A DNA stretch of 64,000 bases, taken from a virus. A program made the position numbers and the translations under genes. Positions 1-64,000 of the stretch are shown here, piece after piece. The notes beneath the pieces were generated by a model that saw only the letters and a program-made list of their open reading frames with translations, searched no databases and had not been told where the DNA came from. Numbering within the stretch: position 1 is the stretch's first letter; every line of letters begins with the position of its first letter. The stretch is taken from IMG/VR virus record IMGVR_UViG_3300044646_003076, one strand, 5' to 3'.

Positions 1-330
1 GAAGCATATGTTTATAAGATGTTTGAGCGAGCAGTTGATGAGGAAAAACGATGGGCTTCTTATCTCTTTAAAGATGGTTCAATGTTAGGATTGAATGAAA
101 AATTACTACAAAATTATGTGGAATGGATTGCGAATAGAAGAATGAAAGCTATTAGTCTGAAACCAATTTATGATGTATCAGCTAATAATAATCCACTTCC
201 TTGGACAGAAGATTGGTTAAATTCAAAGAATACCCAAAACCCACCACAAGAAGAGCCGAACGAATCTTATATCGTTGGTGGTGTTAAACAAGATATCTCA
301 TCAACTACATTCTCTGACTTCAAACTCTAA
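1..330 (+). CDS. nrdB: Ribonucleotide reductase class Ia beta subunit, C-terminal part (5' end outside window)
   Basis: Frame open from base 1; YVEWIANRRMKAI...NPLPW...PQE..ESYIVGGVKQD is the typical R2 C-terminus. Confidence 0.95.
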   Translation, partial: EAYVYKMFERAVDEEKRWASYLFKDGSMLGLNEKLLQNYVEWIANRRMKAISLKPIYDVSANNNPLPWTEDWLNSKNTQNPPQEEPNESYIVGGVKQDISSTTFSDFKL

Positions 331-342
331 TACCTCTTTTTC

Positions 343-348
343 TAAATA
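343..348 (+). promoter_or_regulatory. T4-like late promoter TAAATA
   Basis: CTAAATA 26 nt upstream of the ATG at 374. Confidence 0.6.
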
Positions 349-373
349 ATACAGACGTAAAAACAGTTTAACA

Positions 374-1600
374 ATGTCATATTATCTTTCGGAAGCCTAT
401 TCAGATCTTTATAATCCTAGAGTAGATTCAAACTTTGACGATAATCTTCGTTTTATTGACTCTATGTTGGATGAAGATATTGAAGAAGTTGTGGAATCAC
501 TTGTATGGGAAATCTGTGATTATGGTAATAATCTAGATGAATCATTCAATATTCTTTCATTAGCTGCTTCCGATAAGATTATCACTGAGGCTTACGAAGA
601 ACTTGCTGGTGAATATCTTACTGAGTCCAGAAGTGAGGTTATGGCTCGTAGAGCGATGGCTAAACAGGGTCTAGAACGGGAGAAAGGTAGACTTCAAAGT
701 GATCTTCGTAAAGATGCACGTAGAGCCAGAGTTGATGGTGCGATTTCTAGAGTTAAATCTGCTATTGCTGGTGCTCGTGGTGGAATGGGTAGAGCTGCTA
801 AAAATTTAGGTGGTGCTATTGCAAAAGCACGCACTGATGGTAAGGCTCGTTTAGGACAACTTCTTCGTCGGGGAGTCAAGTCAACTGGTAGACTTTTAGG
901 CTCTGCTGGTAAAGCTGTTCAATCCGCTGGTCAAAAATCTTCCGCTTCTGGTTTAGCTACTCGTAGAGCGGGTAAAGTGGAAAAAGGCGGTCAAATGTCC
1001 CTGGTGCTAGAACCCTCCACTAAAGAAAAAACTGGTGGAGCATTATCTAAAATTGGTCGCGGAATGCGCAAGGCGGGAGTAGCTGTTGGTAGATTGACTA
1101 AATCAAAATCATCTAGTATGACTAGAAGTGATTATGATAAGCGTAAATCTGAAAGAGAATCTGTCGCTAGAGAGAAAGTTGGTAAAGCTTTTGCTCCTAA
1201 TGGTATGAAAAAACCACCTCTTCCTCCTCGCCCAGAAACCAAAAAACCAGTTGCATCTCTACCTCCCGCTGGTGGAACTAAAGGACGGGAGATGTCTCCC
1301 CGTCGTAAAGAAGCATTAGAAAAAATCCAAAAAGCTGCTGTAGGTAAAACCGAAAAGGGTCGTAGATTCTCTGCTCCTGGTGGAATTGCTTCTACAAAAA
1401 GAGCCCACACTGATATTCAAGGTCAAGCTGGTAGATTCGCTCGTAAAGCACTTAAGGAATACGAAGAAATTCTAGATTCTATTCTTGATAGTCTAGTAGA
1501 AGAAAAATATGCAGTAGATCATGATAGTGCTCTTAATATTTTCTTGAATCTTTCAGAAGATATGGTATATGATCTAACTGAAGAGTTTCTTGTTGATTGA
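374..1600 (+). CDS. Hypothetical protein, acidic termini with a K/R/A/G-rich basic core; possible internal head protein
   Basis: 408-aa ORF behind a late promoter; several L/I-x-E sites near the N-terminus. Confidence 0.55.
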   Translation: MSYYLSEAYSDLYNPRVDSNFDDNLRFIDSMLDEDIEEVVESLVWEICDYGNNLDESFNILSLAASDKIITEAYEELAGEYLTESRSEVMARRAMAKQGLEREKGRLQSDLRKDARRARVDGAISRVKSAIAGARGGMGRAAKNLGGAIAKARTDGKARLGQLLRRGVKSTGRLLGSAGKAVQSAGQKSSASGLATRRAGKVEKGGQMSLVLEPSTKEKTGGALSKIGRGMRKAGVAVGRLTKSKSSSMTRSDYDKRKSERESVAREKVGKAFAPNGMKKPPLPPRPETKKPVASLPPAGGTKGREMSPRRKEALEKIQKAAVGKTEKGRRFSAPGGIASTKRAHTDIQGQAGRFARKALKEYEEILDSILDSLVEEKYAVDHDSALNIFLNLSEDMVYDLTEEFLVD

Positions 1601-1622
1601 TAATAAGTAATACAATCTAAAT

Positions 1623-1648
1623 AAGAGAGCCAATCATAGGCTCTTTTT
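1623..1648 (+). terminator. Rho-independent terminator
   Basis: AAGAGAGCC-aatcata-GGCTCTTTTT hairpin followed by a T run. Confidence 0.75.
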
Positions 1649-1654
1649 AATGAC

Positions 1655-1807
1655 ATGGTAGAACTTACCGATCTATATTCCTTTAAGGCTAAGGTGTATA
1701 AACTCAAATTAAAACTCAGTGTTGATAAGGGTTCTGAGGAACAAAAATCCCTTGCAGACCAATATCTCAATGAGGTACTTTTTCTACTAGAAGAGTTGAA
1801 GATTTGA
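1655..1807 (+). CDS. Small hypothetical protein (50 aa, not in ORF track)
   Basis: Hand translation MVELTDLYSFKAKVYKLKL...ADQYLNEVLFLLEELKI; resembles small cyanophage ORFs. Confidence 0.55.
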   Translation: MVELTDLYSFKAKVYKLKLKLSVDKGSEEQKSLADQYLNEVLFLLEELKI

Positions 1808-2213
1808 CAATACTGTAAATATTATCTTTTTCTGAACTAAAGAATTTTCCTTCAACATTAGTGTTATAATAATCTTCTCTCAATATTACATTTCTTTTAA
1901 ATTGTTCGTATGTCTCATAATAGGACATACTTTTTTTATGAGGACAAAGATAAAGAATGGTTCTTTTAAAGTTCTGTTTACCTAGTTCTTTTACGTCTTT
2001 AATTAGTTCATCACAAGAACCGTAATAATTTCTCCAACCGCTTTCTTTTTTTCTCCGTCTTCCAGTCTTGGGATCTTTACGTCTCTCCCAGAAGTTCTTT
2101 TTTCCGATATATTTTTTATTATTGGTGTTATTTTCTATGAGATAAACAAATCCTTCCATTCCTTCTGGAACTTCATCCAATTCTTGTTCGTTAAAAAGCC
2201 AGTCCAATTCCAA
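1767..2213 (-). CDS. GIY-YIG family endonuclease, free-standing
   Basis: GFVYLIEN...KKYIGKK bipartite motif, conserved Arg/Glu region and YYN near the C-terminus. Confidence 0.85.
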   Translation of the reverse strand: MELDWLFNEQELDEVPEGMEGFVYLIENNTNNKKYIGKKNFWERRKDPKTGRRRKKESGWRNYYGSCDELIKDVKELGKQNFKRTILYLCPHKKSMSYYETYEQFKRNVILREDYYNTNVEGKFFSSEKDNIYSIVKSSTLLVEKVPH

Positions 2214-2223
2214 AAGTGTCCTA

Positions 2224-2252
2224 TTGACAACGTAGACTATTTATGCTATAGT
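2224..2252 (+). promoter_or_regulatory. Sigma70-type early promoter
   Basis: TTGACA-17 nt-TATAGT with extended -10 TG. Confidence 0.75.
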
Positions 2253-2274
2253 GAGACAGATAAACAAAAAAACA

Positions 2275-2448
2275 ATGAACAAAGAACAGATTATTGAAGA
2301 TCTTGTAGATTGGTGTCTTGATAGAACTGAAGAATTAACCGATGAAGATGATGAACTCTCCCTATTGCAGGAGTTTGATGAGTGGATTTGTTATAAAAAT
2401 GGTGAGATTGCAACTTCCGATTTCATGTACTTGGAGTGTTTAATCTAA
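2275..2448 (+). CDS. Hypothetical protein
   Basis: Acidic ORF downstream of the promoter; ATG at 2275 preferred to GTG at 2251. Confidence 0.55.
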   Translation: MNKEQIIEDLVDWCLDRTEELTDEDDELSLLQEFDEWICYKNGEIATSDFMYLECLI

Positions 2449-2457
2449 ATATCTAGA

Positions 2458-3741
2458 GTGTCTTCTAGTTGTGTGATGGAAATAGAATTACTTAACTTTT
2501 TTAAATTTTTTGATGAGAAAAATCCAAATCATTTAAAAGCTGTTAGTGAATTTGCTACAGCTTTATCTAAAAAAGCTCCAGATGAACTTACCAATAAATC
2601 TGGTTGGGTTATTACTTATCGTACACCAGTAATAAAAGCTCAACCTAAAAGAGTAGTTCCTTGGTATCCACAAACCGATAATTATACACAAGCAGATAGA
2701 ACTTGTAATAGTTCTTCTTGTGCGATGTGTCTAGAATATTATTTACCCGGCTCACTGCCATCGGGACCAAAAGGCGATGATGCATATCTTAAGAAAGTTT
2801 TATCATTAGGTGATAGTACAGATCATAATGTTCAGACCAGAGCATTGACATCTTATGGTTTAAATTCAACCTGGTTGAAAAATCTGACTTTTGAACAGTT
2901 AGACGAACATTTAGAAACCGTTGGTCCTATTGTAGCCGGTATTTTACATCGCGGACCAAATGATAATCCTACTAGAAATGGTGGTCATATGATCGTCATT
3001 CACACTAAATTGCCCAATGGTAATTATATCTGTAACGATCCATACGGTAGCTATAATAATGGATACACTACTTCTGTTGAAGCAGGAAAAAATGTTGTTT
3101 ATGATCGCAAAGTATTAGCAAAACGTTGGACTGCTGATGGTCCAAATACTGGTTGGGGGCGGATATTTTATCCAAAAAAGCCACAACAATCTGAGATGAA
3201 TTCTAATGCTTCTCATATTGTAAGTAAAACACAACTTGCTCGTATTTGGAATTGTGGTGAATCTCTTATAGATGATTCAGAAGTAGTAGAACTAAATCGT
3301 TGTCTTGAACAATTTGAAATAACTACTCCAGTGAGACTAAGACATTTTCTTTCACAGATTTCTCATGAATCTGGTGGAGGTCGTTATAAAAGAGAGTTAG
3401 CTAGTGGTGATGCATATGAAGGAAGAAAAGATCTCGGTAATACTCAACCTGGCGACGGTAGAAAATACAAAGGAGCTGGATATATCCAATTAACAGGTAG
3501 AGCTAACTATCAAGCTTTTGCGAACTTTATGAAGGATCCAAAGGTCATGGAAGGAGTTGATTATGTTGCTGAAAATTATCCATTTACATCGGCTGGTTTT
3601 TGGTGGTCTAATAATAAGATGAATCAGTTGTGTGATAAAAATCCAACCGTTGAACAAGTAACATTACGAGTCAATGGTGGCTATAATGGACTATCCGATC
3701 GCAAAAAATATTATTCTCGTTGTCTAGAAATAATTCGCTAG
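2458..3741 (+). CDS. Modular lysin: C39-like cysteine peptidase domain plus C-terminal GH19 (chitinase/lysozyme-fold) domain
   Basis: [20 protein letters not shown] (C39-like); [33 protein letters not shown] (GH19); TAAATA at 2446. Confidence 0.88.
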
Positions 3742-3743
3742 AA

Positions 3744-3751
3744 TATAAATA
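3744..3751 (+). promoter_or_regulatory. T4 late promoter TATAAATA
   Basis: Perfect T4 consensus upstream of the structural genes at 3779 and 4120. Confidence 0.75.
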
Positions 3752-3778
3752 GAATAAGGTGTTGTAGATTTTATTGCA

Positions 3779-4117
3779 GTGTACGAAATCAACTCTTTAC
3801 AAATTGATAAGGGTGCTGATTTTGATGAGACCTTTAAAATTTATAATGAAGACGGAACTGTTTTAGAATTAAATTCTAGTTTTGATGGAAAATCTAAAAT
3901 TAGTAAATATCCAACTTCTCCTATATCTTTTCCCTTTAATGTCTTATTAGATACCGAAAATAACGAAGTCAACATTTCTATGGCAGCGACAGTAACTGAC
4001 ACTTTACCGTTTTCCAATAGATGTTATTTTGATGTCGTTTTAACTTATGGTTATGTAACACCAAAGACGAAAAAAGTTCTGAGAGGAACTATATTAGTTA
4101 ACGATACGGTATCCTAG
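3779..4117 (+). CDS. Virion structural protein (tail-fibre-associated beta domain)
   Basis: IDKGADFDETF...YFDVVLT...KVLRGTILV pattern precedes fibre genes in cyanomyoviruses. Confidence 0.6.
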   Translation: MYEINSLQIDKGADFDETFKIYNEDGTVLELNSSFDGKSKISKYPTSPISFPFNVLLDTENNEVNISMAATVTDTLPFSNRCYFDVVLTYGYVTPKTKKVLRGTILVNDTVS

Positions 4118-4119
4118 AT

Positions 4120-6507
4120 ATGAGCGGGTATAAAGTAGTTCAGTTAGGAACAGTAACACCGAGAAAGTTTGATCAACTTCTAGATGTCAATATGACAGGA
4201 GTTGAGGATGGCAATCTTGTTGCTTATGCTGCATCAACTAAAACTTTTGTTCCTTATGTGGGAAGTGGTGATATTCCACCTAACCTTACTATTTCAAATA
4301 TCAACGTTTCTGGAGTCTCCACATTTGGTGGTGTCACAATCAGTAACGGTATCATAACATCTAGTAATCCTGGATTTTCTAGTGTTGTTTATTATGGGGA
4401 TGGAAGTAAGCTTACTGGAATCGTTGGTATCTCTAGTTATGTTCCCACTGCTGGTTTTGCTACTGTTTCTGGAATTTCTAGTTATTCTAATATATCAGGG
4501 TATTCAACAAGCTCTGGAATTTCTTCTTATTCTAATATATCAGGATATTCAACGTTTTCTGGAATATCTTCTTATTCAGCAACATCTGGAATAGCAACTT
4601 ATTCTACTTCTTCTGGTTTCTCAACATATTCTAATATATCAGGGTATTCAACAACATCTGGAATAGCGACATATTCTAATGTTTCTGGAATTGCGACCTT
4701 TGCATCTACTTCTGGATATTCAACATCTTCTGGTATCTCATCATATTCTAATACTTCTGGTGTAGCTAATACCTCTTATAATATTTCAGGTGGTCAATCT
4801 GGAAATCTTATATACCAAGTTTCACCCGGAATATCTTCCTTTTTACCTAACGGTGTATTTGGTCAGGTTTTAGGTTTTAATGATGGCTATCCGGTTTGGC
4901 AAAATATATCTGCAGTTTCTGGTGGAACTGGCATCAGTGTCTACGATGAGGATGTTCTTGTAGGAACAGGTGGAAGTATTTCGGCCTTGAATTTTACTGG
5001 AACTAATGTTAGTGCGATAGTGTCACCAGTAACAGGTGGGATTTCCACTATAAAAATAAATGACAATCTTGTTGGTATATCTTTATCCATATCAGGCATA
5101 TCAACTTTTAATAGTTCTGTTAGTGTAGGTGGAAGCTTTACTGCAGTTGAATTTTATGGATCGGGTAAATCCCTTACTGGAGTTTTAACAGAATCAAGAG
5201 GTCTTAGGATTTTTGATGAAGGTAACATAGTAGGTAGTGGATATAGTTTCACTAATTTAAATTTTGTTGGAGATAATGTTACTGTTTCTGGAATAGGAAC
5301 GACTGCGACCGTTACGATAAATTCTGGTGTAGTAGGATACTCCTCTATATCAGGAATTTCATCCTATGCCACAATATCGGGGTATTCTACTTTTTCTGGT
5401 GTATCAACATTTTCGAATGTTTCTGACATCGCTACATATGCGACTAATAGTGGCTTCTCCACCGGATCAGGAATTTCTTCATATGCTATTATTTCTGGAT
5501 TATCTACATACTCCACTTTTTCCGGAATAGCAACATATTCAACTAATTCTGGTTACTCAACATCATCTGGTATTGCCACCTTTGCTAATGTTGCTGGTTA
5601 TTCAACATCATCTGGTATTGCCACCTTTGCTGCGGTATCAGGCTTAACAACCTTCGCTAATGTTTCTGGTTACTCAACATCATCTGGTATTGCTACCTTT
5701 GCTAATGTCGCTGGAATAGCATCGTTTGTTGCCCCTGGCGGCACCAGTGGTCAGGGGCAATATAACCTGTCTGGCATACTCACTGGCGCCGCCGGGTTGA
5801 CATTTGACGGCAGCGGAAACATCGATCTGGGAGAGTTCACTGGTCGGCTGCGGATTCCACTTTCGGTGAGTGGTTCGGCCGCTGCGGGCCATGTTTATCT
5901 GGACAGCGGCGATGGCTTCGTGCGTTTTCGTGATGGCGGGAATACAGAACGGCGGCCGATGATTGCGGATCGGTTTAATCCGGGGTACGCGACCGGTGCA
6001 TGGATTGGGCCACCGCTGAATGCGGCGCCATCTACAGCAACTGCGGCATTGCAATTTTTAAGATTTCCTTGGAGCACCTATATTGCGGAGCCGAGAACAT
6101 TTCAGATTGCCGTCAGGACGGCATCAACGTTTACGGGGTCAACAACTTTCAGGCTCTGCGTATTTAGCAATGCTAACGCTAGGCCGCTTGCCGTAGTGTT
6201 TGATAGTGGCGACATAACTGCAACCGCAGCATCCACCAACTACGTCAGTTCCAGTACAGTAACCCTGCAGCCTGGTTTTTATCATTTTGGATTCCTAGCA
6301 ACTGCGATTTCCGGCACAGCAGCATTTCAGGGCACGGGCGCGAACGTGCGATCGGCGGGCACTAACTACGGTGAATTTAGCAGTACCACAACCGTAGTAA
6401 ACACAACTTCATTAGCTTCTCAGACATCGATACCAGCGACGATAGATCCAGCCACGCTGACCACTACCAACCAGGGTTATATTATTCCATTTCTAATCCC
6501 GCAATGA
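4120..6507 (+). CDS. Tail fibre / receptor-binding protein
   Basis: G/S/T-rich 795 aa; many 9-aa SGIATYSTS-type repeats; two YDE..VG...LNF.G modules; distinct C-terminal tip. Confidence 0.85.
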   Translation: MSGYKVVQLGTVTPRKFDQLLDVNMTGVEDGNLVAYAASTKTFVPYVGSGDIPPNLTISNINVSGVSTFGGVTISNGIITSSNPGFSSVVYYGDGSKLTGIVGISSYVPTAGFATVSGISSYSNISGYSTSSGISSYSNISGYSTFSGISSYSATSGIATYSTSSGFSTYSNISGYSTTSGIATYSNVSGIATFASTSGYSTSSGISSYSNTSGVANTSYNISGGQSGNLIYQVSPGISSFLPNGVFGQVLGFNDGYPVWQNISAVSGGTGISVYDEDVLVGTGGSISALNFTGTNVSAIVSPVTGGISTIKINDNLVGISLSISGISTFNSSVSVGGSFTAVEFYGSGKSLTGVLTESRGLRIFDEGNIVGSGYSFTNLNFVGDNVTVSGIGTTATVTINSGVVGYSSISGISSYATISGYSTFSGVSTFSNVSDIATYATNSGFSTGSGISSYAIISGLSTYSTFSGIATYSTNSGYSTSSGIATFANVAGYSTSSGIATFAAVSGLTTFANVSGYSTSSGIATFANVAGIASFVAPGGTSGQGQYNLSGILTGAAGLTFDGSGNIDLGEFTGRLRIPLSVSGSAAAGHVYLDSGDGFVRFRDGGNTERRPMIADRFNPGYATGAWIGPPLNAAPSTATAALQFLRFPWSTYIAEPRTFQIAVRTASTFTGSTTFRLCVFSNANARPLAVVFDSGDITATAASTNYVSSSTVTLQPGFYHFGFLATAISGTAAFQGTGANVRSAGTNYGEFSSTTTVVNTTSLASQTSIPATIDPATLTTTNQGYIIPFLIPQ
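4430..4780 (+). repeat. In-frame 27-nt/9-aa repeats, block 1 of the tail fibre
   Basis: SGISSYSNI/SGYSTSSGI repeated. Confidence 0.8.
5330..5730 (+). repeat. In-frame 27/54-nt repeats, block 2 of the tail fibre
   Basis: ggttactcaacatcatctggtattgccacctttgct recurs near-identically three times. Confidence 0.8.
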
Positions 6508-6872
6508 CCACTATTCCAAACAAGACTTTCTATTTTCAAGATGGCCAGCTGGTCGCCGAGACTACAGAGATGGTTCCGGCGCCTCCTAACTGGGAGAGGT
6601 TTATTGAGAAGATGATGGGTAGTGAGCTTGCAAATGCATTACATCACGAGGCGATGAAGATTCCTGGTGTATCGCTAGCAGCGTCAAGTTTGCCGGGTGA
6701 AATTCTCAATGTCTCAAAAGGAGGAGATACATCTTTGTTGAGACGGGCATGGCTACTGCTTTTATCCACTGGTGTTCTACCTCAGGTTTTCCTTGAGTCA
6801 GTGTTGCAGGAGGCGGTTGACTCCAATTTACCACAACATGTAGTAGAAGCCCTACAGCCTCCTAGTTCGTAA
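6504..6872 (+). CDS. Putative tail-fibre assembly/chaperone protein
   Basis: ATGA-coupled to the fibre gene; same elevated GC as the fibre tip. Confidence 0.5.
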   Translation: MTTIPNKTFYFQDGQLVAETTEMVPAPPNWERFIEKMMGSELANALHHEAMKIPGVSLAASSLPGEILNVSKGGDTSLLRRAWLLLLSTGVLPQVFLESVLQEAVDSNLPQHVVEALQPPSS

Positions 6873-6907
6873 TTATATGTTTATCGCTCTGTATTCTGAC
6901 CGAATAA

Positions 6908-7144
6908 TCAATCTTCCATTTTAGTCTTAAGAGCAATAATGGTATTCAATAACAAGAATAACGCATCATAAGCCCTTTTGTCCGATTCACTACATTTTTC
7001 ATCTAATGGTTTTTTGATGTTACCATACAAAGAATTACCATAAAGAGAAAATGGTAATGAGAAATTGCAGTTAATAAAATTTATTCCAATAATACATATA
7101 AATGCACAACAAATGATAAAGATTAGATTGTTAAGTTTAGGCAT
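6908..7144 (-). CDS. Hypothetical membrane protein
   Basis: N-terminal hydrophobic segment. Confidence 0.55.
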   Translation of the reverse strand: MPKLNNLIFIICCAFICIIGINFINCNFSLPFSLYGNSLYGNIKKPLDEKCSESDKRAYDALFLLLNTIIALKTKMED

Positions 7145-7346
7145 CTGATTTCTCTTTTATATGTTCTTGTCTATGAATCCAAGATTTCAAATCGTTTACA
7201 TAACATCTTAAAATTTTTGATTGTTCATTATGAAATTCGTCGCCTGATTGGAGATATAATTTGGTGTGTTGATCTATCGCTTTTATGATAACATGGATCT
7301 TATCATTCCAGGGATCTCTAGTGTTATTACTCCATTCTCTCGGCAT
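7137..7346 (-). CDS. Hypothetical protein
   Basis: Overlaps the next minus-strand gene; cyanophage-like PREW...PWN...IDQHT pattern. Confidence 0.6.
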   Translation of the reverse strand: MPREWSNNTRDPWNDKIHVIIKAIDQHTKLYLQSGDEFHNEQSKILRCYVNDLKSWIHRQEHIKEKSDA

Positions 7347-7365
7347 TTTATAATTATTTAGGAAT

Positions 7366-7423
7366 GGGACGGCGAAGAAACTGGCACATCAGCTACCTGT
7401 TTGACGGGTTGTCGTGTTATGGT
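7366..7423 (+). promoter_or_regulatory. Dyad element plus extended -10 promoter
   Basis: GGGAC-N8-AACTGGCAC then TGTTATGGT. Confidence 0.5.
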
Positions 7424-7445
7424 TGTTTTGTCCGTAGAAGAATCC

Positions 7446-7637
7446 ATGTCACCAGAAAGCGAAAAATTTTTATTCATATTAGATAAACTTAAAAGCGAGT
7501 TCGGATTCAATGTATCCGAAAGTTTACGCAAAGGAGTAAATCTTCTGTTTGTGGCGAAAAGACAAGAACAGCAAGGGCTCCGGGTTGCTTTTATTGACGA
7601 TAGTAATAATATTGTGATGGAGATTCAATCACTATGA
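7446..7637 (+). CDS. Ribbon-helix-helix (CopG-like) protein
   Basis: LDKLKSEFGFNVSESLRKGVNL helix pair plus G.RVAFID....VMEI tail; similar to 18872. Confidence 0.55.
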   Translation: MSPESEKFLFILDKLKSEFGFNVSESLRKGVNLLFVAKRQEQQGLRVAFIDDSNNIVMEIQSL

Positions 7638-7693
7638 CATTAGAAACGGATCTGTGTAATTTTGTTCATCCGACTCAATAATCAATTATTAAA

Positions 7694-8023
7694 ATGACAC
7701 ATCTAAATTATCTTTTCACACATTGTATTCCCACAGGAATCCATAACATCAGATACGCATTCATTTTATGGATTAAACTTCTTCAGGGTGATTATTCAGA
7801 CTATCAGATTTATAATAGGCATTATGAGATGTATAATGAACAAGAACTTTTTGAAATGCTTAGAGCTGATTTTTGGGATCGGCTAGAAGATGATGTGTTA
7901 GATAAAGTTTTTTTTGAATATCTTATCAAAATTAATAATGATGCAATTTCTGGAAAGATTGAAACCACTCCATGGAACATTGATGATTTTCTAGAAGATT
8001 TATATGAGGATATTGAAGAATGA
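7694..8023 (+). CDS. Hypothetical protein
   Basis: Packed + strand ORF. Confidence 0.6.
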   Translation: MTHLNYLFTHCIPTGIHNIRYAFILWIKLLQGDYSDYQIYNRHYEMYNEQELFEMLRADFWDRLEDDVLDKVFFEYLIKINNDAISGKIETTPWNIDDFLEDLYEDIEE

Positions 8024-8358
8024 AGGATGAAATGTGTTATAAGACAGTTTTGAGTCCATCATACAAAGGGCGCACCACTTTCAGGCGAGTTTATTATCAC
8101 CCGAAGACAGGTTATCAGATTGCTGTTGTTACTCGATTTGGTATTTTGATGCCAGTGGACCGTTTTATGGGATATTGGAATCGTTATTGGGTATCTTTTC
8201 CTGCTGAAACTCCCAACGCTTTTACCTTTCGCGTGGTTAGTCTGAGGATCGCTGAGAGACACATTAGAAGAGAATATACTCCTTCTGGTAGATTGATGAA
8301 CCGGATTATTGTTACTATGGCAAACGCTCAAGAAAAACTGCCGAGATATTATTACTAA
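8020..8358 (+). CDS. Hypothetical protein
   Basis: ATGA overlap with the previous ORF. Confidence 0.6.
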   Translation: MKDEMCYKTVLSPSYKGRTTFRRVYYHPKTGYQIAVVTRFGILMPVDRFMGYWNRYWVSFPAETPNAFTFRVVSLRIAERHIRREYTPSGRLMNRIIVTMANAQEKLPRYYY

Positions 8359-8409
8359 CAATTTTTAAAATTTGAACACATTTTATCAACTTTTCATTGG
8401 AGACTTATT

Positions 8410-9450
8410 ATGAAAGACTTTGAACTACTTCTATCTAATGACTATGACCCGAGGCTACAGCAATCGTTTTCTACCTTCTGGATTCGTAACAACATTCCAT
8501 ATACTTCTCGGGTGATTATAGTTTGTTGTGATGAATCATGGAAATCAGAAATTTTAGAATTCTCAAAAAACATTGGAGAAAATATTATTATTATTACCAA
8601 TCATGGTGATATTTGGGAAGGCATCTACCCACATGTTACTGTCTATTCAAAACAATATAAATTTTATGTTCAAATTATTAAACAAGATAAGGTGTTACAA
8701 GTTAAAATTTTAGCGGAAAATGATGTATATGAGAATATTGTAAATGATCTCTTGGAAAAATTCAATATTCAACAGAAAGGTCTTACGGCACAATGGTTGA
8801 TGATGTCTGGTACTGGATTAACAACTAAATCTGTTGATATTGATATCAATAATGAAATTCATTCAGAAATGTATCCTTTTCTTCAGGAACGAAATACAAC
8901 TTTGGATGAATATTACGATGCCTTTAAAAATTCTTCTCCCAAAATTCTTCTGTTGATGGGTGAACGGGGTACAGGAAAAACAAGTTTTATTCGTGGATTA
9001 TTGAAGAGACATCGTTGGGATGCGATGATTTCGTATGATGAAAGAGTATTAACAGATGATTACACTCTTATTAGATTTTTAGAATCTTCTTCCGATTGTT
9101 TCGTAATTGAAGACTCTGATAATCTCATCTACAAAAGAGAACAAGGTAATAACTTCGTTCATAAGTTTCTCAATCTAGGAGATGGTCTTATTACAAAAAG
9201 TGGTAAAAAATTGATTTTGTCTACGAATATTACTTCTACCGATGAGATTGATTCCGCTCTTATTCGCCCAGGTAGATGTTTTGACGTTCTACAGTTCAAT
9301 AAGCTCACCCAGGATCAAGCAAGAAATTTGATTGAAACAAGAAATCTGGATATTACACCACCAGATAGAGATGTATCTATTGCAGAACTCTTCAATCAAC
9401 AACCGAAATTCTCTTCTGATAAACTAAAGAGAAGAGTGGGATTTCTTTGA
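8410..9450 (+). CDS. AAA+ ATPase
   Basis: Walker A GERGTGKT, Walker B CFVIEDSD, second region of homology IDSALIRPGRCFD. Confidence 0.88.
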   Translation: MKDFELLLSNDYDPRLQQSFSTFWIRNNIPYTSRVIIVCCDESWKSEILEFSKNIGENIIIITNHGDIWEGIYPHVTVYSKQYKFYVQIIKQDKVLQVKILAENDVYENIVNDLLEKFNIQQKGLTAQWLMMSGTGLTTKSVDIDINNEIHSEMYPFLQERNTTLDEYYDAFKNSSPKILLLMGERGTGKTSFIRGLLKRHRWDAMISYDERVLTDDYTLIRFLESSSDCFVIEDSDNLIYKREQGNNFVHKFLNLGDGLITKSGKKLILSTNITSTDEIDSALIRPGRCFDVLQFNKLTQDQARNLIETRNLDITPPDRDVSIAELFNQQPKFSSDKLKRRVGFL

Positions 9451-9462
9451 GGGGGGTCTTAT

Positions 9463-9520
9463 GTGTCAATAATCAAACTGGCACATAAGATATCCATTAT
9501 AAGAAAAAGTGTGCTAGAGT
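9463..9520 (+). promoter_or_regulatory. Dyad element plus extended -10 promoter
   Basis: GTGTCA-N7-AACTGGCAC then TGTGCTAGAGT. Confidence 0.55.
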
Positions 9521-9547
9521 AAAACCACTTCACAACAAGAACAAATA

Positions 9548-9931
9548 ATGAAAGAAATTTGGTGTTTAAGGCATCCTGATCCAAACAAAATACCTCATTA
9601 TATCATTACTGATTTTTGTCCTGGACCCGAATGGATTAAGGTTGACGAAAGAAATGATCAGAGAAAACAACAGTTAGAGGAGTTATTTGCGACAGCTTAT
9701 CAAGTTGTTGGTGCTGCTGGTGGTCCAGTTGAATTGTTGGATAATCTATATGCCGCAACCAATGGAGATGAATTACCTCATAGTCCAGATGCAGGTCTTC
9801 CTTGGGTACCAGCTTATGGAGTTGCAACCGATGCTGACATTGACTTTATCAAGTCTATGATTTCTTCGCGGATATTCACGGATGAATACACAGAAAAACT
9901 CAACAACATTCTAAAAATTATTAGCAAATGA
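9548..9931 (+). CDS. Hypothetical protein
   Basis: Packed + strand ORF. Confidence 0.6.
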   Translation: MKEIWCLRHPDPNKIPHYIITDFCPGPEWIKVDERNDQRKQQLEELFATAYQVVGAAGGPVELLDNLYAATNGDELPHSPDAGLPWVPAYGVATDADIDFIKSMISSRIFTDEYTEKLNNILKIISK

Positions 9932-10251
9932 ATATTGAACGTTTCAAACTTTCAGAACACTCCAAACGTGTTCTAGAAAAGGAACAAATTCCGATTCCTT
10001 CTTATAATATGTTTGATAATCCAGAGGCAGTTCTTATCACTCAAAGAGAGCGTATAACAGATGATCTGATTCCTGTTATTGAGTATGTTATTACTGTGAA
10101 CAAAGAAGCAATTAAGGATCACACTAGCTTCTGGTTGCCCGTTTATAGACATCTTCATCTTCATTTAGAAGAACAGTCAAGTGAAGCACTAAGCCGTGAT
10201 ATTCAATTTGGTATTGCAGAAAAATTCAAAAAATACTTAACTAACTCTTGA
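9928..10251 (+). CDS. Hypothetical protein
   Basis: ATGA overlap. Confidence 0.6.
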   Translation: MNIERFKLSEHSKRVLEKEQIPIPSYNMFDNPEAVLITQRERITDDLIPVIEYVITVNKEAIKDHTSFWLPVYRHLHLHLEEQSSEALSRDIQFGIAEKFKKYLTNS

Positions 10252-10484
10252 TTATGGATATTGTTATTGAACGAGATCTTAATGGTAATCCATTTGAGGT
10301 GATTTTTAAATCTGATGTTGATGGAAGAACAGCGTTTACTATTAGGGTAATAAATGATCATACTTTAGACATTAGTGGTGGATTTACCACAAAAGATTCT
10401 GAAGGTGTATTATATTCAGAACGTCTACAGATTAAACCGAGAGCATCTAATGTGGTTCTTATTGAAAAACAGAGGTATGAATGA
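10248..10484 (+). CDS. Hypothetical protein
   Basis: Overlap-coupled ORF. Confidence 0.55.
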   Translation: MIMDIVIERDLNGNPFEVIFKSDVDGRTAFTIRVINDHTLDISGGFTTKDSEGVLYSERLQIKPRASNVVLIEKQRYE

Positions 10485-11057
10485 TGGAACAGGAAAATTC
10501 AATTACAGTATTAGAAAAAATCGCTCGTAAACATCTTAGTATTCCAACATTAGAAACAAGAAAGAAGGATTCTTTGGATTTTTATGATGTTTCAGTGTGG
10601 GGGTGTTAAAGCTGCACTGATGGAAGCTTATAATATAGATAGAATCTCTGATTCTACAGATCTTAGGTGTTTATTTAAATATAGAGACGAACTCAATCAA
10701 AAAATCGCAGATTATTTCAACTGGGATGGTGTTGGGTTGGAATCTATTAGTGATTTTACTGATCTTTATTGGGTAGAATGCGACGATTGTATTTTTTGTG
10801 ATGATAAAATAGAAGATTTTGATAATCCTATTGTCATACCTCTATTATCCAAATGTTTTACTGAAAGAAATGAGTTTATCGCCGTTACGAGTTGTATTTT
10901 ATATCAAGATCAAAAACAAGATAATACTGTGGTAAATCATTTGATTGGATATCCTAGTTGTACTGAATATATAATTTTGGATAAAAATAAAAAAATTGAT
11001 AAGGATGTCGCTGACCTTAGAAAAGAATTTAGCATGGTCTTGAAGTACGAAAAATAA
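10481..11057 (+). pseudogene. Frameshifted gene with a DUF6900-like N-terminal domain (break in G5 run at 10599-10603)
   Basis: LEKIARKHLSIPTLETRKKDSLDFYDVSVWG in one frame continues as VKAALMEAY in the +1 frame. Confidence 0.65.
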
Positions 11058-11061
11058 TAAC

Positions 11062-11562
11062 ATGACTTATTCCACAACACATACATCAACAAACTATTGG
11101 CAACCGATCCACACCGCACCAAAAACTGAGAATTATGATTCTATTCTATTAGGATTTGCCCAGGATGAAGAAGGATACGATCTACCATCAAGAGAAGGAT
11201 TTTGGAATTGTAGACTTAATAGATGGGTCTCCGCACTGGATCCAGAAGATTCCAATTCAGCACAACCGACTCATTGGCAACCTTTACCTGAATCACCAAA
11301 ACCTTCGTATAAAGTACATCTAACATACTTCAAAGCCGGTGGTAAGTATTATTGTGAAGGTGAACTGATGGCGTCTTCTCAATTGATGCCATATCAGATT
11401 GGTGATGTTATACGAAAAAGACGCGCAAGTGGTGATCTACCTGGATTGATTAAAGGTCATAGTCTCAATCACTACACCATTCATGTTAATGTACCAGATC
11501 ATCCATCTAACGTACCATTCTTAATAATGGCAGAAATTCACTTACAAGGAGGAAAACAATGA
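11062..11562 (+). CDS. Two-domain hypothetical protein (DUF551-like N-terminal part)
   Basis: WQPIHTAPK...PTHWQPLPESP followed by LTYFKAGGKYY domain. Confidence 0.6.
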   Translation: MTYSTTHTSTNYWQPIHTAPKTENYDSILLGFAQDEEGYDLPSREGFWNCRLNRWVSALDPEDSNSAQPTHWQPLPESPKPSYKVHLTYFKAGGKYYCEGELMASSQLMPYQIGDVIRKRRASGDLPGLIKGHSLNHYTIHVNVPDHPSNVPFLIMAEIHLQGGKQ

Positions 11563-11834
11563 TCGGTTTTAGTTTTGATTTATATAATCCTTTTATTAGC
11601 CGATATAAATGCATTTATGAGAAATCAGGCATTCTAGAAAATTCTTATAAAGAATATAGTATAATTATTGAAGAGCGATCTGTTATTATTAGTTTTAGTT
11701 TTGATTTAACTATCCGTCAACATCATGCCGGAGCAAACTTAAGTTTTGGTGTCTTGGGTTGGTACATTTCTTTTAACATTTCAGACACGCGCCATTGGAA
11801 TTATACTAAAGGAGAATGGGAAACATATGACTGA
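11559..11834 (+). CDS. Hypothetical protein
   Basis: ATGA overlap. Confidence 0.6.
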   Translation: MIGFSFDLYNPFISRYKCIYEKSGILENSYKEYSIIIEERSVIISFSFDLTIRQHHAGANLSFGVLGWYISFNISDTRHWNYTKGEWETYD

Positions 11835-12138
11835 TGTTCAATGGACAAACACTGAATTTTGTGATCCACCACACCGAGTAACACATCCAGAAAAGTTTTT
11901 TGAATTATTAGAAATGTTTAAAAAAAATGGATGGGATACTAATCATCCTCCACTTCTAGGATATTGGTTGGAAGACAAAATACAATTGATTTCGGGTTCC
12001 CATCGTTGGGCGGCGGCCAAAGAAGCGGAGATAAAAATTCCAATTTTATTACATACATACGAGAAAATTTTTAATATTTGGGGAACCGAAGAATGGCTAC
12101 ACCTATTACAAAGTGTTTATAATATTAAGTATGAATAG
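11827..12138 (+). CDS. ParB/sulfiredoxin-like domain protein
   Basis: HPPLLG...LISGSHRWAAAKEA motif. Confidence 0.7.
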   Translation: MTDVQWTNTEFCDPPHRVTHPEKFFELLEMFKKNGWDTNHPPLLGYWLEDKIQLISGSHRWAAAKEAEIKIPILLHTYEKIFNIWGTEEWLHLLQSVYNIKYE

Positions 12139-12463
12139 TCACTCACAATGTCCAGGAGAAGCGTATGATAGCTTCTGGGAAGAAGAAAATAATCAACCAA
12201 CACTTAATGTTGATAAGTTGGTAAAGGATCTTCATTGGAACGGTACTGAATTCGTTAAAACCGAAACAATTTACCGAATTAATTATTATCGTGGATTCAT
12301 TCCCTCTAAACAATTTGAATCAGATATTTACCAATTATATCTTAAATATGCATCAACACAAGAATTAGAAAATGATATTGTTTTTTATAATACGATGCTT
12401 AAAATGTATAATGAGATAAAAGAACTGAATTTGCGTTTGTACAAGACGGAAATAATCAGTTGA
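12131..12463 (+). CDS. Hypothetical protein
   Basis: Packed + strand ORF. Confidence 0.55.
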   Translation: MNSHSQCPGEAYDSFWEEENNQPTLNVDKLVKDLHWNGTEFVKTETIYRINYYRGFIPSKQFESDIYQLYLKYASTQELENDIVFYNTMLKMYNEIKELNLRLYKTEIIS

Positions 12464-12471
12464 ATCTCTCT

Positions 12472-12529
12472 ATGACACTTTAGAAACCGTCACATCTTTG
12501 TGAACACTCTTTCTAACATGTGCTACTCT
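12472..12529 (+). promoter_or_regulatory. Dyad element plus extended -10 promoter
   Basis: ATGACA-N7-AACCGTCAC then TGTGCTACTCT. Confidence 0.55.
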
Positions 12530-12551
12530 AATAAAAATTGCAAAGAACCTA

Positions 12552-12752
12552 ATGTTTGAAATTCTTCTTGTTGTTTTATTGGCAATCACCCCAGGATTGT
12601 TTATTAATTATGGAAAGGATCTTGGAAGATCCGAAGCGAGAGATGAAACCATTATCAGATGTAATAAAGAACCCAAATGGTGCAAAGATCAATATACATT
12701 TTTAATGTTGAAAGAAAAGGTTGAAAGAGAAGAAGCAAAGAGAAACCCATGA
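12552..12752 (+). CDS. Small membrane protein
   Basis: N-terminal transmembrane helix. Confidence 0.6.
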   Translation: MFEILLVVLLAITPGLFINYGKDLGRSEARDETIIRCNKEPKWCKDQYTFLMLKEKVEREEAKRNP

Positions 12753-13176
12753 GTAGATGTAATTATTGGGATTGTGGCTGGTGTTATGCACCCGATACTG
12801 TTGAAATTAATGCAGAAAAAGTTCTGCCTGTACTAATCCATCGGAGTGTCCTTATATGTTAAAACCCGAACCACCAAAACCCAGACTTATTGAAGAATCT
12901 TTTCTTCCAACAAAAAGAGATAACCTAAAAATGAATTGGAGAATTAAGAAATTCCATCACACCAATAACATTTATTATGTTATTCAAAAGAAAGGATTTT
13001 TAGGATTGTGGTATGATCATAATTTTGGCTACTGTGACTATTATACTTCTTATCAACAAGCTAACGCTACTCTGTGTAGAGAATTAAATCGTGAGTGCAA
13101 TAAAATAGAATATTTTGAACCCGATTTTGATCATCCTGAATTTGATAAATGTTTACCACCACCGAAAAATCCTTGA
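12749..13176 (+). pseudogene. Cys-rich protein split by a -1 frame break at an A5 run (~12816-12820)
   Basis: MSRCNYWDCGWCYAP...NAEK then SSACTNPSECPYMLKPEPPKP in the -1 frame. Confidence 0.55.
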
Positions 13177-13179
13177 ATT

Positions 13180-13503
13180 ATGAACCCTGAACTAAAAAAA
13201 TTGTGGCTAGAAGCTCTACGTTCTGGTAATTATGAACAGACTCGCTTTTATTTAAGATTTGGAGATGGATATTGTTGTCTTGGTGTTTTGTGTGATTTAC
13301 ATCCCGATGTAGATTGGATCAGAAATATTTCTGAGTGCGCATTTTATCCCTTTGGAGTGGAGGAGAGAGATTTGGGAAACCTTCCAGATAAAGCATCCTC
13401 TTGGTCTGGTTTAACAAATGACCAAAAAAATATTCTTATGAGTATGAATGACTGGGGTAAATCTTTTGAAGAAATTGCTGATTATATTGAGAAAAATTTA
13501 TAA
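13180..13503 (+). CDS. Conserved phage hypothetical protein
   Basis: WLEALRSGNYEQ...YCCLGVLCDL...SFEEIADYIE pattern. Confidence 0.7.
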   Translation: MNPELKKLWLEALRSGNYEQTRFYLRFGDGYCCLGVLCDLHPDVDWIRNISECAFYPFGVEERDLGNLPDKASSWSGLTNDQKNILMSMNDWGKSFEEIADYIEKNL

Positions 13504-13505
13504 TT

Positions 13506-14201
13506 ATGAATAAAACAAAATATTTTAATTTGGGAAATTTACATCTTGTGATTACTAGTTCCCAACCATTTAACTGCCTTCATCTAGGAATTAATTTATC
13601 TGATGATTGTGAGCACACTATATCATTTTCCTTATCATTACCATATATCTTTAACTTCAATTTGTATTATAATAGTATAAATTTGGTGAGATCAAACTGG
13701 TGGAAGAACTTTTTGCGGGTTGAATATGGAAAAAGAGAAACCTCATTCTCAGTGTGGAAAGAAAAAGATGCTGTTGAAGGGGGATATAATTTATGTTTGT
13801 GTGTTTGGGATGCTGATTTTGCCGGTTGCAATAATCGGCGAGGATTTAGTAAATTCTTAAACACTACAACTTTGATTTATGGACATTTTGACTGTAAAAC
13901 TACAATTCTAAATGAATCAACTAAGAGAGTTTTCATTCCCGGAATAAAAAATTACAATGGTGATTTTTATGATTTGATAATCAAAGAAGAGCTATATTCA
14001 TATGTTTGGAGAAGATTTAATAAAAGAATGAGTTTTACGAAATATAGTGTTGATTGTGAATCCGGCGTTCCTTATGGATTTAAATGGGGCCACCCCGATA
14101 GAACTTATGGTATTACGTTCGGTAGTGGCACTTGTAATTCAGAACAAGAAGCGGTTGAAGCTTTTATTGAAGATATACGACAGTCTAGATTAAAAATCTA
14201 A
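13506..14201 (+). CDS. Hypothetical protein
   Basis: 231-aa packed ORF. Confidence 0.6.
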   Translation: MNKTKYFNLGNLHLVITSSQPFNCLHLGINLSDDCEHTISFSLSLPYIFNFNLYYNSINLVRSNWWKNFLRVEYGKRETSFSVWKEKDAVEGGYNLCLCVWDADFAGCNNRRGFSKFLNTTTLIYGHFDCKTTILNESTKRVFIPGIKNYNGDFYDLIIKEELYSYVWRRFNKRMSFTKYSVDCESGVPYGFKWGHPDRTYGITFGSGTCNSEQEAVEAFIEDIRQSRLKI

Positions 14202-14204
14202 ATA
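14199..14204 (+). promoter_or_regulatory. Late promoter TAAATA
   Basis: CTAAATA 17 nt before the ATG at 14221. Confidence 0.6.
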
Positions 14205-14220
14205 ATCCAAAAGCAAACTA

Positions 14221-14451
14221 ATGAAATCATTCAAACAATTTCTCTTTGAAGCTAAGAAAAAAAAGAAAGAAAAACTTTTTAAAGTGATTCGTAAAAGTGT
14301 TAAGAAACAAGGGGATTCTCCTGTGGTGAGAATTGATATTGGTTCTAAGCCTAATTCAAAAGAAAGAAAAGCTGAAATTGAATATATGATGAAACATCAT
14401 GGAGTTAGAGCCTTGAGACGACAGTTGGCCAATAATCAAACTGTCCACTGA
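14221..14451 (+). CDS. Small basic protein, putative internal head protein
   Basis: N-terminus MKSFKQFLFE resembles the T4 capsid targeting sequence MKTYQEFIAE; Lys-rich. Confidence 0.6.
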   Translation: MKSFKQFLFEAKKKKKEKLFKVIRKSVKKQGDSPVVRIDIGSKPNSKERKAEIEYMMKHHGVRALRRQLANNQTVH

Positions 14452-14504
14452 CGCCACCACCGGCCCATTTCTTCCACTACTATTGGTGAAAATTCAACTT
14501 CGTC

Positions 14505-15101
14505 ATGAGAGAGCAAATCTACCTCGCATTGGATCTGGAGTACAATTGTGACGGTAAAAATCCAACTGAAGATATTATTCAAGTTGGTGTTGCAATCGGA
14601 TCTCCATCTAACAACGTTTTCTTGCAAGAATCGTATCTTGTGAGACCCAAAGATAAAACTGTAACTCTTCATCCTTTTATCACAGAACTTACTGGAATTA
14701 CTCAGGAGACATATGATCAAGAAGCCGTCTCTTGGGAAGTGGTTGTTGAACGTATTGCTAAACTTCATACTCATTACCATCCATTTGTGAATCCCGTCAC
14801 TTGGGGATTGACCGATGCAAGTGATTTAATCAGCACTGTTAAGACAGAAGGAATTGAGTTTCCATTCTTCGGCCGCAGAATTATTGATGTCAAGCACTTC
14901 TTTCTTTTTATTGAGGCCGCGAAAGGTCGTTCAATGAGTGGTGGTCTTAGAAGTTCAATGAAAAAGCATCATCTTAAATTCAACGGAACTCCACATAGAG
15001 CTGATGTGGATGCCAATAATACTCTCAGATTCTTCTTTCATCTACTCAAAAGACAATCATTATTAGAAGAAACCGTTAATAATATGAAAACCCTGTCTTG
15101 A
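14505..15101 (+). CDS. DEDDh 3'-5' exonuclease (ERI-1/KapD-like)
   Basis: ALDLEY, FITELTGIT, IIDVK, HRADVDA motifs. Confidence 0.85.
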   Translation: MREQIYLALDLEYNCDGKNPTEDIIQVGVAIGSPSNNVFLQESYLVRPKDKTVTLHPFITELTGITQETYDQEAVSWEVVVERIAKLHTHYHPFVNPVTWGLTDASDLISTVKTEGIEFPFFGRRIIDVKHFFLFIEAAKGRSMSGGLRSSMKKHHLKFNGTPHRADVDANNTLRFFFHLLKRQSLLEETVNNMKTLS

Positions 15102-15158
15102 TGGACACCTTTGAAACTGTCCAATAACACATCCAATTCTACCGATCCGTGCTAATCT
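15102..15158 (+). promoter_or_regulatory. Dyad element plus extended -10 promoter
   Basis: TGGACA-N7-AACTGTCCA then GTGCTAATCT. Confidence 0.55.
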
Positions 15159-15179
15159 AATTCTAGTTACCATTAAAAC

Positions 15180-16529
15180 ATGTCACTAAAAATTTCCGAA
15201 AAAGCAAATAAAAATTATCTCGCAAAAATCATCCGGCTTGATAATCTTCGTAAGCATCCAAATGCCGATCGTCTTCAGATCACAACTGTAGATGGTAACA
15301 ATGTTATTACCGGACTAAATGCCCGTGAAGGAATGATGTATGTGTACTTTCCTCTGGAGTGTGCCATCAATAAAGATTACTTGAAGTACAGTAATTCTTT
15401 TCAAGATAGTAATCTTAATAAAGATACCGAAGTGAAAGGTTATTTTCCTTCTACCGGAAGAGTGAGAGCAACACGTCTTCGTGGTCAAAAGTCGGAAGGT
15501 TATGTTGTTCCAGTAAGTGATATTACTGAATGGCTTAAAAATGATCTTAATCTTTCTTTTGAGATCACAGAAGATCATGTGAACACCGAGTTCAATATGA
15601 TCTTTGATATTGAACTTTGTAAAAAGTATGTTGTTAAGTATGTGAGAGAGCAATCTACACAAAAGAATCAGAAGAAAAAGGCGAAAGTCAGCCGTCTTGT
15701 TGATGAACAATTCCACTTCCATATTGATACACCTCAACTAAGAAAGTTTATTAGTGAGGTTCATCCTGAGGATTATATTTCTATTACCAGAAAACTACAT
15801 GGAACTTCCGCAGTGTTCAGTAAAGTTCTATGTGTGAAGCCACTTAATAGGCTTGAAAAACTTCTGAAGTGGCTGGGTGTGAATATCGTAGATACTCATT
15901 ATGATCTTGTCTATAGTAGCCGAAAAGTCGTGAAGAATGGTTATCTGGATCCTTCGGAAGCCAATTATAATCACTTCTACTCTAGTGATATTTGGGGCCA
16001 ATGTGCTCGCAAGTATGATGCCTTTATGAAGAATGGAATTTCACTTTATGGTGAGATTGTCGGTTATACTCCTGAAGGAGCCGAGATTCAGAAAGGTTAT
16101 GATTACGGCTGTGATCCCAATACTTTTGATTTCTACGTCTATCGTGTAACAATTACTTCTGTTTCGGGTGATGTCTATGAGATGTCACCTAGAGAGATGA
16201 AGACCTATTGTGATCGTTATGGTATCAAAACGGTTCCTGAGATCTATTATGGAAAGGCTAAGGATTTTTATGATCTTTCTGTAAATGATCACTGGCATCA
16301 GAACTTTCTTGAGAAACTCAGTGATGATTATCTTGAAAAAGACTGTGATCTTTGTCAAAATTCAGTACCCGATGAGGGAATCTGTCTTCGTGTAGATAAA
16401 CCTCTTGATATTGAAATCTACAAATTGAAGTCCTTTGCTTTTCTTGAGCGAGAAACTAAGATGTTAGATCGCGGTGAAGTTGACATGGAAACAGTAGAAT
16501 CTGAAGAGGGTGCACCGAATGAAAGTTGA
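15180..16529 (+). CDS. ATP-dependent RNA ligase with N-terminal OB/tRNA-binding-like domain (DRB0094-like)
   Basis: HPNADRLQ N-terminus; motif I TRKLHGTS; LYGEIVG; EGICLR; YKLKS. Confidence 0.85.
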   Translation: MSLKISEKANKNYLAKIIRLDNLRKHPNADRLQITTVDGNNVITGLNAREGMMYVYFPLECAINKDYLKYSNSFQDSNLNKDTEVKGYFPSTGRVRATRLRGQKSEGYVVPVSDITEWLKNDLNLSFEITEDHVNTEFNMIFDIELCKKYVVKYVREQSTQKNQKKKAKVSRLVDEQFHFHIDTPQLRKFISEVHPEDYISITRKLHGTSAVFSKVLCVKPLNRLEKLLKWLGVNIVDTHYDLVYSSRKVVKNGYLDPSEANYNHFYSSDIWGQCARKYDAFMKNGISLYGEIVGYTPEGAEIQKGYDYGCDPNTFDFYVYRVTITSVSGDVYEMSPREMKTYCDRYGIKTVPEIYYGKAKDFYDLSVNDHWHQNFLEKLSDDYLEKDCDLCQNSVPDEGICLRVDKPLDIEIYKLKSFAFLERETKMLDRGEVDMETVESEEGAPNES

Positions 16530-16746
16530 ATTGTGCCCAAAATGTTCATCCCGTGTTTGGAGAGATTCAGTGGATGTTGGAGTTGGAGTGATTCATGGTC
16601 CTTATGGATGTCCTCAATGTGGATGGTCTGAATCAAAAGAATATGATCTTAGCAATGGACCTTCACCGGCTCAATTAGAAAATCCACAGCATAAGGTAGA
16701 TCAATGGGGAACTCTTTATCCTAATGCCAATAAAAAACTTTTCTGA
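16510..16746 (+). CDS. Small zinc-finger-like protein
   Basis: CPKC...CPQCGW. Confidence 0.6.
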   Translation: MHRMKVELCPKCSSRVWRDSVDVGVGVIHGPYGCPQCGWSESKEYDLSNGPSPAQLENPQHKVDQWGTLYPNANKKLF

Positions 16747-16757
16747 AATTTAAACTA

Positions 16758-16994
16758 ATGAAACTCTATTGCGTAAAAATCACACGTTCAGCATATGTTT
16801 TAGCTGAAAATAAAAAAGAAGTCAACATACACATGTCTAATATTGAAAGATATGAAGAACCTGATACTGAAATTTATGAGACTCACTCTAATGACTTAGG
16901 ATGGGATAAAGAATGTCTGGTCTATCATTCGAAATCATCAACAGATGATATTGACCTGAGCGAAGCACTACAACTTGTGAACGGGGGCAAATGA
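16758..16994 (+). CDS. Hypothetical protein
   Basis: Packed ORF. Confidence 0.6.
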   Translation: MKLYCVKITRSAYVLAENKKEVNIHMSNIERYEEPDTEIYETHSNDLGWDKECLVYHSKSSTDDIDLSEALQLVNGGK

Positions 16995-16998
16995 AATC

Positions 16999-17226
16999 AT
17001 GAGTGATTATCTTTCTATTCTATTAACATTTGTCAATTCTTTTGATCAATTAGTTAAGATTGCCGTAAGAGTACCCAACTCTAAATTAGATGAAGACTGT
17101 CTTCTCTATTATAACGAACCCGAAAACCGCGTCAAATATCTGGAGTTGATTCCAGAAGAACAAAGAACGGATCTACGTCTTGTTGAGATTCGTTTTTTGT
17201 CTGATATCGTTATCGTAAACTCTTAA
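16999..17226 (+). CDS. Hypothetical protein
   Basis: Packed ORF. Confidence 0.55.
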   Translation: MSDYLSILLTFVNSFDQLVKIAVRVPNSKLDEDCLLYYNEPENRVKYLELIPEEQRTDLRLVEIRFLSDIVIVNS

Positions 17227-17235
17227 TTTTTCATC

Positions 17236-18654
17236 ATGAACAAAACTTCTTTCACCGAAACCGAATTTCAAGTTCTTGAAAATTCCATTCTTATTGATAC
17301 GGATGGATATAAATTTTCTCATCCTTACATGTTGATTCCTGGCACTACAAATGAGAGTGCATACATCGCACCTCGCGGTGGAGATTGGGAACAGATTGTG
17401 CATTTTGGGCCACAGATGTTCTTCAAAAAATATCTAACTCGTAAAATCACAAACGAGGAAGTGGATGTTGCTACTAAATTTGCATTCATGCAAGGTACCA
17501 GTTTCAACACTGAAGGTTATAAGTACATCGTAGATCAACATGGTGGCAAATTGCCAGTCAGAATCAAATCTCTACCAGAAGGAACCGTCGTTAATCCAAA
17601 AACAATCGTTGGTAATATTGAAGTTACGGATCCGAAGTGTGCCTGGCTAGTCAGTCCTTTGGAATCTCCTCTTCTTCGTGCATTTTGGTATCCTTCTACT
17701 GTTGCTACCCGATCGTTTAATGCAAAAAGAATTATTCAGCGTTATCTGATTAAAACTGGAGATCCAAATCTTCTGGATTATAAGGTATCTGATTTTGGTC
17801 TAAGAGGTGTAAGTAGTAAAGAATCTGCCGGTATTGGTGGTGCCGCACACCTCTCTTCTTTTAGAATCACCGATAATAATACTGGTGCTCTTTGGGCAAT
17901 GATGTACTATAATGAAGATGTTACGAATACCACTATTGATGCAACTCAACACTCTATTTCTTGCCAATGGAAACAAGATAAAGAAGAAGATTATATTCGT
18001 CACATTATACGAGTTTGTGCCAACGAAGGTGGATTATTCGCCATGGTTGCCGACACTTATAACGTTTATGATTTTTGTCATAAAGTTGGTGTTCTAAAAG
18101 AAGAGATTGAGATGGCGGATGCGACACTCATCATTCGTCCCGATAGTGGATTTCCACCTGAAGTTGCACTTGGTTGTCTTAACATTTTGGAATCCTATTT
18201 TGGTTCTACTTCCAATGGCAAGGGCTATAAGGTTCTCAATACCGTTCGGATGATTTATGGTGACAGTATTGACTGTTCCATGATTGATCGTGTTCTTTAT
18301 AAGCTTACCAGTAATGGATTTTCTGCCGATAACATGACTTTCGGATGGGGCCATAAGCTGCTTCAAGAAGCCGCCCGCGACGACCACCAGTACGCTCAGA
18401 AGACTTCTGCAATGGAGCGAGATGGTCAATGGATCGGCCAACAGAAAAAGCCCATTACAGCGGCAGGAAAGGGTTCCCTAGAAGGACGATACTCTGTAGT
18501 TCAGAATGAAGACCGAACTTTCTCCAATATCAGAAACGATGACGATCGCATTATTTCTGGAGATCTACTATTGCCTCATTTTGAGAACGGTGAACTTTTG
18601 ATTGATTATGATCTTTCTGAAGTTCGTGAAACCATTAACTCCTATTTGTTTTGA
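17236..18654 (+). CDS. nadV: Nicotinamide phosphoribosyltransferase (NAMPT)
   Basis: DTDGYKFSH, DFGLRG, ATQHS, VADTY, IRPDSG, IYGDSI, FGWG motifs. Confidence 0.92.
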   Translation: MNKTSFTETEFQVLENSILIDTDGYKFSHPYMLIPGTTNESAYIAPRGGDWEQIVHFGPQMFFKKYLTRKITNEEVDVATKFAFMQGTSFNTEGYKYIVDQHGGKLPVRIKSLPEGTVVNPKTIVGNIEVTDPKCAWLVSPLESPLLRAFWYPSTVATRSFNAKRIIQRYLIKTGDPNLLDYKVSDFGLRGVSSKESAGIGGAAHLSSFRITDNNTGALWAMMYYNEDVTNTTIDATQHSISCQWKQDKEEDYIRHIIRVCANEGGLFAMVADTYNVYDFCHKVGVLKEEIEMADATLIIRPDSGFPPEVALGCLNILESYFGSTSNGKGYKVLNTVRMIYGDSIDCSMIDRVLYKLTSNGFSADNMTFGWGHKLLQEAARDDHQYAQKTSAMERDGQWIGQQKKPITAAGKGSLEGRYSVVQNEDRTFSNIRNDDDRIISGDLLLPHFENGELLIDYDLSEVRETINSYLF

Positions 18655-18875
18655 ATATTATTTTTATGGAAGAAGAACAACCGGTTAAAAATTGTAGAAC
18701 GTGTGCTCATGTAGTCCGTGCTTCTAATCCAAGACATGATTGTTGTTTATTGTGTGGCCATTATTGTATAACTCAGCGGAAGTATCCCAGTTCGCCATGT
18801 GACGAAAACCTGAGTGGCTGGACTCCTCGCCCACCGTCGTTGCTTCAGCGTATTCTGGGGAGGTTGTTTCCTTGA
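18651..18875 (+). CDS. Cys-rich hypothetical protein
   Basis: CRTCAH...CCLLCGHYC...C. Confidence 0.55.
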   Translation: MNIIFMEEEQPVKNCRTCAHVVRASNPRHDCCLLCGHYCITQRKYPSSPCDENLSGWTPRPPSLLQRILGRLFP

Positions 18876-19108
18876 ACCTTCCATTCAATCCTCCAATGGG
18901 CAAAGTCAATCGCCGATTTGACGTTATGATGTCAACTGAGTTAGCACAAGATATGCAAAATCTTGTAGAAAAAACAGGTTTACTTCGGACTGAAATTTTT
19001 CGGGATGCTATGGCACTCTATAAAAAAGCGAAAGAAATCCAAATGACCGGAGGTAATGTCATCATGCGCCAGGAAGACGGTACACTAAAAGAAATTATTG
19101 GATTCTGA
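18872..19108 (+). CDS. Ribbon-helix-helix (CopG-like) protein
   Basis: RFDVMMS strand, LAQDMQNL...RTEIFRDAMALY helices, G.NVIMRQEDGTLKEI tail. Confidence 0.7.
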   Translation: MNLPFNPPMGKVNRRFDVMMSTELAQDMQNLVEKTGLLRTEIFRDAMALYKKAKEIQMTGGNVIMRQEDGTLKEIIGF

Positions 19109-19144
19109 TATCCATTTCTAACATCACCAATCCACTGAACTGTA

Positions 19145-19330
19145 ATGAACCACTTTATCTGCATCACAAGTAGCGGCGGCTACATCGGTCGTTTCGCTTG
19201 GTGTAACACCGGGTCGCCCATGTCGTATGCCACTGACGGATGGGGATGTGTCGCATTCTTCCCTGTTACCATTCTTGGCACATGGGCTGGATCAATTTCG
19301 CTGGTTCGCAGGATGGTCACATGGCATTGA
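19145..19330 (+). CDS. Hypothetical protein
   Basis: Packed ORF, slightly higher GC. Confidence 0.4.
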   Translation: MNHFICITSSGGYIGRFAWCNTGSPMSYATDGWGCVAFFPVTILGTWAGSISLVRRMVTWH

Positions 19331-19374
19331 ACCCACTAGCTTATTAACATTCACATTTATTCGGAGATTTTATT

Positions 19375-19527
19375 ATGAAAACATTAGGCATTGCACTCGC
19401 TATCAATCTCTCATCTGTTGCTGCCGTAGTTTGCGCTTTGTTAGCTGCAATTCATGGTGTAACGGGTTGGGGGTGGTTTTTATTCATTGCAGTGTTGGTT
19501 TCTAAGGATTATCGGAGTGAGGACTAA
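19375..19527 (+). CDS. Small membrane protein (50 aa, not in ORF track)
   Basis: MKTLGIALAINLSSVAAVVCALLAAIHGVTGWGWFLFIAVLV. Confidence 0.6.
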   Translation: MKTLGIALAINLSSVAAVVCALLAAIHGVTGWGWFLFIAVLVSKDYRSED

Positions 19528-19578
19528 AACTATTGCTTGTCATAACATCCATCATTTACCCAATCCATTAAAATTCTC

Positions 19579-19827
19579 ATGAAAAACAAACTCCCGAATA
19601 TTGAAAATCTTTCACGCTTTGAATTAGTGCAATTAGATAGCGAAATCAAAAAAAACTTCTATCAGAAAAGAAGAAAGTTATTGAGTTTAGAGTTAGGATT
19701 GTGTCTAACACTGGTCGCTTCACTGATCACGATCTTAGTTTCGATAAAACTGCAGAATCACTTGTTGATACAATCACAGATTATTATGACCTTTACCCAG
19801 ATGTATCTGTGGAGATTTTTGATATAA
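19579..19827 (+). CDS. Hypothetical membrane protein
   Basis: Hydrophobic C-terminal half. Confidence 0.55.
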   Translation: MKNKLPNIENLSRFELVQLDSEIKKNFYQKRRKLLSLELGLCLTLVASLITILVSIKLQNHLLIQSQIIMTFTQMYLWRFLI

Positions 19828-19833
19828 AAGAAG

Positions 19834-19892
19834 TGGACGCACCATAAACTGTCACATCACCCAACCATCTTCAAGCCAGGAAACACTAAGAT
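19834..19892 (+). promoter_or_regulatory. Dyad element with weak -10
   Basis: TGGACG-N7-AACTGTCAC then CACTAAGAT. Confidence 0.45.
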
Positions 19893-20139
19893 GATAGAGT
19901 CCCAACGAGTTCTAATGAAACACTTAACATATCTAGGAAGAGGAGTCATTTCTAGTCTTAACTTCCACAAAGCACCATACGGTGCCCTTACACTATTCAT
20001 ATGGAATATTTTCTGGTTGATTATTATTGATAGTATAAGCGATTATGAAGTATATGGAACAAAATTTGTAATAAGTTTAATGCTATTGATTTATCTCTTT
20101 CTATGTTATCTTAACGGTAAAGCTGAGCTAAAAGAGTGA
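19891..20139 (+). CDS. Hypothetical membrane protein
   Basis: Two hydrophobic segments. Confidence 0.5.
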   Translation: MIESQRVLMKHLTYLGRGVISSLNFHKAPYGALTLFIWNIFWLIIIDSISDYEVYGTKFVISLMLLIYLFLCYLNGKAELKE

Positions 20140-20146
20140 TCTTCAT

Positions 20147-20230
20147 CGGAGCATGGCGGAATTGGTAGACGCAACGCACTTAAAATGCGTAGGTCGTAAG
20201 ACTGTGGGAGTTCAAGTCTCCCTGCTCCGA
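20147..20230 (+). tRNA. trnL: tRNA-Leu (UAA), CCA not encoded
   Basis: Acceptor CGGAGCA/TGCTCCG; anticodon stem ACGCA/TGCGT with loop CT-TAA-AA; long variable arm; T arm GGGAG-TTCAAGT-CTCCC. Confidence 0.95.
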
Positions 20231-20257
20231 TCTTCCTTCTAAATAATCCATCAAATA

Positions 20258-20515
20258 ATGATGGATATTATGGAAGAACTAAGAATACTCTGCAAATGCT
20301 GTAACACCGAAATCGTAAAAACTGGTACTTGTGGATGTCCCAATATGGCATCAATTCGTAACGATAGAATTTCTGCAGTTGACATGACTCAGATTGTTTT
20401 ATTAACACCAATCAAATCTAAGACTTACAACAGCATCTTCTCTCCAACAGATCTGGCCGATCAAGAATCCAGAAGAAAGAGAAAAGTTCGTAAGCTAGAA
20501 TTTGAAGTTCGCTAA
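20258..20515 (+). CDS. Conserved cyanophage hypothetical protein (Cys-rich)
   Basis: CKCCN...CGCPNM...ISAVDM...RKVRKLEFEVR; TAAATA at 20240. Confidence 0.7.
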   Translation: MMDIMEELRILCKCCNTEIVKTGTCGCPNMASIRNDRISAVDMTQIVLLTPIKSKTYNSIFSPTDLADQESRRKRKVRKLEFEVR

Positions 20516-20532
20516 TCTCTTCACTCAAACTT

Positions 20533-20685
20533 ATGGACGACCGAATTAAACAAAACTGGCAAAAAATTAAAGAGGCATTAGAAGCCTCAGGTAAAACAGA
20601 TTGCCTCTTTTATCGCAGAGCGGTTTCTATTGTTAACACTGGTCATGATCCGTTTGAATCCGTTTTAAATAAAAATGAACCCTGA
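20533..20685 (+). CDS. Small cyanophage hypothetical protein (not in ORF track)
   Basis: NWQKIKEALEASGKTDCLFYRRAVSI. Confidence 0.65.
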   Translation: MDDRIKQNWQKIKEALEASGKTDCLFYRRAVSIVNTGHDPFESVLNKNEP

Positions 20686-20822
20686 AGAAATTGAAAAACC
20701 GATTGATAACAAGATTCGCCAACATGAGATCAGAGTTGGATGGATTAGTGGTGTTATTGGCGCATTATTTACTTTTGGGGGTAATTCATGCTATCTGGTT
20801 GATTAAACAATGGATTCTTTGA
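20675..20822 (+). pseudogene. Small membrane protein with a probable +1 break at T4G5 (20773-20781)
   Basis: IRQHEIRVGWISGVIGALFT then hydrophobic LGVIHAIWLIK only in the +1 frame. Confidence 0.4.
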
Positions 20823-21229
20823 ATAATTCAGATATTATGGATATTTTTGATGATCCAAACACATCTCAAGAAACACTAAGAAAATTAGCGACTGATGAGA
20901 ATTGGGAGGTTCGTTTGCGATTAGCAGGACATCCAAACACACCACCAGAAACTTTAGAACATCTAGCCGTAGATAAGTGTTACACTGTTCGTATGAATGT
21001 GGCACATAATCTAAGGACATCAACAAAAACACTAAAATTATTGGCGGAGGATAAAGATTTTCGTGTTCGTTGGGCAGTAGCACTAAACCGAAACACACCA
21101 ATAAAAACACTAGAATTATTGGCGATGGATGAGGAGGCTGGTGTTCGTTATCGGGTAACAAATAACAAAATCTGCCCACATTATATCAAGAAGTTTCTTA
21201 AAATTCAAAAGCATCTGGCTAGATTATGA
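20810..21229 (+). CDS. LRV/HEAT-like repeat protein A (4 repeats plus C-cap)
   Basis: 26-aa xPNTxxxxLxxLAxDxxxxVRxxVAx repeats; ends YIKKFLKIQKHLARL. Confidence 0.9.
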   Translation: MDSLNNSDIMDIFDDPNTSQETLRKLATDENWEVRLRLAGHPNTPPETLEHLAVDKCYTVRMNVAHNLRTSTKTLKLLAEDKDFRVRWAVALNRNTPIKTLELLAMDEEAGVRYRVTNNKICPHYIKKFLKIQKHLARL

Positions 21230-21783
21230 GAAAAGTTAAACAAGCTAAAGATCCATACACTTCAACCGAAATTCTAGAACAACTAGCGACCGATGAGGAT
21301 TCTAGTGTTCGTTGGAATGTAGTACGTAATCCAAACACACCACCAGAAGCTCTAGAACAATTAGCGACTGACAAGAATCCTGGGGTTCGTTGGGAGGTAG
21401 CGAGAAATCCAAACACACCACCAGAAGCTCTAGAACAATTAGCGACTGACAAGAATCCTGGGGTTCGTTGGGCAGTAGCACTACATCCAAACACCCCACC
21501 AACAACATTAGAACTTCTAGCGACCGATGATGATGATTATGTTCGTCAGGGAGTAGCACTACATCCAAACACCCCACCAAAAGCACTAGAAATTCTAGCG
21601 ACCGATATGGATTATCGTGTTCGTTGGCGGGTAGCAAGATTACCAAATATACAACCAAAATTATTAGAAATCTTAGCTACCGATGAGAATCCATATGTTC
21701 GTATATGGCTAGCACAAAATCCAAACACACCACGCTACATCAAAAAGTATCTTAAAATTCAAGAACAACTTCAAAAATTATGA
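21226..21783 (+). CDS. LRV/HEAT-like repeat protein B (6 repeats plus C-cap)
   Basis: 78-nt in-frame repeats; ATGA overlap with A. Confidence 0.92.
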   Translation: MRKVKQAKDPYTSTEILEQLATDEDSSVRWNVVRNPNTPPEALEQLATDKNPGVRWEVARNPNTPPEALEQLATDKNPGVRWAVALHPNTPPTTLELLATDDDDYVRQGVALHPNTPPKALEILATDMDYRVRWRVARLPNIQPKLLEILATDENPYVRIWLAQNPNTPRYIKKYLKIQEQLQKL

Positions 21784-21911
21784 CGACTTCCTTTGATGAT
21801 AACGATCCACCACAGCTTAACTTTGATAAATTATACGAACGAATAAAACAACAAAGAATGGAAGAACTCTTTTCTGAGCCCTATGATGGTGATATGGAAG
21901 AAGAGGATTGA
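21780..21911 (+). CDS. Small acidic hypothetical protein (43 aa)
   Basis: Start supplied by the ATGA overlap at the end of repeat gene B. Confidence 0.5.
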   Translation: MTTSFDDNDPPQLNFDKLYERIKQQRMEELFSEPYDGDMEEED

Positions 21912-21919
21912 ATTTATTC

Positions 21920-21992
21920 GCTCGTCTAGCCATCCGGTGAAGGCAACGAACTCATAATTCGTAGGAGGTGGGTTCGATCCCCACGACGAGCA
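21920..21992 (+). tRNA. tRNA with CAU anticodon (elongator Met or lysidine-type Ile2)
   Basis: Acceptor GCTCGTC/GACGAGC; anticodon arm ACGAA-CTCATAA-TTCGT; T arm GTGGG-TTCGATC-CCCAC; G1:C72 pair excludes initiator type. Confidence 0.9.
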
Positions 21993-21996
21993 TTGT

Positions 21997-22054
21997 GTGA
22001 CAGTCAATAAACTGTACACAAATATCAACACTCTCAAGTGTTGTATGCTACTAT
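21997..22054 (+). promoter_or_regulatory. Dyad element plus extended -10 promoter
   Basis: GTGACAGT-N5-AACTGTACAC then TGCTACTAT. Confidence 0.6.
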
Positions 22055-22111
22055 AAAAACGGTCAAAAGACCAATTGTTCCTTTATCTATTTTTTCTCAT
22101 AATCGTTTAAA

Positions 22112-22339
22112 ATGACAAGAAAACCGTTTGATGGCAAGTTCAGTAAGGATATTCATATTCTTACTCGTGCAACTAAAGGAGAAGTCTATCTCGGCGACTA
22201 TCCCAAAATCATCAAAAAACTTAAACGTTATTTTACTGAGCAATATTCTGATATCCAATTCTATAATGAACCCGAATCCGATAATTTTTATTTATTGGAT
22301 CTGATTCGGAATGAACTAGAAATTGATGTAGTGGTGTGA
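22112..22339 (+). CDS. Conserved cyanophage hypothetical protein
   Basis: FSKDIHILTRATKGEVYL...LKRYF. Confidence 0.65.
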   Translation: MTRKPFDGKFSKDIHILTRATKGEVYLGDYPKIIKKLKRYFTEQYSDIQFYNEPESDNFYLLDLIRNELEIDVVV

Positions 22340-22342
22340 ATT

Positions 22343-22774
22343 ATGGATACCAATCTTTTTTGGAATCTGAGAGGTAATTATTCAGAACGTAAAGAAAAAC
22401 TTTCTAAGATGTCTCGTGAGTATTTGGAAGCCTCTGTCTTAGATTCATGTTATAATAACTTCATCACCAATATAGAGGAAAATAATACTACTGGCGTAAA
22501 GAGAATTCCTTATATTGGATGGTATTGGCGCCATGTAACATTTAGCGATTTTACCAATATCCGTATTGGAGATTGTGGTCAATTTGTTGGATTTATGGAG
22601 AGCAATAAGTGGGATCATCCAGAAAGATATCTTACCGAAGATGAGGGGTGTAGTATTATTGCATTTATTGATAATGCAATGAGAATTCAAGAGGGAGCTA
22701 GTTCCGAGACAACTCTTGATATCGTTCTTCAAAATCTATGGGATTATATGCAAACTTTGAAAATTGAAAGATGA
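22343..22774 (+). CDS. Hypothetical protein
   Basis: Packed ORF. Confidence 0.6.
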   Translation: MDTNLFWNLRGNYSERKEKLSKMSREYLEASVLDSCYNNFITNIEENNTTGVKRIPYIGWYWRHVTFSDFTNIRIGDCGQFVGFMESNKWDHPERYLTEDEGCSIIAFIDNAMRIQEGASSETTLDIVLQNLWDYMQTLKIER

Positions 22775-23135
22775 CTAATCTATTTGTAGGTGAATCCGAT
22801 TTCCGAGAATGGTTGGAAGCTAATAATTTTTGGATTTATTCCTCATATAAAGATGATCCATGGAATGAATGTAATTGGTATGCGTGTCGGCGGGTTGCCC
22901 CGGAAAGCCGAAGATGTGATTGTAATGATGAAAACCCGGATTACAATTGGTAATCAGGCCATATCATTCCACCTATTTTACTAATTCTAGAACTGCTACA
23001 TTTGAAATTATCGGGAAAACAAAAGGAATTTGGTATAATCTAACAGCTTATTCTATCAATATTGATGATGTTCCTGAAAAAATAGACGAAGTTTCAGAAT
23101 CACTTGCTCGCGCCTGGGAGGCTCTTGTTCTATGA
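22771..23135 (+). pseudogene. Single gene apparently split by a -1 break at AAAACCC (22931-22937)
   Basis: ...RRCDCNDE then KPGLQLVIRPYH in the -1 frame joins ORFs 22771 and 22947. Confidence 0.55.
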
Positions 23136-23275
23136 TACCAGAATTAATGATTCTTGGATTCCTATTGATTATTGCTTCTTTTTCTGGTAACGGAAGTAGT
23201 TCAATATCTTTTGAAAATAAAAATAAGCCAAAAGGGCCACCACTAAAATTTAAAAAAATCACAAAGGAAAAATAA

Positions 23276-23563
23276 ATGAGTAACACATTACATGTCTATG
23301 CACAGTCAGCACCACATGACAGTGTTTTTATCTGTGGAACTAAAGAATCACTAGAAAAACTAAGAGAAACATTAGATAATATTCTTACTGAAGATCTTAA
23401 GTTTGGTGCTTATGATGAGTTTACTAATGATGGCGAGGGATATAACGTACATATTGATTTGTTATCTGAAGAGAAAATGGAGCAGATGGCCGTTCCCTAT
23501 AGTGATGAGATTTTCTGGAATAATGAATCCAATAAAACAAAAGTGTATCCTTGGTATCTTTGA
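23276..23563 (+). CDS. Hypothetical protein
   Basis: HDSVFICGTKESLEKLR...FTNDGEGY pattern; Shine-Dalgarno AAGGA upstream. Confidence 0.65.
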   Translation: MSNTLHVYAQSAPHDSVFICGTKESLEKLRETLDNILTEDLKFGAYDEFTNDGEGYNVHIDLLSEEKMEQMAVPYSDEIFWNNESNKTKVYPWYL

Positions 23564-23597
23564 ATAATAATCACCAACAAATAATGAATTTTGTATT

Positions 23598-23855
23598 ATG
23601 GATTACGGATTAACGCCATATTGTTTATCAAGAAATCCAAACACACCACCAAAAGCCCTAGAACAACTAGCGACCGATGAGTGGGGTCCTATTCGTTGTT
23701 GGGTAGCACTAAACCCAAACACTCCACCAACAACATTAAAACAACTAGCAACCGATGAGGAATGGTATGTTCGTTGGGGTGTAGCACGAAATCCAAATAC
23801 TCCACGCTATCTCAAGAAGTATCTTAAAATTCAAGAACATTTGGTGAGATTATGA
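23598..23855 (+). CDS. LRV/HEAT-like repeat protein C (2 repeats plus C-cap)
   Basis: 26-aa repeats; ends YLKKYLKIQEHLVRL. Confidence 0.88.
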   Translation: MDYGLTPYCLSRNPNTPPKALEQLATDEWGPIRCWVALNPNTPPTTLKQLATDEEWYVRWGVARNPNTPRYLKKYLKIQEHLVRL

Positions 23856-24409
23856 ACAAATTTGAACAAGCTAGAGATCCAAATACACCACAAGAAGAGT
23901 TAGAGCGTCTAGCTACTGATGATGAGTATCTGGTTCGTTGTGGTGTAGCACGAAATCCATCCACACCAACAAAAGCCCTAGAACAACTAGCGACTGATAA
24001 GTGTGGTAATGCTCGTGAAGGAGTAGCAGATAATCCAAACACTCCACCAGAAATCCTAGAACAATTAGCGACCGATGAGGATTATTGGGTTCGTTGGAGA
24101 GTAGCACATAATCCAAACACACCACCAAAAGCCCTAGAACAACTAGCGACCGATGAGGATTCTAGTGTTCGTTATTGGGTAGCAGAAAATCCAAACACAC
24201 CACCAAAAGCTCTAGAACAACTAGAGACCGATGAGAATTCTGATGTTCGTTGGAGTGTAGCAGATAATCCAAACACACCACCAAAAGCTCTAGAACAACT
24301 AGCGACCGATGAGAATTCTGATGTTCGTTGGAGTGTAGCAGATAATCCAAACACTCCACGCTATCTCAAAAAGTATCTTAAAATTCAAGAACATCTAGCT
24401 AAATTATGA
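23852..24409 (+). CDS. LRV/HEAT-like repeat protein D (6 repeats plus C-cap)
   Basis: MNKFEQARDPNTP N-cap; 78-nt repeats; ATGA overlap. Confidence 0.92.
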   Translation: MNKFEQARDPNTPQEELERLATDDEYLVRCGVARNPSTPTKALEQLATDKCGNAREGVADNPNTPPEILEQLATDEDYWVRWRVAHNPNTPPKALEQLATDEDSSVRYWVAENPNTPPKALEQLETDENSDVRWSVADNPNTPPKALEQLATDENSDVRWSVADNPNTPRYLKKYLKIQEHLAKL

Positions 24410-24726
24410 ACGCTATGGAAAAAGAAGAACAACTTCAAAGATTAGAATCTTATTTTGATCGTATTAAAAACACTCTTGAATTATGTGGCCCAAGTCAGGA
24501 GTTTATTGAAGAAGTAAGAGAACTTTTAGGATTTTCTCATGTAATAAGTGGAGTTGCTTGCTCAGAATGTGATGGATCCGGATATAAAGTCTATGGTTCT
24601 ACTGCAGGATGGGCCGGAGGCATTGGTGGACAGACAATAACGACGAGTGTATGTGATTGTTGCTGGGGAAGTGGAAGAAGTGATAAAAAATTCGGAGATT
24701 TAAGAAAACTTAGATCCATGTCTTAA
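24406..24726 (+). CDS. Hypothetical protein with DnaJ-type CxxCxGxG motifs
   Basis: CSECDGSG...CDCCWGSG. Confidence 0.65.
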   Translation: MNAMEKEEQLQRLESYFDRIKNTLELCGPSQEFIEEVRELLGFSHVISGVACSECDGSGYKVYGSTAGWAGGIGGQTITTSVCDCCWGSGRSDKKFGDLRKLRSMS

Positions 24727-24737
24727 ATAGTTAAAAC

Positions 24738-24977
24738 GTGTATAATGGAAGAATGGACCGTTCAACTTTTTTACGCTACATAGGTAACATTTTTCTTATC
24801 GTTGGTTATTTCATTCTTCTTCATGTTGATATGACGGCTGGCCTTTTGATAAAATGCATCGGTGGTTTCTTGACTGTTCCGTTTGCTGTTAAATACAAAC
24901 TGTGGGATGTTGTCTTTATATGGGGCTTCTTCAGCTTTATTGAAATCGCCAAAATTATTGAATTGCTTACTAAATGA
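24738..24977 (+). CDS. Small membrane protein
   Basis: Multiple hydrophobic segments; TAAATA at 24724. Confidence 0.65.
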   Translation: MYNGRMDRSTFLRYIGNIFLIVGYFILLHVDMTAGLLIKCIGGFLTVPFAVKYKLWDVVFIWGFFSFIEIAKIIELLTK

Positions 24978-24980
24978 ACT

Positions 24981-25778
24981 ATGTTAGCTAATAACTCAAT
25001 AGGAAATCTCGGGAGACTCGGCAATCAAATGTTTCAATATGCTGCTCTTAGAGGAATAGCGGTGGAACATAATTATGAGTATTGTCTTCCACCATTGAAT
25101 TTCATTGCAACTCAAGATCCTAATTGTGCAACTAGCGATTGCACTATTTTTGATTGTTTTATGTTACCCGAAGCACCAAGACGACTGCTTTCTGGACCGA
25201 TTCTAGAAGAATCTTCTTTTGAGTTTGACAATAATCTATGGAATTCGTGTCCTGATAACGTTTCTCTTTATGGTTATTTTCAAAGCGAAAAATACTTTAA
25301 CCATATAAAAGAGAACATAAGAAACTCTTTTCGGTTCAAAGAAACTTCTGAAATATCTTATGCTTCTAGTTTCTTTAATGAGGAATTCAATAATACCTCA
25401 GTGATCTCCTTACACATTAGAAGAGGAGATTATCTTAAATACACTCATCATCCAACTCTTCCGATGAGTTATTATGAAGACGCTCTTAGTCAGTTGCCTG
25501 ATGTTCCAGTTTTTGTTTTTTCGGATGATGTGAATTGGTGTAAACAAGAAGTGTCATTTCGTTCGGATAGATTTTATATTTCAGAATCTAACAGTACGGC
25601 AGTTGATCTTTATCTTCAATCCAGATGTAGTCATCATATTATTGCAAACAGTTCCTTTAGTTGGTGGGGAGCGTGGTTAGCTAAAAGTCAAAAAGTTATT
25701 GCACCGAAGCAATGGTTCGGACCACCACTAACACATAATACAAAAGATCTTTACTGTGAGGATTGGATTCAATGCTAA
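24981..25778 (+). CDS. Alpha-1,2-fucosyltransferase-like (GT11)
   Basis: GRLGNQMFQYA, GYFQSEKYF, LHIRRGDY, IIANSSFSWWGAWL. Confidence 0.92.
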   Translation: MLANNSIGNLGRLGNQMFQYAALRGIAVEHNYEYCLPPLNFIATQDPNCATSDCTIFDCFMLPEAPRRLLSGPILEESSFEFDNNLWNSCPDNVSLYGYFQSEKYFNHIKENIRNSFRFKETSEISYASSFFNEEFNNTSVISLHIRRGDYLKYTHHPTLPMSYYEDALSQLPDVPVFVFSDDVNWCKQEVSFRSDRFYISESNSTAVDLYLQSRCSHHIIANSSFSWWGAWLAKSQKVIAPKQWFGPPLTHNTKDLYCEDWIQC

Positions 25779-26389
25779 TTTCATTATCTGAAATGATAAC
25801 AAAATATAATATGAATATTCGGGGTGTTATTCATATTGGCGCTCATTATGGCGAAGAGGTTCCCGAATACATTAAAAATGGAATTTCTGAACTTCATCTG
25901 TTTGAACCTCTGTCGGAAAACTATAAAATTTTAAGGAATAATCTCCAAGACCTAAAGATTAATTGGGCAACTTATCACTGTGCATTGGGAAATAAAAACG
26001 AAAGAGTTACAATGTTTGTTAGTGATAACCAACAACAAAGTAGCTCAATTCTTTCACCGAAAGATCATCTAACACATCATCCAAATGTGAGATTTCCTAC
26101 AACGGAAGAAGTTTTAGTCACTACTTTGGACTCTCAAGAAATTGAAAATTGTAACTTCATTAATATGGATGTGCAGGGTTATGAGTTGGAAGTTCTTAAA
26201 GGTGCATCTAAAACTTTAGAACATGTTGAATATGTTTATTGTGAAGTCAATAGAGCCGAAGTTTATGAAAATAATGCTTTCGTAGAAGAGATTGATGAGT
26301 TCCTTTCTCAATACAATATGATCAGAGTGGAAACAGATTGGGCAGGAGAAATCTGGGGTGATGCACTTTATGTGAGAACCGAGAGATGA
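25763..26389 (+). CDS. FkbM-family SAM methyltransferase
   Basis: VIHIGAHYGEE, FEP, NMDVQGYELEVLKG. Confidence 0.9.
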   Translation: MDSMLISLSEMITKYNMNIRGVIHIGAHYGEEVPEYIKNGISELHLFEPLSENYKILRNNLQDLKINWATYHCALGNKNERVTMFVSDNQQQSSSILSPKDHLTHHPNVRFPTTEEVLVTTLDSQEIENCNFINMDVQGYELEVLKGASKTLEHVEYVYCEVNRAEVYENNAFVEEIDEFLSQYNMIRVETDWAGEIWGDALYVRTER

Positions 26390-27024
26390 AAACTTTAAAT
26401 GATTATTTTGATGAGATTTATTGTATTAATCTTGATAGACGAGTAGATCGTTGGAAACAAGTAGAACAAGAGTTTATTAAACATTCAATAACAGTTAATC
26501 GTTATTCTGCTATTGATGGTCAAGAACTCAATATGGGATTATTTTCATATTCAACAAACTTTGAGACTCCCGGACAATTAGCGTGTTTTATCTCACACTA
26601 CAATATCATAAAAACTGCAAGATATAAAAATCTTTCTTCTGTTCTTATTCTTGAAGATGATGTCGTATTTTCTGAAAATTTTGATTCTCAATTAGAGCAG
26701 AAGATGCCAGATGTTCCCGAAAATTGGGATATGCTTTTCTTTGGTGCCAATCATATTAGTGGTCCGATCCGAATCACAGATAATGTTTATAAGATGACAA
26801 GAGCTTATTCTGCACACTGTTATGCGATTAAGAATACGATGTTTGATATTCTTCTAGAACATCTTTGTCAATTCCGAGAACCTCTAGATGTCGTTTATGC
26901 TAATTTACAATCATCTATCAATTCTTATGTTCTTAATCCTCATTTAGTATGGCAGAATCCTGGATATTCTGATATCTGCGAACAGTCAGTAGATTATACA
27001 CACGTTCATAAAATTTCATTTTGA
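26386..27024 (+). CDS. Glycosyltransferase family 25
   Basis: CINLDRRVDRW, ACFISHY, LILEDD. Confidence 0.88.
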   Translation: MKTLNDYFDEIYCINLDRRVDRWKQVEQEFIKHSITVNRYSAIDGQELNMGLFSYSTNFETPGQLACFISHYNIIKTARYKNLSSVLILEDDVVFSENFDSQLEQKMPDVPENWDMLFFGANHISGPIRITDNVYKMTRAYSAHCYAIKNTMFDILLEHLCQFREPLDVVYANLQSSINSYVLNPHLVWQNPGYSDICEQSVDYTHVHKISF

Positions 27025-27671
27025 CTATGTACGATAACGTAACACTCGTTTTAACAAGTTGTGGAAGATTAGATCTTCTAGAACAAACTATCAATTCAAT
27101 TAGTAAAGGTGTATTGTATAATATTCCAACAAAAATTATTGTAGACGATTCTACAGACCCCGAAGTTTATAAAAATATCAAAAAAGCTTCTTATTTAAGA
27201 GGATGGAAGAAAATTCTCAATAAAGAAAAATTGGGACAAGCTGCTTCTATTGACAGTGCTTATGCTTATGTCAAGACCGATTATGTCTTCCATTGCGAAG
27301 ATGATTGGCATTTTGATGACTTTGATTTTGTTGGTCCATCATTGAGTATTCTGGAGAAATATGATAATCTGGTTCAAGTGACCTTCAGAAAAGATTCACC
27401 TCATCCTACACATGAAGAGATCTACGAAAAAGAGGAAAATCCTTTTAAGGTTCTGATTCCAGGATATAATGGGTGGCCAGGATTTACTTATAATCCAAAT
27501 ATCTTTCGTTTTTCTGCATATAAAAAATTGGGTTCTTGTGCTGGAATGTCTGAAAAAGATGTTGGAATCTTTTATAAAGATAATCAACTTTATACTGCTG
27601 CACTTGAGACTCGTGTTGTCTCTCATCTTGGTGATGGCAGACACGTTTATGATACAATTAGCGGAGTTTGA
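27021..27671 (+). CDS. Glycosyltransferase (GT-A fold)
   Basis: TSCGRLDLL, IIVDDS, FHCEDDW, HLGDGRH. Confidence 0.8.
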   Translation: MTMYDNVTLVLTSCGRLDLLEQTINSISKGVLYNIPTKIIVDDSTDPEVYKNIKKASYLRGWKKILNKEKLGQAASIDSAYAYVKTDYVFHCEDDWHFDDFDFVGPSLSILEKYDNLVQVTFRKDSPHPTHEEIYEKEENPFKVLIPGYNGWPGFTYNPNIFRFSAYKKLGSCAGMSEKDVGIFYKDNQLYTAALETRVVSHLGDGRHVYDTISGV

Positions 27672-27674
27672 ATT

Positions 27675-28430
27675 ATGAAAAAGGTTGCAGCCTTGATGAT
27701 GGTAAAAGATGAGATTGATATTATTGAACAAAATATTCACTATCTTTTAACTCAAAATCTTGATTTTGTGTGTGTCTATGATAACGGTTCAACCGATGGA
27801 ACACGACAGAAGTTAGACGACTTAGCTTATTTTTATGAAGAGGAATTATTGGTATTTGATGATCCAGAAACAGGATATTATCAATCAACGAAGATGAATA
27901 ATTGGGCAAACGAACTCTTTCAAGATGATGTAGATGTTGTTATTCCTATTGATGCTGATGAGATTTGGTACTCAAAGAATCCAAATTATACTCTAGGTGA
28001 AATCATAAGAAATACTGATGCAGATATTTTTGTTGCAGATTCGGTGGATTATATTCCAACTGTTTTTGATGACTTTAATGAGAGAAATTTTATTCAAAGA
28101 ATGAAACAACGAAAAGTCAATTCAAATTCTTTTTCAGCCGTTGCATTTAATTATAGTCCGGGATTTTATCTTGAAATGGGTAACCATGATGTGCATAATC
28201 ATTCGGGAAAAAGAGTTCACGATAAAATTGGTATTCGGCATTATCAATATCGTACTTTTGACCAATTTGCAAAAAAAGTTCGCAATGGAAAGAAAGCATA
28301 TGATGCAACAACTCTTCCTGATTTTATGGGAAGCCACTGGAGAAAACTGGGTGCGATGGATGATTCTGAACTCAGAAAATACTGGGTGGATTATTGTTCG
28401 GTAGAAACTGTTGAGGATCCAGTTGTATGA
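27675..28430 (+). CDS. Glycosyltransferase family 2-like
   Basis: MVKDEIDII, YDNGSTDGT, IDADE. Confidence 0.85.
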   Translation: MKKVAALMMVKDEIDIIEQNIHYLLTQNLDFVCVYDNGSTDGTRQKLDDLAYFYEEELLVFDDPETGYYQSTKMNNWANELFQDDVDVVIPIDADEIWYSKNPNYTLGEIIRNTDADIFVADSVDYIPTVFDDFNERNFIQRMKQRKVNSNSFSAVAFNYSPGFYLEMGNHDVHNHSGKRVHDKIGIRHYQYRTFDQFAKKVRNGKKAYDATTLPDFMGSHWRKLGAMDDSELRKYWVDYCSVETVEDPVV

Positions 28431-29128
28431 CTAGATTATCAATAGCTATTCCAACATATAATTATCATGGTAAAGGTGAACAGTTTCTTGACGATCTTCT
28501 AAGAACTATCCAGATACAAACTTTTAAGGATTTTGAGGTAGTTATATCAGACCATAGCGAAGACGAAAATATCAAAAGCAAGGCAGAGGAGTATTCAGAT
28601 TTTTTCTCCGTCAAATACCTTACAAACACTGAAAAGCGTGGTAACAGTCCTGCTAACTTGAATCATGCAATTTCTCACTGCACTGGAGAAATTATCAAGC
28701 CTATGTTTCAAGATGATTTCTTTTATGATGATGAGGCATTAGCCAAGATTTATTATAATCTAGCTGGAGATCGCAATAAATTCTGGCTTCTTAACGGAAC
28801 TAATCATACGAGAGATAACGGCCACACATTTTTCTGGAATCTTTTTCCGAGATTTAATCCGAATCTTCTAACTGGAGTAAACACAATAAGTTCACCATCT
28901 GTTGTTGCATATAAGAGAGAAGTTGAAATTAAATTTGATGAAGATTTGGTTTACTTGATGGATATTGATTTTTATTATAATATGAGAGAAACTTATGGTG
29001 AACCAATTTATTATGATGATATCTTGGTAACAAATAGAATTCATCCTGATAGCATCTCTAGCACATTAAAAAACAGAGATGAATTACTTCAAAAAGAATC
29101 CATTTATTGTAAAGAAAAATATGATTGA
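28427..29128 (+). CDS. Glycosyltransferase family 2
   Basis: SIAIPTY, EVVISDHS, FQDD. Confidence 0.88.
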   Translation: MTRLSIAIPTYNYHGKGEQFLDDLLRTIQIQTFKDFEVVISDHSEDENIKSKAEEYSDFFSVKYLTNTEKRGNSPANLNHAISHCTGEIIKPMFQDDFFYDDEALAKIYYNLAGDRNKFWLLNGTNHTRDNGHTFFWNLFPRFNPNLLTGVNTISSPSVVAYKREVEIKFDEDLVYLMDIDFYYNMRETYGEPIYYDDILVTNRIHPDSISSTLKNRDELLQKESIYCKEKYD

Positions 29129-29705
29129 TTTTATTGTACCTAGTATTGGGCGAGAAACAATTACTCGTTCATTAAATTCGTTGATCCAACAAACTGATTC
29201 AGATTGGAGATGTTTTGTTGGATTTGATGGTTTATCAAAAGATCAGATTGATTCCGATCTTCTGATTGATGATTCAAGAATTCACTATCTCTATTTGAAA
29301 GAAAAATTGGGAACCTCATCTTTTCATGGTAATGCTGGAAGAGTGAGAAATAAGATTATTGAATCTATTGACACTCCATCTGAATGGATTGGATTTCTGG
29401 ATGACGATGACTCTCTTTCATCATATTATGTTGAAATTTTAAAACGACAGATGACATTAGATGAATCAGATTGTTATGTGTTTCGTATGAATAATAATGG
29501 TGTAATTATTCCATCTTATGATATGAATGAACTGCGGCAGAATCATGTCGGTATTTCCTTTTGTCTTAAAAGTTCATTCTTGAGACAAAAAAATCTTCAA
29601 TTCCAGAATGATAATGCCGAAGATTTTCTGTTTTTACAGAACATTAAAGAACAAGATGGTGTTATTAACATTCTTCCTTATGTCGGTTATTTTGTGGGAA
29701 TCTAA
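29079..29705 (+). CDS. Glycosyltransferase family 2-like (true start probably ~29120)
   Basis: FIVPSIGR, SLIQQTDSDW, FLDDDD, AEDFLFL. Confidence 0.8.
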   Translation: MNYFKKNPFIVKKNMIDFIVPSIGRETITRSLNSLIQQTDSDWRCFVGFDGLSKDQIDSDLLIDDSRIHYLYLKEKLGTSSFHGNAGRVRNKIIESIDTPSEWIGFLDDDDSLSSYYVEILKRQMTLDESDCYVFRMNNNGVIIPSYDMNELRQNHVGISFCLKSSFLRQKNLQFQNDNAEDFLFLQNIKEQDGVINILPYVGYFVGI

Positions 29706-30493
29706 TGGACAGAAACAAAGCATCATATAAACTTCAGGGATTTGGTCCGGTTTATTATATTAATCTTGATGATCAAGAAGATCGGAGAACTTTTATGGAA
29801 GCTCAGTTTAACTACTGGGAGATAAAAAACTATGAGAGAATTTCGGCCTTTGATGGTAGAAACAGTGATTTAAGTGAATATATTGTTGGAAAATATCCAG
29901 AAGGAATCACAACAGCGGAACTTGGTTGTACTCTTTCACATTTGAAAGCTATTAAACATTGGTATGAGACTTCTACGAGTCCTTATGCTATTATTTGTGA
30001 AGATGATGGTCTTATTGACATTTCGAAATATTGGAATTTTACATGGCAAGAATTTATCTCTAGAGTTCCTTATTGTTGGGATTGTCTGCAGCTGGCAATA
30101 ATCTCAACGGGGAATATTTCGGTGAATATTCATAATCGCTTTGTCAACAGTTTTTCAACTGCGGTTTATTGTATTAACCGTCGTTATGCCGAAAAGTTGA
30201 TTCATTTTCATTGTAGAGGTGATAAGTTCATCTTGGATCAAAATATTAAACCGAGAGCTGTTGCCGACGATTTAATCTATAATGGTGGTCTGACATTTTC
30301 AACACCTTTATTTCTTTATGAGTTGCGTCTTGGTAGTTCTATTCACGATGAACATATTGAGGTGTTTCATAAAAATTCTTATAATGGAGTTCTTGCTTTC
30401 TGGCAGAATGAAGGAAAGGAACTAACAGTAGATCAGATCACTAATTTTGATCCTTACTTCAATAAGATCAGTAATCCAACTCCGACCGAGTGA
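29705..30493 (+). CDS. Glycosyltransferase family 25-like
   Basis: YINLD...RR, GCTLSHLKAI, IICEDD. Confidence 0.85.
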   Translation: MDRNKASYKLQGFGPVYYINLDDQEDRRTFMEAQFNYWEIKNYERISAFDGRNSDLSEYIVGKYPEGITTAELGCTLSHLKAIKHWYETSTSPYAIICEDDGLIDISKYWNFTWQEFISRVPYCWDCLQLAIISTGNISVNIHNRFVNSFSTAVYCINRRYAEKLIHFHCRGDKFILDQNIKPRAVADDLIYNGGLTFSTPLFLYELRLGSSIHDEHIEVFHKNSYNGVLAFWQNEGKELTVDQITNFDPYFNKISNPTPTE

Positions 30494-30542
30494 CAATTCG
30501 TAAACTGGACCGCTTGACAAACGGTTGTTCCTATGCTACGGT
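30490..30542 (+). promoter_or_regulatory. Dyad element plus TTGACA and extended -10
   Basis: GTGACA-N7-AACTGGACC, TTGACA, TGCTACGGT. Confidence 0.6.
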
Positions 30543-30600
30543 GTACCCGAACCTCAAAAGTTCAAACTAAATACTTATTCGTAATGAATGAGTGAAATCT

Positions 30601-30662
30601 AAGAGCCGTGGATGTTGGCCTTCTGGGAAGTTGGCAGTGACACTTCATCTAACACGGATGCC
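30601..30662 (+). ncRNA. Candidate structured RNA in the rlpA leader
   Basis: CCGTG/CACGG and GATG/CATC nested stems with inner GCC-TTC...GAAG..GGC hairpin; GC-rich patch in an AT-rich intergenic region; late promoter at 30568. Confidence 0.4.
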
Positions 30663-30679
30663 GAATTCTATTCAAATTA

Positions 30680-31147
30680 ATGCTTTTTAACAAAACAATT
30701 TCAACTCTTCTTGCTTGTGGTATGGTTGGAGCCGCAACGATGACTCCCACAATTTCACAAGCAATTTCAGTATCTACCTACATCCCCGAGCAATACACTC
30801 AGGATTCTAAATGGGAGAAAAGATTTACACCACAACAACCAACTTATAAAGTTCCTCTCGCTAGTGTTTATTTTGGTCAAGCAAGTTGGTATGGTCCTGG
30901 ATTTTATGGTAACCGAACTGCCAATGGTGAAGTGTATCGTCCAGGAAGAATGACAGCGGCACATAAATATCTGCCATTCGGAACTCGCGTAAGAGTAACT
31001 AACCGTTATAATGGTAGAAGTGCTATCGTTAGAATCAATGATCGTGGTCCCTATGTGGGTGGTCGTGTTATTGATCTTTCTGAAGCTGCAGCTAATGTTC
31101 TAGGTGTTGATGGTGTTGCATCTGTAAAACTGGAAGTGTTGGATTGA
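30680..31147 (+). CDS. rlpA: RlpA-like lytic transglycosylase (DPBB domain)
   Basis: GQASWYG, TANGE, TAAHKYLPFGT, RINDRGP, RVIDLS. Confidence 0.93.
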   Translation: MLFNKTISTLLACGMVGAATMTPTISQAISVSTYIPEQYTQDSKWEKRFTPQQPTYKVPLASVYFGQASWYGPGFYGNRTANGEVYRPGRMTAAHKYLPFGTRVRVTNRYNGRSAIVRINDRGPYVGGRVIDLSEAAANVLGVDGVASVKLEVLD

Positions 31148-31148
31148 G

Positions 31149-31604
31149 ATGTTTTATCAAATAGAAGACGTAAAATTTATTGAACCTGATTATTATCAGG
31201 TCTTTACTGAAAACCGAAACAAATTTAATCAATTCAATGGTTATCGCAACAACTGCGCTAACACCGTAAAAACTTATCTTTCTCTTATTGGTCTGGATAC
31301 ATCAAAAGTGACTGCCTGGGCGGATACTGTTCGCAATCTTGGTCAAGTTCTTTATGATCCAGATAAACTTCAAGAAGGTGATGTTGTTGCAATGGGCCGC
31401 CCCGGCAATACTTGGCATGTGGGAGTTTATTTGGGAGAAGGAAAGATTCTTCATCAATCTGCGATGAGAGGTTATGTTGTTGGAGCATTCAAAGATCTCA
31501 ATGCCTTCATTCGTGATCGCCGAGGCTTTTATATCGTAAGACCTTATAATTCTTATAATGACATCTTACAAGGTCAATTTTACTTATTTCCCCAACTAAC
31601 ATAA
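31149..31604 (+). CDS. NlpC/P60-like cysteine amidase/peptidase
   Basis: NNCANTV, LQEGDVV, WHVGVYLGEGKILHQ. Confidence 0.75.
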   Translation: MFYQIEDVKFIEPDYYQVFTENRNKFNQFNGYRNNCANTVKTYLSLIGLDTSKVTAWADTVRNLGQVLYDPDKLQEGDVVAMGRPGNTWHVGVYLGEGKILHQSAMRGYVVGAFKDLNAFIRDRRGFYIVRPYNSYNDILQGQFYLFPQLT

Positions 31605-32099
31605 ATGAAAGAAGCAACATTATATACGATTAATACTACTAAAGTAATGATTGTTCGGGATGATTATGTCACAGTTTCTGGTTGTAATCCTGTAGATTTA
31701 ACAAAATGTGCTAAAGTGGGCATTGGTGAATTTCTAATCGCTCCCATGTATTCTAAAATTGATTTGCCACTTTATAGAATTAACAGAGTAATACAACCCA
31801 CACAACCATTCATTAACTCGTGTCCTAGTGATATCCCAAAAACTAAAGAATTTTTTATTGCAATTGAACCAGCTCTCGCCGAAATTTTAGAAGCACCTTA
31901 TTCTAGTAAGATGTCCCGTATATCAAATGAGTTATTTAAAATTGAAGAGCAGTACAAAAAATCCACTGAAGAATGTGAATTTTGGAAGAGTGAGTGTGAA
32001 AGAATTAAAACACAAGCACATGGAGAAATTGAAGCTCTTAAAAACCAATCACTTAAACAAAAACTCGTTTCTTTAGTGAGACAGATTTTCAATAAATAA
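31605..32099 (+). CDS. Hypothetical protein with C-terminal coiled coil
   Basis: Packed ORF. Confidence 0.6.
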   Translation: MKEATLYTINTTKVMIVRDDYVTVSGCNPVDLTKCAKVGIGEFLIAPMYSKIDLPLYRINRVIQPTQPFINSCPSDIPKTKEFFIAIEPALAEILEAPYSSKMSRISNELFKIEEQYKKSTEECEFWKSECERIKTQAHGEIEALKNQSLKQKLVSLVRQIFNK

Positions 32100-32111
32100 G
32101 AAAAACGCTTC

Positions 32112-32405
32112 TTGTTTATGATCGGCTTTATTACGAAGGATGGATATGCAGCAGTTCCTTATGGTAAACAATTAATGATAATTTTTAACAACGAACAGTT
32201 AGAAGTTGTTAAGACGATTAAACAAGCAGAGTTATTCATCAATAATCATAAAGCCGGTCCACAAACTGCCACACCAAAACTCAGAACACCTAAAAAATCT
32301 GCTATGGTAGACGCTACTGATATAAAAACTCAAAATGGAAAAGAAAAGAGTAGTAAAATTAAGACAAGCAAAAGCAACTCAAGACGAAGTAAAAAACTTG
32401 TGTGA
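32112..32405 (+). CDS. Conserved cyanophage hypothetical protein
   Basis: GFITKDGYAAVPYGKQLMII; TAAATA at 32093. Confidence 0.7.
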   Translation: MFMIGFITKDGYAAVPYGKQLMIIFNNEQLEVVKTIKQAELFINNHKAGPQTATPKLRTPKKSAMVDATDIKTQNGKEKSSKIKTSKSNSRRSKKLV

Positions 32406-32688
32406 GTTCTTGAATATGATTGATGAAGTTCTACATTTAAGAACATACACGAGCGAAGACGAAGAAACAGAAAAAATTCCAACAAATGATAGATTCGTAG
32501 AACTTATTGAACAGTTTTGGTGTGGTGATCTTATTAATATAACAACTGGAATCAGTAATTCATGGAGAAGAATTGTCTTTGGATATGTGACACTTTTTGA
32601 CAATGCATGTGATCCAAATTCTGAATTTCTAGAGTGGAGAGAAGACATCGCGGAATTTCTTGAGAATAAAAATGACGATACCAATTGA
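32335..32688 (+). CDS. Hypothetical protein
   Basis: Packed ORF. Confidence 0.6.
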   Translation: MEKKRVVKLRQAKATQDEVKNLCEFLNMIDEVLHLRTYTSEDEETEKIPTNDRFVELIEQFWCGDLINITTGISNSWRRIVFGYVTLFDNACDPNSEFLEWREDIAEFLENKNDDTN

Positions 32689-32875
32689 AGAATATCACGC
32701 TCTTTCTAATACCATGAGACTTCTTTATGAACTCGTTGATCCCAAAAAATCTCCTGATGTTCCTAAAAATATTAGAAACAAAGCTGCTCTTTGTCTGAGA
32801 CATTTTCCAACACCGGTAAGACTTGACGAGATTTACCAATCCGAATCTTACAATAAAATTCCAAAGAGATACTAA
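32660..32875 (+). CDS. Conserved phage hypothetical protein
   Basis: LVDPKKSPDVPKNIRNKAALCLRHFP. Confidence 0.7.
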   Translation: MRIKMTIPIEEYHALSNTMRLLYELVDPKKSPDVPKNIRNKAALCLRHFPTPVRLDEIYQSESYNKIPKRY

Positions 32876-32876
32876 A

Positions 32877-33038
32877 ATGGAATTTCTTTTAGCAACAACT
32901 ATTACCTGTGCTCATCTTAATGCCATTCTGATTCGTTTATATCGGAATTTGGATCTAACACCGATTCAGAAAATGGAAGTCGCTAAAGAATTAAAAAGCT
33001 ACATCAAAATCTGTCCTATAGAAATCAAAAAAGACTGA
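32877..33038 (+). CDS. Small cyanophage hypothetical protein
   Basis: MEFLLATTITC...QKMEVAKEL...CP. Confidence 0.6.
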   Translation: MEFLLATTITCAHLNAILIRLYRNLDLTPIQKMEVAKELKSYIKICPIEIKKD

Positions 33039-33286
33039 TGAACTCACTCTACTATTATGGCCTTCTGTCAGTATTCTGTGTTGTTGTCTATATGATGGTA
33101 GTAGATAAAAACGTGGCGGATTATATAGTTCTTATGTTTAAGCTTTTTCTTATTAATGTTGAAAGATTAAAGTGGCTGATCATTCATCATCCTAAAAATC
33201 CTATTACGAGATGGTGGATGGATCGTAAGTTCAAAAAGTTTATCAAAGAGATGCAGGACACTTCACAAACTGGTCCATCTGAGTGA
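33038..33286 (+). CDS. Conserved cyanophage membrane protein
   Basis: TM helix then DKNVADY...HPKNPITRWWM. Confidence 0.7.
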   Translation: MNSLYYYGLLSVFCVVVYMMVVDKNVADYIVLMFKLFLINVERLKWLIIHHPKNPITRWWMDRKFKKFIKEMQDTSQTGPSE

Positions 33287-33312
33287 GTTCCGGATCTGTT
33301 CTGTGCTACTAT
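33255..33312 (+). promoter_or_regulatory. Dyad element plus extended -10 promoter
   Basis: AGGACA-N7-AACTGGTCCA then TGTGCTACTAT. Confidence 0.55.
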
Positions 33313-33320
33313 GAACACAG

Positions 33321-33932
33321 TTGAGCAAAACCATGACTGATAGTTTTGATATGAGCGGTCTTCTTGATCGCATCAATAAGATCAAAAAAGAAGGAGAAAA
33401 ATCAACCGAATTTACTCTAGAATGCTTACAATGTCTTCTTGAACGCCACGATCTAAAATATTCTATTCATCTCGATTTTGAAGTTGTTGATGTTCCTTTT
33501 GTTATTCTAGAATCTCTAAGACAAGGAATTCTACCATCAAAAGAACAGATTTGTCTACTAGATGATGAAGTTCAATCTAACTTTATTGCCGAAATGATCT
33601 GGGTTTGTGGAATGAATACCATTTCTTATTATACCAGAGACATTCCACCAGATGAAGATGGAGAAACAGTTCTTGATCAGTTTTTGGTAATGTTGGAAGT
33701 TAGTGAAAGTCATTTTATTGGATGTTATTTAATCTCAGCCTTGACGCTTCTTATGGGAAATATTCCATCCATTGAGATGATTGAAACCATTACAGATAAC
33801 TTCAACAACAACCCACAACATATAGCAAAAAGTCTAGAAATTTTCTATGAATTCATCAGAGCGATTCACTCTCGATGGAAAGAAGATAAACTCAACTATG
33901 AATCATTCACACAAAATTTTAAAGAGGTATAA
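33321..33932 (+). CDS. Hypothetical protein
   Basis: 203-aa packed ORF. Confidence 0.6.
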   Translation: MSKTMTDSFDMSGLLDRINKIKKEGEKSTEFTLECLQCLLERHDLKYSIHLDFEVVDVPFVILESLRQGILPSKEQICLLDDEVQSNFIAEMIWVCGMNTISYYTRDIPPDEDGETVLDQFLVMLEVSESHFIGCYLISALTLLMGNIPSIEMIETITDNFNNNPQHIAKSLEIFYEFIRAIHSRWKEDKLNYESFTQNFKEV

Positions 33933-33934
33933 AA

Positions 33935-34147
33935 ATGGCGCTATCAAATTCTGTTAATGAGAGTCTAGATGAGGCTCAATCACAACTTAAGAATGCATTG
34001 GCCTATGCTGCTCGTCAAGAAGCACCTTATGTAATGGTCGGTATCGCTAGAATTATCCATGAAATTGATACGATTAAAAAGACAGATTCTGCGCATGAGC
34101 AACTTCAAAAATTTATTAATCAAATTAATCCTGACATTCAACTTTGA
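33935..34147 (+). CDS. Conserved cyanophage hypothetical protein
   Basis: MALSNSVNESLDEAQSQLKNALAYAARQE. Confidence 0.7.
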   Translation: MALSNSVNESLDEAQSQLKNALAYAARQEAPYVMVGIARIIHEIDTIKKTDSAHEQLQKFINQINPDIQL

Positions 34148-34569
34148 TTCTTTTTCTTCTACCTATCCGTATTCGTGAAGAGATGACACTAAATCCAAAC
34201 ACACCAACAAAAGCTCTAGAACAACTAGCGACCGATGAGGATTCTTGGGTTCGTTGTTGTGTAGCACTAAACCCAAACACACCACCAGAAGCTCTAGGAC
34301 AATTAGCGACTGATGAAAATCCTAATGTTCGTTATTGGGTAGCAGAAAACCCAAACACACCACCAGAAGCTCTAGGACAATTAGCGACTGATAAGAATCC
34401 TTATGTTCGTTATTGGGTAGCAGAAAACCCAAACACACCAATAAAAATCCTAGAACAACTAGCTACCGATAAGGATTCTCTGGTTCGTCGTGGTGTTGTA
34501 CAAAATCCAAACGCACCTCACTATCTCAAGAAGTATCTTAAAATTCAAGAACAACTGGCGATGTTATGA
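34144..34569 (+). CDS. LRV/HEAT-like repeat protein E (4 repeats plus C-cap)
   Basis: 78-nt repeats; TTGA overlap with the upstream stop. Confidence 0.88.
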   Translation: MILFLLPIRIREEMTLNPNTPTKALEQLATDEDSWVRCCVALNPNTPPEALGQLATDENPNVRYWVAENPNTPPEALGQLATDKNPYVRYWVAENPNTPIKILEQLATDKDSLVRRGVVQNPNAPHYLKKYLKIQEQLAML

Positions 34570-35051
34570 ACAAATTTGAACAAGCTGGAGATCCAAACAC
34601 TCAACCAAAAACCCTAGAACAACTAGCGACTGATGAGGAATATTTGGTTCGTTGTTGTGTAGCAAATAATCCAAACTCTTCACCCAAAACTCTAGAGCTT
34701 CTAGCGACCGATGAGGATTATCGTGTCCGTATTGTTGTAGCAGAAAATCTAAACACTCCACTAGAAATCCTAGAACAACTGGCAACCGATGAGAATTCTG
34801 GTGTTCGTTATAATATAGCAAATAATCCAAACACACCACCAAAAGCCCTAGAACAACTAGCGACCGATAGGTATTATGAGGTTCGTTGGAGGGTAGCATG
34901 TAATCAAAACATTCCACCAAAAGCTCTAGAACAACTAGCGACCGATGGGAATTGGGATGTTCGTTGTGAAGTAGCACTAAACCCAAACACACCACATTAC
35001 ATCAAAAAGTATATTAAAATTAAACAATACCTATCATGTCTACATTTTTAA
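34566..35051 (+). CDS. LRV/HEAT-like repeat protein F (5 repeats plus C-cap)
   Basis: MNKFEQAGDPNT N-cap; 3' end overlaps the glutaredoxin start. Confidence 0.9.
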   Translation: MNKFEQAGDPNTQPKTLEQLATDEEYLVRCCVANNPNSSPKTLELLATDEDYRVRIVVAENLNTPLEILEQLATDENSGVRYNIANNPNTPPKALEQLATDRYYEVRWRVACNQNIPPKALEQLATDGNWDVRCEVALNPNTPHYIKKYIKIKQYLSCLHF

Positions 35052-35275
35052 TTTATTCAAAACCCGGTTGTCCTTATTGTGTTAAAATTAAACAGGTAAT
35101 GGACCTCAAGGAACTAAAACATGTTCTTTATACTCTAGATCAAGATTTCACTAAAGAAGAGTTTTACAATAAATTCGGCAATGGATCAACCTTCCCTCAG
35201 GTAGTCTATAATGATCAAAATCTCGGTGGTTGTGTTGACACGATCAAATATTTAAAAGAAAATAATATAATCTAA
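35036..35275 (+). CDS. Glutaredoxin
   Basis: CPYC active site; TFPQV; LGGC. Confidence 0.93.
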   Translation: MSTFLIYSKPGCPYCVKIKQVMDLKELKHVLYTLDQDFTKEEFYNKFGNGSTFPQVVYNDQNLGGCVDTIKYLKENNII

Positions 35276-35638
35276 ATGGATGAAATTTATTACGATCTCC
35301 AACAGGCAATTGATTTTGCTTTCGTACAAAATAAGTATGTACTAAATTCTTTTTCTTATTTGAAAGTCAAAGATGTAAGACGAGTTGATGCACAAGAATT
35401 GTTAAGATCATCTTTAGTGCAGGAACTATACTCCTATATCAATGATCTTAATCTTTATCTGAAGAATAGTCAAGATCCAGATGTTCTTTATGCAGAAGAA
35501 GCTTATGGTTTTCTTACCAAAGCCGATGCCAAAAGAATTTCTACTTATTTTGATAACATTATAGAAGGAATAAAAAAGTACATTCAAGAGAGAAAAGGTG
35601 CAACAAAAAAACCAAAACCCAGAACCAAATCTAAATAA
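35276..35638 (+). CDS. Conserved cyanophage hypothetical protein
   Basis: AIDFAF...EAYGFL...A.RI pattern. Confidence 0.7.
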   Translation: MDEIYYDLQQAIDFAFVQNKYVLNSFSYLKVKDVRRVDAQELLRSSLVQELYSYINDLNLYLKNSQDPDVLYAEEAYGFLTKADAKRISTYFDNIIEGIKKYIQERKGATKKPKPRTKSK

Positions 35639-35792
35639 AGTTGACAGGGGTTTAGTTTTCATGCTCCAACCCAAGCAAAAGGAGGGCTCAATCTTTAGCT
35701 TAGTATGGTACAAGATGGTCGCTCTTTTCAACAAGGAATACCATCTTCGTTTTGAGTTTCAAGTTAAACCAAAAGGAGGATTAAACAAATGA
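35598..35792 (+). CDS. Hypothetical protein
   Basis: LNKVDRGLVFM pattern, packed. Confidence 0.55.
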   Translation: MQQKNQNPEPNLNKVDRGLVFMLQPKQKEGSIFSLVWYKMVALFNKEYHLRFEFQVKPKGGLNK

Positions 35793-36031
35793 TTACGTTC
35801 GCAATAATCACACTTAGTATTCTTGTTCTTGTTGCATTCTTGGGTATCGGCGTTATCACAGGTTATCTTGTTCGCCAATATTTTGAAGAGAATAAACCAG
35901 TTTATGCTACACATCCCGAATTATGGGATAGAGAAACCGGAAGACTTATTGTAGATTCAGAAATTCTGGCTATTAGAGTTGAAAACGAAAGCGGTGTTGA
36001 AATCGCTCCTGACGAATTAGAAGATGTTTGA
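35789..36031 (+). CDS. Single-TM cyanophage hypothetical protein
   Basis: TM helix then THPELWD...ILAIRVEN. Confidence 0.7.
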   Translation: MITFAIITLSILVLVAFLGIGVITGYLVRQYFEENKPVYATHPELWDRETGRLIVDSEILAIRVENESGVEIAPDELEDV

Positions 36032-36043
36032 AAATAAACAATT

Positions 36044-36607
36044 ATGACAACAGAAACAACAACAAAACCAAAGACTACCAGAGCTAAACCGATTGAAAAG
36101 CTCTCATCTAATCCTTTCATGTTTGAGATTTTAGATCTGGTTATTAAGCAAAAAACAAAAGCTAAAAAAATTGAAGTTTTAAATGAATATCGTTATGATG
36201 GAATGCTGATGATCTTTCTGTGGAATTATGTTCCAACACTGGAGTCCGCTCTGCCTCCTGGAGATGTTCCCTACTCAACACTGAAGGAGTTGGAGCTGGG
36301 TAACGACACGCTCTCAGAGACCGTCAGAAAGCAGATTGACGCGGATCAGATGGTGGACGCTCTAGGATCCAACATGAGAACCAGCATTCGTAGAGAGCAT
36401 CAGATTTTTTACAACTTTCTTAAAGGTGGTAATCCAAGTCTGGCTAGTATCCGAAGAGAGACAATGTTTATCAATCTTCTAGAAGGTCTTCATCCGAGAG
36501 AAGCTGAAATTCTTATTCTTACAAAAGATAAGAGACTTACCGACAAGTATCCTATTCCTTTTGAACTTCTTCGTGAAGCTTATCCTGATGTGAAGTGGGA
36601 CCGATGA
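36044..36607 (+). CDS. Conserved T4-like cyanophage hypothetical protein
   Basis: LPPGDVPY...RRETMFINLLEGLHPREAEIL. Confidence 0.75.
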   Translation: MTTETTTKPKTTRAKPIEKLSSNPFMFEILDLVIKQKTKAKKIEVLNEYRYDGMLMIFLWNYVPTLESALPPGDVPYSTLKELELGNDTLSETVRKQIDADQMVDALGSNMRTSIRREHQIFYNFLKGGNPSLASIRRETMFINLLEGLHPREAEILILTKDKRLTDKYPIPFELLREAYPDVKWDR

Positions 36608-36909
36608 TGTGGACTGAAGAAGAGAGAAAAAGTGTTCCTTCTCAATATAATTGTGAACTTCTTTTTCATAATGCCAATGATGATCAACTAAAGAATCCAG
36701 AGCTTCCGAGTGATGCCTATATTGTAGAGTATAATACAGATAGTGGTTCTTTTATTGATCTTTGTAGATCTAGTAAAATGTCTAATATCTTTGATTTATA
36801 TTATGATAAAGTGGGCAATAACATCCGCCGCATTGATTTTGGTTATGGGCGGATGAATCCAAGACTTTGGGGTAACCCAGTTCCAGAACAGAAGAAGAGA
36901 AAAAGATGA
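36595..36909 (+). CDS. Conserved cyanophage hypothetical protein
   Basis: LPSDAYIVEY...IFDLYYD...FGYGRMNPRLWG. Confidence 0.7.
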   Translation: MGPMMWTEEERKSVPSQYNCELLFHNANDDQLKNPELPSDAYIVEYNTDSGSFIDLCRSSKMSNIFDLYYDKVGNNIRRIDFGYGRMNPRLWGNPVPEQKKRKR

Positions 36910-37094
36910 GTGAAGGATTTAATAAACTAAGAGTTAATATTAACAAAGACGAGTTCAATAAGATTATCCGAAAATATAAAAACGCAAAACGTTATATGAA
37001 ATCTGGAATTTTTGCTGTTAGAACGATGAACGGAACAGAAGAATATATTTCTGGTCTTCTCAAAGAAACCGACAATCCTTCACTAATGAATTAA
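36906..37094 (+). CDS. Hypothetical protein
   Basis: MSEGF...YMKSGIFAVRTMNGTE. Confidence 0.65.
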   Translation: MSEGFNKLRVNINKDEFNKIIRKYKNAKRYMKSGIFAVRTMNGTEEYISGLLKETDNPSLMN

Positions 37095-37421
37095 ATGGGT
37101 AAGCATTATCTACTGAATCTTTATGGTTGTGATCCACTTCTTCTTAATGATATGGATTTTGTTGTTAAGATGTTGTCTGATGCAGCTTTATTTTGTAATG
37201 CGACTATATTAAATGTTGCATCGCATAAGTTTGAGCCTTGTGGTCTTACAGTAGTTTTAATGCTTGCCGAATCGCATATTAGTATGCATACATGGCCCGA
37301 TAGACATACCGCAGCGTGTGATGTTTATACTTGTTCTAAGACCGATCCAAAGATTGGATGTGATTTTATTATTGAAAAACTTCGTCCAATTAAAAACGAT
37401 TTGATCTTTATTCAGAGATAA
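37095..37421 (+). CDS. speD: S-adenosylmethionine decarboxylase-like proenzyme
   Basis: GKHYLLNLYGC; MLAESHISMHTWP self-cleavage site; DVYTC. Confidence 0.92.
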   Translation: MGKHYLLNLYGCDPLLLNDMDFVVKMLSDAALFCNATILNVASHKFEPCGLTVVLMLAESHISMHTWPDRHTAACDVYTCSKTDPKIGCDFIIEKLRPIKNDLIFIQR

Positions 37422-37440
37422 CTTATTGAGCTATTTTATT

Positions 37441-37998
37441 ATGAACGAACTTGACCAGGCTATAGATCCTAACACACCATCAACAATATTAGAACAACTA
37501 GCGACCGATGAGGATTGTGGTGTTCGTTGTTGTGTAGCACAAAATCCAAACACTTCATCAGAAATTCTAGAACAACTAGCAACTAATGATGAATGGTATG
37601 TTCGTTATTATGTATCATATAATCCAAACACATCACCGACAACATTAGAAGTTCTAGCGACAGATGAGGAATATTGGGTTCGTCGTGATGTAGCGTGTCA
37701 TTCAAACACACCACCAACAACATTAGAACAACTAGCGACCGATGTGTATTCTAATGTTCGTCATGGTGTAGCAGATAATCCAAATACTCCACCAAAAGTC
37801 TTAGAAATTCTAGCGACCGATGAGGAATATTGTGTTCGTTGGAGAGTAGCAGATAATCCAAACACACCACCAAAAATCTTAGAACAACTAGCGACCGATG
37901 ATGATTGGGATGTTCGTTGGAGGGTAGCAGGAAATCCAAACACACCACACTATATCAAGAAGTATCTTAAAATTCAAGAACATTTGGCTAGATTATGA
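37441..37998 (+). CDS. LRV/HEAT-like repeat protein G (6 repeats plus C-cap)
   Basis: 78-nt repeats; ends YIKKYLKIQEHLARL. Confidence 0.92.
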   Translation: MNELDQAIDPNTPSTILEQLATDEDCGVRCCVAQNPNTSSEILEQLATNDEWYVRYYVSYNPNTSPTTLEVLATDEEYWVRRDVACHSNTPPTTLEQLATDVYSNVRHGVADNPNTPPKVLEILATDEEYCVRWRVADNPNTPPKILEQLATDDDWDVRWRVAGNPNTPHYIKKYLKIQEHLARL

Positions 37999-38255
37999 AC
38001 AAAAAGAAACTAATACTTCATCTTAATAGTATTCAAAATCTTATTGATACCATAAGACTTGAATTAGAAGAGGAAGAAAATGTTATTGATTCTCAACCAA
38101 ATAATACCATAAGTATTCCAGATTTTATTAGATCCGCTAATGTTGATTTAGAAGATGATGTTCAATATGCAGAAGAATCTGATGACGGACCACCAATACT
38201 GTTGAATAGTAAGGCTGAGCGGGATTTTTATGAAAGATTTAGATTAGGAGATTGA
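37995..38255 (+). CDS. Hypothetical protein
   Basis: Start via ATGA overlap with G; acidic. Confidence 0.6.
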   Translation: MNKKKLILHLNSIQNLIDTIRLELEEEENVIDSQPNNTISIPDFIRSANVDLEDDVQYAEESDDGPPILLNSKAERDFYERFRLGD

Positions 38256-38306
38256 TTGAGATATTATATTTGTGTTTTATGAAACTTGACTGTATAATAA
38301 ATTATT

Positions 38307-38600
38307 ATGATCAAATCGTATCTTGACCAACAACAGAATAATTGGAGAGAATATTGTAATAATTTTCTTTTAGCCGAAAATCCAAACACTTCACCTGAAA
38401 TCCTAGAACAACTAGCGTCTGATGAGAGTTTTTATGTTCGTCGCTGTGTAGCGAGTCATCCAAACACACCACCAAAAGTCCTAGAACAACTAGCGACCGA
38501 TGAGGAATATTATGTTCGTTGGAGTGTAGCACTAAATCCAAACACACCACGCTATCTCAAAAAATATCTTAAAATTCAAGAACATCTAAAAACATTATAA
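38307..38600 (+). CDS. LRV/HEAT-like repeat protein H (2 repeats plus C-cap)
   Basis: 26-aa repeats; ends YLKKYLKIQEHLKTL. Confidence 0.88.
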   Translation: MIKSYLDQQQNNWREYCNNFLLAENPNTSPEILEQLASDESFYVRRCVASHPNTPPKVLEQLATDEEYYVRWSVALNPNTPRYLKKYLKIQEHLKTL

Positions 38601-38625
38601 ACACATCAATCAGGAGAACGTATCA

Positions 38626-39378
38626 ATGATCGGTAAACTACTAGAATCTATTAATAAGCTTCTGCCAAAAAAACAAAATAGCAAAAGTGATCCAGAATTA
38701 CCAAAAGTAAAACTCGTCTCCATTACTCGGGGTGTTGGAGATCTTATGAATACTAGCGCCCAGGAAGTTATTTCATATATTGCCAGAGTGAGTAATCCAA
38801 ATAATCAACTCAATTTTGATACAGCAGAGGGTCTTATTCGTTATTGTATTAAAAACAAACATGTGAGCATTTTTGAACATGCTTATATGACTCTTGAGAT
38901 TAATACAACGAGAGCTATTGCAGCTCAGATTTTAAGACATAGAAGTTTCACATTTCAGGAATATAGTTTACGGTATATGGACATAACCGCTCTTTCCGAT
39001 AATCCATTAATTCCTGAACTAAGACGACAAGATAATAAGAATCGGCAAAATTCTATTGATGATTTTTCCGAAGATGAGCAATTAAAAATGCAAAAAGAGA
39101 TTCAGCAGTATTTTGATACTGGTATGAAGCTTTATGAAAAATTACTCTCAAACGGTGTCGCAAAAGAGTGTGCAAGATTTATTCTGCCATTATCAACTCC
39201 AACAAGAATTTATATGACGGGTAACGTAAGATCCTGGATAACTTATATTGCTCTTAGAGAAAAAAATGGAACTCAGAAGGAACATAAGGACATCGCCAAG
39301 GCATGTAAAGAAATCTTTGCGGAGCAGTTTCCAACCTGTTATGAGGCTCTCGGAGGAGACGAAGAATGGGCTATCTAG
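38626..39378 (+). CDS. thyX: Flavin-dependent thymidylate synthase
   Basis: RHRSFTFQEYSLRY (RHRx7SxR) motif; SIFEH; ARFILP. Confidence 0.96.
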   Translation: MIGKLLESINKLLPKKQNSKSDPELPKVKLVSITRGVGDLMNTSAQEVISYIARVSNPNNQLNFDTAEGLIRYCIKNKHVSIFEHAYMTLEINTTRAIAAQILRHRSFTFQEYSLRYMDITALSDNPLIPELRRQDNKNRQNSIDDFSEDEQLKMQKEIQQYFDTGMKLYEKLLSNGVAKECARFILPLSTPTRIYMTGNVRSWITYIALREKNGTQKEHKDIAKACKEIFAEQFPTCYEALGGDEEWAI

Positions 39379-40298
39379 AATACTTACAACAATACCGTGA
39401 AAAATATCATTTAGATGATATCTTCAATCACGATAATAGCGCCGATGAAGAACAAGTAACGGAGTATATTGGGGAATTATGTGGATGGTCTGGCGAATTC
39501 CTTTGTTTGTGGTATGGCGAACATAGGGACAAATATTACAAAAGTGGAAGGTCGTTTCCGGCCAATATCTATAGGTTTATTGTAAAAAATAGTGTATTAG
39601 AAAATACTCTTAAAAAACCGAAGGACATTGATTATCTTACCAGATTCTTAGTAACAACATTAGATCATCCTGATTGTCTTATTTTAGATTCAATCGCAAA
39701 AGAGAATAATCCATTAATAAACAAAAACATCTCACGCCACAAGAATACATCTAGCGACACTTTATTGTATCTTGCATCTTATAGTTTCCTTGGATTTAAT
39801 ATTTTTAATAATAAAAATTCAAATGATGATGTTTTATTGGAAGTAACTAATACCATATTGCGCGATTTAAGCAATAAAATTTACGAGGATATAATTCCAG
39901 AAAATGGGGACTGGGGAATTGATCAAGATATAGAAAGTTACATTAGAGAATATAAGCCCGGATTTCACTTCGTTCGTCATAGAACCTTAGATAAAATGGA
40001 ATGGGTCGCCCAGCATTTTAAAATCACCGAAAGTATTTGTAATAAAATTATTTCGGCAGATCAGGAAACACTAAAAACTTTAGAATGGTATCACATTTTT
40101 TATGCTATGGGTCGGAATCCTTTTACACCAGAAACAATTTTAGAAATACTTTCTGAACGGAAACCCTTGACTACATTTAAACCCTCAAGCCTAATCGGCG
40201 TTCTTGAAAATCCCAATGCACCCGAGCATATATTAGAAAAACATTTAGATCATTACCCCAATATAAAACATTGGAGATATGTTAATTTCGGAAAATAA
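39366..40298 (+). CDS. Hypothetical protein with degenerate LRV-like motifs
   Basis: SRHKNTSSDTLLYLA, GRNPFTPETILEILS, LENPNAPEHIL. Confidence 0.6.
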   Translation: MGYLEYLQQYREKYHLDDIFNHDNSADEEQVTEYIGELCGWSGEFLCLWYGEHRDKYYKSGRSFPANIYRFIVKNSVLENTLKKPKDIDYLTRFLVTTLDHPDCLILDSIAKENNPLINKNISRHKNTSSDTLLYLASYSFLGFNIFNNKNSNDDVLLEVTNTILRDLSNKIYEDIIPENGDWGIDQDIESYIREYKPGFHFVRHRTLDKMEWVAQHFKITESICNKIISADQETLKTLEWYHIFYAMGRNPFTPETILEILSERKPLTTFKPSSLIGVLENPNAPEHILEKHLDHYPNIKHWRYVNFGK

Positions 40299-40384
40299 TC
40301 TTCCTTCTTTCGCATAGATAGTTCATAATAACAAAGGAAATGAAGAATGGACAATCTAAATAACGTCACATATTATTAAATCTT

Positions 40385-40627
40385 ATGGCAATTTATCCTA
40401 TTAAAAATAAAGAAACAGGTGAAACAAAAGTGATTGAAATGAGTGTTCATGAGATCACACAATGGTACAAGAACAATCCTCAATGGCAACGAGATTGGTC
40501 ACAAGGATGTGCGACACCAGCCGAAGTTGGAGAATGGCGAGACAAACTCGCTAAGGCACATCCTAGTTGGAATGAAGTTTTAGGCAAAGTCAGTAAGGCA
40601 CCAAATTCAAAAGTAAAAAAGATCTAA
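40385..40627 (+). CDS. Conserved cyanophage hypothetical protein
   Basis: MAIYPIKNKETGE...WNEVLGKVSKAP; TAAATA at 40357. Confidence 0.75.
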   Translation: MAIYPIKNKETGETKVIEMSVHEITQWYKNNPQWQRDWSQGCATPAEVGEWRDKLAKAHPSWNEVLGKVSKAPNSKVKKI

Positions 40628-40632
40628 TCTCT

Positions 40633-41385
40633 ATGGCAAGAAAAAGAAAGAGTTCACAACAAGTCGGCATTAGTACAGCATATAAGAATAGAAGAAAACC
40701 CCAACAAATCACACTGGATCAGATGGTTGAATTGCAGCCATTGACCGATAATCAAGAAAAACTTTTTGACTCTTACGATAAAGGTAAATGTATTGTCGCT
40801 CATGGCGCCGCCGGTACAGGAAAGAGTCTTATTACCATCTATAAGGCTCTTGAAGAAGTATTGGATCCATCAACACCTTACGAAAAAGTTATTATTGTTC
40901 GCTCTATTGTTCCAACAAGAGATATTGGCTTTCTTAAGGGTTCTATTGAAGATAAGCAATCAGAATACGAAAAGCCATACAAGTACATGATTAAAAAGCT
41001 TTTCAATCTGAATTCCGATGAAGAATATGAGCTTCTTTATGCTAATCTAAAAGCACAAAAGTCATTCTATTTCATGTCAACAAGCTTCATTCGCGGAATG
41101 ACTTTTGATGATTGTATTATTATTGTGGATGAATTCCAAAATCTTTCTGGTCATGAACTTGATTCAATAATCACTCGTATTGGAGAAAACTCCAAGATTA
41201 TGTTCTGTGGTGATGTCACACAATCTGATTTGATTAAAACAAATGATAGAAATGGTATTATTGATTTTATGAAGATTTTGAGAGAGATGCCATCGGTTGA
41301 TATTATTGAATTTCAACTAGAAGATGTTGTGCGCTCTGGATTTGTTAAGGAATATCTCACTGTTAAATATAGTCTTAATTTATGA
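40633..41385 (+). CDS. phoH: PhoH-family ATPase
   Basis: GAAGTGKS, FIRGMTFD, VDEFQN, GDVTQSD, VVRSGFVKEY. Confidence 0.95.
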   Translation: MARKRKSSQQVGISTAYKNRRKPQQITLDQMVELQPLTDNQEKLFDSYDKGKCIVAHGAAGTGKSLITIYKALEEVLDPSTPYEKVIIVRSIVPTRDIGFLKGSIEDKQSEYEKPYKYMIKKLFNLNSDEEYELLYANLKAQKSFYFMSTSFIRGMTFDDCIIIVDEFQNLSGHELDSIITRIGENSKIMFCGDVTQSDLIKTNDRNGIIDFMKILREMPSVDIIEFQLEDVVRSGFVKEYLTVKYSLNL

Positions 41386-41500
41386 TAAGTGAAAACCCAA
41401 AGTGTATTAAATCTTGAAATCTTATGTATATTATCAGCTACTTCTCAATGTGACTGATAATTATTCCACCTCAAAACCCACTTGACAAAACCGGCTTCCT

Positions 41501-41827
41501 GTGCTAGGCTGGAAGCCGTTTCAAAAAGACCTCATGGACAATCCAGCATACCAAAAGAGATATCATTTCGACGTGTTAGATCTCGATTGTGAAATATCTT
41601 TGTTACCCGATGAACTAGGAGTAGAAATTAGCATTGAACATGATTATATGCTAGCCGATAATGCCTATATGATAAAAAAAGATAAGTGGGGATGGGAAGG
41701 TGGTCTCATTGCTGATGAAAAAGATATTAAATATTCTGACTCCATTTTAAAATATCTTAATGAGAATGGAACACCTTTTGATGATGTTATTTTGCAAGCT
41801 AGAAAAGAGTTAATATTAAATGAATAA
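41501..41827 (+). CDS. Hypothetical protein (start probably ~41534)
   Basis: Acidic ORF behind a TTGACA...TGCTAGGCT promoter-like site. Confidence 0.55.
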   Translation: MLGWKPFQKDLMDNPAYQKRYHFDVLDLDCEISLLPDELGVEISIEHDYMLADNAYMIKKDKWGWEGGLIADEKDIKYSDSILKYLNENGTPFDDVILQARKELILNE

Positions 41828-41986
41828 TTCAATACCTCTCTGAAAGATAATGAAAGTTCCACTAACACCACTGATGAAGAAACTTCTTCAAGATAAAGAA
41901 GCGAGTGAACAACTCCAACAAGCTCTAATAGATCACAATAAAACAATAACAGTTGACGGTAAAACATATAAATTAGAATCTATTTA

Positions 41987-43003
41987 ATGGAAAGAAAAAT
42001 ATTCAACCACAATCCAATAACACTACCAAAATTAAAACAGGTTAACGTTCCGGGACTTCGTTATTACACAACAGAAAGTAGTAAAAACAAGTTCGTCTCA
42101 ATTACGTCTATCATTTCTCATAACACAAAACATAAATTCGTCAAATGGCGAAAAGATGTTGGAGAAAAAGAGGCAAATAGAGTCACTAATCGTTCAACAC
42201 TAAGAGGAACCAAAACCCACTCGCTTATTGAGGCATATGTTGGAAATGAAGAACAACCTCTTTTAGAAAGCATCTTTAAACCAGAAGAAGACGAAAAAAT
42301 TGAAAGGCTTCTTAATCCTTACGATAGAATCTGCGCTCTGAATAATAAGCTGGTCATAGAGATCTTTAAAAATAGCGAAAATCTATTGAGAGTTAAAATC
42401 TCAGGAAACAATAAATCAGCTAATCTTTTTCTAGATCTCATCTACGACCAATTCGGTGAGATTCTTTTTGAGCCTGGTACCAATCCAGATGGCTACAATA
42501 AACACATTTTAGTTCAGGCCGAGTATCAAAATTTTATTGATTTTTCTCTTGAATCTATTGATGGTGCTACACTCTATCCCGAGACAGTAGAATCTTATAA
42601 AAATCTGCCTTTTAGGCTCTTTGATAATCTTAGACCGGAACTCAATAAAATTGATAACGTTCTGGGTATTGAGATTCCTCTTTATAGTGAATACTTTGGA
42701 ATCGCTGGAACTTCTGACTGTATTGCGGAATATAATGGAATTCTGAGTATCATTGACTATAAGACTTCCGATTATATCAAACGTAAAGAATGGATTCTAG
42801 ATTATTTTGTACAGGCTGTTGCTTATCGCTACATGTTAAAGGAGCGAACGGGATTAGATGCACAGCAACTTGTTATTTTTATGGCTGCGGAAAACGGAGA
42901 GATCAAGCCTTTTATTGAGACCGATTTCACTCCTTATTCTAAGAAACTTGTTCAATATATCAATAATTACAAAAATGAAAAAATCAAAGAAGTTGAATCT
43001 TGA
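41987..43003 (+). CDS. PD-(D/E)XK exonuclease (cyanophage exonuclease A type) with ~110-aa insertion
   Basis: RYYT, VSITSII, WRK.VGE.EAN, RGT..HSLIE; E.PLYS, AGTSDC, IIDYKTS. Confidence 0.85.
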   Translation: MERKIFNHNPITLPKLKQVNVPGLRYYTTESSKNKFVSITSIISHNTKHKFVKWRKDVGEKEANRVTNRSTLRGTKTHSLIEAYVGNEEQPLLESIFKPEEDEKIERLLNPYDRICALNNKLVIEIFKNSENLLRVKISGNNKSANLFLDLIYDQFGEILFEPGTNPDGYNKHILVQAEYQNFIDFSLESIDGATLYPETVESYKNLPFRLFDNLRPELNKIDNVLGIEIPLYSEYFGIAGTSDCIAEYNGILSIIDYKTSDYIKRKEWILDYFVQAVAYRYMLKERTGLDAQQLVIFMAAENGEIKPFIETDFTPYSKKLVQYINNYKNEKIKEVES

Positions 43004-43256
43004 TCAGGAACTAGAGAAAGAGTACAATAAGAAGTTCATCTCACAAGAAAAGTTTGCAGAACAGATTGAACAATATTGTCATGACAATGGTTATGAGAAT
43101 TACATTTCTGCAATAGCCGATTATTGTGAGCTTAATAATATTGATATTGATTCTGTTCCCAAGCTAATATCAAAACAATTCAAACAAAAGATTCAACATC
43201 AGGCAACGAAACTGAATTTTCTAAAGATTAAACCTCTACCAGAATTACCAATTTGA
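42975..43256 (+). CDS. gp33: Late-transcription coactivator gp33-like
   Basis: QEKFAEQIE...YISAIADYCE.N.IDIDSVPKLISK..K.KI...A.KLNFLK; position before gp59. Confidence 0.75.
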   Translation: MKKSKKLNLDQELEKEYNKKFISQEKFAEQIEQYCHDNGYENYISAIADYCELNNIDIDSVPKLISKQFKQKIQHQATKLNFLKIKPLPELPI

Positions 43257-43849
43257 AGCCGACACCATATGAATGTTACACAATATATCTTGCCTTAAAA
43301 CAACATTTCTCCAATGAGAATTACGACTTCTTTCAATACAATGGAAAAGTCAGAACATCAATAAAAACTTATAACAAAAGAAACGACCGATATTTTTTTG
43401 AGAAACTGAGCAGAAAATACGACAAACAAGAAATCATTGAGTATTTTGCTGCATCATTTATTATGGCTCCAGATCCGGGAAACTTATGGATCGGAGATTT
43501 AAGAACAAAAGGTGAAGAAAATTATAATACCTGGAAAGCTAACACATCATCGCTCGCTTATAGATTCAATGAAGAGATAAAAAGTCTTACAGAATCAAAA
43601 CATCTATATGAGTGTGTGAAGTTTATTGACAATAAACATCCGCAGATTATCAAAGCTTTTCTGAGAAACGAAGTGTCATTAGAGACTTTGTTTATACTTG
43701 AAGATATTCTACATTTTATGAAAAGTTCCGATTATGATCCGATTCTAAAATTGATTGAATTTAAGATCAAAAAATATCGTCCGTTCTTTGAATATAACAA
43801 ACCATATTTCATAGAACAGATGAAGACCATATGCTTTCAGACGAGTTAG
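43253..43849 (+). CDS. gp59: Helicase loader gp59-like
   Basis: YLALKQHF...YDFFQYNGKVR...KRNDRYFFEKLSRKY. Confidence 0.85.
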   Translation: MKPTPYECYTIYLALKQHFSNENYDFFQYNGKVRTSIKTYNKRNDRYFFEKLSRKYDKQEIIEYFAASFIMAPDPGNLWIGDLRTKGEENYNTWKANTSSLAYRFNEEIKSLTESKHLYECVKFIDNKHPQIIKAFLRNEVSLETLFILEDILHFMKSSDYDPILKLIEFKIKKYRPFFEYNKPYFIEQMKTICFQTS

Positions 43850-44415
43850 TAGAAGAGATAGAAAGACGAGTAAGAGATCATCATAAACTGTACGATTTAA
43901 GTGTAAAAGGTGAATATTGGGAAGAGATTTTAGCGAAGTCAATAATTGTAACCGGAGGACAATCAGATTGGCTAGCGGAAAGAACACACACAATCGGTAA
44001 AGATCAGATCTGCAGTTGGGGATCTTACGAGAACAAAAGAATATCAAACAAAAGCGGAGTCTATACGATTTCCTCAAATACATTAAAAATCAATGGTTCA
44101 AGAAGCACCACTTATTCAACATTAGAAGATAAGATCGCTTATTTTTCAGATAAAAAAGAAGACTTCTATTTTTGCCTTGCCACATCAACACTCAAGAAAG
44201 ATTTAAATTATTATCTATTTTGTTTTGAGACAAATATTCTTGATTATAAAAAAGCTGATTGGCAAGAGCATTACAATGATAAAAAAGAGCTTATGGGTTG
44301 GAAGTGTACAACACCAATCTACAATGCCTGGATTAAACGTAATATGTCAGATCAATTATGGACACACATAAAATTGGATGTCGCTAATATTAAACCCACA
44401 TGCATAACACGATAA
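43831..44415 (+). CDS. Putative restriction-endonuclease-like protein
   Basis: Overlaps an MTase gene; E..EE...D...(S)NKS spacing loosely like PD-(D/E)xK; no firm family match. Confidence 0.4.
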   Translation: MLSDELVEEIERRVRDHHKLYDLSVKGEYWEEILAKSIIVTGGQSDWLAERTHTIGKDQICSWGSYENKRISNKSGVYTISSNTLKINGSRSTTYSTLEDKIAYFSDKKEDFYFCLATSTLKKDLNYYLFCFETNILDYKKADWQEHYNDKKELMGWKCTTPIYNAWIKRNMSDQLWTHIKLDVANIKPTCITR

Positions 44416-45158
44416 GATTATTCCACGGTGATTGTCTAGATTTATTACCTCAGATAGAAGATAATTCGGTTGATATGGTGATGTGTGATCTGCCTTATGA
44501 GAAAACCATCTTATCCTGGGATTCCATTATTGATCTGAATAGATTATGGCCGGAATACAACAGAATCTGTAAGCTCAATGCAGCCATGGTCTTTACCGCA
44601 GTACAGCCATTCACTTCATTATTAGTTCAATCCAATGTTGCTAATTTTCGTTATGAATGGATCTGGGAAAAACCACAAGGAACCAATCCTCTCAATAAGG
44701 ATTCCATGCCTTTGAGATCACATGAAAATATTTTGGTCTTTTATCGCAAACCACCTATCTACAATCCACAGATGGAAAAGGGTAGTCCCTACAAGGGTTT
44801 CAGCTCACAGAAATCCAAAATCGGGGAAGTCTATGGTTCAGCCAAAAGTATGCACCGAGACAATGAAGAAGGCACAAGATATCCAAAAACCGTTCTTAAA
44901 TTTAAGCAAGAAAAAGGATTACATCCAACTCAGAAACCAGTTTCTTTGATGGAATATCTAATTAGAACCTACACCAATGAAAATGCTGTTATTCTAGATA
45001 ATACAATGGGAAGTGGAACAACTGGAGATGCAAGTCTTAGAAGTGGTAGAAACTTTATAGGAATGGAGAAAGAACTAGAATACTATAATATTGCAGAAAA
45101 GAGACTTAAAGAGCAATCCATAAGATCCCAGATGAATATTATGGATCTTTTAACCTAA
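44400..45158 (+). CDS. N6-adenine/N4-cytosine DNA methyltransferase, beta class
   Basis: GDCL, motif IV DLPY, HPTQKP, motif I LDNTMGSGTTG, FIGMEKE. Confidence 0.92.
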   Translation: MHNTIRLFHGDCLDLLPQIEDNSVDMVMCDLPYEKTILSWDSIIDLNRLWPEYNRICKLNAAMVFTAVQPFTSLLVQSNVANFRYEWIWEKPQGTNPLNKDSMPLRSHENILVFYRKPPIYNPQMEKGSPYKGFSSQKSKIGEVYGSAKSMHRDNEEGTRYPKTVLKFKQEKGLHPTQKPVSLMEYLIRTYTNENAVILDNTMGSGTTGDASLRSGRNFIGMEKELEYYNIAEKRLKEQSIRSQMNIMDLLT

Positions 45159-45175
45159 TAACATCACAAAAAATT

Positions 45176-45790
45176 ATGCGAGAATTTACACCAAATCAGG
45201 CAATTGTTGATCCTGAAACACACGAAAAAGTAGTTAAACTATTTGATAAGATTAAAGAAGAGGCAGAAAAATCCAAGTGGGTATGGGAAGATGTTCCACC
45301 AGAGGAAGAAGAATATATTGAATCATATAATATTAGTTTTGATTTTGATGCATCAGCAATTTTAGCGAAAGAAATTAAAGATCGGGAAAATCTAACACCA
45401 TGGAAAACTGAGATAATAAAACATGAGAATTCTGTGAGAACATATTATGGGCAATTTAAAACAGAAGAAAGTTATAAAAATTATCTAAGTGAATGTGAAA
45501 AATATACTAAAGAAATTGAGCCCTATATTTTTGGTTATTGTGGTGCTGCGCATGGAATCTATAAAAACAAGTTATTAGAATTTCAGACGCTCAAATTTAA
45601 ATCTTTTGATAATCTGATTACACATCTTAAAAAATTAACTGAAGATAAAAATATCATTCTATTACGCTTTCGGTATTCATATTTTGAGATTGAAACTATT
45701 CTTGATGATAAACTCAACATTAAGGATAATATTGAATTAGAAAAACCAGAATATTACTTCATTATCAGATTCGCTCTTGTAGACAAGTAA
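45176..45790 (+). CDS. Hypothetical protein
   Basis: 204-aa packed ORF. Confidence 0.6.
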   Translation: MREFTPNQAIVDPETHEKVVKLFDKIKEEAEKSKWVWEDVPPEEEEYIESYNISFDFDASAILAKEIKDRENLTPWKTEIIKHENSVRTYYGQFKTEESYKNYLSECEKYTKEIEPYIFGYCGAAHGIYKNKLLEFQTLKFKSFDNLITHLKKLTEDKNIILLRFRYSYFEIETILDDKLNIKDNIELEKPEYYFIIRFALVDK

Positions 45791-45814
45791 AATTTTGTGA
45801 TCTGGATACACTAA

Positions 45815-45879
45815 TAAATAAATATGGGTTGGTAAACCCACCAAAGAAGCTTCCGGTTTAACGCTATCTAAAAACAAAA
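45815..45879 (+). promoter_or_regulatory. Late promoter(s) and hairpin leader of gene 32
   Basis: TAAATAAATA, then TGGGTT-GGTA-AACCCA hairpin, then A-rich stretch before the ATG. Confidence 0.5.
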
Positions 45880-46809
45880 ATGAAAGATTTTAAGCAACTA
45901 AAGAAAGCATCTTCTCTTGGTACTCTAACTGAGAAACTGATTAAAGATGCACAAACAATGAATAGTTCACTGAAAGATGAACGTATCTTCAATGTAGAAC
46001 GAGATAAATCCGGTCTAGGTTATGCCGTTGTGCGATTTATGCCAGCTCCTCCCAATGAAGAAGCTGCTTTCGTGAAACTGTATAATCACGGCTTCAAGGG
46101 TAACAGTCGCTGGTTTGTTGAAAACTGTCCGACTACTCTCGGACAAGATTGTCATGTATGTTTCGAAAATTCTTTACTCTATAACTCCGGTGTAGACGCC
46201 AATAAGAAAATCGCATCTAGTCGTAAGCGTAAACTGAGCTATTACAGTAATGTTTACATCGTTAAAAATCCTTCTAATCCTGCACTAGAAGGAACCGTAA
46301 TGCTCTATCGTTATGGTAAAAAAATTTATGATAAAGTGATGTCGGCACTAAAGCCAGAATTTGAAGACGAAACTCCAGTAGATCCCTTTGATCTTTGGGG
46401 TGGTGCAAACTTCAAAATCAAAGTGAAGACGGTAAAAGAATCTTCTGGTGAATCATATCCAAATTACGATGATAGTTCGTTTGAATCTCCTGCACCACTT
46501 CTGGGCGGTGATGATGCAAAACTAGAAGCTGTTTGGAAACAATGTTATTCTCTATCGGATCTTATTTCCGCTGATAAATTCCGTTCTTATGATGATCTTC
46601 GGACTCGCTTCAATCGGGTAACTGGATCAACTTCGGAAGCTTCTGTTCAACGACAAGAGGCTGAACTGGAAGAGGTAGCTCAGGCAGTGAATGATGATAA
46701 CATTATGGAAGAACTTGAGGCTCATTATAAGCGCCAAACTTCTAGCTCTGAAGACTCACTCTTTGATGATCCACTCAAAGCCTTTGAAGAACTGAATGAT
46801 GACGACTAA
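45880..46809 (+). CDS. gp32: Single-stranded DNA-binding protein gp32
   Basis: GYAVVRFMPAP, HGFKG..RWFVENC.TTLGQDC.VC, YYSNVYIVKNP, GANFKIK, acidic tail. Confidence 0.96.
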   Translation: MKDFKQLKKASSLGTLTEKLIKDAQTMNSSLKDERIFNVERDKSGLGYAVVRFMPAPPNEEAAFVKLYNHGFKGNSRWFVENCPTTLGQDCHVCFENSLLYNSGVDANKKIASSRKRKLSYYSNVYIVKNPSNPALEGTVMLYRYGKKIYDKVMSALKPEFEDETPVDPFDLWGGANFKIKVKTVKESSGESYPNYDDSSFESPAPLLGGDDAKLEAVWKQCYSLSDLISADKFRSYDDLRTRFNRVTGSTSEASVQRQEAELEEVAQAVNDDNIMEELEAHYKRQTSSSEDSLFDDPLKAFEELNDDD

Positions 46810-47804
46810 TTGTAAAGTCTAATATTATCTCCCTTCTTTAGGGTACGGCTCTCATATTGAGAGCTTTTTTTATACCTCATAATATTCTCAATGTCATCAA
46901 AAAGAATACTCAGATAAGCTGGTTTAATAATATAAATCTCTCTTTTCTTGTCTTCCTTGTTCATCTCGTATTCATAATTTGTCACTCCAGTAACGAAACT
47001 AGATTTCGGTGTGTGGACCGTATAACCTAAACCATCATCATAAAACTCGTAATAATAAGAATTAGCAGTAAAGGTGCTATTCTCACTTAAGGTAAAATGA
47101 ACTTCTTCTACTCTAGGATCCGCTAAAATCGGTTCAGAATTAGCTGGAACTTCATTCAGAATAAATTCAAATGACGTGACTAAATTATCAGTTTCTTCTA
47201 AAATATTACTAATAAAAAATTGACCATTATATTCTCTGTCTGATATATTGAATAGTGTTATTTGAGTTCCCACCTCTAATCCAACAATACCATTAACAAG
47301 TTCAATTGATCCGGTAGTTCCACTACTTGTTAAGGTATTAATCTTTGCATTAACAACTTCAATAAAATTGCCATTGGTTTTCCATGTTGGTGATAATCTG
47401 ATACCACCTTTCAGCATTGTTATTCCTACTGAGTTTTGAATCTCTTCGGTTTCATAGTGATGAATTCCAGAATAAAGATTATCATAAGATCCATATTTTT
47501 GTAGCATCACTTGATCAAAAACATTAGAAGGTAACGGCCATTCATCTTGAACATTCAGAATATTATTAGACAGAAAAACAACCCAATCTAATGTTGGATC
47601 ATCGTAGAATTTATGTGCTACTTGATCAGCACGTTCATCTCCTTCAATTGAATATTTCTCAAAATAAGCGAGATTATTGAAGATGCTAGATGTAATCTGT
47701 CCACGACGAAAGAAATTCTTGACTATGGTGTAATCAGAAATCTTTGAATCTGGAAGAAGACTGACGTAATTAAAGTCAGAAACGTAACTGAAGTAGTGTG
47801 CCAT
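46806..47804 (-). CDS. gp53: Baseplate wedge subunit gp53
   Basis: KNFFRR, YSIEGDERADQVAHKFYDDPTLDWVV, IHHYET, NYEYE...KREIYIIKP. Confidence 0.88.
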   Translation of the reverse strand: MAHYFSYVSDFNYVSLLPDSKISDYTIVKNFFRRGQITSSIFNNLAYFEKYSIEGDERADQVAHKFYDDPTLDWVVFLSNNILNVQDEWPLPSNVFDQVMLQKYGSYDNLYSGIHHYETEEIQNSVGITMLKGGIRLSPTWKTNGNFIEVVNAKINTLTSSGTTGSIELVNGIVGLEVGTQITLFNISDREYNGQFFISNILEETDNLVTSFEFILNEVPANSEPILADPRVEEVHFTLSENSTFTANSYYYEFYDDGLGYTVHTPKSSFVTGVTNYEYEMNKEDKKREIYIIKPAYLSILFDDIENIMRYKKSSQYESRTLKKGDNIRLYN

Positions 47805-48799
47805 TAGTATCCAATCGGATGATCGTCTTCATCATAATCACTCGCATAAACAGGAAGAATTTCTTGGAATGTCATATTAACATTATATGCAACCATCGTG
47901 CCGTCTTTATATGTCATGTAAGAATTATTGGGAGTATAATCAACCGTACAATTTTGCAATGCGCAGGTTTTTACTTTCCCGATGCCAATGTGTGTCTTAC
48001 TGCTACCCATCAAATACTTAATACCAAAGACGTAAGGTGATTTAATGAATAAGCTATTCTCTTGAACTCTTGGTGCCATTCCTTGCTTAAAGAATCTTAT
48101 GATTTTCTTGACTTCATCAGCTTCATCTTGATCTCTAGGTGATAATTTAAAGTTGAACGTAAATGGTCGCAATGATGGAGTGTTAAAGAGTAACTCTAAA
48201 TTTGGATTAAGAATCTTACCTGTTGCTCTTGTGAATAATCCTTGTACACTAATAATCTGCTCAACTAATGCGAGTCTACCAAGATCACCAATAGATTCAT
48301 CTGTTAATAAACTTGTCATGGCATCTATTGACTTATCCATTTGGAGTCCTTCGCCGCCCTTCATTGCATTATATGATAGATTGGCAACTCTTCTTTGAAT
48401 ATCGTTTAACTGACCTCCATCTGCCCAGGTAACCGCATTGGTATCCTGGATTTTATCCTGAATTGGAAGAAATACTCTTTCTACACTATTACCTCCCATT
48501 TTTAGAGCACTATTGACATAAAATTCCGATTCCTTCATTGCATTTTTTACTTGAGGAAAAGGAGTATCAATGTTCAAATTTTCTGCCGGACCAACTCTAG
48601 GCGCTTCTAATTTATCGCTTTTTAGTTTATATTCTTTGATGCTAAATTCTATTCTATCTTGCCCTTCAACCACATCGTCATTTTTCATGTTAGTGGGATA
48701 CATCAGGTAGGACTTGTTTCCACCTTTACCTGATTTTTTTACATTTCTGTTTAACGAACCACCCAATGTCTCTAATCTGGCGGTTGAAATGATGGGCAT
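47804..48799 (-). CDS. gp48: Baseplate tail-tube cap gp48
   Basis: NPNLELLFNTPSLRPFTFNFKLSPR, KTCALQNCTVDYTP, MTFQEILPV. Confidence 0.9.
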   Translation of the reverse strand: MPIISTARLETLGGSLNRNVKKSGKGGNKSYLMYPTNMKNDDVVEGQDRIEFSIKEYKLKSDKLEAPRVGPAENLNIDTPFPQVKNAMKESEFYVNSALKMGGNSVERVFLPIQDKIQDTNAVTWADGGQLNDIQRRVANLSYNAMKGGEGLQMDKSIDAMTSLLTDESIGDLGRLALVEQIISVQGLFTRATGKILNPNLELLFNTPSLRPFTFNFKLSPRDQDEADEVKKIIRFFKQGMAPRVQENSLFIKSPYVFGIKYLMGSSKTHIGIGKVKTCALQNCTVDYTPNNSYMTYKDGTMVAYNVNMTFQEILPVYASDYDEDDHPIGY

Positions 48800-48810
48800 T
48801 GTTTTTATTA

Positions 48811-48816
48811 TATTTA
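48811..48816 (-). promoter_or_regulatory. Late promoter TAAATA
   Basis: Reverse-strand CTAAATATA just upstream of the gp48 start. Confidence 0.6.
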
Positions 48817-49374
48817 GAGCTTAATTGGATAGAATGTTTGTATTCTTAAAACATCTTCCAACTCCCACTCCTTTATTTCATAAAAACGAGACTGAAAACC
48901 ACTATAATTGTAATTTCTATACATGCTCTCAATGTACTGTGGTGCATACTTCCAATGTAGATTCACACCTAAAACCTTGAATGCGCTCTTATCTATAATA
49001 ATAGAAACAGGATAAAGATCAAAATACTTACCTTTTGTTTTTGCCCAATACTTAAAAGTATAATATTTACCCAGTTCCAATGATTCTTCTTGTCTTCCTA
49101 GATTTTGTAATGTCTCCACTAGCTTATCCCAATAAAAATTAGGACTCTTTCCTGGTGGCAATGAATCCGCTAACTCTTTTATGCTATAGAGCTGCTGTCT
49201 TTCACGAATTCTTCTTTCTTTATCGGTAGTTGATTGAACAATAGAAACAGGTTTCTTTTCTTCTTTCTCTAATGCTAATCTTTTCGCTCTACTAATAAGA
49301 CCACCAAATTGGATATTCGTTTCAATCCATTTAAGAATCCATTGAGTTGAGCGAGAGATTATGTTCTTGAACAT
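48814..49374 (-). CDS. gp2: DNA end-protector gp2-like protein
   Basis: GKYYTFKY.AKT...D.YP...GVNLH; syntenic between gp48 and gp4. Confidence 0.65.
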   Translation of the reverse strand: MFKNIISRSTQWILKWIETNIQFGGLISRAKRLALEKEEKKPVSIVQSTTDKERRIRERQQLYSIKELADSLPPGKSPNFYWDKLVETLQNLGRQEESLELGKYYTFKYWAKTKGKYFDLYPVSIIIDKSAFKVLGVNLHWKYAPQYIESMYRNYNYSGFQSRFYEIKEWELEDVLRIQTFYPIKL

Positions 49375-49378
49375 CAGC

Positions 49379-49825
49379 TTACTTAATTCCTAAATCGCTT
49401 TCTGTTAGAATAATAAATTCCATTCCATTTCTATCACAAAACTCTTCAGCAAACTTCCATTTTGATGTGTTTTTCTGATAGGTCTTACACTCATTGATAT
49501 AAGTTCTGGTTTTCTTTCTTCCTTCTTTTGGTGGTTGAGTTTGACGATAGGGTTTTACTTCCGCAAGATATTTCTTAGTTTGACCATCTTTATTGACAAT
49601 TTCCATATAGACATCTGGAAAGTATCTGCGGGTTTTCATTGACGATTCGTCCCAATACTTAATAGCAAACGGTTCACTAGACCATTTTAGAACACTACTT
49701 GTATTATCGCAGAATTGAAACAGATGTCTTTCCCAAGAAGAACGAAAGACAATTTCATTAAGATCTCCAATATACTTATCTGGATTTATTGGATGATAAA
49801 AGTTCTGTACCCAATTAGTAGCCAC
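49379..49825 (-). CDS. gp4: Head completion protein gp4 (TnsA-like nuclease)
   Basis: P.NPDKYIGD...FRSSWE, WSSE, RRYFPD, EVKP, N.SKW..A. Confidence 0.93.
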   Translation of the reverse strand: MATNWVQNFYHPINPDKYIGDLNEIVFRSSWERHLFQFCDNTSSVLKWSSEPFAIKYWDESSMKTRRYFPDVYMEIVNKDGQTKKYLAEVKPYRQTQPPKEGRKKTRTYINECKTYQKNTSKWKFAEEFCDRNGMEFIILTESDLGIK

Positions 49826-49855
49826 TAAATATACTTTAGACTCTTTTTATATTTA
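49826..49855. promoter_or_regulatory. Face-to-face late promoters
   Basis: TAAATA on + at 49826-49831 and on - at 49850-49855. Confidence 0.65.
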
Positions 49856-49863
49856 GCGGAACG

Positions 49864-50574
49864 TTGTATAAACCCAAACCACCAACAATAGCACAATTAA
49901 AAAGTAAGATTCTTCGTCCGGCAACGACATCTAATTTTCAATGTTGGTTTCCGCCACCAGCACAAGTTAGAAACTGGATCTCCGATAAGAATAAAGCGGG
50001 TATTGATATTAATTTCAACGATGAGACTTTTGAACTCATTAGTCTTAATTGTACTGAAGCTAGTCTTCCGGGTTCAACATTTGCAACAAATGAAATCACC
50101 GATGATTATACTGGTGTAACAGAAAGACATGCCTATCGTAGACAATATGACGATAGAAGCGACTTTACTTTTCAGGTGGATAACTCCGTTGATAATGCAC
50201 AGAATAGTCCGAATTATAGAGTTTTATTGTTCTTTGAATTATGGATGGAATATATTGCAGATGAACAAAAATCTTTAGGTCTTGAGGATCCGAATTATTT
50301 TTATAGAGTAAATTTCCCTTCTTCTTATCAGGCACCATATATTATCTTAAACAAGTTTGAAAAAGATTATAGAGGAAATTACTTACAATATAAGTTTTTA
50401 CAAGCCTTTCCGATTGCGATAAACAGCATTCCAGTTTCTTACGATTCAACTCAATTATTGCAATGTACAGTGTCTTTTGCCTATACTCGCTATGTTATCA
50501 ATACACTACCTCTTTCGGGATTACCGATTCCAAATAATCCGGCTCCACAAAATCCTCTCACACCAACCACATAA
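49864..50574 (+). CDS. Tail-tube-family protein (gp19/gp54-like)
   Basis: C.EASLPGS.FAT, YRRQYDD, FELWMEYI, FP..INSIPVSY, L.CTVSFAY. Confidence 0.8.
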   Translation: MYKPKPPTIAQLKSKILRPATTSNFQCWFPPPAQVRNWISDKNKAGIDINFNDETFELISLNCTEASLPGSTFATNEITDDYTGVTERHAYRRQYDDRSDFTFQVDNSVDNAQNSPNYRVLLFFELWMEYIADEQKSLGLEDPNYFYRVNFPSSYQAPYIILNKFEKDYRGNYLQYKFLQAFPIAINSIPVSYDSTQLLQCTVSFAYTRYVINTLPLSGLPIPNNPAPQNPLTPTT

Positions 50575-50603
50575 ATAAAAGCAAAACATATTATTTTTGA
50601 TTC

Positions 50604-51371
50604 ATGTCTGTTCTACCTCGTCCAGTTTATCCTACCTATGAGATTGTTATTCCGTCTCTCAAAAAGAAAGTAAAGTTTCGGCCTTATAGAGCTGTAGAAG
50701 AAAAAGTTCTTGCAATCGCAATGGAGAGCGAAAACATCTCCGAGATTACTACTGCGATTAAGATGATTCTTGAAAATTGCATTCAAGCTAAAGATGTTGA
50801 TGTAGAAAGACTTGCAACTTTTGACATTGAATATCTTTTTCTTAATATTCGGGCAAAGGCATCTGGGGAGGTTATTGAACTTCAGGTTCTTTATCCTGGT
50901 GAAGAAGATCTCTATGTTCCTGTTAAGGTCAATATTGATGAGATTAAAATACAGGAAACTAAAGGTCACACCAATATTATTAAACTTGATGATGATATGA
51001 CGATGATTATGAAGTATCCAACCTTTGACTTCTTCATTAAAGAGCAATTTGAGATGCCAGAAGATGCGGATACCGAAGATAAAATGAAGAAAGGTTATGA
51101 TCTTATTGCTTCTTGTGTTGATAAGATCTGTAAAGGTGAAGATGTATGGTTAGCGGAAGATGTCGGAAGAGAAGAAGTTATTTCCTTTCTAGATGATCTT
51201 CTCACAAAACAGTTTGAAAAAGTTGAGGAGTTTCTTAATACCATGCCGCAACTAAAACATACAATTAAGATTCAACATCCAACTCGTACTGTTATTGATC
51301 CAAAAACCAAAAAAGAAGTTCCAGAAGAAGCAGAAATTACACTGAATGGGTTAGTTGATTTTTTTATCTAG
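50604..51371 (+). CDS. gp26: Baseplate hub subunit gp26
   Basis: KVKFRPY...EEKVL.IAMES, TFDIEYLFLNIRAKA.GE, MKYP, MP.L.H. Confidence 0.9.
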   Translation: MSVLPRPVYPTYEIVIPSLKKKVKFRPYRAVEEKVLAIAMESENISEITTAIKMILENCIQAKDVDVERLATFDIEYLFLNIRAKASGEVIELQVLYPGEEDLYVPVKVNIDEIKIQETKGHTNIIKLDDDMTMIMKYPTFDFFIKEQFEMPEDADTEDKMKKGYDLIASCVDKICKGEDVWLAEDVGREEVISFLDDLLTKQFEKVEEFLNTMPQLKHTIKIQHPTRTVIDPKTKKEVPEEAEITLNGLVDFFI

Positions 51372-51373
51372 GA

Positions 51374-51565
51374 ATGTCGCACACCAATCTTGAGGTGTAT
51401 TATCGGCGAATGTTTGCATTAGTTCAATATCATAAATGGAATCCCGAATGGCTAGATAATATACTACCATGGGAATTTGATGCATATGTTGAAATGTTAA
51501 AAATGCATCTAGAGGAAGAAAAAGTCAAACAGCAACAACAACAACAAAGTCAAAATAGGGTCTAA
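51374..51565 (+). CDS. gp51: Baseplate hub assembly protein gp51
   Basis: FALVQYHKW...N.LPWE...YVEML. Confidence 0.85.
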   Translation: MSHTNLEVYYRRMFALVQYHKWNPEWLDNILPWEFDAYVEMLKMHLEEEKVKQQQQQQSQNRV

Positions 51566-51591
51566 ATATTCTGTAGTATCCATAAGCCATA

Positions 51592-54294
51592 ATGCCGGCA
51601 ACAAGAGTACGCCGCCCTAAAATAGAGGATCTTAAATTAACAGCAGTTCAGTTAGCGAAAGCGCAAGATTTTGTAGAAGATCTTGGAATTGGTGTTAAGG
51701 ATTCTCTATATTATTATGCGATCTTATGGTGTAAAAATCACGAAAAGTCAAACGGTGATTTTCTAACAGACAATCAAAGAAAAAAGTTTGATGACGACGT
51801 AAGCAAAAATAGACGAAGTGCTCTCACGCTTAAGATTTTAGGTGAGATTAGCTTATTACAAGAATCGGATAAAGATGATAAAGATCGGCTACAAAATAAT
51901 ACTTCCGCAACCAATCAACAATTAAGATCCAATACAACTCGTTTAAGACGACAGAAAACAAAGCCGATAAACAAACCACCTGTTCTAAAAATCACTATTG
52001 ATAAGAGTGAAGTAGAAAAAGGTGAAAGTTATACCGTAAGCTGGAAGTCTGAAAATGCAATAGCTGTTTCTAGATCTGTTGGATTTTATCCAAAGATTCC
52101 AGACGTTGAACTGAGTGGATCTAGAACTTTTGTTGCAGATAGAATTGGTAGTAAGACTTTTGCTATCACAGTAAGATCAGCATCCGGTAGAGGAGTATTA
52201 TCCACAGCAAAAATTCAAATTGTTGAGACAAAAACATTACCCGATCAACAAGCGGCTCCAGCATCATCGCAACCAAGAATAAAAACCGCAAGATTAACAA
52301 GATCCACATCTTCTCAAGGACCAACACAAGTTTTTGTTGATATTAATGATTCACTCACAAATATTATTAAGATTCTTGATGCACAGAATAAGTTTCTTCT
52401 AAAAATAGGTAAGAAAAAGACCCAAGAAGATGAGAATGAGAATCGTAAAAAAAGAGAATCTCTGTTAAAAAAATCTAAAAGATTCAGAAAACAGGTAATG
52501 AAAAAAGCCATGGCTCCTGTTAAGAATCTTCTTGAGAGAATATGGAAATTCATATATCTTACTTTTCTAGGAAGAGTTTTTACTGAATTTATAAAATGGG
52601 CAAGTGATCCAAGTAATGCAGGAAAAATAAAATCTATTAGTAGATTTTTTAAAGACTTTTGGGTTTGGATTGCTGGTGCGGCAACAATATTCTTTACTCC
52701 ACTGTATGGATTTATTAGGGGTACATTGAAGACACTCAACTTTTTCCGTAAAGTATTAATAAAAGCTCCAATAAGAAATTTATTATTTAATCCTACGGTT
52801 TTAGCTATAGCTGGAATAACGGGATTGGCAGTTGCGGCCAATGAAGTAACAGGACAACGAAAAGCAGCAAAGCTTCAGACAGAGAGAGCTGCCAAAGTTC
52901 AAGCCGGAAAGGCAATTGATGTTCCTGGCATTGATATTATTAACGAAAAGTATAAAACACCTGGAATTGGTGGAAGAACTGAAAGAGGTTTCCTAAAAGG
53001 TGCATCTACTGGTGGAATCGTAACACCTAGCACCGGAATAACAGTAAAGGGTGCTGGTGTTGATACTCAATTAGTTCCAATTCAAGATGGTGGTTCTGTT
53101 GTCTTACAAAAAGGAGAAGCGATTCTTCAAAAAGGTGCGAGAGAACGAATGATCTCTTCAACCGGAATTGATCCTCTTATGTTCAATATTGGAGCTAATG
53201 CTAATAGACCAAGAACAATCGGATCCAAGTTGACCACAATGAGTACAGGTGGAATTGTTGGAGGTAAATTAGATCTCATAAAACCACAAGCTAGATCTAT
53301 TCTTGACAGACTTATTAAAGGTGGTCTAACACCAACAGCCGCCGCTGGTGTTGTTTCTAATATCGGTGTTGAAAGTGCTTACACTTATGATCCAAATACT
53401 CATCAACATAGAGGTGGTCCTGGTAGAGGATTAGTTCAATGGGAAAAGGGCGGAAGATTTGATACTGATCCAATGAATCTTACATCTTTTGCTAAAAGTA
53501 GAGGAAAACCATGGAATGATTTGAATACTCAAGTTGATTTTATTCTACATGAACTAAACAATCATCCTGAATATAGTTTAGTAAAAGATAAAATCAATAA
53601 GGCTAAAAATATAGGAGAAGCAACCAAAATCTTTTTGAATGATTATGAAAAAGCCGGCACCCCTCATATTGAAAATAGATTAGCTGTCGGTAATCAATTG
53701 ATGAAAAGTGGTTGGTTAAATCCACCAAAACAAAAAACAAAATCTCAGTTTCCCGATATACTGAGAATGCTCACAGGACAGCCTAGAGCGGTTTCGGCTG
53801 CGGAATCCCCCAAACCAAGCCGGGCATCAACCAAACCAAAACCGATGCCGAAACCCCAACCCCCGCAACGGTCTTGGTGGGATCCTAGACGCCTTATGGG
53901 GTTGAAAAAGGGTGGTCTGATAAGAGCGAGTCATCCGACTGCTGGAAGTAATCCAGATGATAAACATTTAGCACTTTTGAAAGCAGGTGAGTATGTTATT
54001 CCTAGACTTACTGTTCAACGAGTCGGATTAAACTTCTTTGATAATCTTGTTGCAAAAACCGACGAGAATTCAAATGCAGCTAGAATGTTACCGATTCCAA
54101 AAGATGATAGTATTCTTCCACCATCACCAAGAATGGGTAATATGGGTGGATTTATAACACTTCCACCGATGGCACATAACATGATGGATGATAAAACAAA
54201 TTCTCCTGTGACAAGTGTTCCGAGTTTTGGTGTTATTGCACCGATGGGAACTGGTGTTCGTCAGATGCTCGCTGAAATTTACGGTATTGGTTAA
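51592..54294 (+). CDS. Large baseplate-hub/tape-measure-like protein with phage tail lysozyme domain
   Basis: GLTPTAAAGVVSNIGVES...GRGLVQWE...Q.DFILHEL...F...YEK; helical N-terminal part; LK.GEYVIP. Confidence 0.75.
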   Translation: MPATRVRRPKIEDLKLTAVQLAKAQDFVEDLGIGVKDSLYYYAILWCKNHEKSNGDFLTDNQRKKFDDDVSKNRRSALTLKILGEISLLQESDKDDKDRLQNNTSATNQQLRSNTTRLRRQKTKPINKPPVLKITIDKSEVEKGESYTVSWKSENAIAVSRSVGFYPKIPDVELSGSRTFVADRIGSKTFAITVRSASGRGVLSTAKIQIVETKTLPDQQAAPASSQPRIKTARLTRSTSSQGPTQVFVDINDSLTNIIKILDAQNKFLLKIGKKKTQEDENENRKKRESLLKKSKRFRKQVMKKAMAPVKNLLERIWKFIYLTFLGRVFTEFIKWASDPSNAGKIKSISRFFKDFWVWIAGAATIFFTPLYGFIRGTLKTLNFFRKVLIKAPIRNLLFNPTVLAIAGITGLAVAANEVTGQRKAAKLQTERAAKVQAGKAIDVPGIDIINEKYKTPGIGGRTERGFLKGASTGGIVTPSTGITVKGAGVDTQLVPIQDGGSVVLQKGEAILQKGARERMISSTGIDPLMFNIGANANRPRTIGSKLTTMSTGGIVGGKLDLIKPQARSILDRLIKGGLTPTAAAGVVSNIGVESAYTYDPNTHQHRGGPGRGLVQWEKGGRFDTDPMNLTSFAKSRGKPWNDLNTQVDFILHELNNHPEYSLVKDKINKAKNIGEATKIFLNDYEKAGTPHIENRLAVGNQLMKSGWLNPPKQKTKSQFPDILRMLTGQPRAVSAAESPKPSRASTKPKPMPKPQPPQRSWWDPRRLMGLKKGGLIRASHPTAGSNPDDKHLALLKAGEYVIPRLTVQRVGLNFFDNLVAKTDENSNAARMLPIPKDDSILPPSPRMGNMGGFITLPPMAHNMMDDKTNSPVTSVPSFGVIAPMGTGVRQMLAEIYGIG

Positions 54295-57125
54295 TGGATC
54301 CACAATCAAAAAATCGTTCATTAACTGATAAGGCACTTGTTCTTAAGATTCGTAAAAAAGTCTTAACGATGGAGAAGGTATTAAAAAATAGTATCGGGGC
54401 ACAACTTCTTAATCAAAAGAATGATGATAAACAAAAGAAGAAAAGTAAAAAATTATCAGACGATAAAGATAAGAAAAAAAGAAGAAAACAGACGCTCTTT
54501 GAGAAGGTAAGAAATAAAGCTGCTGTTAAGACCGGAATTTTTGATGGATTAACAAACTTTTTTGTTAATAGTCTTTTAGGTTTTGTTTTTACTAAGATCA
54601 TACCATTTCTTCCAAGATTAACTGGAATTCTTGGAGCATTGAAACCTGCTGGTGATTTTCTCGCACTTATCGCCAGACTTTTCATGGGTGCAATTGGTGG
54701 ATTTATTGAGACTGGTTATAAGGTTCATGATCAATTAAAGGGTAAGCATGAGGCAATTAAAAAGATTCCAATTAAACAAGAATTTAACTCTTTTCAGCAA
54801 GCATTAACTAATACTCTTAGTGATGTTACTGATGTTGTTTATAAAATTGCTGGTCAAGATACACCTAAAACTGCAACATCAAAAACACAACAGAAGCCAA
54901 TAAAAGGTGCTGCAACTGGTGGAACAATAGGACCAACCAGAGGAAACATTCCAGTTTATAAATCTCCAACAAGAGAGCTAAAATCAACAAGACAAACAAG
55001 AGTTCCAAGAAAGCAAAGTATTCCTGAAACAAATATCGGTAAAGATGTTGGTGGTGAAGCAAAAGTTCGGAGATTTTATGGAAGTCCCAAAATCGGACTT
55101 GGTGGCATTCTCGGTATTTTTAGACCAAAAGGAACACCTTCAAGAAAAACACCAGTTGATAGTATCTCCAATGTCTCCAAGACCTTGAGAAGAAGAAATC
55201 AACTATTTGGTGATATTGCAAGTGTTGGTTCCGATCTCGCTTTAGGTCAAAAACCAAGTAAGACTGTTTATAAAAACACTGCTAAAGATGTTATTGAATT
55301 AGCGAGATTTATTGCAGAACGACAGGAGCAAAAACAAAAAGATTCAATTTTTGCAATGGCTTATGGTGGTGTTATTCCTTCTAGAGCATCAGAAGTTGCA
55401 TCCAGAAATAATCTGGTTGAAATGGTTTCTGTTATTATTGAAAGATCTGTTGAAGAAAGAGTTAATAAGGCAATTGGTGATTTTAGGCAACCCATTGGCC
55501 GAGATGAAATGCTTGAAAAGAATAGACAAAAAGGTGGCGGTGTATCTGGACCAGATTATGGTACATCTGAAGGTGTGAGTGGTATTTCTGGGGGAACTTA
55601 TGGTGGCTATAATCCCAGAGGCGGTTTAGAAAAACAGATCTACGAATATCTAACCAAAGATAAGAAGATGAGTGATATTCAAGCTCTCGGTCTTATGGCT
55701 AATATTTCAAGAGAGAGTAGTTTTATTCCAAATAACAGAGAACCTGGCGGAACTGGTATCGGATTATTCCAATGGTCTCATGGAAGACGAGTACCATTTA
55801 TGAGAGCGGTTCCTGACTGGGAAACAAATTGGAAGGCGCAGATTGATTATGCACTAAATGAGCCACAATCTCTATCGGGAGTAAGACCCGGCTCCTATTC
55901 CACTAAAAGTTTTGCTTCTGCACAAGAAGCTGCAGATTGGTGGATGGCTGAATGGGAAAGACCCGCTGATAAAATTTCTGGTTCCAGAAAACATTCAGGA
56001 TATTTAAGAGATATTCCTAGAGGACCACAAGGTAGTGCTATGTTTAGAGCACCCGAGTTTTCTTCTAGTGAAGTAGAATCTAAATCAACAGGATTTAGAA
56101 GTGGTCTTAAAACTGGCCCAGAAGGTAGAATTGGTGCAGGAACTGGATATCACGTTGATGCGAGATTTGTTACTGGTCTATCATTAAAGGATAAAATCGC
56201 AATGATGGATTCTATGGCATCTGCTCATGCAGCGGAAGGTTATGTTATGGAATTCTCTGGTGTTGGTGTTAGTAATCTAAGATGGAATCCTAATGCAAGT
56301 CAAAAAGAAAAAGAGGAATTAGCAAAGAGGGTGTTAGTTTCACACCATTCTGCTAGAGCAGGCTATGAGCCATTCGATTATTTTATTGTTAAACAAAATG
56401 TTAAAAATAGATTTGTTGGTGGATCTGATCTGTCTGTTTCTGGTATTGCAGGAGCTAACATAATGGCACCAAAAATATCAGGTGGAACTTTTGAATATCA
56501 AGCAGAACCCGGTGGCTATGGCAGATTTCTTGTTATTCGTGATAAGAATGGGAATTTAGTGATGAAAATAGGTCATGGTGATTTGGGTTTACCTTCTCCA
56601 AGAGAATTAGGAAAAAGATTTAATATGGATGAATTGCGGGAGTCTGATAGTGGATTGGTTATTAAGAATGGCAAACAAGGTGTGATGGTTGATGGCAAAT
56701 TTAAACCAAAAAAATGGACAAATGAAGAAAAACTTAAATTTGAGCAAACTTCTAATACTCCAAAGAAAGATAACAAAAAATCCAACACCAAACAAAATAT
56801 TAAGACTACCACCAAAACAATTAATAATCGCTCCCGAAAAATTCCAAAAACCAATAAACCTGCAGCTAAACCAAATGCTCTTCAAAGCACCTGGAGTAAT
56901 ATAAAAAGTGGATTCAAAAAATTAACAGGATTGAAGCGAGGTGGATTCATCGGTAATTACTCAAGTGTTCCATCTGGCTATGCTTCTTATGAAAATTATG
57001 GAGGTTCGGTTATTGTTGCAATTCAACCTGTTATGATACAAAAAGAAGTGGCGATTGATAACACTATTCCGATACCATTTCCAATGCCTTCTAGTGTAAA
57101 TAATGTATCCAACTTTAGAGGATAA
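54294..57125 (+). CDS. Second large hub-like protein with phage tail lysozyme and possible M23-like domain
   Basis: ALGLMANISRES...GIGLFQWS..RR...WERP; GYHVD; GGYGRFLVI...GH. Confidence 0.72.
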   Translation: MDPQSKNRSLTDKALVLKIRKKVLTMEKVLKNSIGAQLLNQKNDDKQKKKSKKLSDDKDKKKRRKQTLFEKVRNKAAVKTGIFDGLTNFFVNSLLGFVFTKIIPFLPRLTGILGALKPAGDFLALIARLFMGAIGGFIETGYKVHDQLKGKHEAIKKIPIKQEFNSFQQALTNTLSDVTDVVYKIAGQDTPKTATSKTQQKPIKGAATGGTIGPTRGNIPVYKSPTRELKSTRQTRVPRKQSIPETNIGKDVGGEAKVRRFYGSPKIGLGGILGIFRPKGTPSRKTPVDSISNVSKTLRRRNQLFGDIASVGSDLALGQKPSKTVYKNTAKDVIELARFIAERQEQKQKDSIFAMAYGGVIPSRASEVASRNNLVEMVSVIIERSVEERVNKAIGDFRQPIGRDEMLEKNRQKGGGVSGPDYGTSEGVSGISGGTYGGYNPRGGLEKQIYEYLTKDKKMSDIQALGLMANISRESSFIPNNREPGGTGIGLFQWSHGRRVPFMRAVPDWETNWKAQIDYALNEPQSLSGVRPGSYSTKSFASAQEAADWWMAEWERPADKISGSRKHSGYLRDIPRGPQGSAMFRAPEFSSSEVESKSTGFRSGLKTGPEGRIGAGTGYHVDARFVTGLSLKDKIAMMDSMASAHAAEGYVMEFSGVGVSNLRWNPNASQKEKEELAKRVLVSHHSARAGYEPFDYFIVKQNVKNRFVGGSDLSVSGIAGANIMAPKISGGTFEYQAEPGGYGRFLVIRDKNGNLVMKIGHGDLGLPSPRELGKRFNMDELRESDSGLVIKNGKQGVMVDGKFKPKKWTNEEKLKFEQTSNTPKKDNKKSNTKQNIKTTTKTINNRSRKIPKTNKPAAKPNALQSTWSNIKSGFKKLTGLKRGGFIGNYSSVPSGYASYENYGGSVIVAIQPVMIQKEVAIDNTIPIPFPMPSSVNNVSNFRG

Positions 57126-58456
57126 TGACACTTAATCTTAATGCTGCGGTGAGTTCTTCGCAGTTAAAACAATTCACATTATACTCTAATAACAACAGAG
57201 ATGTTGATATTACTGGTGGTTTTATTGAGATGTGTTTTTATCAAAGTTGTCTTGATTATAGTGTAAGAGTAACAGCCATTATTGGTGATACTGGTTATCG
57301 TCTAGAAAACAACTCTTCTGGTATGTTTGAAAGAGATGATCTTAATCTAACGGCGGGAGAAAAAGCAACAATTCTTGCGGAAGATGGTTATGGTAATAAA
57401 CTCTCATTTTTAGACGATTATCATCTAAGACTTCAACAAGTAAGAGATATAGATGAACATACAGGTAAAGCCGTATTCACTTTAGATTTTTATTCTAAAG
57501 AATGTATTGATAATGAATTGGTTGATTGTAGAGTCACCAAAAGATATAACGGTAGAATTTCTGATTCAGTTTCTTCTATTTTAAGTGAAACTCTTAAGAC
57601 ACCAAAAAAGCTTTATATTGATGAGACGATTAATAAGTTTAACTTTCTTGGTAATATAGAAAAACCATTCTATAAAATTCCTTGGCTCGCATCTAAATCG
57701 GTTCCTAATCTACCAGAATCCATCGGGAAATACGCCGGTTATTTTTTCTATGAGACACCAGATGACGGTCATGGTAATGGAGGTTATCATTTCAAATCTA
57801 TTGATAAATTTTTCTCACAGACACCCAAAAAGAAACTGATTTTCAATAATACACCATTTCTTCCTTCCGGATATGATGAGAAGATTCTTGCATATTCAAT
57901 CAATAGCTCGGTCAATTTGGATAATACTCTTAGAATGGGTTCACTCACAAAACCGATTCTTAAAAGTTTCAATCCATTCACTCAAGAGTACAAAGAGGAA
58001 ACAACTTTTAGTGATGTTGAGAGAATGAATGAGAATTATATGGGTGGTACAAATATGCCACAAATTGCTCAGGATTTAGATCTTTGGAATAAATCAACCA
58101 AAATTTATAACAGATGGAAGCCGATCGGTATTCTTCCAACTGGTAGTACGCTTGAAAAACAATTAGAAGAGATTGAAGCCGCAGATTGGGATATTGAGTC
58201 TATTGAAAGGCAGGCAAAGGCGAGATACAATAATCTCTTCAACACCCGCCTAAATATTACCATTCCGGGTGATTTCTCTATTCAAGCTGGTAACATCTTA
58301 ACATGTGACTTTCCAGAAATATCAGGCAAGGCATCAAAGATTGTCAGTAATAAGAAGAGTGGAAATTATCTGGTTATTGATGTGGCTCACAGAATAACAA
58401 AAATGAATTGTTTCACATCAATAAATCTAGTAAGAGAATCAATCTACAAGACATAA
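57125..58456 (+). CDS. Baseplate hub protein (gp27-like)
   Basis: GYFFYET, FKSID.F, LNITIPGDFSIQAG.IL.C.FP, SGNYLV..VAH; position before gp5. Confidence 0.7.
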   Translation: MTLNLNAAVSSSQLKQFTLYSNNNRDVDITGGFIEMCFYQSCLDYSVRVTAIIGDTGYRLENNSSGMFERDDLNLTAGEKATILAEDGYGNKLSFLDDYHLRLQQVRDIDEHTGKAVFTLDFYSKECIDNELVDCRVTKRYNGRISDSVSSILSETLKTPKKLYIDETINKFNFLGNIEKPFYKIPWLASKSVPNLPESIGKYAGYFFYETPDDGHGNGGYHFKSIDKFFSQTPKKKLIFNNTPFLPSGYDEKILAYSINSSVNLDNTLRMGSLTKPILKSFNPFTQEYKEETTFSDVERMNENYMGGTNMPQIAQDLDLWNKSTKIYNRWKPIGILPTGSTLEKQLEEIEAADWDIESIERQAKARYNNLFNTRLNITIPGDFSIQAGNILTCDFPEISGKASKIVSNKKSGNYLVIDVAHRITKMNCFTSINLVRESIYKT

Positions 58457-58460
58457 ATTT

Positions 58461-58670
58461 ATGAATAGTATTACCGAACACATTAGATCAAATCAAAAAG
58501 AACTTGATAATCCGGGTCTTAGTCCACAAAGACGCAGACATGTTTCTCAAGAATTAGACTTTCTTGAACGTTATCAAAGAAATCATCCCGATTCCGATAA
58601 AGATCCATCGGCTCTAGAGCTTTATTGTGATGAAAATCCCAATGCATTAGAATGTAGAATTCATGAGTGA
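58461..58670 (+). CDS. cp12: CP12 Calvin-cycle inhibitor, cyanophage type
   Basis: SPQRRRH...DPSALELYCDENPNALECRI C-terminal Cys pair; lacks the N-terminal Cys pair. Confidence 0.88.
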   Translation: MNSITEHIRSNQKELDNPGLSPQRRRHVSQELDFLERYQRNHPDSDKDPSALELYCDENPNALECRIHE

Positions 58671-60825
58671 AACTCCTGGAGTTAATGCTACTTATTGGTG
58701 GGTGGGACAGGTTGTTGATGAGAAGAACTGGCAAAAATCTCAAACCGGTTTACTTCATCGTCCGACCGATACTAAAGGTGAAACGTTTTCTTATAAAGTG
58801 AGAATCGTAGGTCGGCACACTCCAGAAACTCCAAGTATTGATCTCCCAACGGCTTCTGTTGCCTTACCTGTAACCGCTGGCGGAGGATTGGCGGGATCTG
58901 TTCAAACACCAAACATAAGACAGGGTTCTTATGTTGTTGGGTTTTATCGTGATGGTAAAGACGGCAATGAGCCTTTTATTGCATTTGTTCTTCCGGTAAA
59001 TCCAAAAACGAGTCTGTTTCCAGAAGAACCAGAAAAAGGATTTATCGCAAGAAGTGCGTTCACGAATAAACCAATTCCAACGGGAAATATCGGCGCGGAA
59101 AATAAACCCACCGAAAGCATTGATCCAAATCTATACACAACAGCCGATAGAGATCGTTATGTTGATGGAAGAAGATCCTTTTATCTTCCAAAAACAAAGG
59201 CATGTGAAGGTCCATCGGGTCCGTTAAAGGGAATTCAAAAATCTATTGGTGATGCAATATCAATAACAAATCTTATTAAATCTGGTGTATTAGGAAGTGC
59301 GTCTGATCTTTCTGGATTATTAGATAATCAATTATCCTCAATTCAAAATCGTACAACGGGATTGGTGAAGACTCTTATTGATTCAATGAGAACTTCGGTT
59401 ATGAATAAAATCAATAAGGAATTCAGCGAAAAGTTAGATCAATTTAATCCTCAAGAGAGAATCAAATACAGTAAAGAATTTGAGAGTGCTAACGATATTG
59501 TATTTTGTTTATTTCAAAAGATTCTAAATCGTCTACCCAATATTATTAAAGATCTTTTTGATAGTGTTATTGATAAGTACGTCAATGCACCTCTTTGTGC
59601 TGCGGAAAATTTTCTAGCTGAAATACTATCAAAGGTCTTTGGTGAATTATCTGACGGTATTAGTGGAATTCTTGCATTTTCGGGAATAGGTGATGTCACC
59701 AATCAGATCTATTCTGGTTTATCAATTTTTGTTGGAGTTTTAGAGTTTCTCACCTGTGAAGATGATATAAATTGTGAGATGAATGAGCAATGGAGTATTT
59801 TTAGTGGACCCAAAAAGGCTCTTGAAAATCTAGGCTCAGATATTGATAAAAGAATTGCTGGTATCACTTCATCTATCACAAACAATGAAAATAATTCGTC
59901 TTGTAGTACATCTCAAGTACCTTGTGGTCCACCAACCGTTAGATTCTTAAGTTCTTCGGGTTCAGGAGCATCAGCTAATCCCATCGTGAGTTTCACTGGA
60001 TCTATTATCGGATTTGATATTATTACTGGTGGAAGTGGATACACATCACCACCAACAATTGAGATTGTTGATAAATGTGGTAATGGTTCTGGTGCCATGG
60101 GAGTTGCAATTATGAGAAAAGATAATTCGTCTGTTATTGATAATGTCGTAATGATTGATAGTGGCGCTGGTTATTTGCAATATCCAGACGGAAGTACCGG
60201 AGGAGAAGGATTTATATTCTCAAATCCAAATGATACGATTATTTTCAATGAAACTTCAGGATATTCTGTCTATGGTCCAGGAACTGTTGTTGATGTACTG
60301 GAAAATGATTTAATTTATTTTAAGACTTTTGCTAATACCACAGTTTATAATTCCAGCGGAAATGTTTTACAAGACATAATTGGAAAAGGTCCGACAGTTC
60401 CAGTGACAATAAACTATAATGGAACTCTCACAACTTCGGTATCAGATGATATAATCTCAAATCGTGGTGATTTTCCTTCTTCTGATAACTCTTATCCAGT
60501 TGTTCTCACTATTGATGATATAGCTGTCACTAATTCTGGATCTAATTATGTTAATGGTGATGAAGTAGTATTAGCTCCGTCTAATGGCGCTGAAATTTCA
60601 ATCTCCTTTGATAACAATGGATCTATTAAAAATGTGGTTGTTAACAATGGAGGAATAGGCTTTACAGAAGTTCCAAAAATATCAATTAAAACAAAAACCG
60701 GATTCAATGCAAATCTTATTCCTGTGTTTAAGGTTCTAAGAGTTGGTGATAGTAAAGAAGATATTATACCACCAAATACACCTATCGTGAATGTTATTGA
60801 TTGTGTGGGGGTTGTAGAGAAATGA
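58663..60825 (+). CDS. gp5: Baseplate hub/spike protein gp5-like
   Basis: WWVGQV, YKVRIVGRHT, V.GFYRDG OB-fold; C-terminal GSGY beta repeats. Confidence 0.85.
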   Translation: MSETPGVNATYWWVGQVVDEKNWQKSQTGLLHRPTDTKGETFSYKVRIVGRHTPETPSIDLPTASVALPVTAGGGLAGSVQTPNIRQGSYVVGFYRDGKDGNEPFIAFVLPVNPKTSLFPEEPEKGFIARSAFTNKPIPTGNIGAENKPTESIDPNLYTTADRDRYVDGRRSFYLPKTKACEGPSGPLKGIQKSIGDAISITNLIKSGVLGSASDLSGLLDNQLSSIQNRTTGLVKTLIDSMRTSVMNKINKEFSEKLDQFNPQERIKYSKEFESANDIVFCLFQKILNRLPNIIKDLFDSVIDKYVNAPLCAAENFLAEILSKVFGELSDGISGILAFSGIGDVTNQIYSGLSIFVGVLEFLTCEDDINCEMNEQWSIFSGPKKALENLGSDIDKRIAGITSSITNNENNSSCSTSQVPCGPPTVRFLSSSGSGASANPIVSFTGSIIGFDIITGGSGYTSPPTIEIVDKCGNGSGAMGVAIMRKDNSSVIDNVVMIDSGAGYLQYPDGSTGGEGFIFSNPNDTIIFNETSGYSVYGPGTVVDVLENDLIYFKTFANTTVYNSSGNVLQDIIGKGPTVPVTINYNGTLTTSVSDDIISNRGDFPSSDNSYPVVLTIDDIAVTNSGSNYVNGDEVVLAPSNGAEISISFDNNGSIKNVVVNNGGIGFTEVPKISIKTKTGFNANLIPVFKVLRVGDSKEDIIPPNTPIVNVIDCVGVVEK

Positions 60826-61478
60826 TTGATCTATCACATTTAAAAATTAATGAGACTGGACCAAAGACGAATCCTGAAGCTATCGCTTATGGTAATAAAG
60901 ATGGTAAGATTCATTTTGGTTATATGTACACCGCTAATCTTGATGCAACAGCGGCAAGTGCATTAGCCGGAGTTCATATACAGGGATTCCATTCACTCCA
61001 TTATATGAGTTTGATGAAGAATGGACCAATGAAAGGTTCTACTATTAATCGTTGCCCTGGACCTTATCAGATTGTTTGTGCATCTGAACATGCAGGAGTC
61101 GTCGGTGAAACTGATGGAACCGGTTATTTTCTGTTTGTTGAAAACGGAGATGTTGTTATAAGAGCCCCAAACGGACGAGTAAGAATTTCCGGTCAAGATG
61201 TTGACATAAGAGCGGAAGGGTCAGACACTTCAAGAGGCACAATCAATCTGGATTCAAATCAAGCCGTTAATATAAAAACCGGAAGCTTTGATGTAAAGGC
61301 CGATCTTGGTATGAAACTCTTCACTCCAAAGAGCATAGATATAGTAGCGAACACTTCTTTGGGCCTGATCAGTAATTTCGTTAATGGTCTCACCGCAGCA
61401 TCTTCAACGAGACCAGCTAAAGGAGTTCCAATATCAGCTTCTACTAAAAAGTTCAAAAATTCTCAAAGTTATAATTAA
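60822..61478 (+). CDS. Gp5 C-terminal-like spike/needle protein
   Basis: GKIHFG, NGDVVIRAPNGRVRISGQDVDI beta-rich repeats. Confidence 0.6.
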   Translation: MIDLSHLKINETGPKTNPEAIAYGNKDGKIHFGYMYTANLDATAASALAGVHIQGFHSLHYMSLMKNGPMKGSTINRCPGPYQIVCASEHAGVVGETDGTGYFLFVENGDVVIRAPNGRVRISGQDVDIRAEGSDTSRGTINLDSNQAVNIKTGSFDVKADLGMKLFTPKSIDIVANTSLGLISNFVNGLTAASSTRPAKGVPISASTKKFKNSQSYN

Positions 61479-61480
61479 GT

Positions 61481-62275
61481 ATGGCATTTTCACAAGACGA
61501 TGTATGTGTATCTCATCAATTAGTTGTTGGTGATGGTTTTCCTGATTTTTTGGGTGTCGGCGAAGAAAAGATAAGAGGATCGGCCTATGTTGAAGGTCCG
61601 ATGGTTATTGGTGATCCTGATATTTTTTCAAATGTTTCTGCAACACTTATCGTTGGTCCCAATATTAACGTAGACTCGGAACCATCTTTTGTTGGTGGTA
61701 ATGGTATTTGTGGTAATAATTATAGTCCATATTCACTAGCGGTTTCCGGTGATGCTGTTATTTTTGATAATCTCAGTGTTAATGGTAGAGTGGATGTTGG
61801 TACTCATCTTGTCGCTCAAGGAGAAGTGATTTCTAGATGCGGTAAACATGTTCTTTCGGCTAAGAAGAATTTTGATATTGAACATCCATCAAAACCCGGT
61901 TGGAGATTAAGACACACCTGCCCCGAAGCACCATCTAATGATGTTTATATTAGAGGAACACTTAAAAATTCAAATGAAATCTTATTACCAAAATACTGGA
62001 AAGATTTTGTTGATATTGAATCAATAACAGTCAATATCACACCAATTAAAACCCTTCAAAATATTACAGTAAAAGATATAACAGAAGAAAGAATTCTTTT
62101 GCTTTCCAATTTTTCAATGCCTATTCATTGTTTTTATCATGTCTTTGCTGAAAGAAAAGATGGTGAAAAATTGATTCCAGAATATAGTGGTGATAGTCCA
62201 GCCGATTATCCCGGTAATAATAACGAATATTCAATTTCGGGTTATCACTACGACGTAAAAAATAATCATGGTTGA
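61481..62275 (+). CDS. Tail-associated protein, paralogue 1
   Basis: KKNFDIEHPSKPGWRLRHTCPEAP...VYIRG domain. Confidence 0.65.
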   Translation: MAFSQDDVCVSHQLVVGDGFPDFLGVGEEKIRGSAYVEGPMVIGDPDIFSNVSATLIVGPNINVDSEPSFVGGNGICGNNYSPYSLAVSGDAVIFDNLSVNGRVDVGTHLVAQGEVISRCGKHVLSAKKNFDIEHPSKPGWRLRHTCPEAPSNDVYIRGTLKNSNEILLPKYWKDFVDIESITVNITPIKTLQNITVKDITEERILLLSNFSMPIHCFYHVFAERKDGEKLIPEYSGDSPADYPGNNNEYSISGYHYDVKNNHG

Positions 62276-63032
62276 AACTACAAATAATATTCTAATCACT
62301 AGAGAATATGGCGAAAAGGATTGTTCTGATCCGGTTATAACAGGAATTCCATCAAATCGTTTTGATTTTGTGTTGAAGCCATATAATGCCGATTTAGAAG
62401 ATATATCTTCAGAATTAAATATTGATCCTCCTTGTGATCTTTGGTATTATTATAACATGAAGGTGGGTTCACTAAAGGCATTAGAAGATGTTAATGTTGA
62501 TGGAGAAGTTACTGCCGTTGGTGAAGTGTCATCCAATAATGGAATTCATGTTCTGTCAAATAAGAAAAATTTACCCTTTGATATGCCTCATCCTAATAAA
62601 AAAGGATGGAGATTAAGGCATGTTTGTATTGAAGGTCCCGAAATCGCTGTTTATTGTAGAGGTGAAATAAATGAAACCGGAATTATTGATTTGCCTTCTT
62701 TCTGGGACGGTTTGGTAAATCTTGATGATATGACCATAAATATCACACCTATTGGTCATTGGCAAGAATTATTCGTTGAACATATCAATAAAAATAAAAA
62801 ACAAGTCATCATTAAAAATAATAACGGTACCAAAATTCGGGCAAATTATCATATTGTTGCAAGAAGATTAGATGATGATCTTATTGTAGAATATCAAGGT
62901 GAAAATTATACAGATTATCCAAAAGGAAATGAAGGATATTCTTTTAATTATGAACATTCTTATGTTGAAAATTTAATCAAAGAACAAATTAAGAGAGAAA
63001 TAAAAAATGCAAGTAACAAGAGAAGTCAGTGA
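62268..63032 (+). CDS. Tail-associated protein, paralogue 2
   Basis: KKNLPFDMPHPNKKGWRLRHVCIEGPE.AVYCRG domain. Confidence 0.65.
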   Translation: MVETTNNILITREYGEKDCSDPVITGIPSNRFDFVLKPYNADLEDISSELNIDPPCDLWYYYNMKVGSLKALEDVNVDGEVTAVGEVSSNNGIHVLSNKKNLPFDMPHPNKKGWRLRHVCIEGPEIAVYCRGEINETGIIDLPSFWDGLVNLDDMTINITPIGHWQELFVEHINKNKKQVIIKNNNGTKIRANYHIVARRLDDDLIVEYQGENYTDYPKGNEGYSFNYEHSYVENLIKEQIKREIKNASNKRSQ

Positions 63033-63162
63033 CGATCTTATCGCACTACAAGAAGATATCGCGGCTCATTTCTGTGAAGATAACTTTCCTATGAGTGGTG
63101 AATTGTATTGGACTTTAGTTGAATCTATTGCCACTGCAAAGCTATCGGAAATTACATCTTGA
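63007..63162 (+). CDS. Small cyanophage hypothetical protein (not in ORF track)
   Basis: LQEDIAAHFCEDNFPMSGELYWTLVESIATAKL. Confidence 0.65.
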   Translation: MQVTREVSDDLIALQEDIAAHFCEDNFPMSGELYWTLVESIATAKLSEITS

Positions 63163-63218
63163 CCACTTTACGAACTGTCACTAGGTAACTCCAAAATCCA
63201 TCAGGATGTGTTAAGATT
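63160..63218 (+). promoter_or_regulatory. Dyad element plus extended -10 promoter
   Basis: TGACCA-N7-AACTGTCAC then TGTGTTAAGAT. Confidence 0.55.
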
Positions 63219-63241
63219 GATTCATCTTCGTATTTGAAGTA

Positions 63242-63439
63242 ATGAAAATCTCAAAAACAAATATTCAAGCTCAATATAATGAACTATTAGATCAAGGTCT
63301 AGAGGATTGGGAAGCTAGAACTACAATTATCAATGATATGATTTCATTGGAACCCACATCAGAACATTTTGTGGGAAATCCTGGAGATTCTGAATATTAT
63401 TTCACAATCCAAACCATTTGGAATCTATGTAATCTATGA
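63242..63439 (+). CDS. Hypothetical protein
   Basis: Packed ORF. Confidence 0.55.
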   Translation: MKISKTNIQAQYNELLDQGLEDWEARTTIINDMISLEPTSEHFVGNPGDSEYYFTIQTIWNLCNL

Positions 63440-63645
63440 GACCCGAAACTCGTGAAGCTATGGAGAATCTCTTTGGTGCAAAATGGAATGTACCAAAAGC
63501 GGCGGATTATTGTAATCTCACCAACAAAGAGTGTAAAATTGTCTTTAATGAATATTGTCGCCTAAATCCTCCAACATATGTTCAAGAAAGTTCTTTTGAT
63601 CTACTTGTGTTATCTCATTCTGATGATGTGAAAGATGAATCTTGA
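63436..63645 (+). CDS. Conserved cyanophage hypothetical protein
   Basis: MRPETREAMENLF.AKWNVPKAA..CNLT.KE.KI.F. Confidence 0.72.
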   Translation: MRPETREAMENLFGAKWNVPKAADYCNLTNKECKIVFNEYCRLNPPTYVQESSFDLLVLSHSDDVKDES

Positions 63646-64000
63646 TAATAAAAGCGATATCATACATGATGACATTGAAAGTCTTTCATTGGATGATAGA
63701 ATTAATCTGGCATATAATCCAAACACCCCACCAACAACATTAGATCAACTAGCTACTAATGAGCATTATTGGGTTCGTTATTGGGTAGCACAACATCCAA
63801 ACACACCACCAAAAGCCCTAGAACAACTAGCGACCGATGAGGAATATTATGGTATTCGTCGTGAAGTAGCACAAAACCGAAACACACCACCAAAAGTCCT
63901 AGAACAACTAGCGACCGATGAGGAATATTATGGTATTCGTCGTGAAGTAGCACAAAACCGAAACACACCACCAAAAGTCCTAGAACAACTAGCGACCGAT
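63635..64000 (+). CDS. LRV/HEAT-like repeat protein I (runs off the window; not in ORF track)
   Basis: Hand translation MNLDNKSD...LAYNPNTPPTTLDQLATNEHYWVRYWVAQHPNTPPKALEQLATDEEYYGIRREVAQN...; includes 81-nt/27-aa variant repeats. Confidence 0.88.
   Translation, partial: MNLDNKSDIIHDDIESLSLDDRINLAYNPNTPPTTLDQLATNEHYWVRYWVAQHPNTPPKALEQLATDEEYYGIRREVAQNRNTPPKVLEQLATDEEYYGIRREVAQNRNTPPKVLEQLATD

Follow-up and report, generated by a model that had tools for sequence, protein, structure and literature searches.

Why would a phage keep many genes for one short-repeat protein, nearly uniform in scaffold and strikingly different at a few fixed positions of each repeat? The question is raised by the window analysed here, a stretch of 64,000 nucleotides from a viral record of 179.5 kb, in which a sequence-only reading had placed nine LRV/HEAT-repeat genes with about 38 complete units. 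All nine are present there as open frames (Table 1), and every one of them matches PF01816 (Pfam LRV), with E values from 1e-15 to 2e-44 and scores of 57–147 bits against a curated cut-off of 21.6 bits. LRV is the sole Pfam domain found in their products, which are true members of this family. Because the last gene runs past the end of the window, the recount comes to ~38–39 units, in line with the earlier figure. Record-wide, 75 repeat matches to PF01816 reach E ≤ 0.001; a single one stays below the cut-off, and some of the others pass it only once the scores of adjacent in-frame repeats are added.

Table 1. LRV genes in the window, with the PF01816 match of each product and one doubtful relative
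Feature	Coordinates	Strand	Product	PF01816 E
LRV gene	20810..21229	+	139 aa, 4 units, unique N-terminus, C-cap helix; first gene of tandem pair, ATGA overlap with gene at 21226	9.6e-21
LRV gene	21226..21783	+	185 aa, 6 units, C-cap end ..KIQEQLQKL	2.6e-39
LRV gene	23598..23855	+	85 aa, 2 units; first member of tandem pair	1.3e-15
LRV gene	23852..24409	+	185 aa, N-cap MNKFEQA, 6 units, C-cap	2e-44
LRV gene	34183..34569	+	128 aa from ATG, 4 units	5.5e-33
LRV gene	34566..35051	+	161 aa, 5 units	1.6e-30
LRV gene	37441..37998	+	185 aa, 6 units	9.7e-36
LRV gene	38307..38600	+	97 aa, 2 units	2.5e-16
LRV gene, 5' part	63635..64000	+	full gene 233 aa, 8 units (two of 27 aa)	5.9e-28
Doubtful LRV relative	39366..40298	+	310-aa ORF, one or two degenerate LRV-like C-terminal units	

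The start codons of two of these genes are uncertain: the fifth may begin at ATG 34183 or at TTG 34144, the latter giving 141 aa, and the seventh at ATG 37441 or TTG 37426. The last gene ends at genome position 145381, equivalent to 64336 in window numbering, and adjoins the baseplate and tail module.

The whole record carries 24 LRV genes, all of them open, with ~102 units of 26 aa (78 nt; two units have 27 aa), so that the family takes up ~11 kb of the record (~6%). The carrier is a T4-like phage from lake water; among cultured phages, Synechococcus phages B3 and B23 come closest to it, with gp32 identity of only 66%, and psbA was not found in the record, which is 83% complete. Most LRV copies are situated outside the head block, among accessory metabolic genes (SpeD, ThyX, glutaredoxin, glycosyltransferases). 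Comparable expansions run in parallel in other viral lineages, which give 45–63 LRV hits each and include phages with an LRV family of their own. Since the LRV family itself has no known function, membership explains little; PADLOC, PHROGs and NCBIfam gave no lead on the function of the proteins, and a run search found the locus in no RNA run. A search of one literature collection returned no publication linking LRV to phages or describing this family, in agreement with the earlier remark that no phage system of this kind had been described, although the evolutionary mode itself is known from fungal NLR repeats, as discussed below.

The AlphaFold2 model of the protein encoded by 23852..24409, the last two units of which are near-identical, is a capped α-solenoid (pLDDT 97.2, pTM 0.89) in which helices of 7 and 9 residues alternate. 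The shorter helix A comprises positions 6–12 of the unit and helix B positions 18–26. In a Foldseek search the best PDB match is 1LRV (E 8e-7, TM 0.66), followed by PP2A-A, a HEAT protein, and alphaRep, with TM up to 0.74. An N-cap, often MNKFEQA, opens each protein of the family; 2–8 units of 26 aa follow, and a capping helix (..YIKKYLKIQEHLAxL) closes the C-terminus. The N-termini themselves, from which the model builds the N-cap helix, are diverse (MNKFEQA.., MDSLNN.., MTLNPNTP..). Helices A and B are predicted to stack into a rod with a core of L9, L12, V20, V24 and A25, the NPNTP turn joining successive units. The phage proteins share with 1LRV, the LRV protein of Azotobacter vinelandii (PF01816; LRV_2, PF25591), both the sequence family and the two-helix, short-repeat solenoid; unlike it, they are small, free-standing arrays with caps, lack the N-terminal Fe-S domain, occur as 24 paralogues, and carry a hypervariable stripe. 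The outer layer of 1LRV consists of its long helices.

The distribution of variability within the unit is sharply defined. Across the ~102 units of the record, per-site entropy is 2.1–3.5 bits at positions 16–19, 22, 23 and 26, which extends by position 16 the set previously described as strongly variable (17–19, 22–23 and 26). Thirteen scaffold positions have an entropy of at most 1 bit, and positions 1, 5–8 and 11 lie at 1.2–2.2 bits, with mainly conservative changes. Within helix B the values are 2.7–3.5 bits at 18, 19, 22, 23 and 26 and at most 0.8 bits at 20, 21, 24 and 25, and in the modelled secondary structure these two sets occupy opposite arcs, as expected for variable sites placed on one helix face. 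Helix periodicity and the predicted secondary structure thus turn positions 18, 19, 22, 23 and 26 of helix B towards the solvent, where, together with loop 16–17, they would form one continuous stripe, rich in W, Y, C, R, S and G.

The artificial alphaRep proteins offer the closest structural parallel. Their libraries randomise positions 18, 19, 22, 23, 26 and 30, which form the binding surface (PMC3754942), exactly as the sequence-only reading had stated. The alphaRep and other Mth187-type HEAT-like proteins (3LTJ, 4JW2, 6BZX) are likewise capped α-solenoids (TM 0.65–0.74 to the phage model), and both kinds of unit contain the helix-B motif D-E-D-x-x-V-R-x-x-[VA]-A-x. Variable positions 18, 19, 22, 23 and 26 of the phage unit correspond to randomised positions of alphaRep, an analogy from which a putative binding role may be drawn. 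The alphaRep unit has 31 aa, whereas the phage unit has 26 aa, lacks the site at position 30, and is variable in loop 16–17 as well; the phage units are natural, phage-encoded and rich in Cys and Trp, and their proteins fall outside the alphaRep subfamily. The reading that we favour, and to which we give slightly more than even weight, is that these genes encode a rapidly diversifying family of small, capped LRV/HEAT-like solenoids with a predicted ligand-binding stripe, the partners of which would most plausibly be host proteins inside the infected cell.

The scaffold had also been described as almost fixed even at the DNA level. Conservation at that level is real but less strict: mean pairwise nucleotide identity is 80% in the scaffold versus 50% at variable codons, and third-base identity is 80% at codons that specify the same residue. 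Codon choice is position-specific, with GCG at Ala13 and GCA at Ala25, and single codons dominate elsewhere (CCA 81/86, GTT 90/92, CGT 93/95). Units of one gene are hardly more alike in scaffold than units of different genes (identity 0.806 and 0.800). The variable sites, for their part, are enriched over the phage proteome in W (10.3-fold), C (6.8-fold) and Y (3.1-fold), which bears out the aromatic enrichment noted earlier, and are depleted in T, A, V, I, F, P and K, by a factor of 2 to 20 for K, I, F and T. Drift in a genome with 35% G+C would be expected to push the composition the other way.

Selection at the variable codons is indicated by several estimates, all of them pairwise counts that ignore recombination. 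Over all unit pairs, dN at variable codons is 0.91 against a scaffold dS of 0.37, a 2.4-fold ratio, and within-class dN/dS is ~2 (1.8–2.0) for variable and 0.5 for scaffold codons. Between nearest-neighbour units the ratio of variable dN to scaffold dS reaches 5.4 (bootstrap interval 4.3–6.9), these neighbours having been picked by scaffold similarity, which biases the scaffold distance downwards. In the dN/dS comparison that the sequence-only reading had proposed, pairwise counts therefore give dN above dS at the variable codons and not a neutral outcome. Such a pattern could in principle arise in generic solenoids with no specific binding, acting as spacers, scaffolds or chaperone-like proteins, their surface sites unconstrained and their scaffold homogenised by gene conversion. 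Concerted evolution by itself can give fixed-looking scaffolds, and the within-class ratio of only ~2 is sensitive to saturation. We nevertheless consider such an origin quite unlikely, as the variable sites have a composition far from neutral expectation in an AT-rich genome, their turnover far exceeds the divergence of the flanks, and selection is also argued for by 24 intact genes that take up 6% of the genome and by the parallel expansions elsewhere.

This turnover is evident from comparison with close relatives, the repertoires of which differ in unit number, variable codons and gene content. In sister contigs the flanking DNA is 93–98% identical, whereas the LRV loci are 74–88% identical and contain whole-unit insertions and deletions as well as extra genes. 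When syntenic orthologues are compared, changes are seen at 58% of the variable codons (57 of 98) against 37 of the 266 in the scaffold (Fisher p 2e-16), and only 8 of 102 unit signatures are common to the sister phages. The gene 34183..34569 has the same number of units as its orthologue, with variable residues changed in three of the four; 34566..35051 has five units where the orthologue has only two, and 37441..37998 has six where it has five. The orthologue of 38307..38600 is followed in the sister phage by further LRV genes that are absent here; they occupy ~2.8 kb, and one open frame among them has 748 aa. Half-unit cassettes, identical in nucleotide sequence, recur in different combinations.

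Arrays of this kind might also be suspected of being read chimeras assembled from many related phages. Short-read assemblies can misbuild such repeat arrays (PMC11761791), and the Logan contigs end at every LRV gene, with depth there ~20-fold higher. Independent Logan contigs from several samples, however, reproduce the LRV genes with 0 differences over hundreds of bases, the sister LRV genes are intact, capped and syntenic yet different in content, and all 24 frames are open. Misassembly could have altered the order of units within a gene; it would not create the family or its site pattern, and as an explanation of the arrays we regard it as scarcely credible.

Two processes would suffice to generate the observed diversity. 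One-step codon changes at the variable sites may be retained by positive selection, with Cys as the sole sense intermediate between TAT (Tyr) and TGG (Trp), and units may be duplicated, deleted or replaced between paralogues, as wholes or as halves, an exchange that would also keep the scaffold uniform genome-wide by concerted evolution. Targeted mutagenesis, by a diversity-generating retroelement (DGR) or another hypermutation system acting on the variable codons, is extremely improbable. Some unit pairs do show 0 of 57 scaffold differences together with 3–14 of 21 at the variable codons, and many variable codons retain their third base, an NNT pattern that superficially recalls AAY-templated DGR variation. 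TGG, TGT and CGT are, however, abundant among these codons, so the changes are not adenine-specific; the search of the 83%-complete record gave no match to reverse transcriptase (PF00078), and the ~100 dispersed targets are accompanied by no template repeat. Moreover, the gene 37441..37998 is identical in 2020 lake-water and 2024 samples over 579 nt (37406–37984), that is, over most of its length. With no reverse transcriptase match and a gene unchanged from 2020 to 2024, point changes and unit shuffling are the probable source of the diversity, rather than somatic hypermutation. As in the DGR of phage BPP-1 (Mtd), a phage would encode a hypervariable surface predicted to bind ligands, but DGR diversity is made in a single gene, while that of the LRV proteins is germline and spread over many genes, with no RT match, template repeat or A-specific pattern.

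A closer parallel in evolutionary mode is provided by the HIC repeats of fungal NLRs, the WD40 repeats of HET-E and HET-D in Podospora, which evolve in concert and change in number and order through recombination between paralogues, with whole-repeat identity of 80–100% in the HNWD genes (PMC11761791). In both families the repeats resemble one another even at synonymous sites, the phage scaffold, at ~80%, standing below HNWD; both have a few codons per repeat with dN above dS (in the phage, by pairwise counts), and both are polymorphic in repeat number or order (in the phage, 5 vs 2 and 6 vs 5 units, with whole units replaced and genes added between sister contigs). The HIC repeats, however, are the β-propeller sensor of a cellular immune receptor that also carries an NTPase, whereas the phage LRV protein is a free-standing α-solenoid. 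A role as the sensor domain of a STAND/NLR protein was considered and rejected, no other domain having been found in the phage LRV proteins and the large bacterial homologues being all-LRV, with no NTPase.

What, then, would the stripe recognise? If it is a ligand-binding surface, which is its most likely role, each paralogue would recognise a different partner; the surface aromatics could instead stabilise stacking between repeats. One possibility is a modular nucleic-acid code of the TALE, PUF or PPR type, in which positions 22, 23 and 26 would let each unit recognise one base or a few. TALE repeats, which read DNA and are basic, also combine near-identity at the DNA level with hypervariability at a few residues; PUF repeats space their base-reading residues at i, i+1 and i+4, and their codes use C, S, N, Y, R, Q and E; Y, W and R can stack on bases. 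Some JGI homologues are named AlkC, a DNA-binding HEAT-like protein, by what are automatic labels. Against such a code, which we judge very unlikely, 17 of the 20 LRV genes computed encode acidic proteins (pI 4.5–6.7, net charge as low as -15, with the remaining three at pI 8.6–9.0), and D15, E16 and D17 lie directly beside the stripe, the reverse of known nucleic-acid-binding solenoids, the basic TALE arrays among them.

It is likewise unlikely, if less so, that the binders are carried by the virion, either inside the head, for injection, or on the particle, as adhesins that bind glycans of the host surface. T4 internal proteins travel in the head and enter the cell together with the DNA, and surfaces rich in W, Y and R, such as this one, are also typical of carbohydrate binding; one LRV gene lies beside the baseplate and tail module, and the phage possesses a T4-CTS-like leader, MKTFRQFITEA, albeit on another protein. 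A capsid-targeting leader (MKTYQEFIAE-like) is found on no LRV gene here, their diverse N-termini forming the N-cap instead; the LRV proteins have no signal peptide or anchoring domain, and most copies lie outside the head block. The search for a membrane segment or an enzyme domain in them was negative as well. These absences, together with the accessory-gene setting, make intracellular host proteins the most plausible partners of the favoured binder family, with a putative role in host take-over or counter-defence. The ankyrin families of poxviruses, giant viruses and intracellular bacteria are precedents in that they comprise many paralogous binders that engage host proteins, some with a constant C-terminal adaptor; the C-terminal helix of the phage LRV proteins, unlike this adaptor, looks like a cap. 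We know of no report of a fixed-scaffold, fixed-site pattern in these ankyrin families, and of no phage examples among the ankyrin and TALE families named.

If the LRV proteins are binders, they would represent an undescribed strategy in the phage arms race, a many-gene, fast-renewing repertoire of small recognition proteins on one scaffold, unlike both single dedicated anti-defence proteins and DGR-varied receptor-binding proteins. Their evolutionary mode mirrors, on the side of the parasite, that of the hypervariable repeat sensors of cellular NLRs. We can speculate, tentatively and with well under even confidence, that unrelated large-phage lineages, from lake T4-like to gut Prevotella-associated ones, each keep a germline combinatorial library of LRV binders, renewed by shuffling and positive selection within a few percent of divergence, the paralogues of which neutralise or redirect host proteins, including defence sensors. 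Sister genomes that are ~95% identical and have almost non-overlapping repertoires offer a way to tie residue signatures to host strains or defence systems. As a natural alphaRep-like scaffold of 85–235 aa, very confidently predicted and with ~100 naturally tested unit variants per genome, the family would also suit binder engineering. Since metagenome assemblies break at LRV genes, it is probably under-reported.

The window contains in addition the open frame 39366..40298, a doubtful relative of the family. It has no Pfam match; an hhalign comparison gives 79% over 16 columns, and the frame is mostly missing from the sister phage.

The LRV family of this phage is best read as a set of small, capped solenoid proteins, putative binders, that forms a germline repertoire under diversifying selection. 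The nine window genes between 20810 and 63635 that the sequence-only reading had named as LRV/HEAT-repeat genes are all open frames, and all match Pfam LRV (PF01816, E 1e-15 to 2e-44), of which the phage proteins are true members, as well as, in weaker and overlapping fashion, HEAT, HEAT_2 and LRV_2. A PF01816 scan of the whole record gives 75 repeat matches, and reading of the frames gives 24 LRV genes with about 102 in-register units of 26 residues, whose frames cover about 11.1 kb (6% of the record). Many of these genes are arranged as translationally coupled pairs or quartets with ATGA stop/start overlaps, the downstream members starting with MNK[FL]EQA, and most are closed by a conserved C-terminal helix, NPNTP[RH]Y[IL]KKY[IL]KIQEHLAxL. 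Complex prediction for one coupled pair (window 23598-23852 and 23852-24406) scored 0.14, below the mark.

A second LRV subtype, in which the N-terminal helix domain is longer and the C-terminal tail differs (..KQQKEALKKLI..SQ..LK.INL), is common to many metagenomic homologues, for example the proteins P0002, P0021 and P0034. The 310-residue ORF listed below has an hhalign match to LRV units (79%, 16 columns), and most of it is missing from a sister contig that is 93-98% identical. The antisense frames across the LRV arrays most likely arise from the recurrent codon pattern and do not represent genes.

Coordinates of features within and around the LRV loci
Feature	Coordinates	Remark
About seven ORFs reading as sugar-modifying enzymes	window 24981-30493	first ORF (sole one scanned) matches glycosyltransferase family 11
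DPBB lytic-transglycosylase-like protein	window 30680-31147	downstream of sugar-enzyme run
NlpC/P60 protein	window 31149-31604	after DPBB protein
Regions of lowered identity between sisters	window 31595-32456, 41357-41884	62-87%, in sisters otherwise 93-98% identical
310-aa ORF	window 39366-40298	no Pfam match; one or two degenerate LRV-like units at C-terminus
Antisense open frames	window 20835-21179, 21302-21658, 34564-34995 and similar	- strand; 114-143 aa; cross LRV arrays
748-aa open frame (stop to stop)	L004:9992-12235	almost all LRV units, some degenerate; within the extra LRV genes
Second LRV subtype	genome 172121-172585; L002:18126-18746	genome copy outside window; L002 another contig
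144-aa ORF	genome 435 (- strand)	outside window; T4-capsid-targeting-like start MKTFRQFITEA
Second leader-like ORF	genome 61749	begins MKTFKQFLEM

The proposed division of the unit into a fixed scaffold and variable sites is borne out by the entropy, which reaches 2.1-3.5 bits at positions 16, 17, 18, 19, 22, 23 and 26, does not exceed 1 bit at 13 scaffold positions, and is intermediate at positions 1, 5-8 and 11, where changes are mostly conservative. The choice of synonymous codons in the scaffold is position-specific (CCA 81/86, GTT 90/92, CGT 93/95, GTA 86/92), with alanine encoded by GCG at Ala13 and by GCA at Ala25, and reflects common descent or homogenization as opposed to codon bias. 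On average, two units share 80% of their nucleotides in scaffold codons and 50% in variable ones, the scaffold being equally conserved within genes (0.806) and between them (0.800).

In Nei-Gojobori counts over all unit pairs, which ignore recombination and are thus indicative rather than formal, the variable codons have a ratio of 2.0 (dN 0.91, dS 0.45), whereas the scaffold has a dN/dS of 0.50 (dS 0.37). For nearest-neighbor units, dN(variable)/dS(scaffold) rises to 5.4 (bootstrap interval 4.3-6.9), a value inflated because the neighbors were picked by scaffold similarity. Some unit pairs show 0/57 scaffold differences and 3-14/21 differences in the variable codons. The variable codons form one-step networks (TAT-TGT-TGG-CGT at position 22, TAT-TCT-CCT/TGG at position 18), and much of the excess of Cys is explained by the codon path from Tyr (TAT) to Trp (TGG), where Cys is the sole sense intermediate. 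Compared to the other proteins of the phage, the variable sites are enriched in W (10.3-fold), C (6.8-fold) and Y (3.1-fold) and depleted in T, A, V, I, F, P and K, a composition that may be likened to that of an antibody binding site.

The AlphaFold2 model of the 185-residue protein encoded at window 23852-24406, based on a 14-row alignment (pLDDT 97.2, pTM 0.89), begins with an N-cap helix and ends with a 15-residue C-terminal helix; between them lie six helix pairs, each made of a 7-residue helix at unit positions 6-12 and a 9-residue one (helix B) at 18-26. As the sequence-only reading had proposed, the variable sites share one helix face in this model, with positions 18, 19, 22, 23 and 26 placed on an arc opposite V20, R21, V24 and A25; the arc of helix B is predicted to form a continuous stripe along the rod. 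A Foldseek search returns first 1LRV, the LRV protein of Azotobacter vinelandii (E 8e-7), then the HEAT repeats of PP2A-A and many entries of alphaRep, the engineered HEAT-like binder library (TM 0.65-0.74). In alphaRep libraries, positions 18, 19, 22, 23, 26 and 30 are randomized on the concave binding face (PMC3754942). The phage proteins may work like these HEAT-like binders, but they fall outside the alphaRep subfamily, since their unit comprises 26 rather than 31 residues. Their mode of evolution is like that of the repeats with high internal conservation in fungal NLRs (PMC11761791), although the latter occur in an NTPase context that is absent here, the LRV family being on the viral side.

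The sister contigs in IMG/VR, which come from the same lake series, differ in their repertoires: only 8 of 102 unit signatures at the sister loci are found among the 95 of the window genome. In one such relative (L004/L018; L004 is IMGVR_UViG_3300044591_001885), the flanking genes are 93-98% identical to those of window 24191-43559 and the LRV genes 74-88%, the latter with whole-unit indels relative to the window. After the 38307 orthologue this relative carries extra LRV genes (about 2.8 kb); in L004 the 748-residue frame and two more small LRV genes, absent from the window genome, are inserted between the 38307-38600 orthologue and ThyX. Where syntenic orthologues have the same number of units, codon differences amount to 57/98 at variable and 37/266 at scaffold positions (Fisher p 2e-16), and units are either unchanged or swapped wholesale. 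Nucleotide-identical half-unit cassettes recur in varied combinations, the EDSS cassette, for instance, having a different partner in each of five genes. Together, the cassettes and the replacement of units between orthologues indicate diversification by point change combined with recombination of units and half-units. An unconstrained surface combined with concerted evolution is contradicted by both the composition bias and this turnover. The two regions of lowered identity in the table are additional fast-evolving accessory genes of unassigned function.

The diversity is not the product of somatic hypermutation. DGR-like mutagenesis of the variable codons would call for a reverse transcriptase, and none was found in the record (83% complete); moreover, the substitutions in variable codons are not adenine-specific, and a contig from 2020 shows no difference from window 37406-37984. 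That same identity speaks against the repeats being an artefact of assembly. Logan (k=31) contigs from four lake metagenomes break off at each LRV gene (window 34085-35169, 37340-37990 and 38425-38641), and their summed depth at these genes is ~20-fold that of the flanks, so short-read metagenome assemblies are likely to fragment such families and under-count them. Extra letters at the LRV genes in sequencing runs come mostly from paralogous contigs.

The LRV proteins most probably act on host proteins inside the infected cell, as they lack any signal peptide, anchor or enzyme domain, are encoded among accessory genes, and combine an antibody-site-like composition with extreme turnover. Binders carried by the virion would be an alternative; the T4-type leader MKTFRQFITEA, which the phage has elsewhere, is on none of the LRV genes. 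The proteins are acidic, which contradicts a nucleic-acid code of the TALE/PUF type. The idea of a DNA mimic was dropped, since the pI of the paralogues spans 4.5 to 9.0. The LRV/HEAT-like structure and diversifying evolution put forward by the sequence-only reading are supported by fold, dN/dS and turnover, while host-defense proteins would be a plausible target.

Five other viral contigs have 45-63 LRV matches each, and other viral lineages (L003, L005, L011, L014, L016, L019) possess LRV multigene families of their own, each with a lineage-specific conserved C-terminal cap. The viral records L014 and L016 (110-145 kb, rated complete) have a cap that also occurs on a 196-kb contig belonging to a Prevotella MAG from a gut metagenome (L019, L020), which shows that the LRV expansion is not confined to lake phages. 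Metagenomes contain 17,481 LRV cluster representatives at E <= 1e-3, many of them all-LRV giants of >1000 residues with no other domain. In the large bacterial homologues Pfam finds LRV throughout and neither an NTPase nor an effector domain, so the idea of an NLR decoy is unsupported. Matches to DruM (PADLOC, 20 bits, sub-threshold) and NblB (NCBIfam, 17 bits where the cut-off is 300) are spurious and not meaningful, respectively, and PHROGs gave one weak match, to a family of unknown function. Among GenBank phages, tblastn of one LRV protein found Moorella phage MTATph1 only (31% identity), which leaves no functional lead from cultured phages. Searches of the literature on LRV/PF01816 in phages or cyanophages, and on phage HEAT-repeat multigene families, returned no relevant paper.

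The window corresponds to bases 81046-145045 of a 179,526-bp viral record (estimated 83% complete) of a T4-like myovirus. Window 20000-40000 had no match among GenBank phages in a near-identity DNA search; by gp32, the closest cultured relatives are Synechococcus phages B3 and B23 (66% amino acid identity). A search for psbA was negative, and a cyanobacterial host is unconfirmed; a scan of genome contigs returned two matching records only, a Prevotella MAG contig and one labelled Klebsiella, with no host clue for the lake phage. The phage sequence is present in metagenomes of lake water dating from 2020 to 2024, and the 24 sequencing runs that hold it, kept as contigs, are all lake-water, freshwater or unspecified metagenome DNA, no RNA runs being listed among them. 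Promoter-like sites number 70, compared to 75 expected. The window also encodes gp32, PhoH, ThyX, SpeD, glutaredoxin, glycosyltransferases and a baseplate/tail block.

What the first reader, a model, noticed from the sequence alone, without database searches (positions are those of the whole stretch)
21180..38600. Conserved C-cap supplies an ATGA start for whichever gene follows: cassette-like insertion
Seen: all eight complete repeat genes end in a near-identical ~55-nt cap (aagtatcttaaaattcaagaaca..., YLKKYLKIQEHLARL). Six finish in TTATGA, whose ATGA starts the next ORF (21226, 21780, 23852, 24406, 34566, 37995), whether another repeat gene or an unrelated one. Gene E starts on the upstream stop (TTGA at 34144) and gene F ends inside the glutaredoxin start. 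Inference: the units land exactly at stop/start junctions of operons without breaking downstream translation, behaving as non-autonomous mobile cassettes. No integrase or transposase is in the window.
Basis: partly seen in the sequence, partly recalled or inferred. Interest (0 to 1): 0.7.

Follow-up and report, generated by a model that had tools for sequence, protein, structure and literature searches.

The report
Phage repeat genes with stop-start caps
A large cyanophage-like virus carries about two dozen small helical-repeat (LRV) genes whose shared last helix ends in TTATGA, so its stop overlaps the next gene's start; these genes are gained, lost and resized by ordinary recombination between their look-alike sequences, not by a jumping-gene machine.

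Summary
The eight genes are LRV (PF01816) solenoid proteins. Seven share a conserved C-terminal cap. Six end in TTATGA, and that ATG opens the next ORF.

The ATGA overlap is enriched: 13/24 LRV genes against 26/219 other genes in the 179.5-kb genome (p=5e-6).

The cap is not a special DNA element.
- It encodes the terminal 15-residue helix in an AlphaFold model (pLDDT 96.5).
- Its conserved 30 nt are no more uniform than the scaffold codons of the internal repeats (0.90 each).
- It is unstructured as RNA.
- It never occurs without an LRV gene.

The synteny test gives a mixed answer.
- A sister genome (~93% nt identity) has LRV genes at all 15 loci. Twelve of these differ by at least one 78-bp repeat or by whole genes.
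- One such indel is bounded by two caps, which points to homologous recombination.
- A clade at ~55% aa identity has LRV genes at other junctions, none between speD and thyX, and one inserted exactly at an ATGA junction.
- More distant relatives have none.

No integrase, target duplication or recent copy (no paralogue pair above 84%) was found.

Verdict: this is a recombination-driven gene family whose units run from ATGA to ATGA. It resembles PeSL shuffling in T4-type phages, but the shared sequence is coding. Earlier reports of this scan described the LRV family in other windows of this genome.

The parts
20810..21229 (+). LRV gene A (139 aa); cap ~21176-21229 ends TTATGA, and the ATG at 21226 starts B
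21226..21783 (+). LRV gene B (185 aa); its TTATGA end starts a 43-aa ORF at 21780
   Evidence: junction kept in sister G002
23598..23855 (+). LRV gene C (85 aa, unique N-terminus); its TTATGA end starts D
23852..24409 (+). LRV gene D (185 aa; canonical N-cap MNKFEQA and C-cap); its TTATGA end starts the 106-aa ORF 24406-24726
   Evidence: AlphaFold model pLDDT 96.5 with the cap as helix 170-184; best fold match 1LRV
34183..34569 (+). LRV gene E (ATG 34183, or TTG 34144 overlapping the upstream TGA); its TTATGA end starts F
34566..35051 (+). LRV gene F. Its cap is truncated and read through into the glutaredoxin start (grx ATG 35036). This is an imprecise junction.
   Evidence: same arrangement in sister G002
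37441..37998 (+). LRV gene G, a solo canonical unit between speD and ORF 37995-38255; its TTATGA end starts that ORF
   Evidence: no LRV gene between speD and thyX in the L003-L005 clade
38307..38600 (+). LRV gene H; its cap ends TTATAA (uncoupled) ahead of the thyX leader. The sister genome has three more LRV genes here, bounded by two copies of this cap.
21780..21911 (+). Coupled downstream ORF (43 aa)
24406..24726 (+). Coupled downstream ORF (106 aa, CxxC zinc-finger-like)
37995..38255 (+). Coupled downstream ORF (86 aa); its first 9 nt equal the start of the LRV N-cap
39366..40298 (+). Gene I (310 aa, only faintly LRV-like, no Pfam hit). It is absent from the sister genome and flanked by a ~24-nt direct repeat of the thyX 3' end (39355-39378 and 40336-40359).

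Best explanation
The eight genes belong to a lineage-specific expansion of small LRV solenoid proteins: about 24 genes at 15 loci in this 179.5-kb cyanophage-like virus.

Each gene is a unit made of:
- an N-cap (ATGAACAAAYTTGAACAAGC, MNK[LF]EQA);
- 2 to 8 repeats of 78 bp;
- a C-cap that encodes the terminal capping helix (P-[HR]-Y-[IL]-K-K-Y-[LI]-K-I-Q-x-x-L-x-x-L).

The last Leu codon (TTA or CTA) plus a TGA stop gives ATGA. Ribosomes that finish an LRV gene can therefore restart at once on the next gene (termination-reinitiation coupling; inferred, not measured).

The caps and repeats are kept alike by ectopic recombination and gene conversion, so they also serve as homology for unequal crossing-over. 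Crossovers between caps, or between repeats, add or remove whole genes or whole repeats in frame. Each such event rebuilds an intact cap with its ATGA junction, so the downstream gene is never uncoupled.

New loci arise rarely, probably by illegitimate or microhomology recombination at gene boundaries. Selection keeps only insertions that preserve the stop-start overlap. The units are passive. There is no element-encoded or site-specific mobility function.
For: Family and fold:
- PF01816 hits.
- AlphaFold pLDDT 96.5 with the cap as the last, 15-residue helix.
- 1LRV is the top fold match.

Family size.

The cap is not a special DNA site:
- The same position-specific codon fixation occurs in the internal repeats. 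Examples: Arg CGT 62/63 against 21% genome-wide, Asn AAC 58/62 against 23%, Val GTA 60/62 against 25%.
- Identity is 0.90 in both the cap core and the repeat scaffold, and the cap has slightly more synonymous variation (32/190 against 95/846).
- Caps are unstructured as RNA.
- No forward promoter hits in caps.
- No caps or N-caps outside LRV genes.

Recombination:
- Sister-genome LRV genes are mosaics. The N-terminal 100 nt matches the positional orthologue, while the C-terminal 100 nt often matches another paralogue best.
- 12 of 15 loci differ by at least 78 bp while their flanks are 92-97% identical.
- At the H locus the extra three genes of G002 lie between two copies of the same cap end, and the second copy is followed by the same thyX leader.

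Coupling under selection:
- ATGA is enriched.
- The residues just before the final Leu vary freely while TTATGA stays.
- The seven capped genes that are not followed by a coupled ORF all stop with TAA.
- All five LRV-to-other ATGA junctions are kept in the sister genome.
Against: - LRV loci differ between this lineage and the clade at ~55% aa identity. One LRV gene there sits exactly at an ATGA junction that is empty in L006 and in the window. Units therefore do reach new junctions, and the route is not shown.
- Two of the three canonical units that follow no other LRV gene at an ATGA junction (G, and the gene at genome 48829) are preceded by TT-ATGAAC, as in tandem junctions; the third (genome 155383) has TTT-ATGAAC. 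Two downstream non-LRV genes begin ATGAAC(AAA). This hints at a fixed unit boundary.
- Translational coupling and the direction of each indel are inferred, not measured.
- Only one close sister genome was available.
Confidence: 0.7

Rival explanations
1. The units are true non-autonomous mobile cassettes. A single LRV unit is excised as a circle by cap-to-cap or cap-to-N-cap exchange, as in PeSL mini-circles. It then re-enters at stop/start (ATGA) junctions, including junctions with no resident LRV gene. The phage recombination machinery does the work and the TTATGA end serves as the targeting microhomology.
For: - Different junctions are occupied in different lineages, and distant relatives of 118-205 kb have none.
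- There is a filled/empty pair at a plain ATGA junction.
- Units start with ATGA and end with TTATGA, so insertion at an ATGA site would regenerate both overlaps.
- Both repeat consensus and cap type are clade-specific, which suggests spread after the clades split.
- PeSL precedent: PMC2839356.
Against: - All 15 loci are shared with the 93% sister.
- No paralogue pair exceeds 84% identity, so there has been no recent copy-and-paste.
- No solo caps or footprints.
- No consistent target duplication at LRV units. The apparent duplication at the L005 junction shrinks to a ~7-nt microhomology once that clade's own cap tail is taken into account.
- Imprecise ends occur: F fused into grx, and the RSLP, DKT and VLMS tails.
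- Circles could not be tested.
Confidence: 0.2
2. Nothing links the cap to gene turnover. ATGA overlaps are ordinary phage genome compaction. The LRV genes were dispersed long ago and differences between lineages reflect differential loss. The cap is conserved only because all members dock to a common partner or need a capping helix.
For: - ATGA overlaps also occur at about 12% of other junctions.
- Loci are static against the sister genome.
- The cap is a structural helix.
- Other LRV subfamilies in the databases have other conserved C-terminal tails.
Against: - The 4- to 9-fold enrichment of ATGA at LRV ends.
- The cap-bounded indel at the H locus.
- Mosaic C-terminal parts.
- 12 of 15 loci are resized while their flanks are 92-97% identical.
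Confidence: 0.1

Closest known systems
PeSL (promoter-early stem-loop) cassettes of T4-type phages (Arbiol et al. 2010, PMC2839356; Comeau et al. 2014, PMC4122927)
   Same: A short conserved sequence repeated at gene boundaries gives homology for recombination that adds, deletes or swaps whole small genes between close relatives. It also carries the expression signal needed by the neighbouring gene. No element-encoded recombinase is involved.
   Different: PeSLs are intergenic promoter-plus-terminator motifs that supply transcription signals, and mini-circles were shown physically. Here the shared sequence is coding (the last helix of the protein itself, plus its repeats). It has no stem-loop and no promoter match. 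It supplies a translational stop-start overlap. Circles were not tested.
Overlapping stop-start (ATGA) translational coupling in bacterial and phage operons (established knowledge)
   Same: There is a four-base overlap of the upstream TGA with the downstream ATG. It is also seen at 26/219 other junctions of this genome.
   Different: Here the overlap is a heritable part of a repeated gene unit and is 4 to 9 times enriched at its ends.
LRV protein of Azotobacter vinelandii (PDB 1LRV; Pfam PF01816) and designed alphaRep/HEAT-like binders
   Same: The same short-helix/long-helix repeat solenoid. 1LRV is the best fold match and alphaRep structures follow it. Pfam LRV hits reach E 2e-44.
   Different: These are small stand-alone proteins of 85-233 aa with no Fe-S domain. 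There are dozens per phage genome, with their own N-cap and C-cap.
Lineage-specific expansions in large phages, such as the ~35 zinc-ribbon copies of Bacillus phage G (Iyer et al. 2021, PMC7824862)
   Same: Many paralogues of one small domain in a single large phage genome.
   Different: The domain is different. Here the unit boundaries are tied to stop-start overlaps, and turnover against a sister genome is documented.
Integron gene cassettes
   Same: Promoterless single-ORF units sit in same-orientation arrays and depend on upstream expression.
   Different: There is no attC hairpin, no IntI-type integrase and no attI site. Units are dispersed at 15 loci.

Membership tests
Pfam LRV (PF01816) repeat proteins | Repeated matches to the 26-position LRV profile above the gathering score | tested here: met
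   All eight genes score 57-147 bits against a cut-off of 21.6. There are 75 repeat matches in the genome.
Pfam LRV (PF01816) repeat proteins | Right-handed solenoid of alternating short and long helices, as in 1LRV | tested here: met
   AlphaFold model with pLDDT 96.5 and alternating 7- and 9-residue helices. Foldseek top hit is 1LRV, E 7.5e-7.
PeSL cassettes of T4-type phages | Intergenic sigma-70-like early promoter next to a stem-loop terminator | tested here: not met
   No forward promoter-like hit in any cap, and promoter-like sites are not enriched (68 found, 73.8 expected). Caps do not fold (z -1.6 to +1.4). The conserved sequence is coding.
PeSL cassettes of T4-type phages | Indels between close relatives bounded by two copies of the motif | tested here: met
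   At the H locus, three extra LRV genes in G002 lie between two copies of the same cap end. Only this one case was resolved to the nucleotide.
PeSL cassettes of T4-type phages | Excised mini-circles | not testable with these tools
   Needs raw reads or PCR on phage DNA.
Integron cassettes | attC imperfect inverted repeat at the 3' end of each cassette | tested here: not met
   Cap regions are unstructured.
Integron cassettes | Tyrosine recombinase IntI with an attI site | tested here: not met
   No PF00589 match in the genome.
MITE / non-autonomous transposon | Terminal inverted repeats and a fixed-length target-site duplication | tested here: not met
   The N-cap and C-cap are unrelated direct-orientation coding sequences. 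No duplication flanks LRV units. No solo ends exist.
Phage morons | An inserted gene with its own promoter and terminator | tested here: not met
   Units abut their neighbours by 4-nt overlaps. No promoter or terminator is predicted at their borders.
Homing-endonuclease-driven mobility | A nearby HNH, GIY-YIG or LAGLIDADG endonuclease gene | tested here: not met
   No HNH. One sub-threshold GIY-YIG-like ORF lies far from any LRV locus. LAGLIDADG was not searched.

The most novel reading that the evidence does not exclude
The LRV units are a coding-sequence counterpart of PeSL cassettes. A piece of the protein's own last helix, together with the N-cap, would act as a portable recombination site. 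Single genes would circularise through it and re-insert at any ATGA stop-start junction, carrying translational coupling with them. The phage could then spread a hypervariable binder family through its operons without any recombinase of the element's own.
Probability: 0.2. Interest if true: 0.7.

Novelty: new variant of a known kind. Interest (0 to 1): 0.45.

Why it matters
It shows how a phage can enlarge and reshuffle a repeat-protein family (likely binders, targets unknown) inside tightly packed operons without breaking expression of neighbouring genes. Because every unit runs from ATGA to ATGA and ends in a shared cap, any crossover between family members gives an intact gene and an intact coupled junction. 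This extends homology-mediated modular shuffling, known for intergenic PeSL motifs in T4-type phages, to homology that lies within coding sequence. For annotation, it warns that such loci are assembly-fragile, vary in copy number, and have starts best called at the ATGA overlaps.

Tried and rejected
1. Cap as a nucleotide-level element. Rejected: its codon uniformity equals that of the repeat scaffold. There is no RNA or DNA hairpin and no forward promoter. Two caps (A, G) give an antisense TTGAAT-17-TATAAT/TATAGT match, but it depends on a synonymous TAT ATC choice that most caps lack, so it is probably chance.
2. Footprints of excision. None: no cap or N-cap outside LRV genes at up to 4 mismatches in G000, G001, G002 or G004.
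3. Recent transposition. Rejected: the best paralogue pair is 84% identical over 530 nt.
4. Duplication of the upstream gene's 3' end at the L005 LRV insertion. I proposed this first. I downgraded it after seeing that the ...YEFYK-x-ME tail belongs to that clade's own cap type. Only a ~7-nt microhomology (AATGGAG) remains.
5. Orthologues of the coupled downstream ORFs 24406 and 37995 in relatives without LRV. Almost none exist beyond the sister genome, so their ancestral start context could not be read.
6. GenBank phages. Only one weak LRV hit, in a Moorella phage, and no close relative of the window.
7. Global alignment of the A/B locus against the sister's single gene was confounded by the repeats. 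It showed only that the sister gene fuses the start of the upstream 43-aa ORF to LRV repeats.
Full report
**What is there.** The window lies at 81046-145045 of a 179.5-kb IMG/VR virus record. Its neighbours (speD, thyX, nrdC-type glutaredoxin, tRNAs) match cyanophage genes only distantly; the best GenBank match is S-SKS1 at ~68% over 13% of the query.

All match Pfam LRV PF01816 at 57-147 bits against a cut-off of 21.6.

The whole record has 75 LRV repeat matches in about 24 genes at 15 loci. Earlier reports of this scan described the same family in other windows of this genome. This report deals only with the cap and junction claim.

**The observation.** A, B, C, D, E and G end in TTATGA, and an ORF of 43-185 aa opens at that ATG at the stated coordinates. 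H ends in TTATAA. F leaves the cap frame and stops 13 nt inside the glutaredoxin gene.

The wording 'near-identical 55 nt' is too strong. Among 20 capped paralogues the first 30 nt of the cap are 0.90 identical on average, and the last 18 nt only 0.60.

E may start at ATG 34183 rather than at the TTG that overlaps the upstream stop. G most likely starts at ATG 37441, which gives the family N-cap MNELDQA.

With a simple greedy gene call, ATGA overlaps occur at 13/24 LRV gene ends against 26/219 other gene ends (odds ratio 8.8, p=5e-6). Taking only junctions from an LRV gene to a non-LRV gene gives 5/13 (p=0.018). These junctions share ancestry, so the p-values overstate independence.

**What the cap is.** An AlphaFold model of gene D, built on seven paralogues, has mean pLDDT 96.5. 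It shows alternating 7- and 9-residue helices, an N-terminal cap helix, and the C-cap as a single 15-residue terminal helix at residues 170-184. The best solved-structure match is 1LRV, followed by PP2A-A HEAT repeats and designed alphaRep binders. The cap therefore sits where the short helix of a further repeat would be, and it closes the solenoid.

At the DNA level, the striking codon uniformity of the cap core (AAG TAT CTT AAA ATT CAA almost invariant) is matched or exceeded in the 64 internal repeats:
- Arg CGT 62/63, against 21% genome-wide.
- Asn AAC 58/62, against 23%.
- Val GTA 60/62, against 25%.
- Ala GCG 45/61, against 14%.

The share of minor synonymous codons is slightly higher in the cap (32/190) than in the repeats (95/846).

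Cap regions do not fold as RNA (z from -1.6 to +1.4). They give no forward promoter match. They never occur outside an LRV gene at up to four mismatches. The cap is thus ordinary family sequence, homogenised like the rest of the gene, and not a separate landing pad.

**Evidence that the ATGA is kept by selection.**
- The two residues before the final Leu vary freely (AR, QK, VR, AK, AM, KT, AI, AT) while TTATGA stays fixed.
- The seven capped genes that have no coupled ORF behind them all stop with TAA.
- All five LRV-to-other junctions keep ATGA in the sister genome.

A scan for the exact cap DNA found only four IMG/VR contigs. They tile a sister genome at about 93% nucleotide identity.

With LRV sequence masked, every one of the 15 LRV loci of this genome is also occupied in the sister genome. 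Twelve of them differ in length by at least one 78-bp repeat, and up to 2.9 kb, while the flanks are 92-97% identical. In the finding's own span:

| Locus | Window | Sister genome |
|---|---|---|
| A+B | two genes | one gene |
| C+D | two genes | one gene |
| F | 161 aa | 83 aa (three repeats fewer) |
| G | 185 aa | 159 aa |
| H | one gene | H plus three more LRV genes |

At the H locus the breakpoints can be read directly. The sister's extra genes lie between two copies of the same cap end. The first copy ends TTATGA and is coupled to the next LRV gene. The second copy has decayed, ends TTATAA, and is followed by the same thyX leader as in the window. That is the signature of homologous exchange within caps or repeats.

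Sister LRV genes are mosaics. Their first 100 nt match the positional orthologue, while their last 100 nt often match another paralogue best. Within this genome no paralogue pair exceeds 84% identity, so no unit has been copied to a new place recently.

**More distant relatives.** Four contigs (L003-L006) share the backbone grx, o35276, anchor gene, o36595, o36906, speD and (in L003-L005) thyX, at about 55% amino-acid identity.

- They carry LRV genes of a different consensus (LTILARDED) and a different cap (ATREVIQTVRAYEFYK...).
- They have no LRV gene between speD and thyX, where the window has G and H.
- L003-L005 have an LRV gene between the anchor gene and o36595. L006 and the window have a plain ATGA overlap at that junction.
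- In the filled state the upstream stop abuts the LRV start (TGATG), and the LRV stop again forms ATGA with o36595.

I first read a duplication of the upstream gene's 3' end at the right border of this insertion. Most of that similarity belongs to the clade's own cap tail, so only a ~7-nt microhomology remains.

Four further relatives of 118-205 kb, two of them 96-100% complete, have no LRV repeats at all. GenBank phages give one weak hit.

LRV genes therefore do come to occupy new junctions on a long time scale.

**Mechanism.**

*Shown:*
- The units run from ATGA to ATGA.
- The cap is a structural helix.
- The family is homogenised and mosaic.
- Close relatives differ by whole repeats and whole genes at fixed loci.
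- One indel is bounded by caps.
- Downstream coupling is preserved throughout.

*Inferred:*
- Unequal homologous recombination and gene conversion between caps and repeats drive the turnover.
- Termination-reinitiation at ATGA expresses whatever follows.
- Rare illegitimate events seed new loci, and selection filters for junctions that keep the overlap.

*Not found:*
- Integrase or HNH. There is only one sub-threshold GIY-YIG-like ORF, far from any LRV locus.
- Hairpins, target duplications at LRV units, or solo ends.

Imprecise ends argue against a site-specific cut: F is fused into grx, and other genes end in RSLP, DKT or VLMS tails.

Many non-LRV indels between the two genomes also show short overlaps of 2-46 nt at their borders. 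One is a clear ~24-nt direct repeat of the thyX end around gene I. Short-homology recombination is therefore the general mode of gene gain and loss in this phage, and the LRV caps are simply its longest and most numerous substrates.

**Comparison with what is known.** The closest described system is PeSL-mediated modular shuffling in T4-type phages. There, conserved intergenic promoter-terminator motifs flank small genes, recombine, and bring expression signals with them (PMC2839356). The logic here is the same, but the motif is coding, the signal is translational, and mini-circles are untested. Membership in the integron, MITE, moron and homing classes fails on their defining features. Large lineage-specific expansions of small domains in big phages have a precedent in phage G's zinc ribbons (PMC7824862). 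I found no paper on LRV expansions in phages.

**Verdict.** Confidence is 0.7 for recombination-driven turnover, 0.2 for true cassette mobility through circles, and 0.1 for no link at all. The case is a new variant of a known kind and of moderate interest.

Noticed in passing
window ~38962-38970 (thyX) versus L119:1-1098 (sister G002 40160-40690): The sister genome's thyX carries an in-frame insert of about 176 aa. It begins with Cys and ends in His-Asn followed by Ser, so it looks like a mini-intein. The window's thyX lacks it.
   Followed up: partly
window 39355-39378 and 40336-40359: Gene I (39366-40298, 310 aa, no Pfam hit) is absent from the sister genome. It is flanked by a ~24-nt direct repeat of the thyX 3' end. 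Its ATG lies inside the last thyX codons.
   Followed up: partly
genome 172133-172585 (outside the window, +91 kb) and proteins P0043, P0046, P0076 and others: One LRV gene has a different C-terminal tail (...QDESLKT[IL].L). Its length is conserved (453 nt in both genomes) and its terminal 100 nt are 95% identical to the sister's copy (88% over the full gene). It has many ~150-aa homologues in metagenomes. It may be the older, single-copy member from which the capped family expanded.
   Followed up: no
window 21180-21208 and 37949-37977, minus strand: The reverse complement of the A and G caps gives a sigma-70-like match (TTGAAT, 17 nt, TATAAT or TATAGT, with TG before the second hexamer). It depends on a synonymous TAT ATC choice that most caps lack, so it is probably chance.
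   Followed up: partly
G001 52875-113317 (loci L122-L125): The sister contig bridges both ends of this record with about 60 kb that has no counterpart here and holds 14 more LRV regions. This record is probably an incomplete genome of about 240 kb; the 'provirus' flag is doubtful.
   Followed up: no
window 20675-20806 versus G002 20360-20863: In the sister genome the first five codons of the 43-aa ORF upstream of gene A are fused directly to LRV repeats (MNPEE-KDWDVRLRVAGHPNT...). LRV recombination can therefore capture a neighbour's start.
   Followed up: partly
gap list, whole genome: About half of the clean non-LRV indels between the two genomes show 2-46 nt of alignment overlap at their borders. 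This suggests short direct repeats mediate gene gain and loss in general.
   Followed up: no

Follow-up and report, generated by a model that had tools for sequence, protein, structure and literature searches.

Short DNA strings recur across several genes in a 64,000-nt stretch of viral DNA, the whole of which was analysed here and is referred to as the window. Are these strings modules that recombination shuffles at fixed junctions, or do they recur for another reason? A sequence-only reading of the window had proposed the former, i.e., that half-repeats reassort around an invariant GTTCGT core. Here we describe the gene family in which the strings reside, the copying of DNA between its members, and how this copying relates to the proposed junctions.

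The recurring strings lie within a family of LRV genes

We found that the strings lie inside 26-residue (78-nt) LRV repeats (Pfam PF01816). There are nine LRV genes in the window and 24 in the whole 179.5-kb genome of this T4-like phage, a metagenome assembly that is 83% complete; the close relative considered below is also a metagenome assembly. The 24 genes contain approximately 98 in-register units, and about 6% of the genome is devoted to LRV solenoid genes. LRV proteins are 72-233 aa in length and have their own N- and C-terminal caps without any other domain, and every LRV gene is in frame with its caps intact. The LRV genes in the window are as follows.

20810..21229, + strand: Q6, 139 aa, 4 units; PF01816 E=9.6e-21
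21226..21783, + strand: Q7, 185 aa, 6 units; PF01816 E=2.6e-39
23598..23855, + strand: Q8, 85 aa, 2 units; from the open reading frame and unit listing
23852..24409, + strand: Q9, 185 aa, 6 units; PF01816 E=2e-44
34144..34569, + strand: Q10, 141 aa, 4 units
34566..35051, + strand: Q11, 161 aa, 5 units; PF01816 E=1.6e-30
37426..37998, + strand: Q12, 190 aa, 6 units; PF01816 E=9.7e-36
38307..38600, + strand: Q13, 97 aa, 2 units; PF01816 E=2.5e-16
63635..64000, + strand: Q14, continues past the window end; 233 aa in the genome

Six of these genes match the PF01816 profile with E values from 1e-16 to 1e-44 (59-147 bits, all above the curated cut-off of 21.6 bits). The start of Q7 overlaps the stop of Q6 (ATGA), units 2 and 3 of Q10 are a tandem duplicate (94 nt, 3 mismatches), and the whole-genome version of Q14 includes two variant units of 27 residues.

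Each LRV unit combines seven hypervariable columns (16-19, 22, 23, and 26) with a scaffold in which even the synonymous codons are nearly fixed. Column entropy is 2.0-3.4 bits at the hypervariable columns; it reaches at most 2.2 bits in the semi-variable part of the scaffold (columns 1, 6-8, and 11) and does not exceed 0.6 bits in the strictly conserved core (columns 3, 4, 9, 12-15, 20, 21, 24, and 25). Hypervariable codons draw on a small alphabet, namely Y, W, C, S, R, G, and D.

The AlphaFold model of Q9 is an alpha-solenoid (mean pLDDT 94.3) of alternating 7- and 9-residue helices, in which the second helix comprises columns 18-26 and columns 18, 19, 22, 23, and 26 lie on one face. In this model the hypervariable columns fall in the loop that precedes the second helix and along a single face of the helix itself, and they form a continuous, probably ligand-binding surface. 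Among solved structures, those that match best are 1LRV and the artificial alphaRep binders (query-normalised TM-scores of approximately 0.61-0.72); 1LRV is the top Foldseek match and the only PDB sequence match (phmmer E=3.3e-9).

Recurrence of the strings relative to a column null

All of the strings listed by the sequence-only reading occur exactly at the following positions.

21292 (in Q7) and 24152: GATGAGGATTCTAGTGTTCGTT (DEDSS-VR)
24167, 34327, 34405, and 63773: GTTCGTTATTGGGTAGCA (VRYWVA)
34249, 34647, and 37522: GTTCGTTGTTGTGTAGCA (VRCCVA)
24089, 34881, 37834, and 37912: GTTCGTTGGAG(A/G)GTAGCA (VRWRVA)
21343, 21421, and 34363: scaffold string of 39 nt

The last of these bears out the scaffold reported as shared by "genes B and E", since the 39-nt string is present twice in Q7 (21343 and 21421) and once in Q10 (34363). 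The core described as invariant is approximately so: 85 of 98 units carry GTTCGT, and 76 of 98 carry GTAGCA.

When the window is shuffled, zero occurrences are expected for any listed string, which is the wrong null because all strings belong to one repeat family. String counts were assessed with a null of independent codon columns over the 98 units of the genome. With this null, the DEDSS left half is far above chance (7 observed vs 0.54 expected). The two-codon right halves recur at approximately twice the column expectation (YW, 10 vs 4.6; CC, 5 vs 2.4; WR, 4 vs 2.0).

Short patches are copied between LRV repeats

Copying of short patches between LRV repeats is real. With a strict score threshold of at least 14, we found 92 in-register shared tracts versus 1.0 in five column-shuffled nulls; 21 are inside the phage genome, 27 inside the relative, and 23 between non-syntenic loci of both. 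Among 70 non-syntenic tracts, 64 are internal patches that diverge by 1.5%, against 32-34% in each of their 60-nt flanks. Tracts are typically 40-200 nt long (median 58 nt), and their partner genes are 12-118 kb apart and on opposite strands in 7 of 21 pairs. Linkage between sites decreases with distance (Spearman -0.08 to -0.22, a value as low being reached in 0 of 2000 permutations of site positions) and is zero at distances of at least 60 nt, also when scaffold sites alone are considered. The genome contains a RecA/UvsX-like gene at genome positions 65940-66671. The following tracts lie in, or extend from, the window.

21274..21313, + strand: 40-nt exact tract in Q7, equal to 24134-24173 (Q9) and to genome 50567-50606 (Q3, minus strand)
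21331..21381, + strand: 51-nt tract with 2 mismatches in Q7, repeated at 21409-21459 and common to 34351-34401 (Q10)
24111..24313, + strand: 203-nt tract with 6 mismatches in Q9; partner in Q14 past the window end (64035-64237 in the window frame), 40 kb off
34707..34814, + strand: 108-nt tract with 0 mismatches in Q11; partner in Q2 on the opposite strand, 65 kb off (genome 50164-50271)

The 40-nt tract comprises the upstream scaffold, DEDSS, and VR, and the sequence diverges on both sides of it. The 51-nt tract is the scaffold of "genes B and E" and has a score of 13.8, slightly below the strict threshold. Several of the six mismatches between Q9 and Q14 are single-base changes in hypervariable codons, and the remainder are at scaffold positions. 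The 108-nt tract, with approximately 25% divergence on either side, is the clearest conversion patch.

Tract ends and half-repeats

Our data thus support shuffling by recombination or gene conversion in the form of mosaics at the sub-unit to two-unit scale; they do not support the placement of crossovers by motifs or the independence of half-modules. The model put forward by the sequence-only reading is that discrete half-repeat modules reassort freely and that crossovers favour the GTTCGT and GTAGCA cores and the 48-nt scaffold. If GTTCGT were a preferred crossover, tract ends should be in excess between columns 19 and 22, i.e., between two variable patches. We found that ends in this interval are at the expectation for uniform ends, with 7 right ends versus 6.6 expected and 3 left ends versus 6.2 expected; GTTCGT is thus not favoured as a crossover site.

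Right ends are somewhat enriched in columns 22-25, immediately behind the right patch (29 vs 13.7 expected), as the half-module model would have it. Rapid substitution at columns 23 and 26 confounds this excess, and we attribute the excess to this rapid substitution and to the non-independence of tracts; a preference of tract ends near GTAGCA may be another source. The model also finds support in the comparison of Q7 with the syntenic gene in the relative, where identity runs through DENPY-VR and stops at column 22. Furthermore, in 32 pairs of units identical left halves are joined to right halves that differ by at least 3 nt, versus 17 pairs expected (P=0.015), and these pairs share their upstream flank (7.5 vs 10.5 differences) and not their downstream flank.

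However, units that agree in the left half tend strongly to agree in the right half as well. Among 101 same-left-half pairs, 43% have identical right halves (background 2%) and another 13% have right halves that differ by 1 nt (background 5%), and the right halves joined to DEDSS (TAT-TGT, TAT-TGG, TGT-TGG, and TAT-AGG) are single-base neighbours. The right halves also do not behave as modules, as the 370 pairs with the same right half and different left halves have flanks at background divergence. None of the three VRCCVA copies, nor the VRYWVA copy at 63773, lies within a shared tract. The sequence-only reading had named convergence as an outcome that would speak against it, and for these right-half matches this outcome applies. 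The right-half "modules" are mostly recurrences of a small alphabet.

The cores themselves vary among lineages. All 18 units of L005, which represents another lineage, read GTTCGC in place of GTTCGT, as do most units of L010 and L011. Outside the lineage of the phage, column 24 is mostly GTT, such that GTAGCA reads GTTGCA there. Neither core is therefore a conserved DNA signal. GTTCGT and GTAGCA resemble junctions because constrained Val-Arg and Val-Ala codons separate the positions that show differences. Taken with the position of tract ends and the linkage of halves, we consider free reassortment of half-modules at these cores unlikely.

Scaffold codons and turnover in related phages

At scaffold columns 2, 9, 12, 13, 21, and 24, the phage genome and its close relative use CCA, CTA, CTA, GCG, CGT, and GTA; a distant relative uses CCC, TTA, CTG, GCT, CGT, and GTT, and another relative uses CCC, CTA, CTT, GCC, CGC, and GTT. 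Each codon set is almost uniform within its own genome. These lineage-specific synonymous codons indicate concerted evolution of the scaffold, and separate recent expansions, as opposed to ongoing homogenisation, could be an alternative source.

The close relative is collinear with the phage and its backbone is 92-97% identical, but it contains matches of at least 93% identity for only 7 of the 98 units. Its syntenic LRV genes differ in unit number and are chimeric. The predicted binding face turns over roughly 10 times faster than the backbone.

Since both genomes are metagenomic contigs, and exact repeats of 40-108 nt fall in the range that confuses assemblers, short-read assembly of mixed phages might have joined strains or paralogues inside repeats and generated false mosaics. 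We regard such an artefact as very unlikely. The LRV genes all retain their frames and caps, flanking synteny with the relative is held at every LRV locus, and three LRV genes are identical in L007 and L008, contigs of two independent samples. Patches between opposite-strand genes 65 kb apart would require double switches, and the lineage-specific scaffold codons and the decay of linkage are present in several independent contigs and are not effects of assembly.

Point substitution accompanies patch copying

A family without recombination, in which units arose by duplication and recurring strings converged under saturating point mutation and a small codon alphabet, would explain why right halves recur at roughly twice the chance level with flanks at background. 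It would also explain why columns 19 and 22, and likewise 23 and 26, are statistically unlinked despite a spacing of 6 nt, and why many variants are joined by single-base steps. As a complete explanation, this model is refuted by the tracts and the decay of linkage, which includes scaffold sites. It is highly improbable, as it cannot account for 64 near-identical internal patches with approximately 30% divergent flanks in genes up to 118 kb apart, or for chimeric genes and altered unit numbers in a relative whose backbone is so nearly identical. Point mutation survives as one of two components.

Indeed, mismatches inside tracts comprise 92 non-synonymous and 30 synonymous changes. At variable codons inside tracts, 53 bases are mismatched (approximately 50 non-synonymous versus 3 synonymous), and most of these bases fall in codons that differ at one position. 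Across all units, dN at variable columns is 0.88 versus a scaffold dS of 0.34; the dN/dS excess is modest (approximately 1.6-2.6) and is based on saturated sites and small counts.

It is scarcely conceivable that targeted hypermutation, e.g., by a diversity-generating retroelement, rewrites the variable codons: variation is restricted to fixed codons and variable NNY codons end in T almost always (approximately 300 NNT vs 3 NNC), but scaffold NNT codons undergo T-to-C synonymous change just as rarely (GAT 88 of 90, GTT 89 of 91, CGT 93 of 94), so that the third-base pattern is attributable to an AT-biased mutation spectrum, TGG, GAA, GGA, AGA, and CTA are common at variable columns and are not NNT/NNC codons from one AAY template, and the 83%-complete genome contains no match to the reverse transcriptase profile PF00078. 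Nor is a template repeat apparent. To our knowledge, approximately 100 targets in 24 genes would be without precedent for a diversity-generating retroelement.

Diversification of a dispersed solenoid family

Our data make it likely that this is a dispersed LRV alpha-solenoid family in a T4-like phage that is diversified by patch copying together with point substitution. In such a family, patches of 40-200 nt would be copied non-reciprocally between units of scattered genes (i.e., ectopic gene conversion), with ends anywhere in the unit, while unequal exchange would alter unit number and fuse genes. Copying would homogenise the scaffold within a lineage and carry variable patches along with the adjoining scaffold, and single-base, mostly non-synonymous substitutions would build up in the hypervariable codons. 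We infer that the UvsX/RecA-type recombination machinery of the phage itself does the copying and that diversifying selection is behind the substitutions. The LRV proteins may bind variable targets, which are probably host proteins.

A more ambitious proposal, to which we give limited credence, is that the family is a self-diversifying repertoire of binders. Approximately 100 dispersed units, their near-identical 48-nt scaffolds upheld by conversion, would be substrates between which the phage recombination machinery continually copies 40-200-nt patches. New combinations of Tyr/Trp/Cys/Arg-rich contact patches would arise in each lineage, perhaps in each burst, and the proteins would serve as anticipatory inhibitors or adaptors against variable host proteins, e.g., those of defence systems.

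Phages are known to diversify receptor-binding proteins through retroelements and through the swapping of tail-fibre modules. Patch copying between paralogues together with point substitution looks like a third route, one that acts on non-structural proteins. Should the targets turn out to be proteins of host defence or takeover, the family would amount to a natural equivalent of engineered repeat-protein libraries. With a scaffold that is homogenised and contact residues that diversify, it would also offer a tractable model of concerted evolution. There is a correction to be drawn as well: invariant cores seem to be crossover sites by eye and two-codon matches seem to be modules, and both fail a position-specific null or a flank test.

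Comparison with known systems

The LRV protein of Azotobacter vinelandii (1LRV; Pfam PF01816, PF25591) belongs to the same repeat family by sequence and is the top structural match. It shares with the phage proteins a solenoid of alternating short helices and the signature D-x-x-x-x-V-R-x-x-V-A. Unlike 1LRV, the phage proteins have a 26-residue period and are small, capped, and phage-encoded, with 24 paralogues that carry hypervariable positions.

In alphaRep proteins, positions 18, 19, 22, 23, 26, and 30 were randomised, and in crystal structures targets are contacted through this surface (PMC3754942). The fold is similar to that of phage LRV proteins, the same helix face is varied (phage columns 16-19, 22, 23, and 26), and repeat number between caps is variable in both. 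AlphaRep proteins are man-made, have 31-residue repeats, and exclude Cys, whereas phage LRV proteins are natural and rich in Cys, Trp, and Tyr.

In the gp38 adhesins and distal tail-fibre genes of T-even phages, hypervariable segments lie between conserved glycine-rich motifs, and recombination within these motifs or close to them shuffles the segments (PMC3157838, citing Tetart et al. 1996, 1998). Of published systems in the T4 superfamily, this one comes closest to the mechanism of the sequence-only reading; conserved motifs and hypervariable segments take turns, and chimeras result from homologous exchange. There, the exchanging sequences are alleles of a single virion gene from different phages, whereas LRV exchange is among approximately 100 paralogous units that belong to 24 non-structural genes of the same genome, and its patches are non-reciprocal with no motif preferred.

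Segmental conversion and concerted evolution are shared by a number of families, including bacterial and protozoan antigenic-variation cassettes, plant NLR/LRR clusters, and lamprey VLR assembly. In these families, paralogues receive short donor patches; their framework becomes homogeneous, and their contact residues are hypervariable. The phage LRV family differs in operating without an expression site, a silent cassette archive, or somatic assembly; every copy has the appearance of an intact gene that a lytic phage expresses.

LRV genes of a T4-like phage

The window corresponds to bases 81046-145045 of a virus record of 179,526 bp with 35% G+C. The phage is a T4-like myovirus, with genes for a baseplate hub, tail proteins, an RNA ligase, and a nicotinamide phosphoribosyltransferase. 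In a protein search, one tail protein was 54% identical to its counterpart in the freshwater Synechococcus phages B3 and B23, while psbA was looked for in the phage and is absent. A 5.5-kb structural region had no megablast match among GenBank phages. Although IMG/VR labels the record a provirus, it has the genes of a lytic T4-like phage, and we noticed no flanking bacterial sequence in the window.

We found that the whole record contains 24 LRV genes, on both strands, comprising 98 in-register units of 26 residues (i.e., 78 nt; codon positions are referred to here as columns 1-26) with a consensus of approximately N-P-N-T-P-P-K-A-L-E-Q-L-A-T-D-x-x-x-x-V-R-x-x-V-A-x. Six window genes match Pfam LRV (PF01816; E 1e-16 to 2e-44). 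The LRV genes of the window are as follows.

20810-21229, LRV gene
21226-21783, LRV gene (Q7)
23598-23855, LRV gene
23852-24409, LRV gene (Q9)
34144-34569, LRV gene
34566-35051, LRV gene
37426-37998, LRV gene
38307-38600, LRV gene (Q13)
63635 onward, past the window end, LRV gene (Q14)

The LRV proteins have many database relatives, nearly all of them singletons at 90% clustering. Among GenBank phages, tblastn with one LRV protein gave a single weak match, to a Moorella phage (31%), and a search of the literature on LRV repeats in phages or HEAT-repeat families in cyanophages found nothing relevant. LRV genes are often paired, with the stop codon of the first overlapping the start codon of the second (ATGA), at window positions 21226, 23852, and 34566 and in six more pairs of the genome; the second gene of such a pair starts with the cap MNK(F/L)EQA. 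The overlap suggests that paired genes may be translationally coupled and form a cassette-like unit.

Directly after one LRV gene pair, eight consecutive genes (24981-30493) match glycosyltransferase families GT11, GT25 (two genes), and GT2 (four genes) and an FkbM-type methyltransferase; judging from these matches, this looks like a phage-borne glycan-modification cluster. At 30680-31604, the gene of a DPBB_1 (RlpA-like lytic transglycosylase) protein with an N-terminal hydrophobic leader adjoins an NlpC/P60 peptidase gene, both distinct from the endolysin-like gene at 2458-3741.

Variable columns form a predicted binding patch

Within the genome's units, the scaffold codons hardly vary, synonymous sites included: Arg21 is CGT in 93 of 94 units, Val20 is GTT in 89 of 91, Val24 is GTA in 86 of 92, and Ala25 is GCA in 84 of 88, while Ala13 is GCG in 68 of 92 despite the AT-rich genome. 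Amino-acid entropy reaches 2.0-3.4 bits at columns 16-19, 22, 23, and 26, where Y, W, C, S, R, G, and D are abundant. AlphaFold, run on the single sequence of Q9, gave a regular solenoid (mean pLDDT 94.3, pTM 0.84), for which 1LRV is the sole PDB sequence match and the top fold match; artificial alphaRep binders rank after it (query-normalised TM-scores approximately 0.61-0.72). In this model the second helix of the unit spans columns 18-26 and therefore places columns 18, 19, 22, 23, and 26 on one helical face, with columns 16-17 in the loop ahead of it. The randomised, target-contacting positions of alphaRep libraries are 18, 19, 22, 23, 26, and 30 (PMC3754942). Since the hypervariable columns match this contact face, the half-repeat modules proposed in the sequence-only reading (DEDSS to the left; YW, CC, or WR to the right) correspond to two halves of a predicted binding patch. 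GTTCGT and GTAGCA, around which they were proposed to reassort, are in the model the buried Val-Arg and Val-Ala codons between these halves. Q14 contains two tandem 27-residue variant units (63800-63960) with an extra residue before the core (EEYYG-IR-RE); the unit can thus accommodate an indel in its variable loop.

Module strings compared with a column-independent null

All five strings of that reading are present at the coordinates reported, in open reading frames built of the 78-nt unit. We compared their recurrence with a null in which the composition of each codon column was kept and columns were made independent.

Recurrence of module strings under the column-independent null
DEDSS: observed 7, expected 0.54
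YW: observed 10, expected 4.6
CC: observed 5, expected 2.4
WR: observed 4, expected 2.0

The seven DEDSS units also have their upstream scaffold, including synonymous markers, in common. Four of their right halves (TAT-TGT, TAT-TGG, TGT-TGG, and TAT-AGG) are connected by single-base steps, while the fifth, TGG-AAT, in the Q7 unit with the string at 21292, is several bases away from the other four. VRCCVA, which puts paired cysteines on the variable face, occurs in five units of the genome (including those at 34249, 34647, and 37522), all five directly following the N-cap (Fisher p=6e-4); as a general positional rule this was rejected, with one of four in the close relative described below.

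Patches are copied between repeats

We scanned 24 genes of this genome and 37 of a close, collinear relative with a GENECONV-like procedure, in which all gene pairs were aligned in register at every unit offset and each base was scored by the log-odds of identity by descent versus column-specific background identity. N- and C-caps served as terminators; including these conserved caps in the scoring raised the null to the level of the data. We found 92 near-identical tracts with a score of at least 14, where five column-shuffled nulls gave 1.0 on average (159 versus 6 at a score of at least 12). Syntenic tracts number only 9; of the others, 21 lie within this genome, 27 within the relative, and 12 inside a single gene, and 23 connect non-syntenic loci of the two. 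Both flanks were available for 70 non-syntenic tracts, of which 64 are internal patches: divergence is 1.5% inside the patch and rises to 32-34% in each 60-nt flank (background 28.5%). The median length is 58 nt. Partner genes lie 12-118 kb apart, on opposite strands in 7 of 21 pairs. The clearest patch, 34707-34814, is identical over 108 nt to genome positions 50164-50271 on the other strand, with approximately 25% divergence on each side. Internal patches with distant, sometimes opposite-strand partners favour non-reciprocal copying over crossover.

Linkage between polymorphic sites drops with distance (Spearman -0.08 in this genome, -0.12 when the relative is included, and -0.22 when only scaffold sites are counted) and reaches zero at approximately 60 nt, less than one unit; none of 2000 permutations of site positions was as low as observed. 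A RecA/UvsX-type recombinase gene lies at genome positions 65940-66671, and its product would carry out the patch copying.

Turnover and concerted evolution

All sequences compared are metagenomic assemblies; two samples yielded contigs with identical LRV genes, which, together with preserved synteny, argues against an assembly artefact. One sample yielded three IMG/VR contigs that align collinearly with this genome (92-97% identity), while a counterpart at least 93% identical exists in the relative for just 7 of 98 units (median best match 86.5%). Syntenic LRV genes differ in unit number, some are fused or split, and some contain blocks that have been replaced by sequence also present elsewhere in the same genome, in another gene. 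Adjoining the syntenic Q13 gene, the relative's contig G002 (L028) has a 739-aa LRV gene at 36917-39136 where this genome has none, which would be an extreme expansion in unit number. Contig G001 has approximately 60 kb (about 52875-113317) with no megablast match here and with many further LRV genes; this region may be missing from this genome, rated 83% complete, or inserted in the relative.

At columns 2, 9, 12, 13, 21, and 24, this genome and the relative use CCA, CTA, CTA, GCG, CGT, and GTA; a contig whose backbone is only approximately 65% identical uses CCC, TTA, CTG, GCT, CGT, and GTT, and another uses CCC, CTA, CTT, GCC, CGC, and GTT. The set is near-uniform inside each genome compared, and such lineage-specific uniformity indicates concerted evolution. 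Tract scan, linkage decay, concerted evolution, and turnover together indicate that the repeats recombine.

Patch ends are not tied to GTTCGT

GTTCGT had been proposed as a crossover point. For comparison, tracts were simulated with true ends spread uniformly and were segmented in the same way. Observed right ends between the patch halves numbered 7 (6.6 expected) and left ends 3 (6.2 expected). Ends just after the right patch (columns 22-25) were somewhat over-represented, 29 versus 13.7, a count confounded by non-independent tracts and fast substitution at columns 23 and 26. Nor is the core a conserved DNA signal: one lineage has GTTCGC in 18 of 18 units, and GTTGCA replaces GTAGCA outside the present lineage.

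The halves do not reassort freely. In 101 pairs of units with the same left half, the right half was identical in 43% (background 2%) and one base off in 13% (background 5%). An unrelated right half was found in 32 pairs versus 17 expected (permutation, P=0.015), by which chance identity of left halves was rejected as their full source. Their similarity extends over the upstream 45 nt (7.5 versus 10.5 differences) but not over the downstream 45 nt; therefore, some tracts end near the core. In the 370 pairs that agree in the right half but not in the left, flanks are at background level (13.8 versus 14.5 differences downstream; near-identical in 1.6% versus 1.3%).

At the level of single strings, DEDSS at 21292 and 24152 lies inside a 40-nt exact tract, and the scaffold reported as common to two LRV genes 13 kb apart is a 51-nt tract with 2 mismatches (score 13.8). 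VRYWVA at 24167/34327 and VRWRVA at 24089/37834 are borderline tracts (55-64 nt, 3 mismatches), and VRYWVA at 34327/34405 is a tandem duplicate. We found no common tract for VRYWVA at 63773, the three VRCCVA copies, or VRWRVA at 34881 and 37912. Thus the observation of recurring strings is confirmed and its interpretation partly supported: shuffling among repeats stands as patch copying, while crossovers tied to GTTCGT and freely reassorting halves do not.

Point substitution at variable codons

Mismatches inside tracts comprise 92 non-synonymous and 30 synonymous changes; hypervariable codons account for 53 mismatched bases, approximately 50 non-synonymous versus 3 synonymous. These hypervariable changes are mostly single-base (for example TAT/TGT, TGT/TGG, AGT/GGT, GAT/GGT), and a few codons have two or three bases changed. 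Across all units, dN is 0.88 at variable columns and dS is 0.34 at the scaffold. Rewriting of variable codons by a retroelement is unlikely, given that their spectrum misfits one adenine-rich template and that no reverse transcriptase was found in the genome (83% complete). Scarce NNC at variable positions was rejected as a mutational signature; scaffold NNT codons are equally poor in T-to-C changes.

Comparison with known systems

The LRV proteins of this phage are members of the LRV repeat family, and their evolutionary mode is that of a concerted multigene family with hypervariable contact residues. By analogy, these putative binders would work like alphaRep-type binders. Within the T4 superfamily, the gp38 adhesin (PMC3157838) is the closest precedent for shuffling at conserved motifs; in contrast, exchange among the phage LRV genes moves patches from one paralogue to another and shows no tie to GTTCGT.
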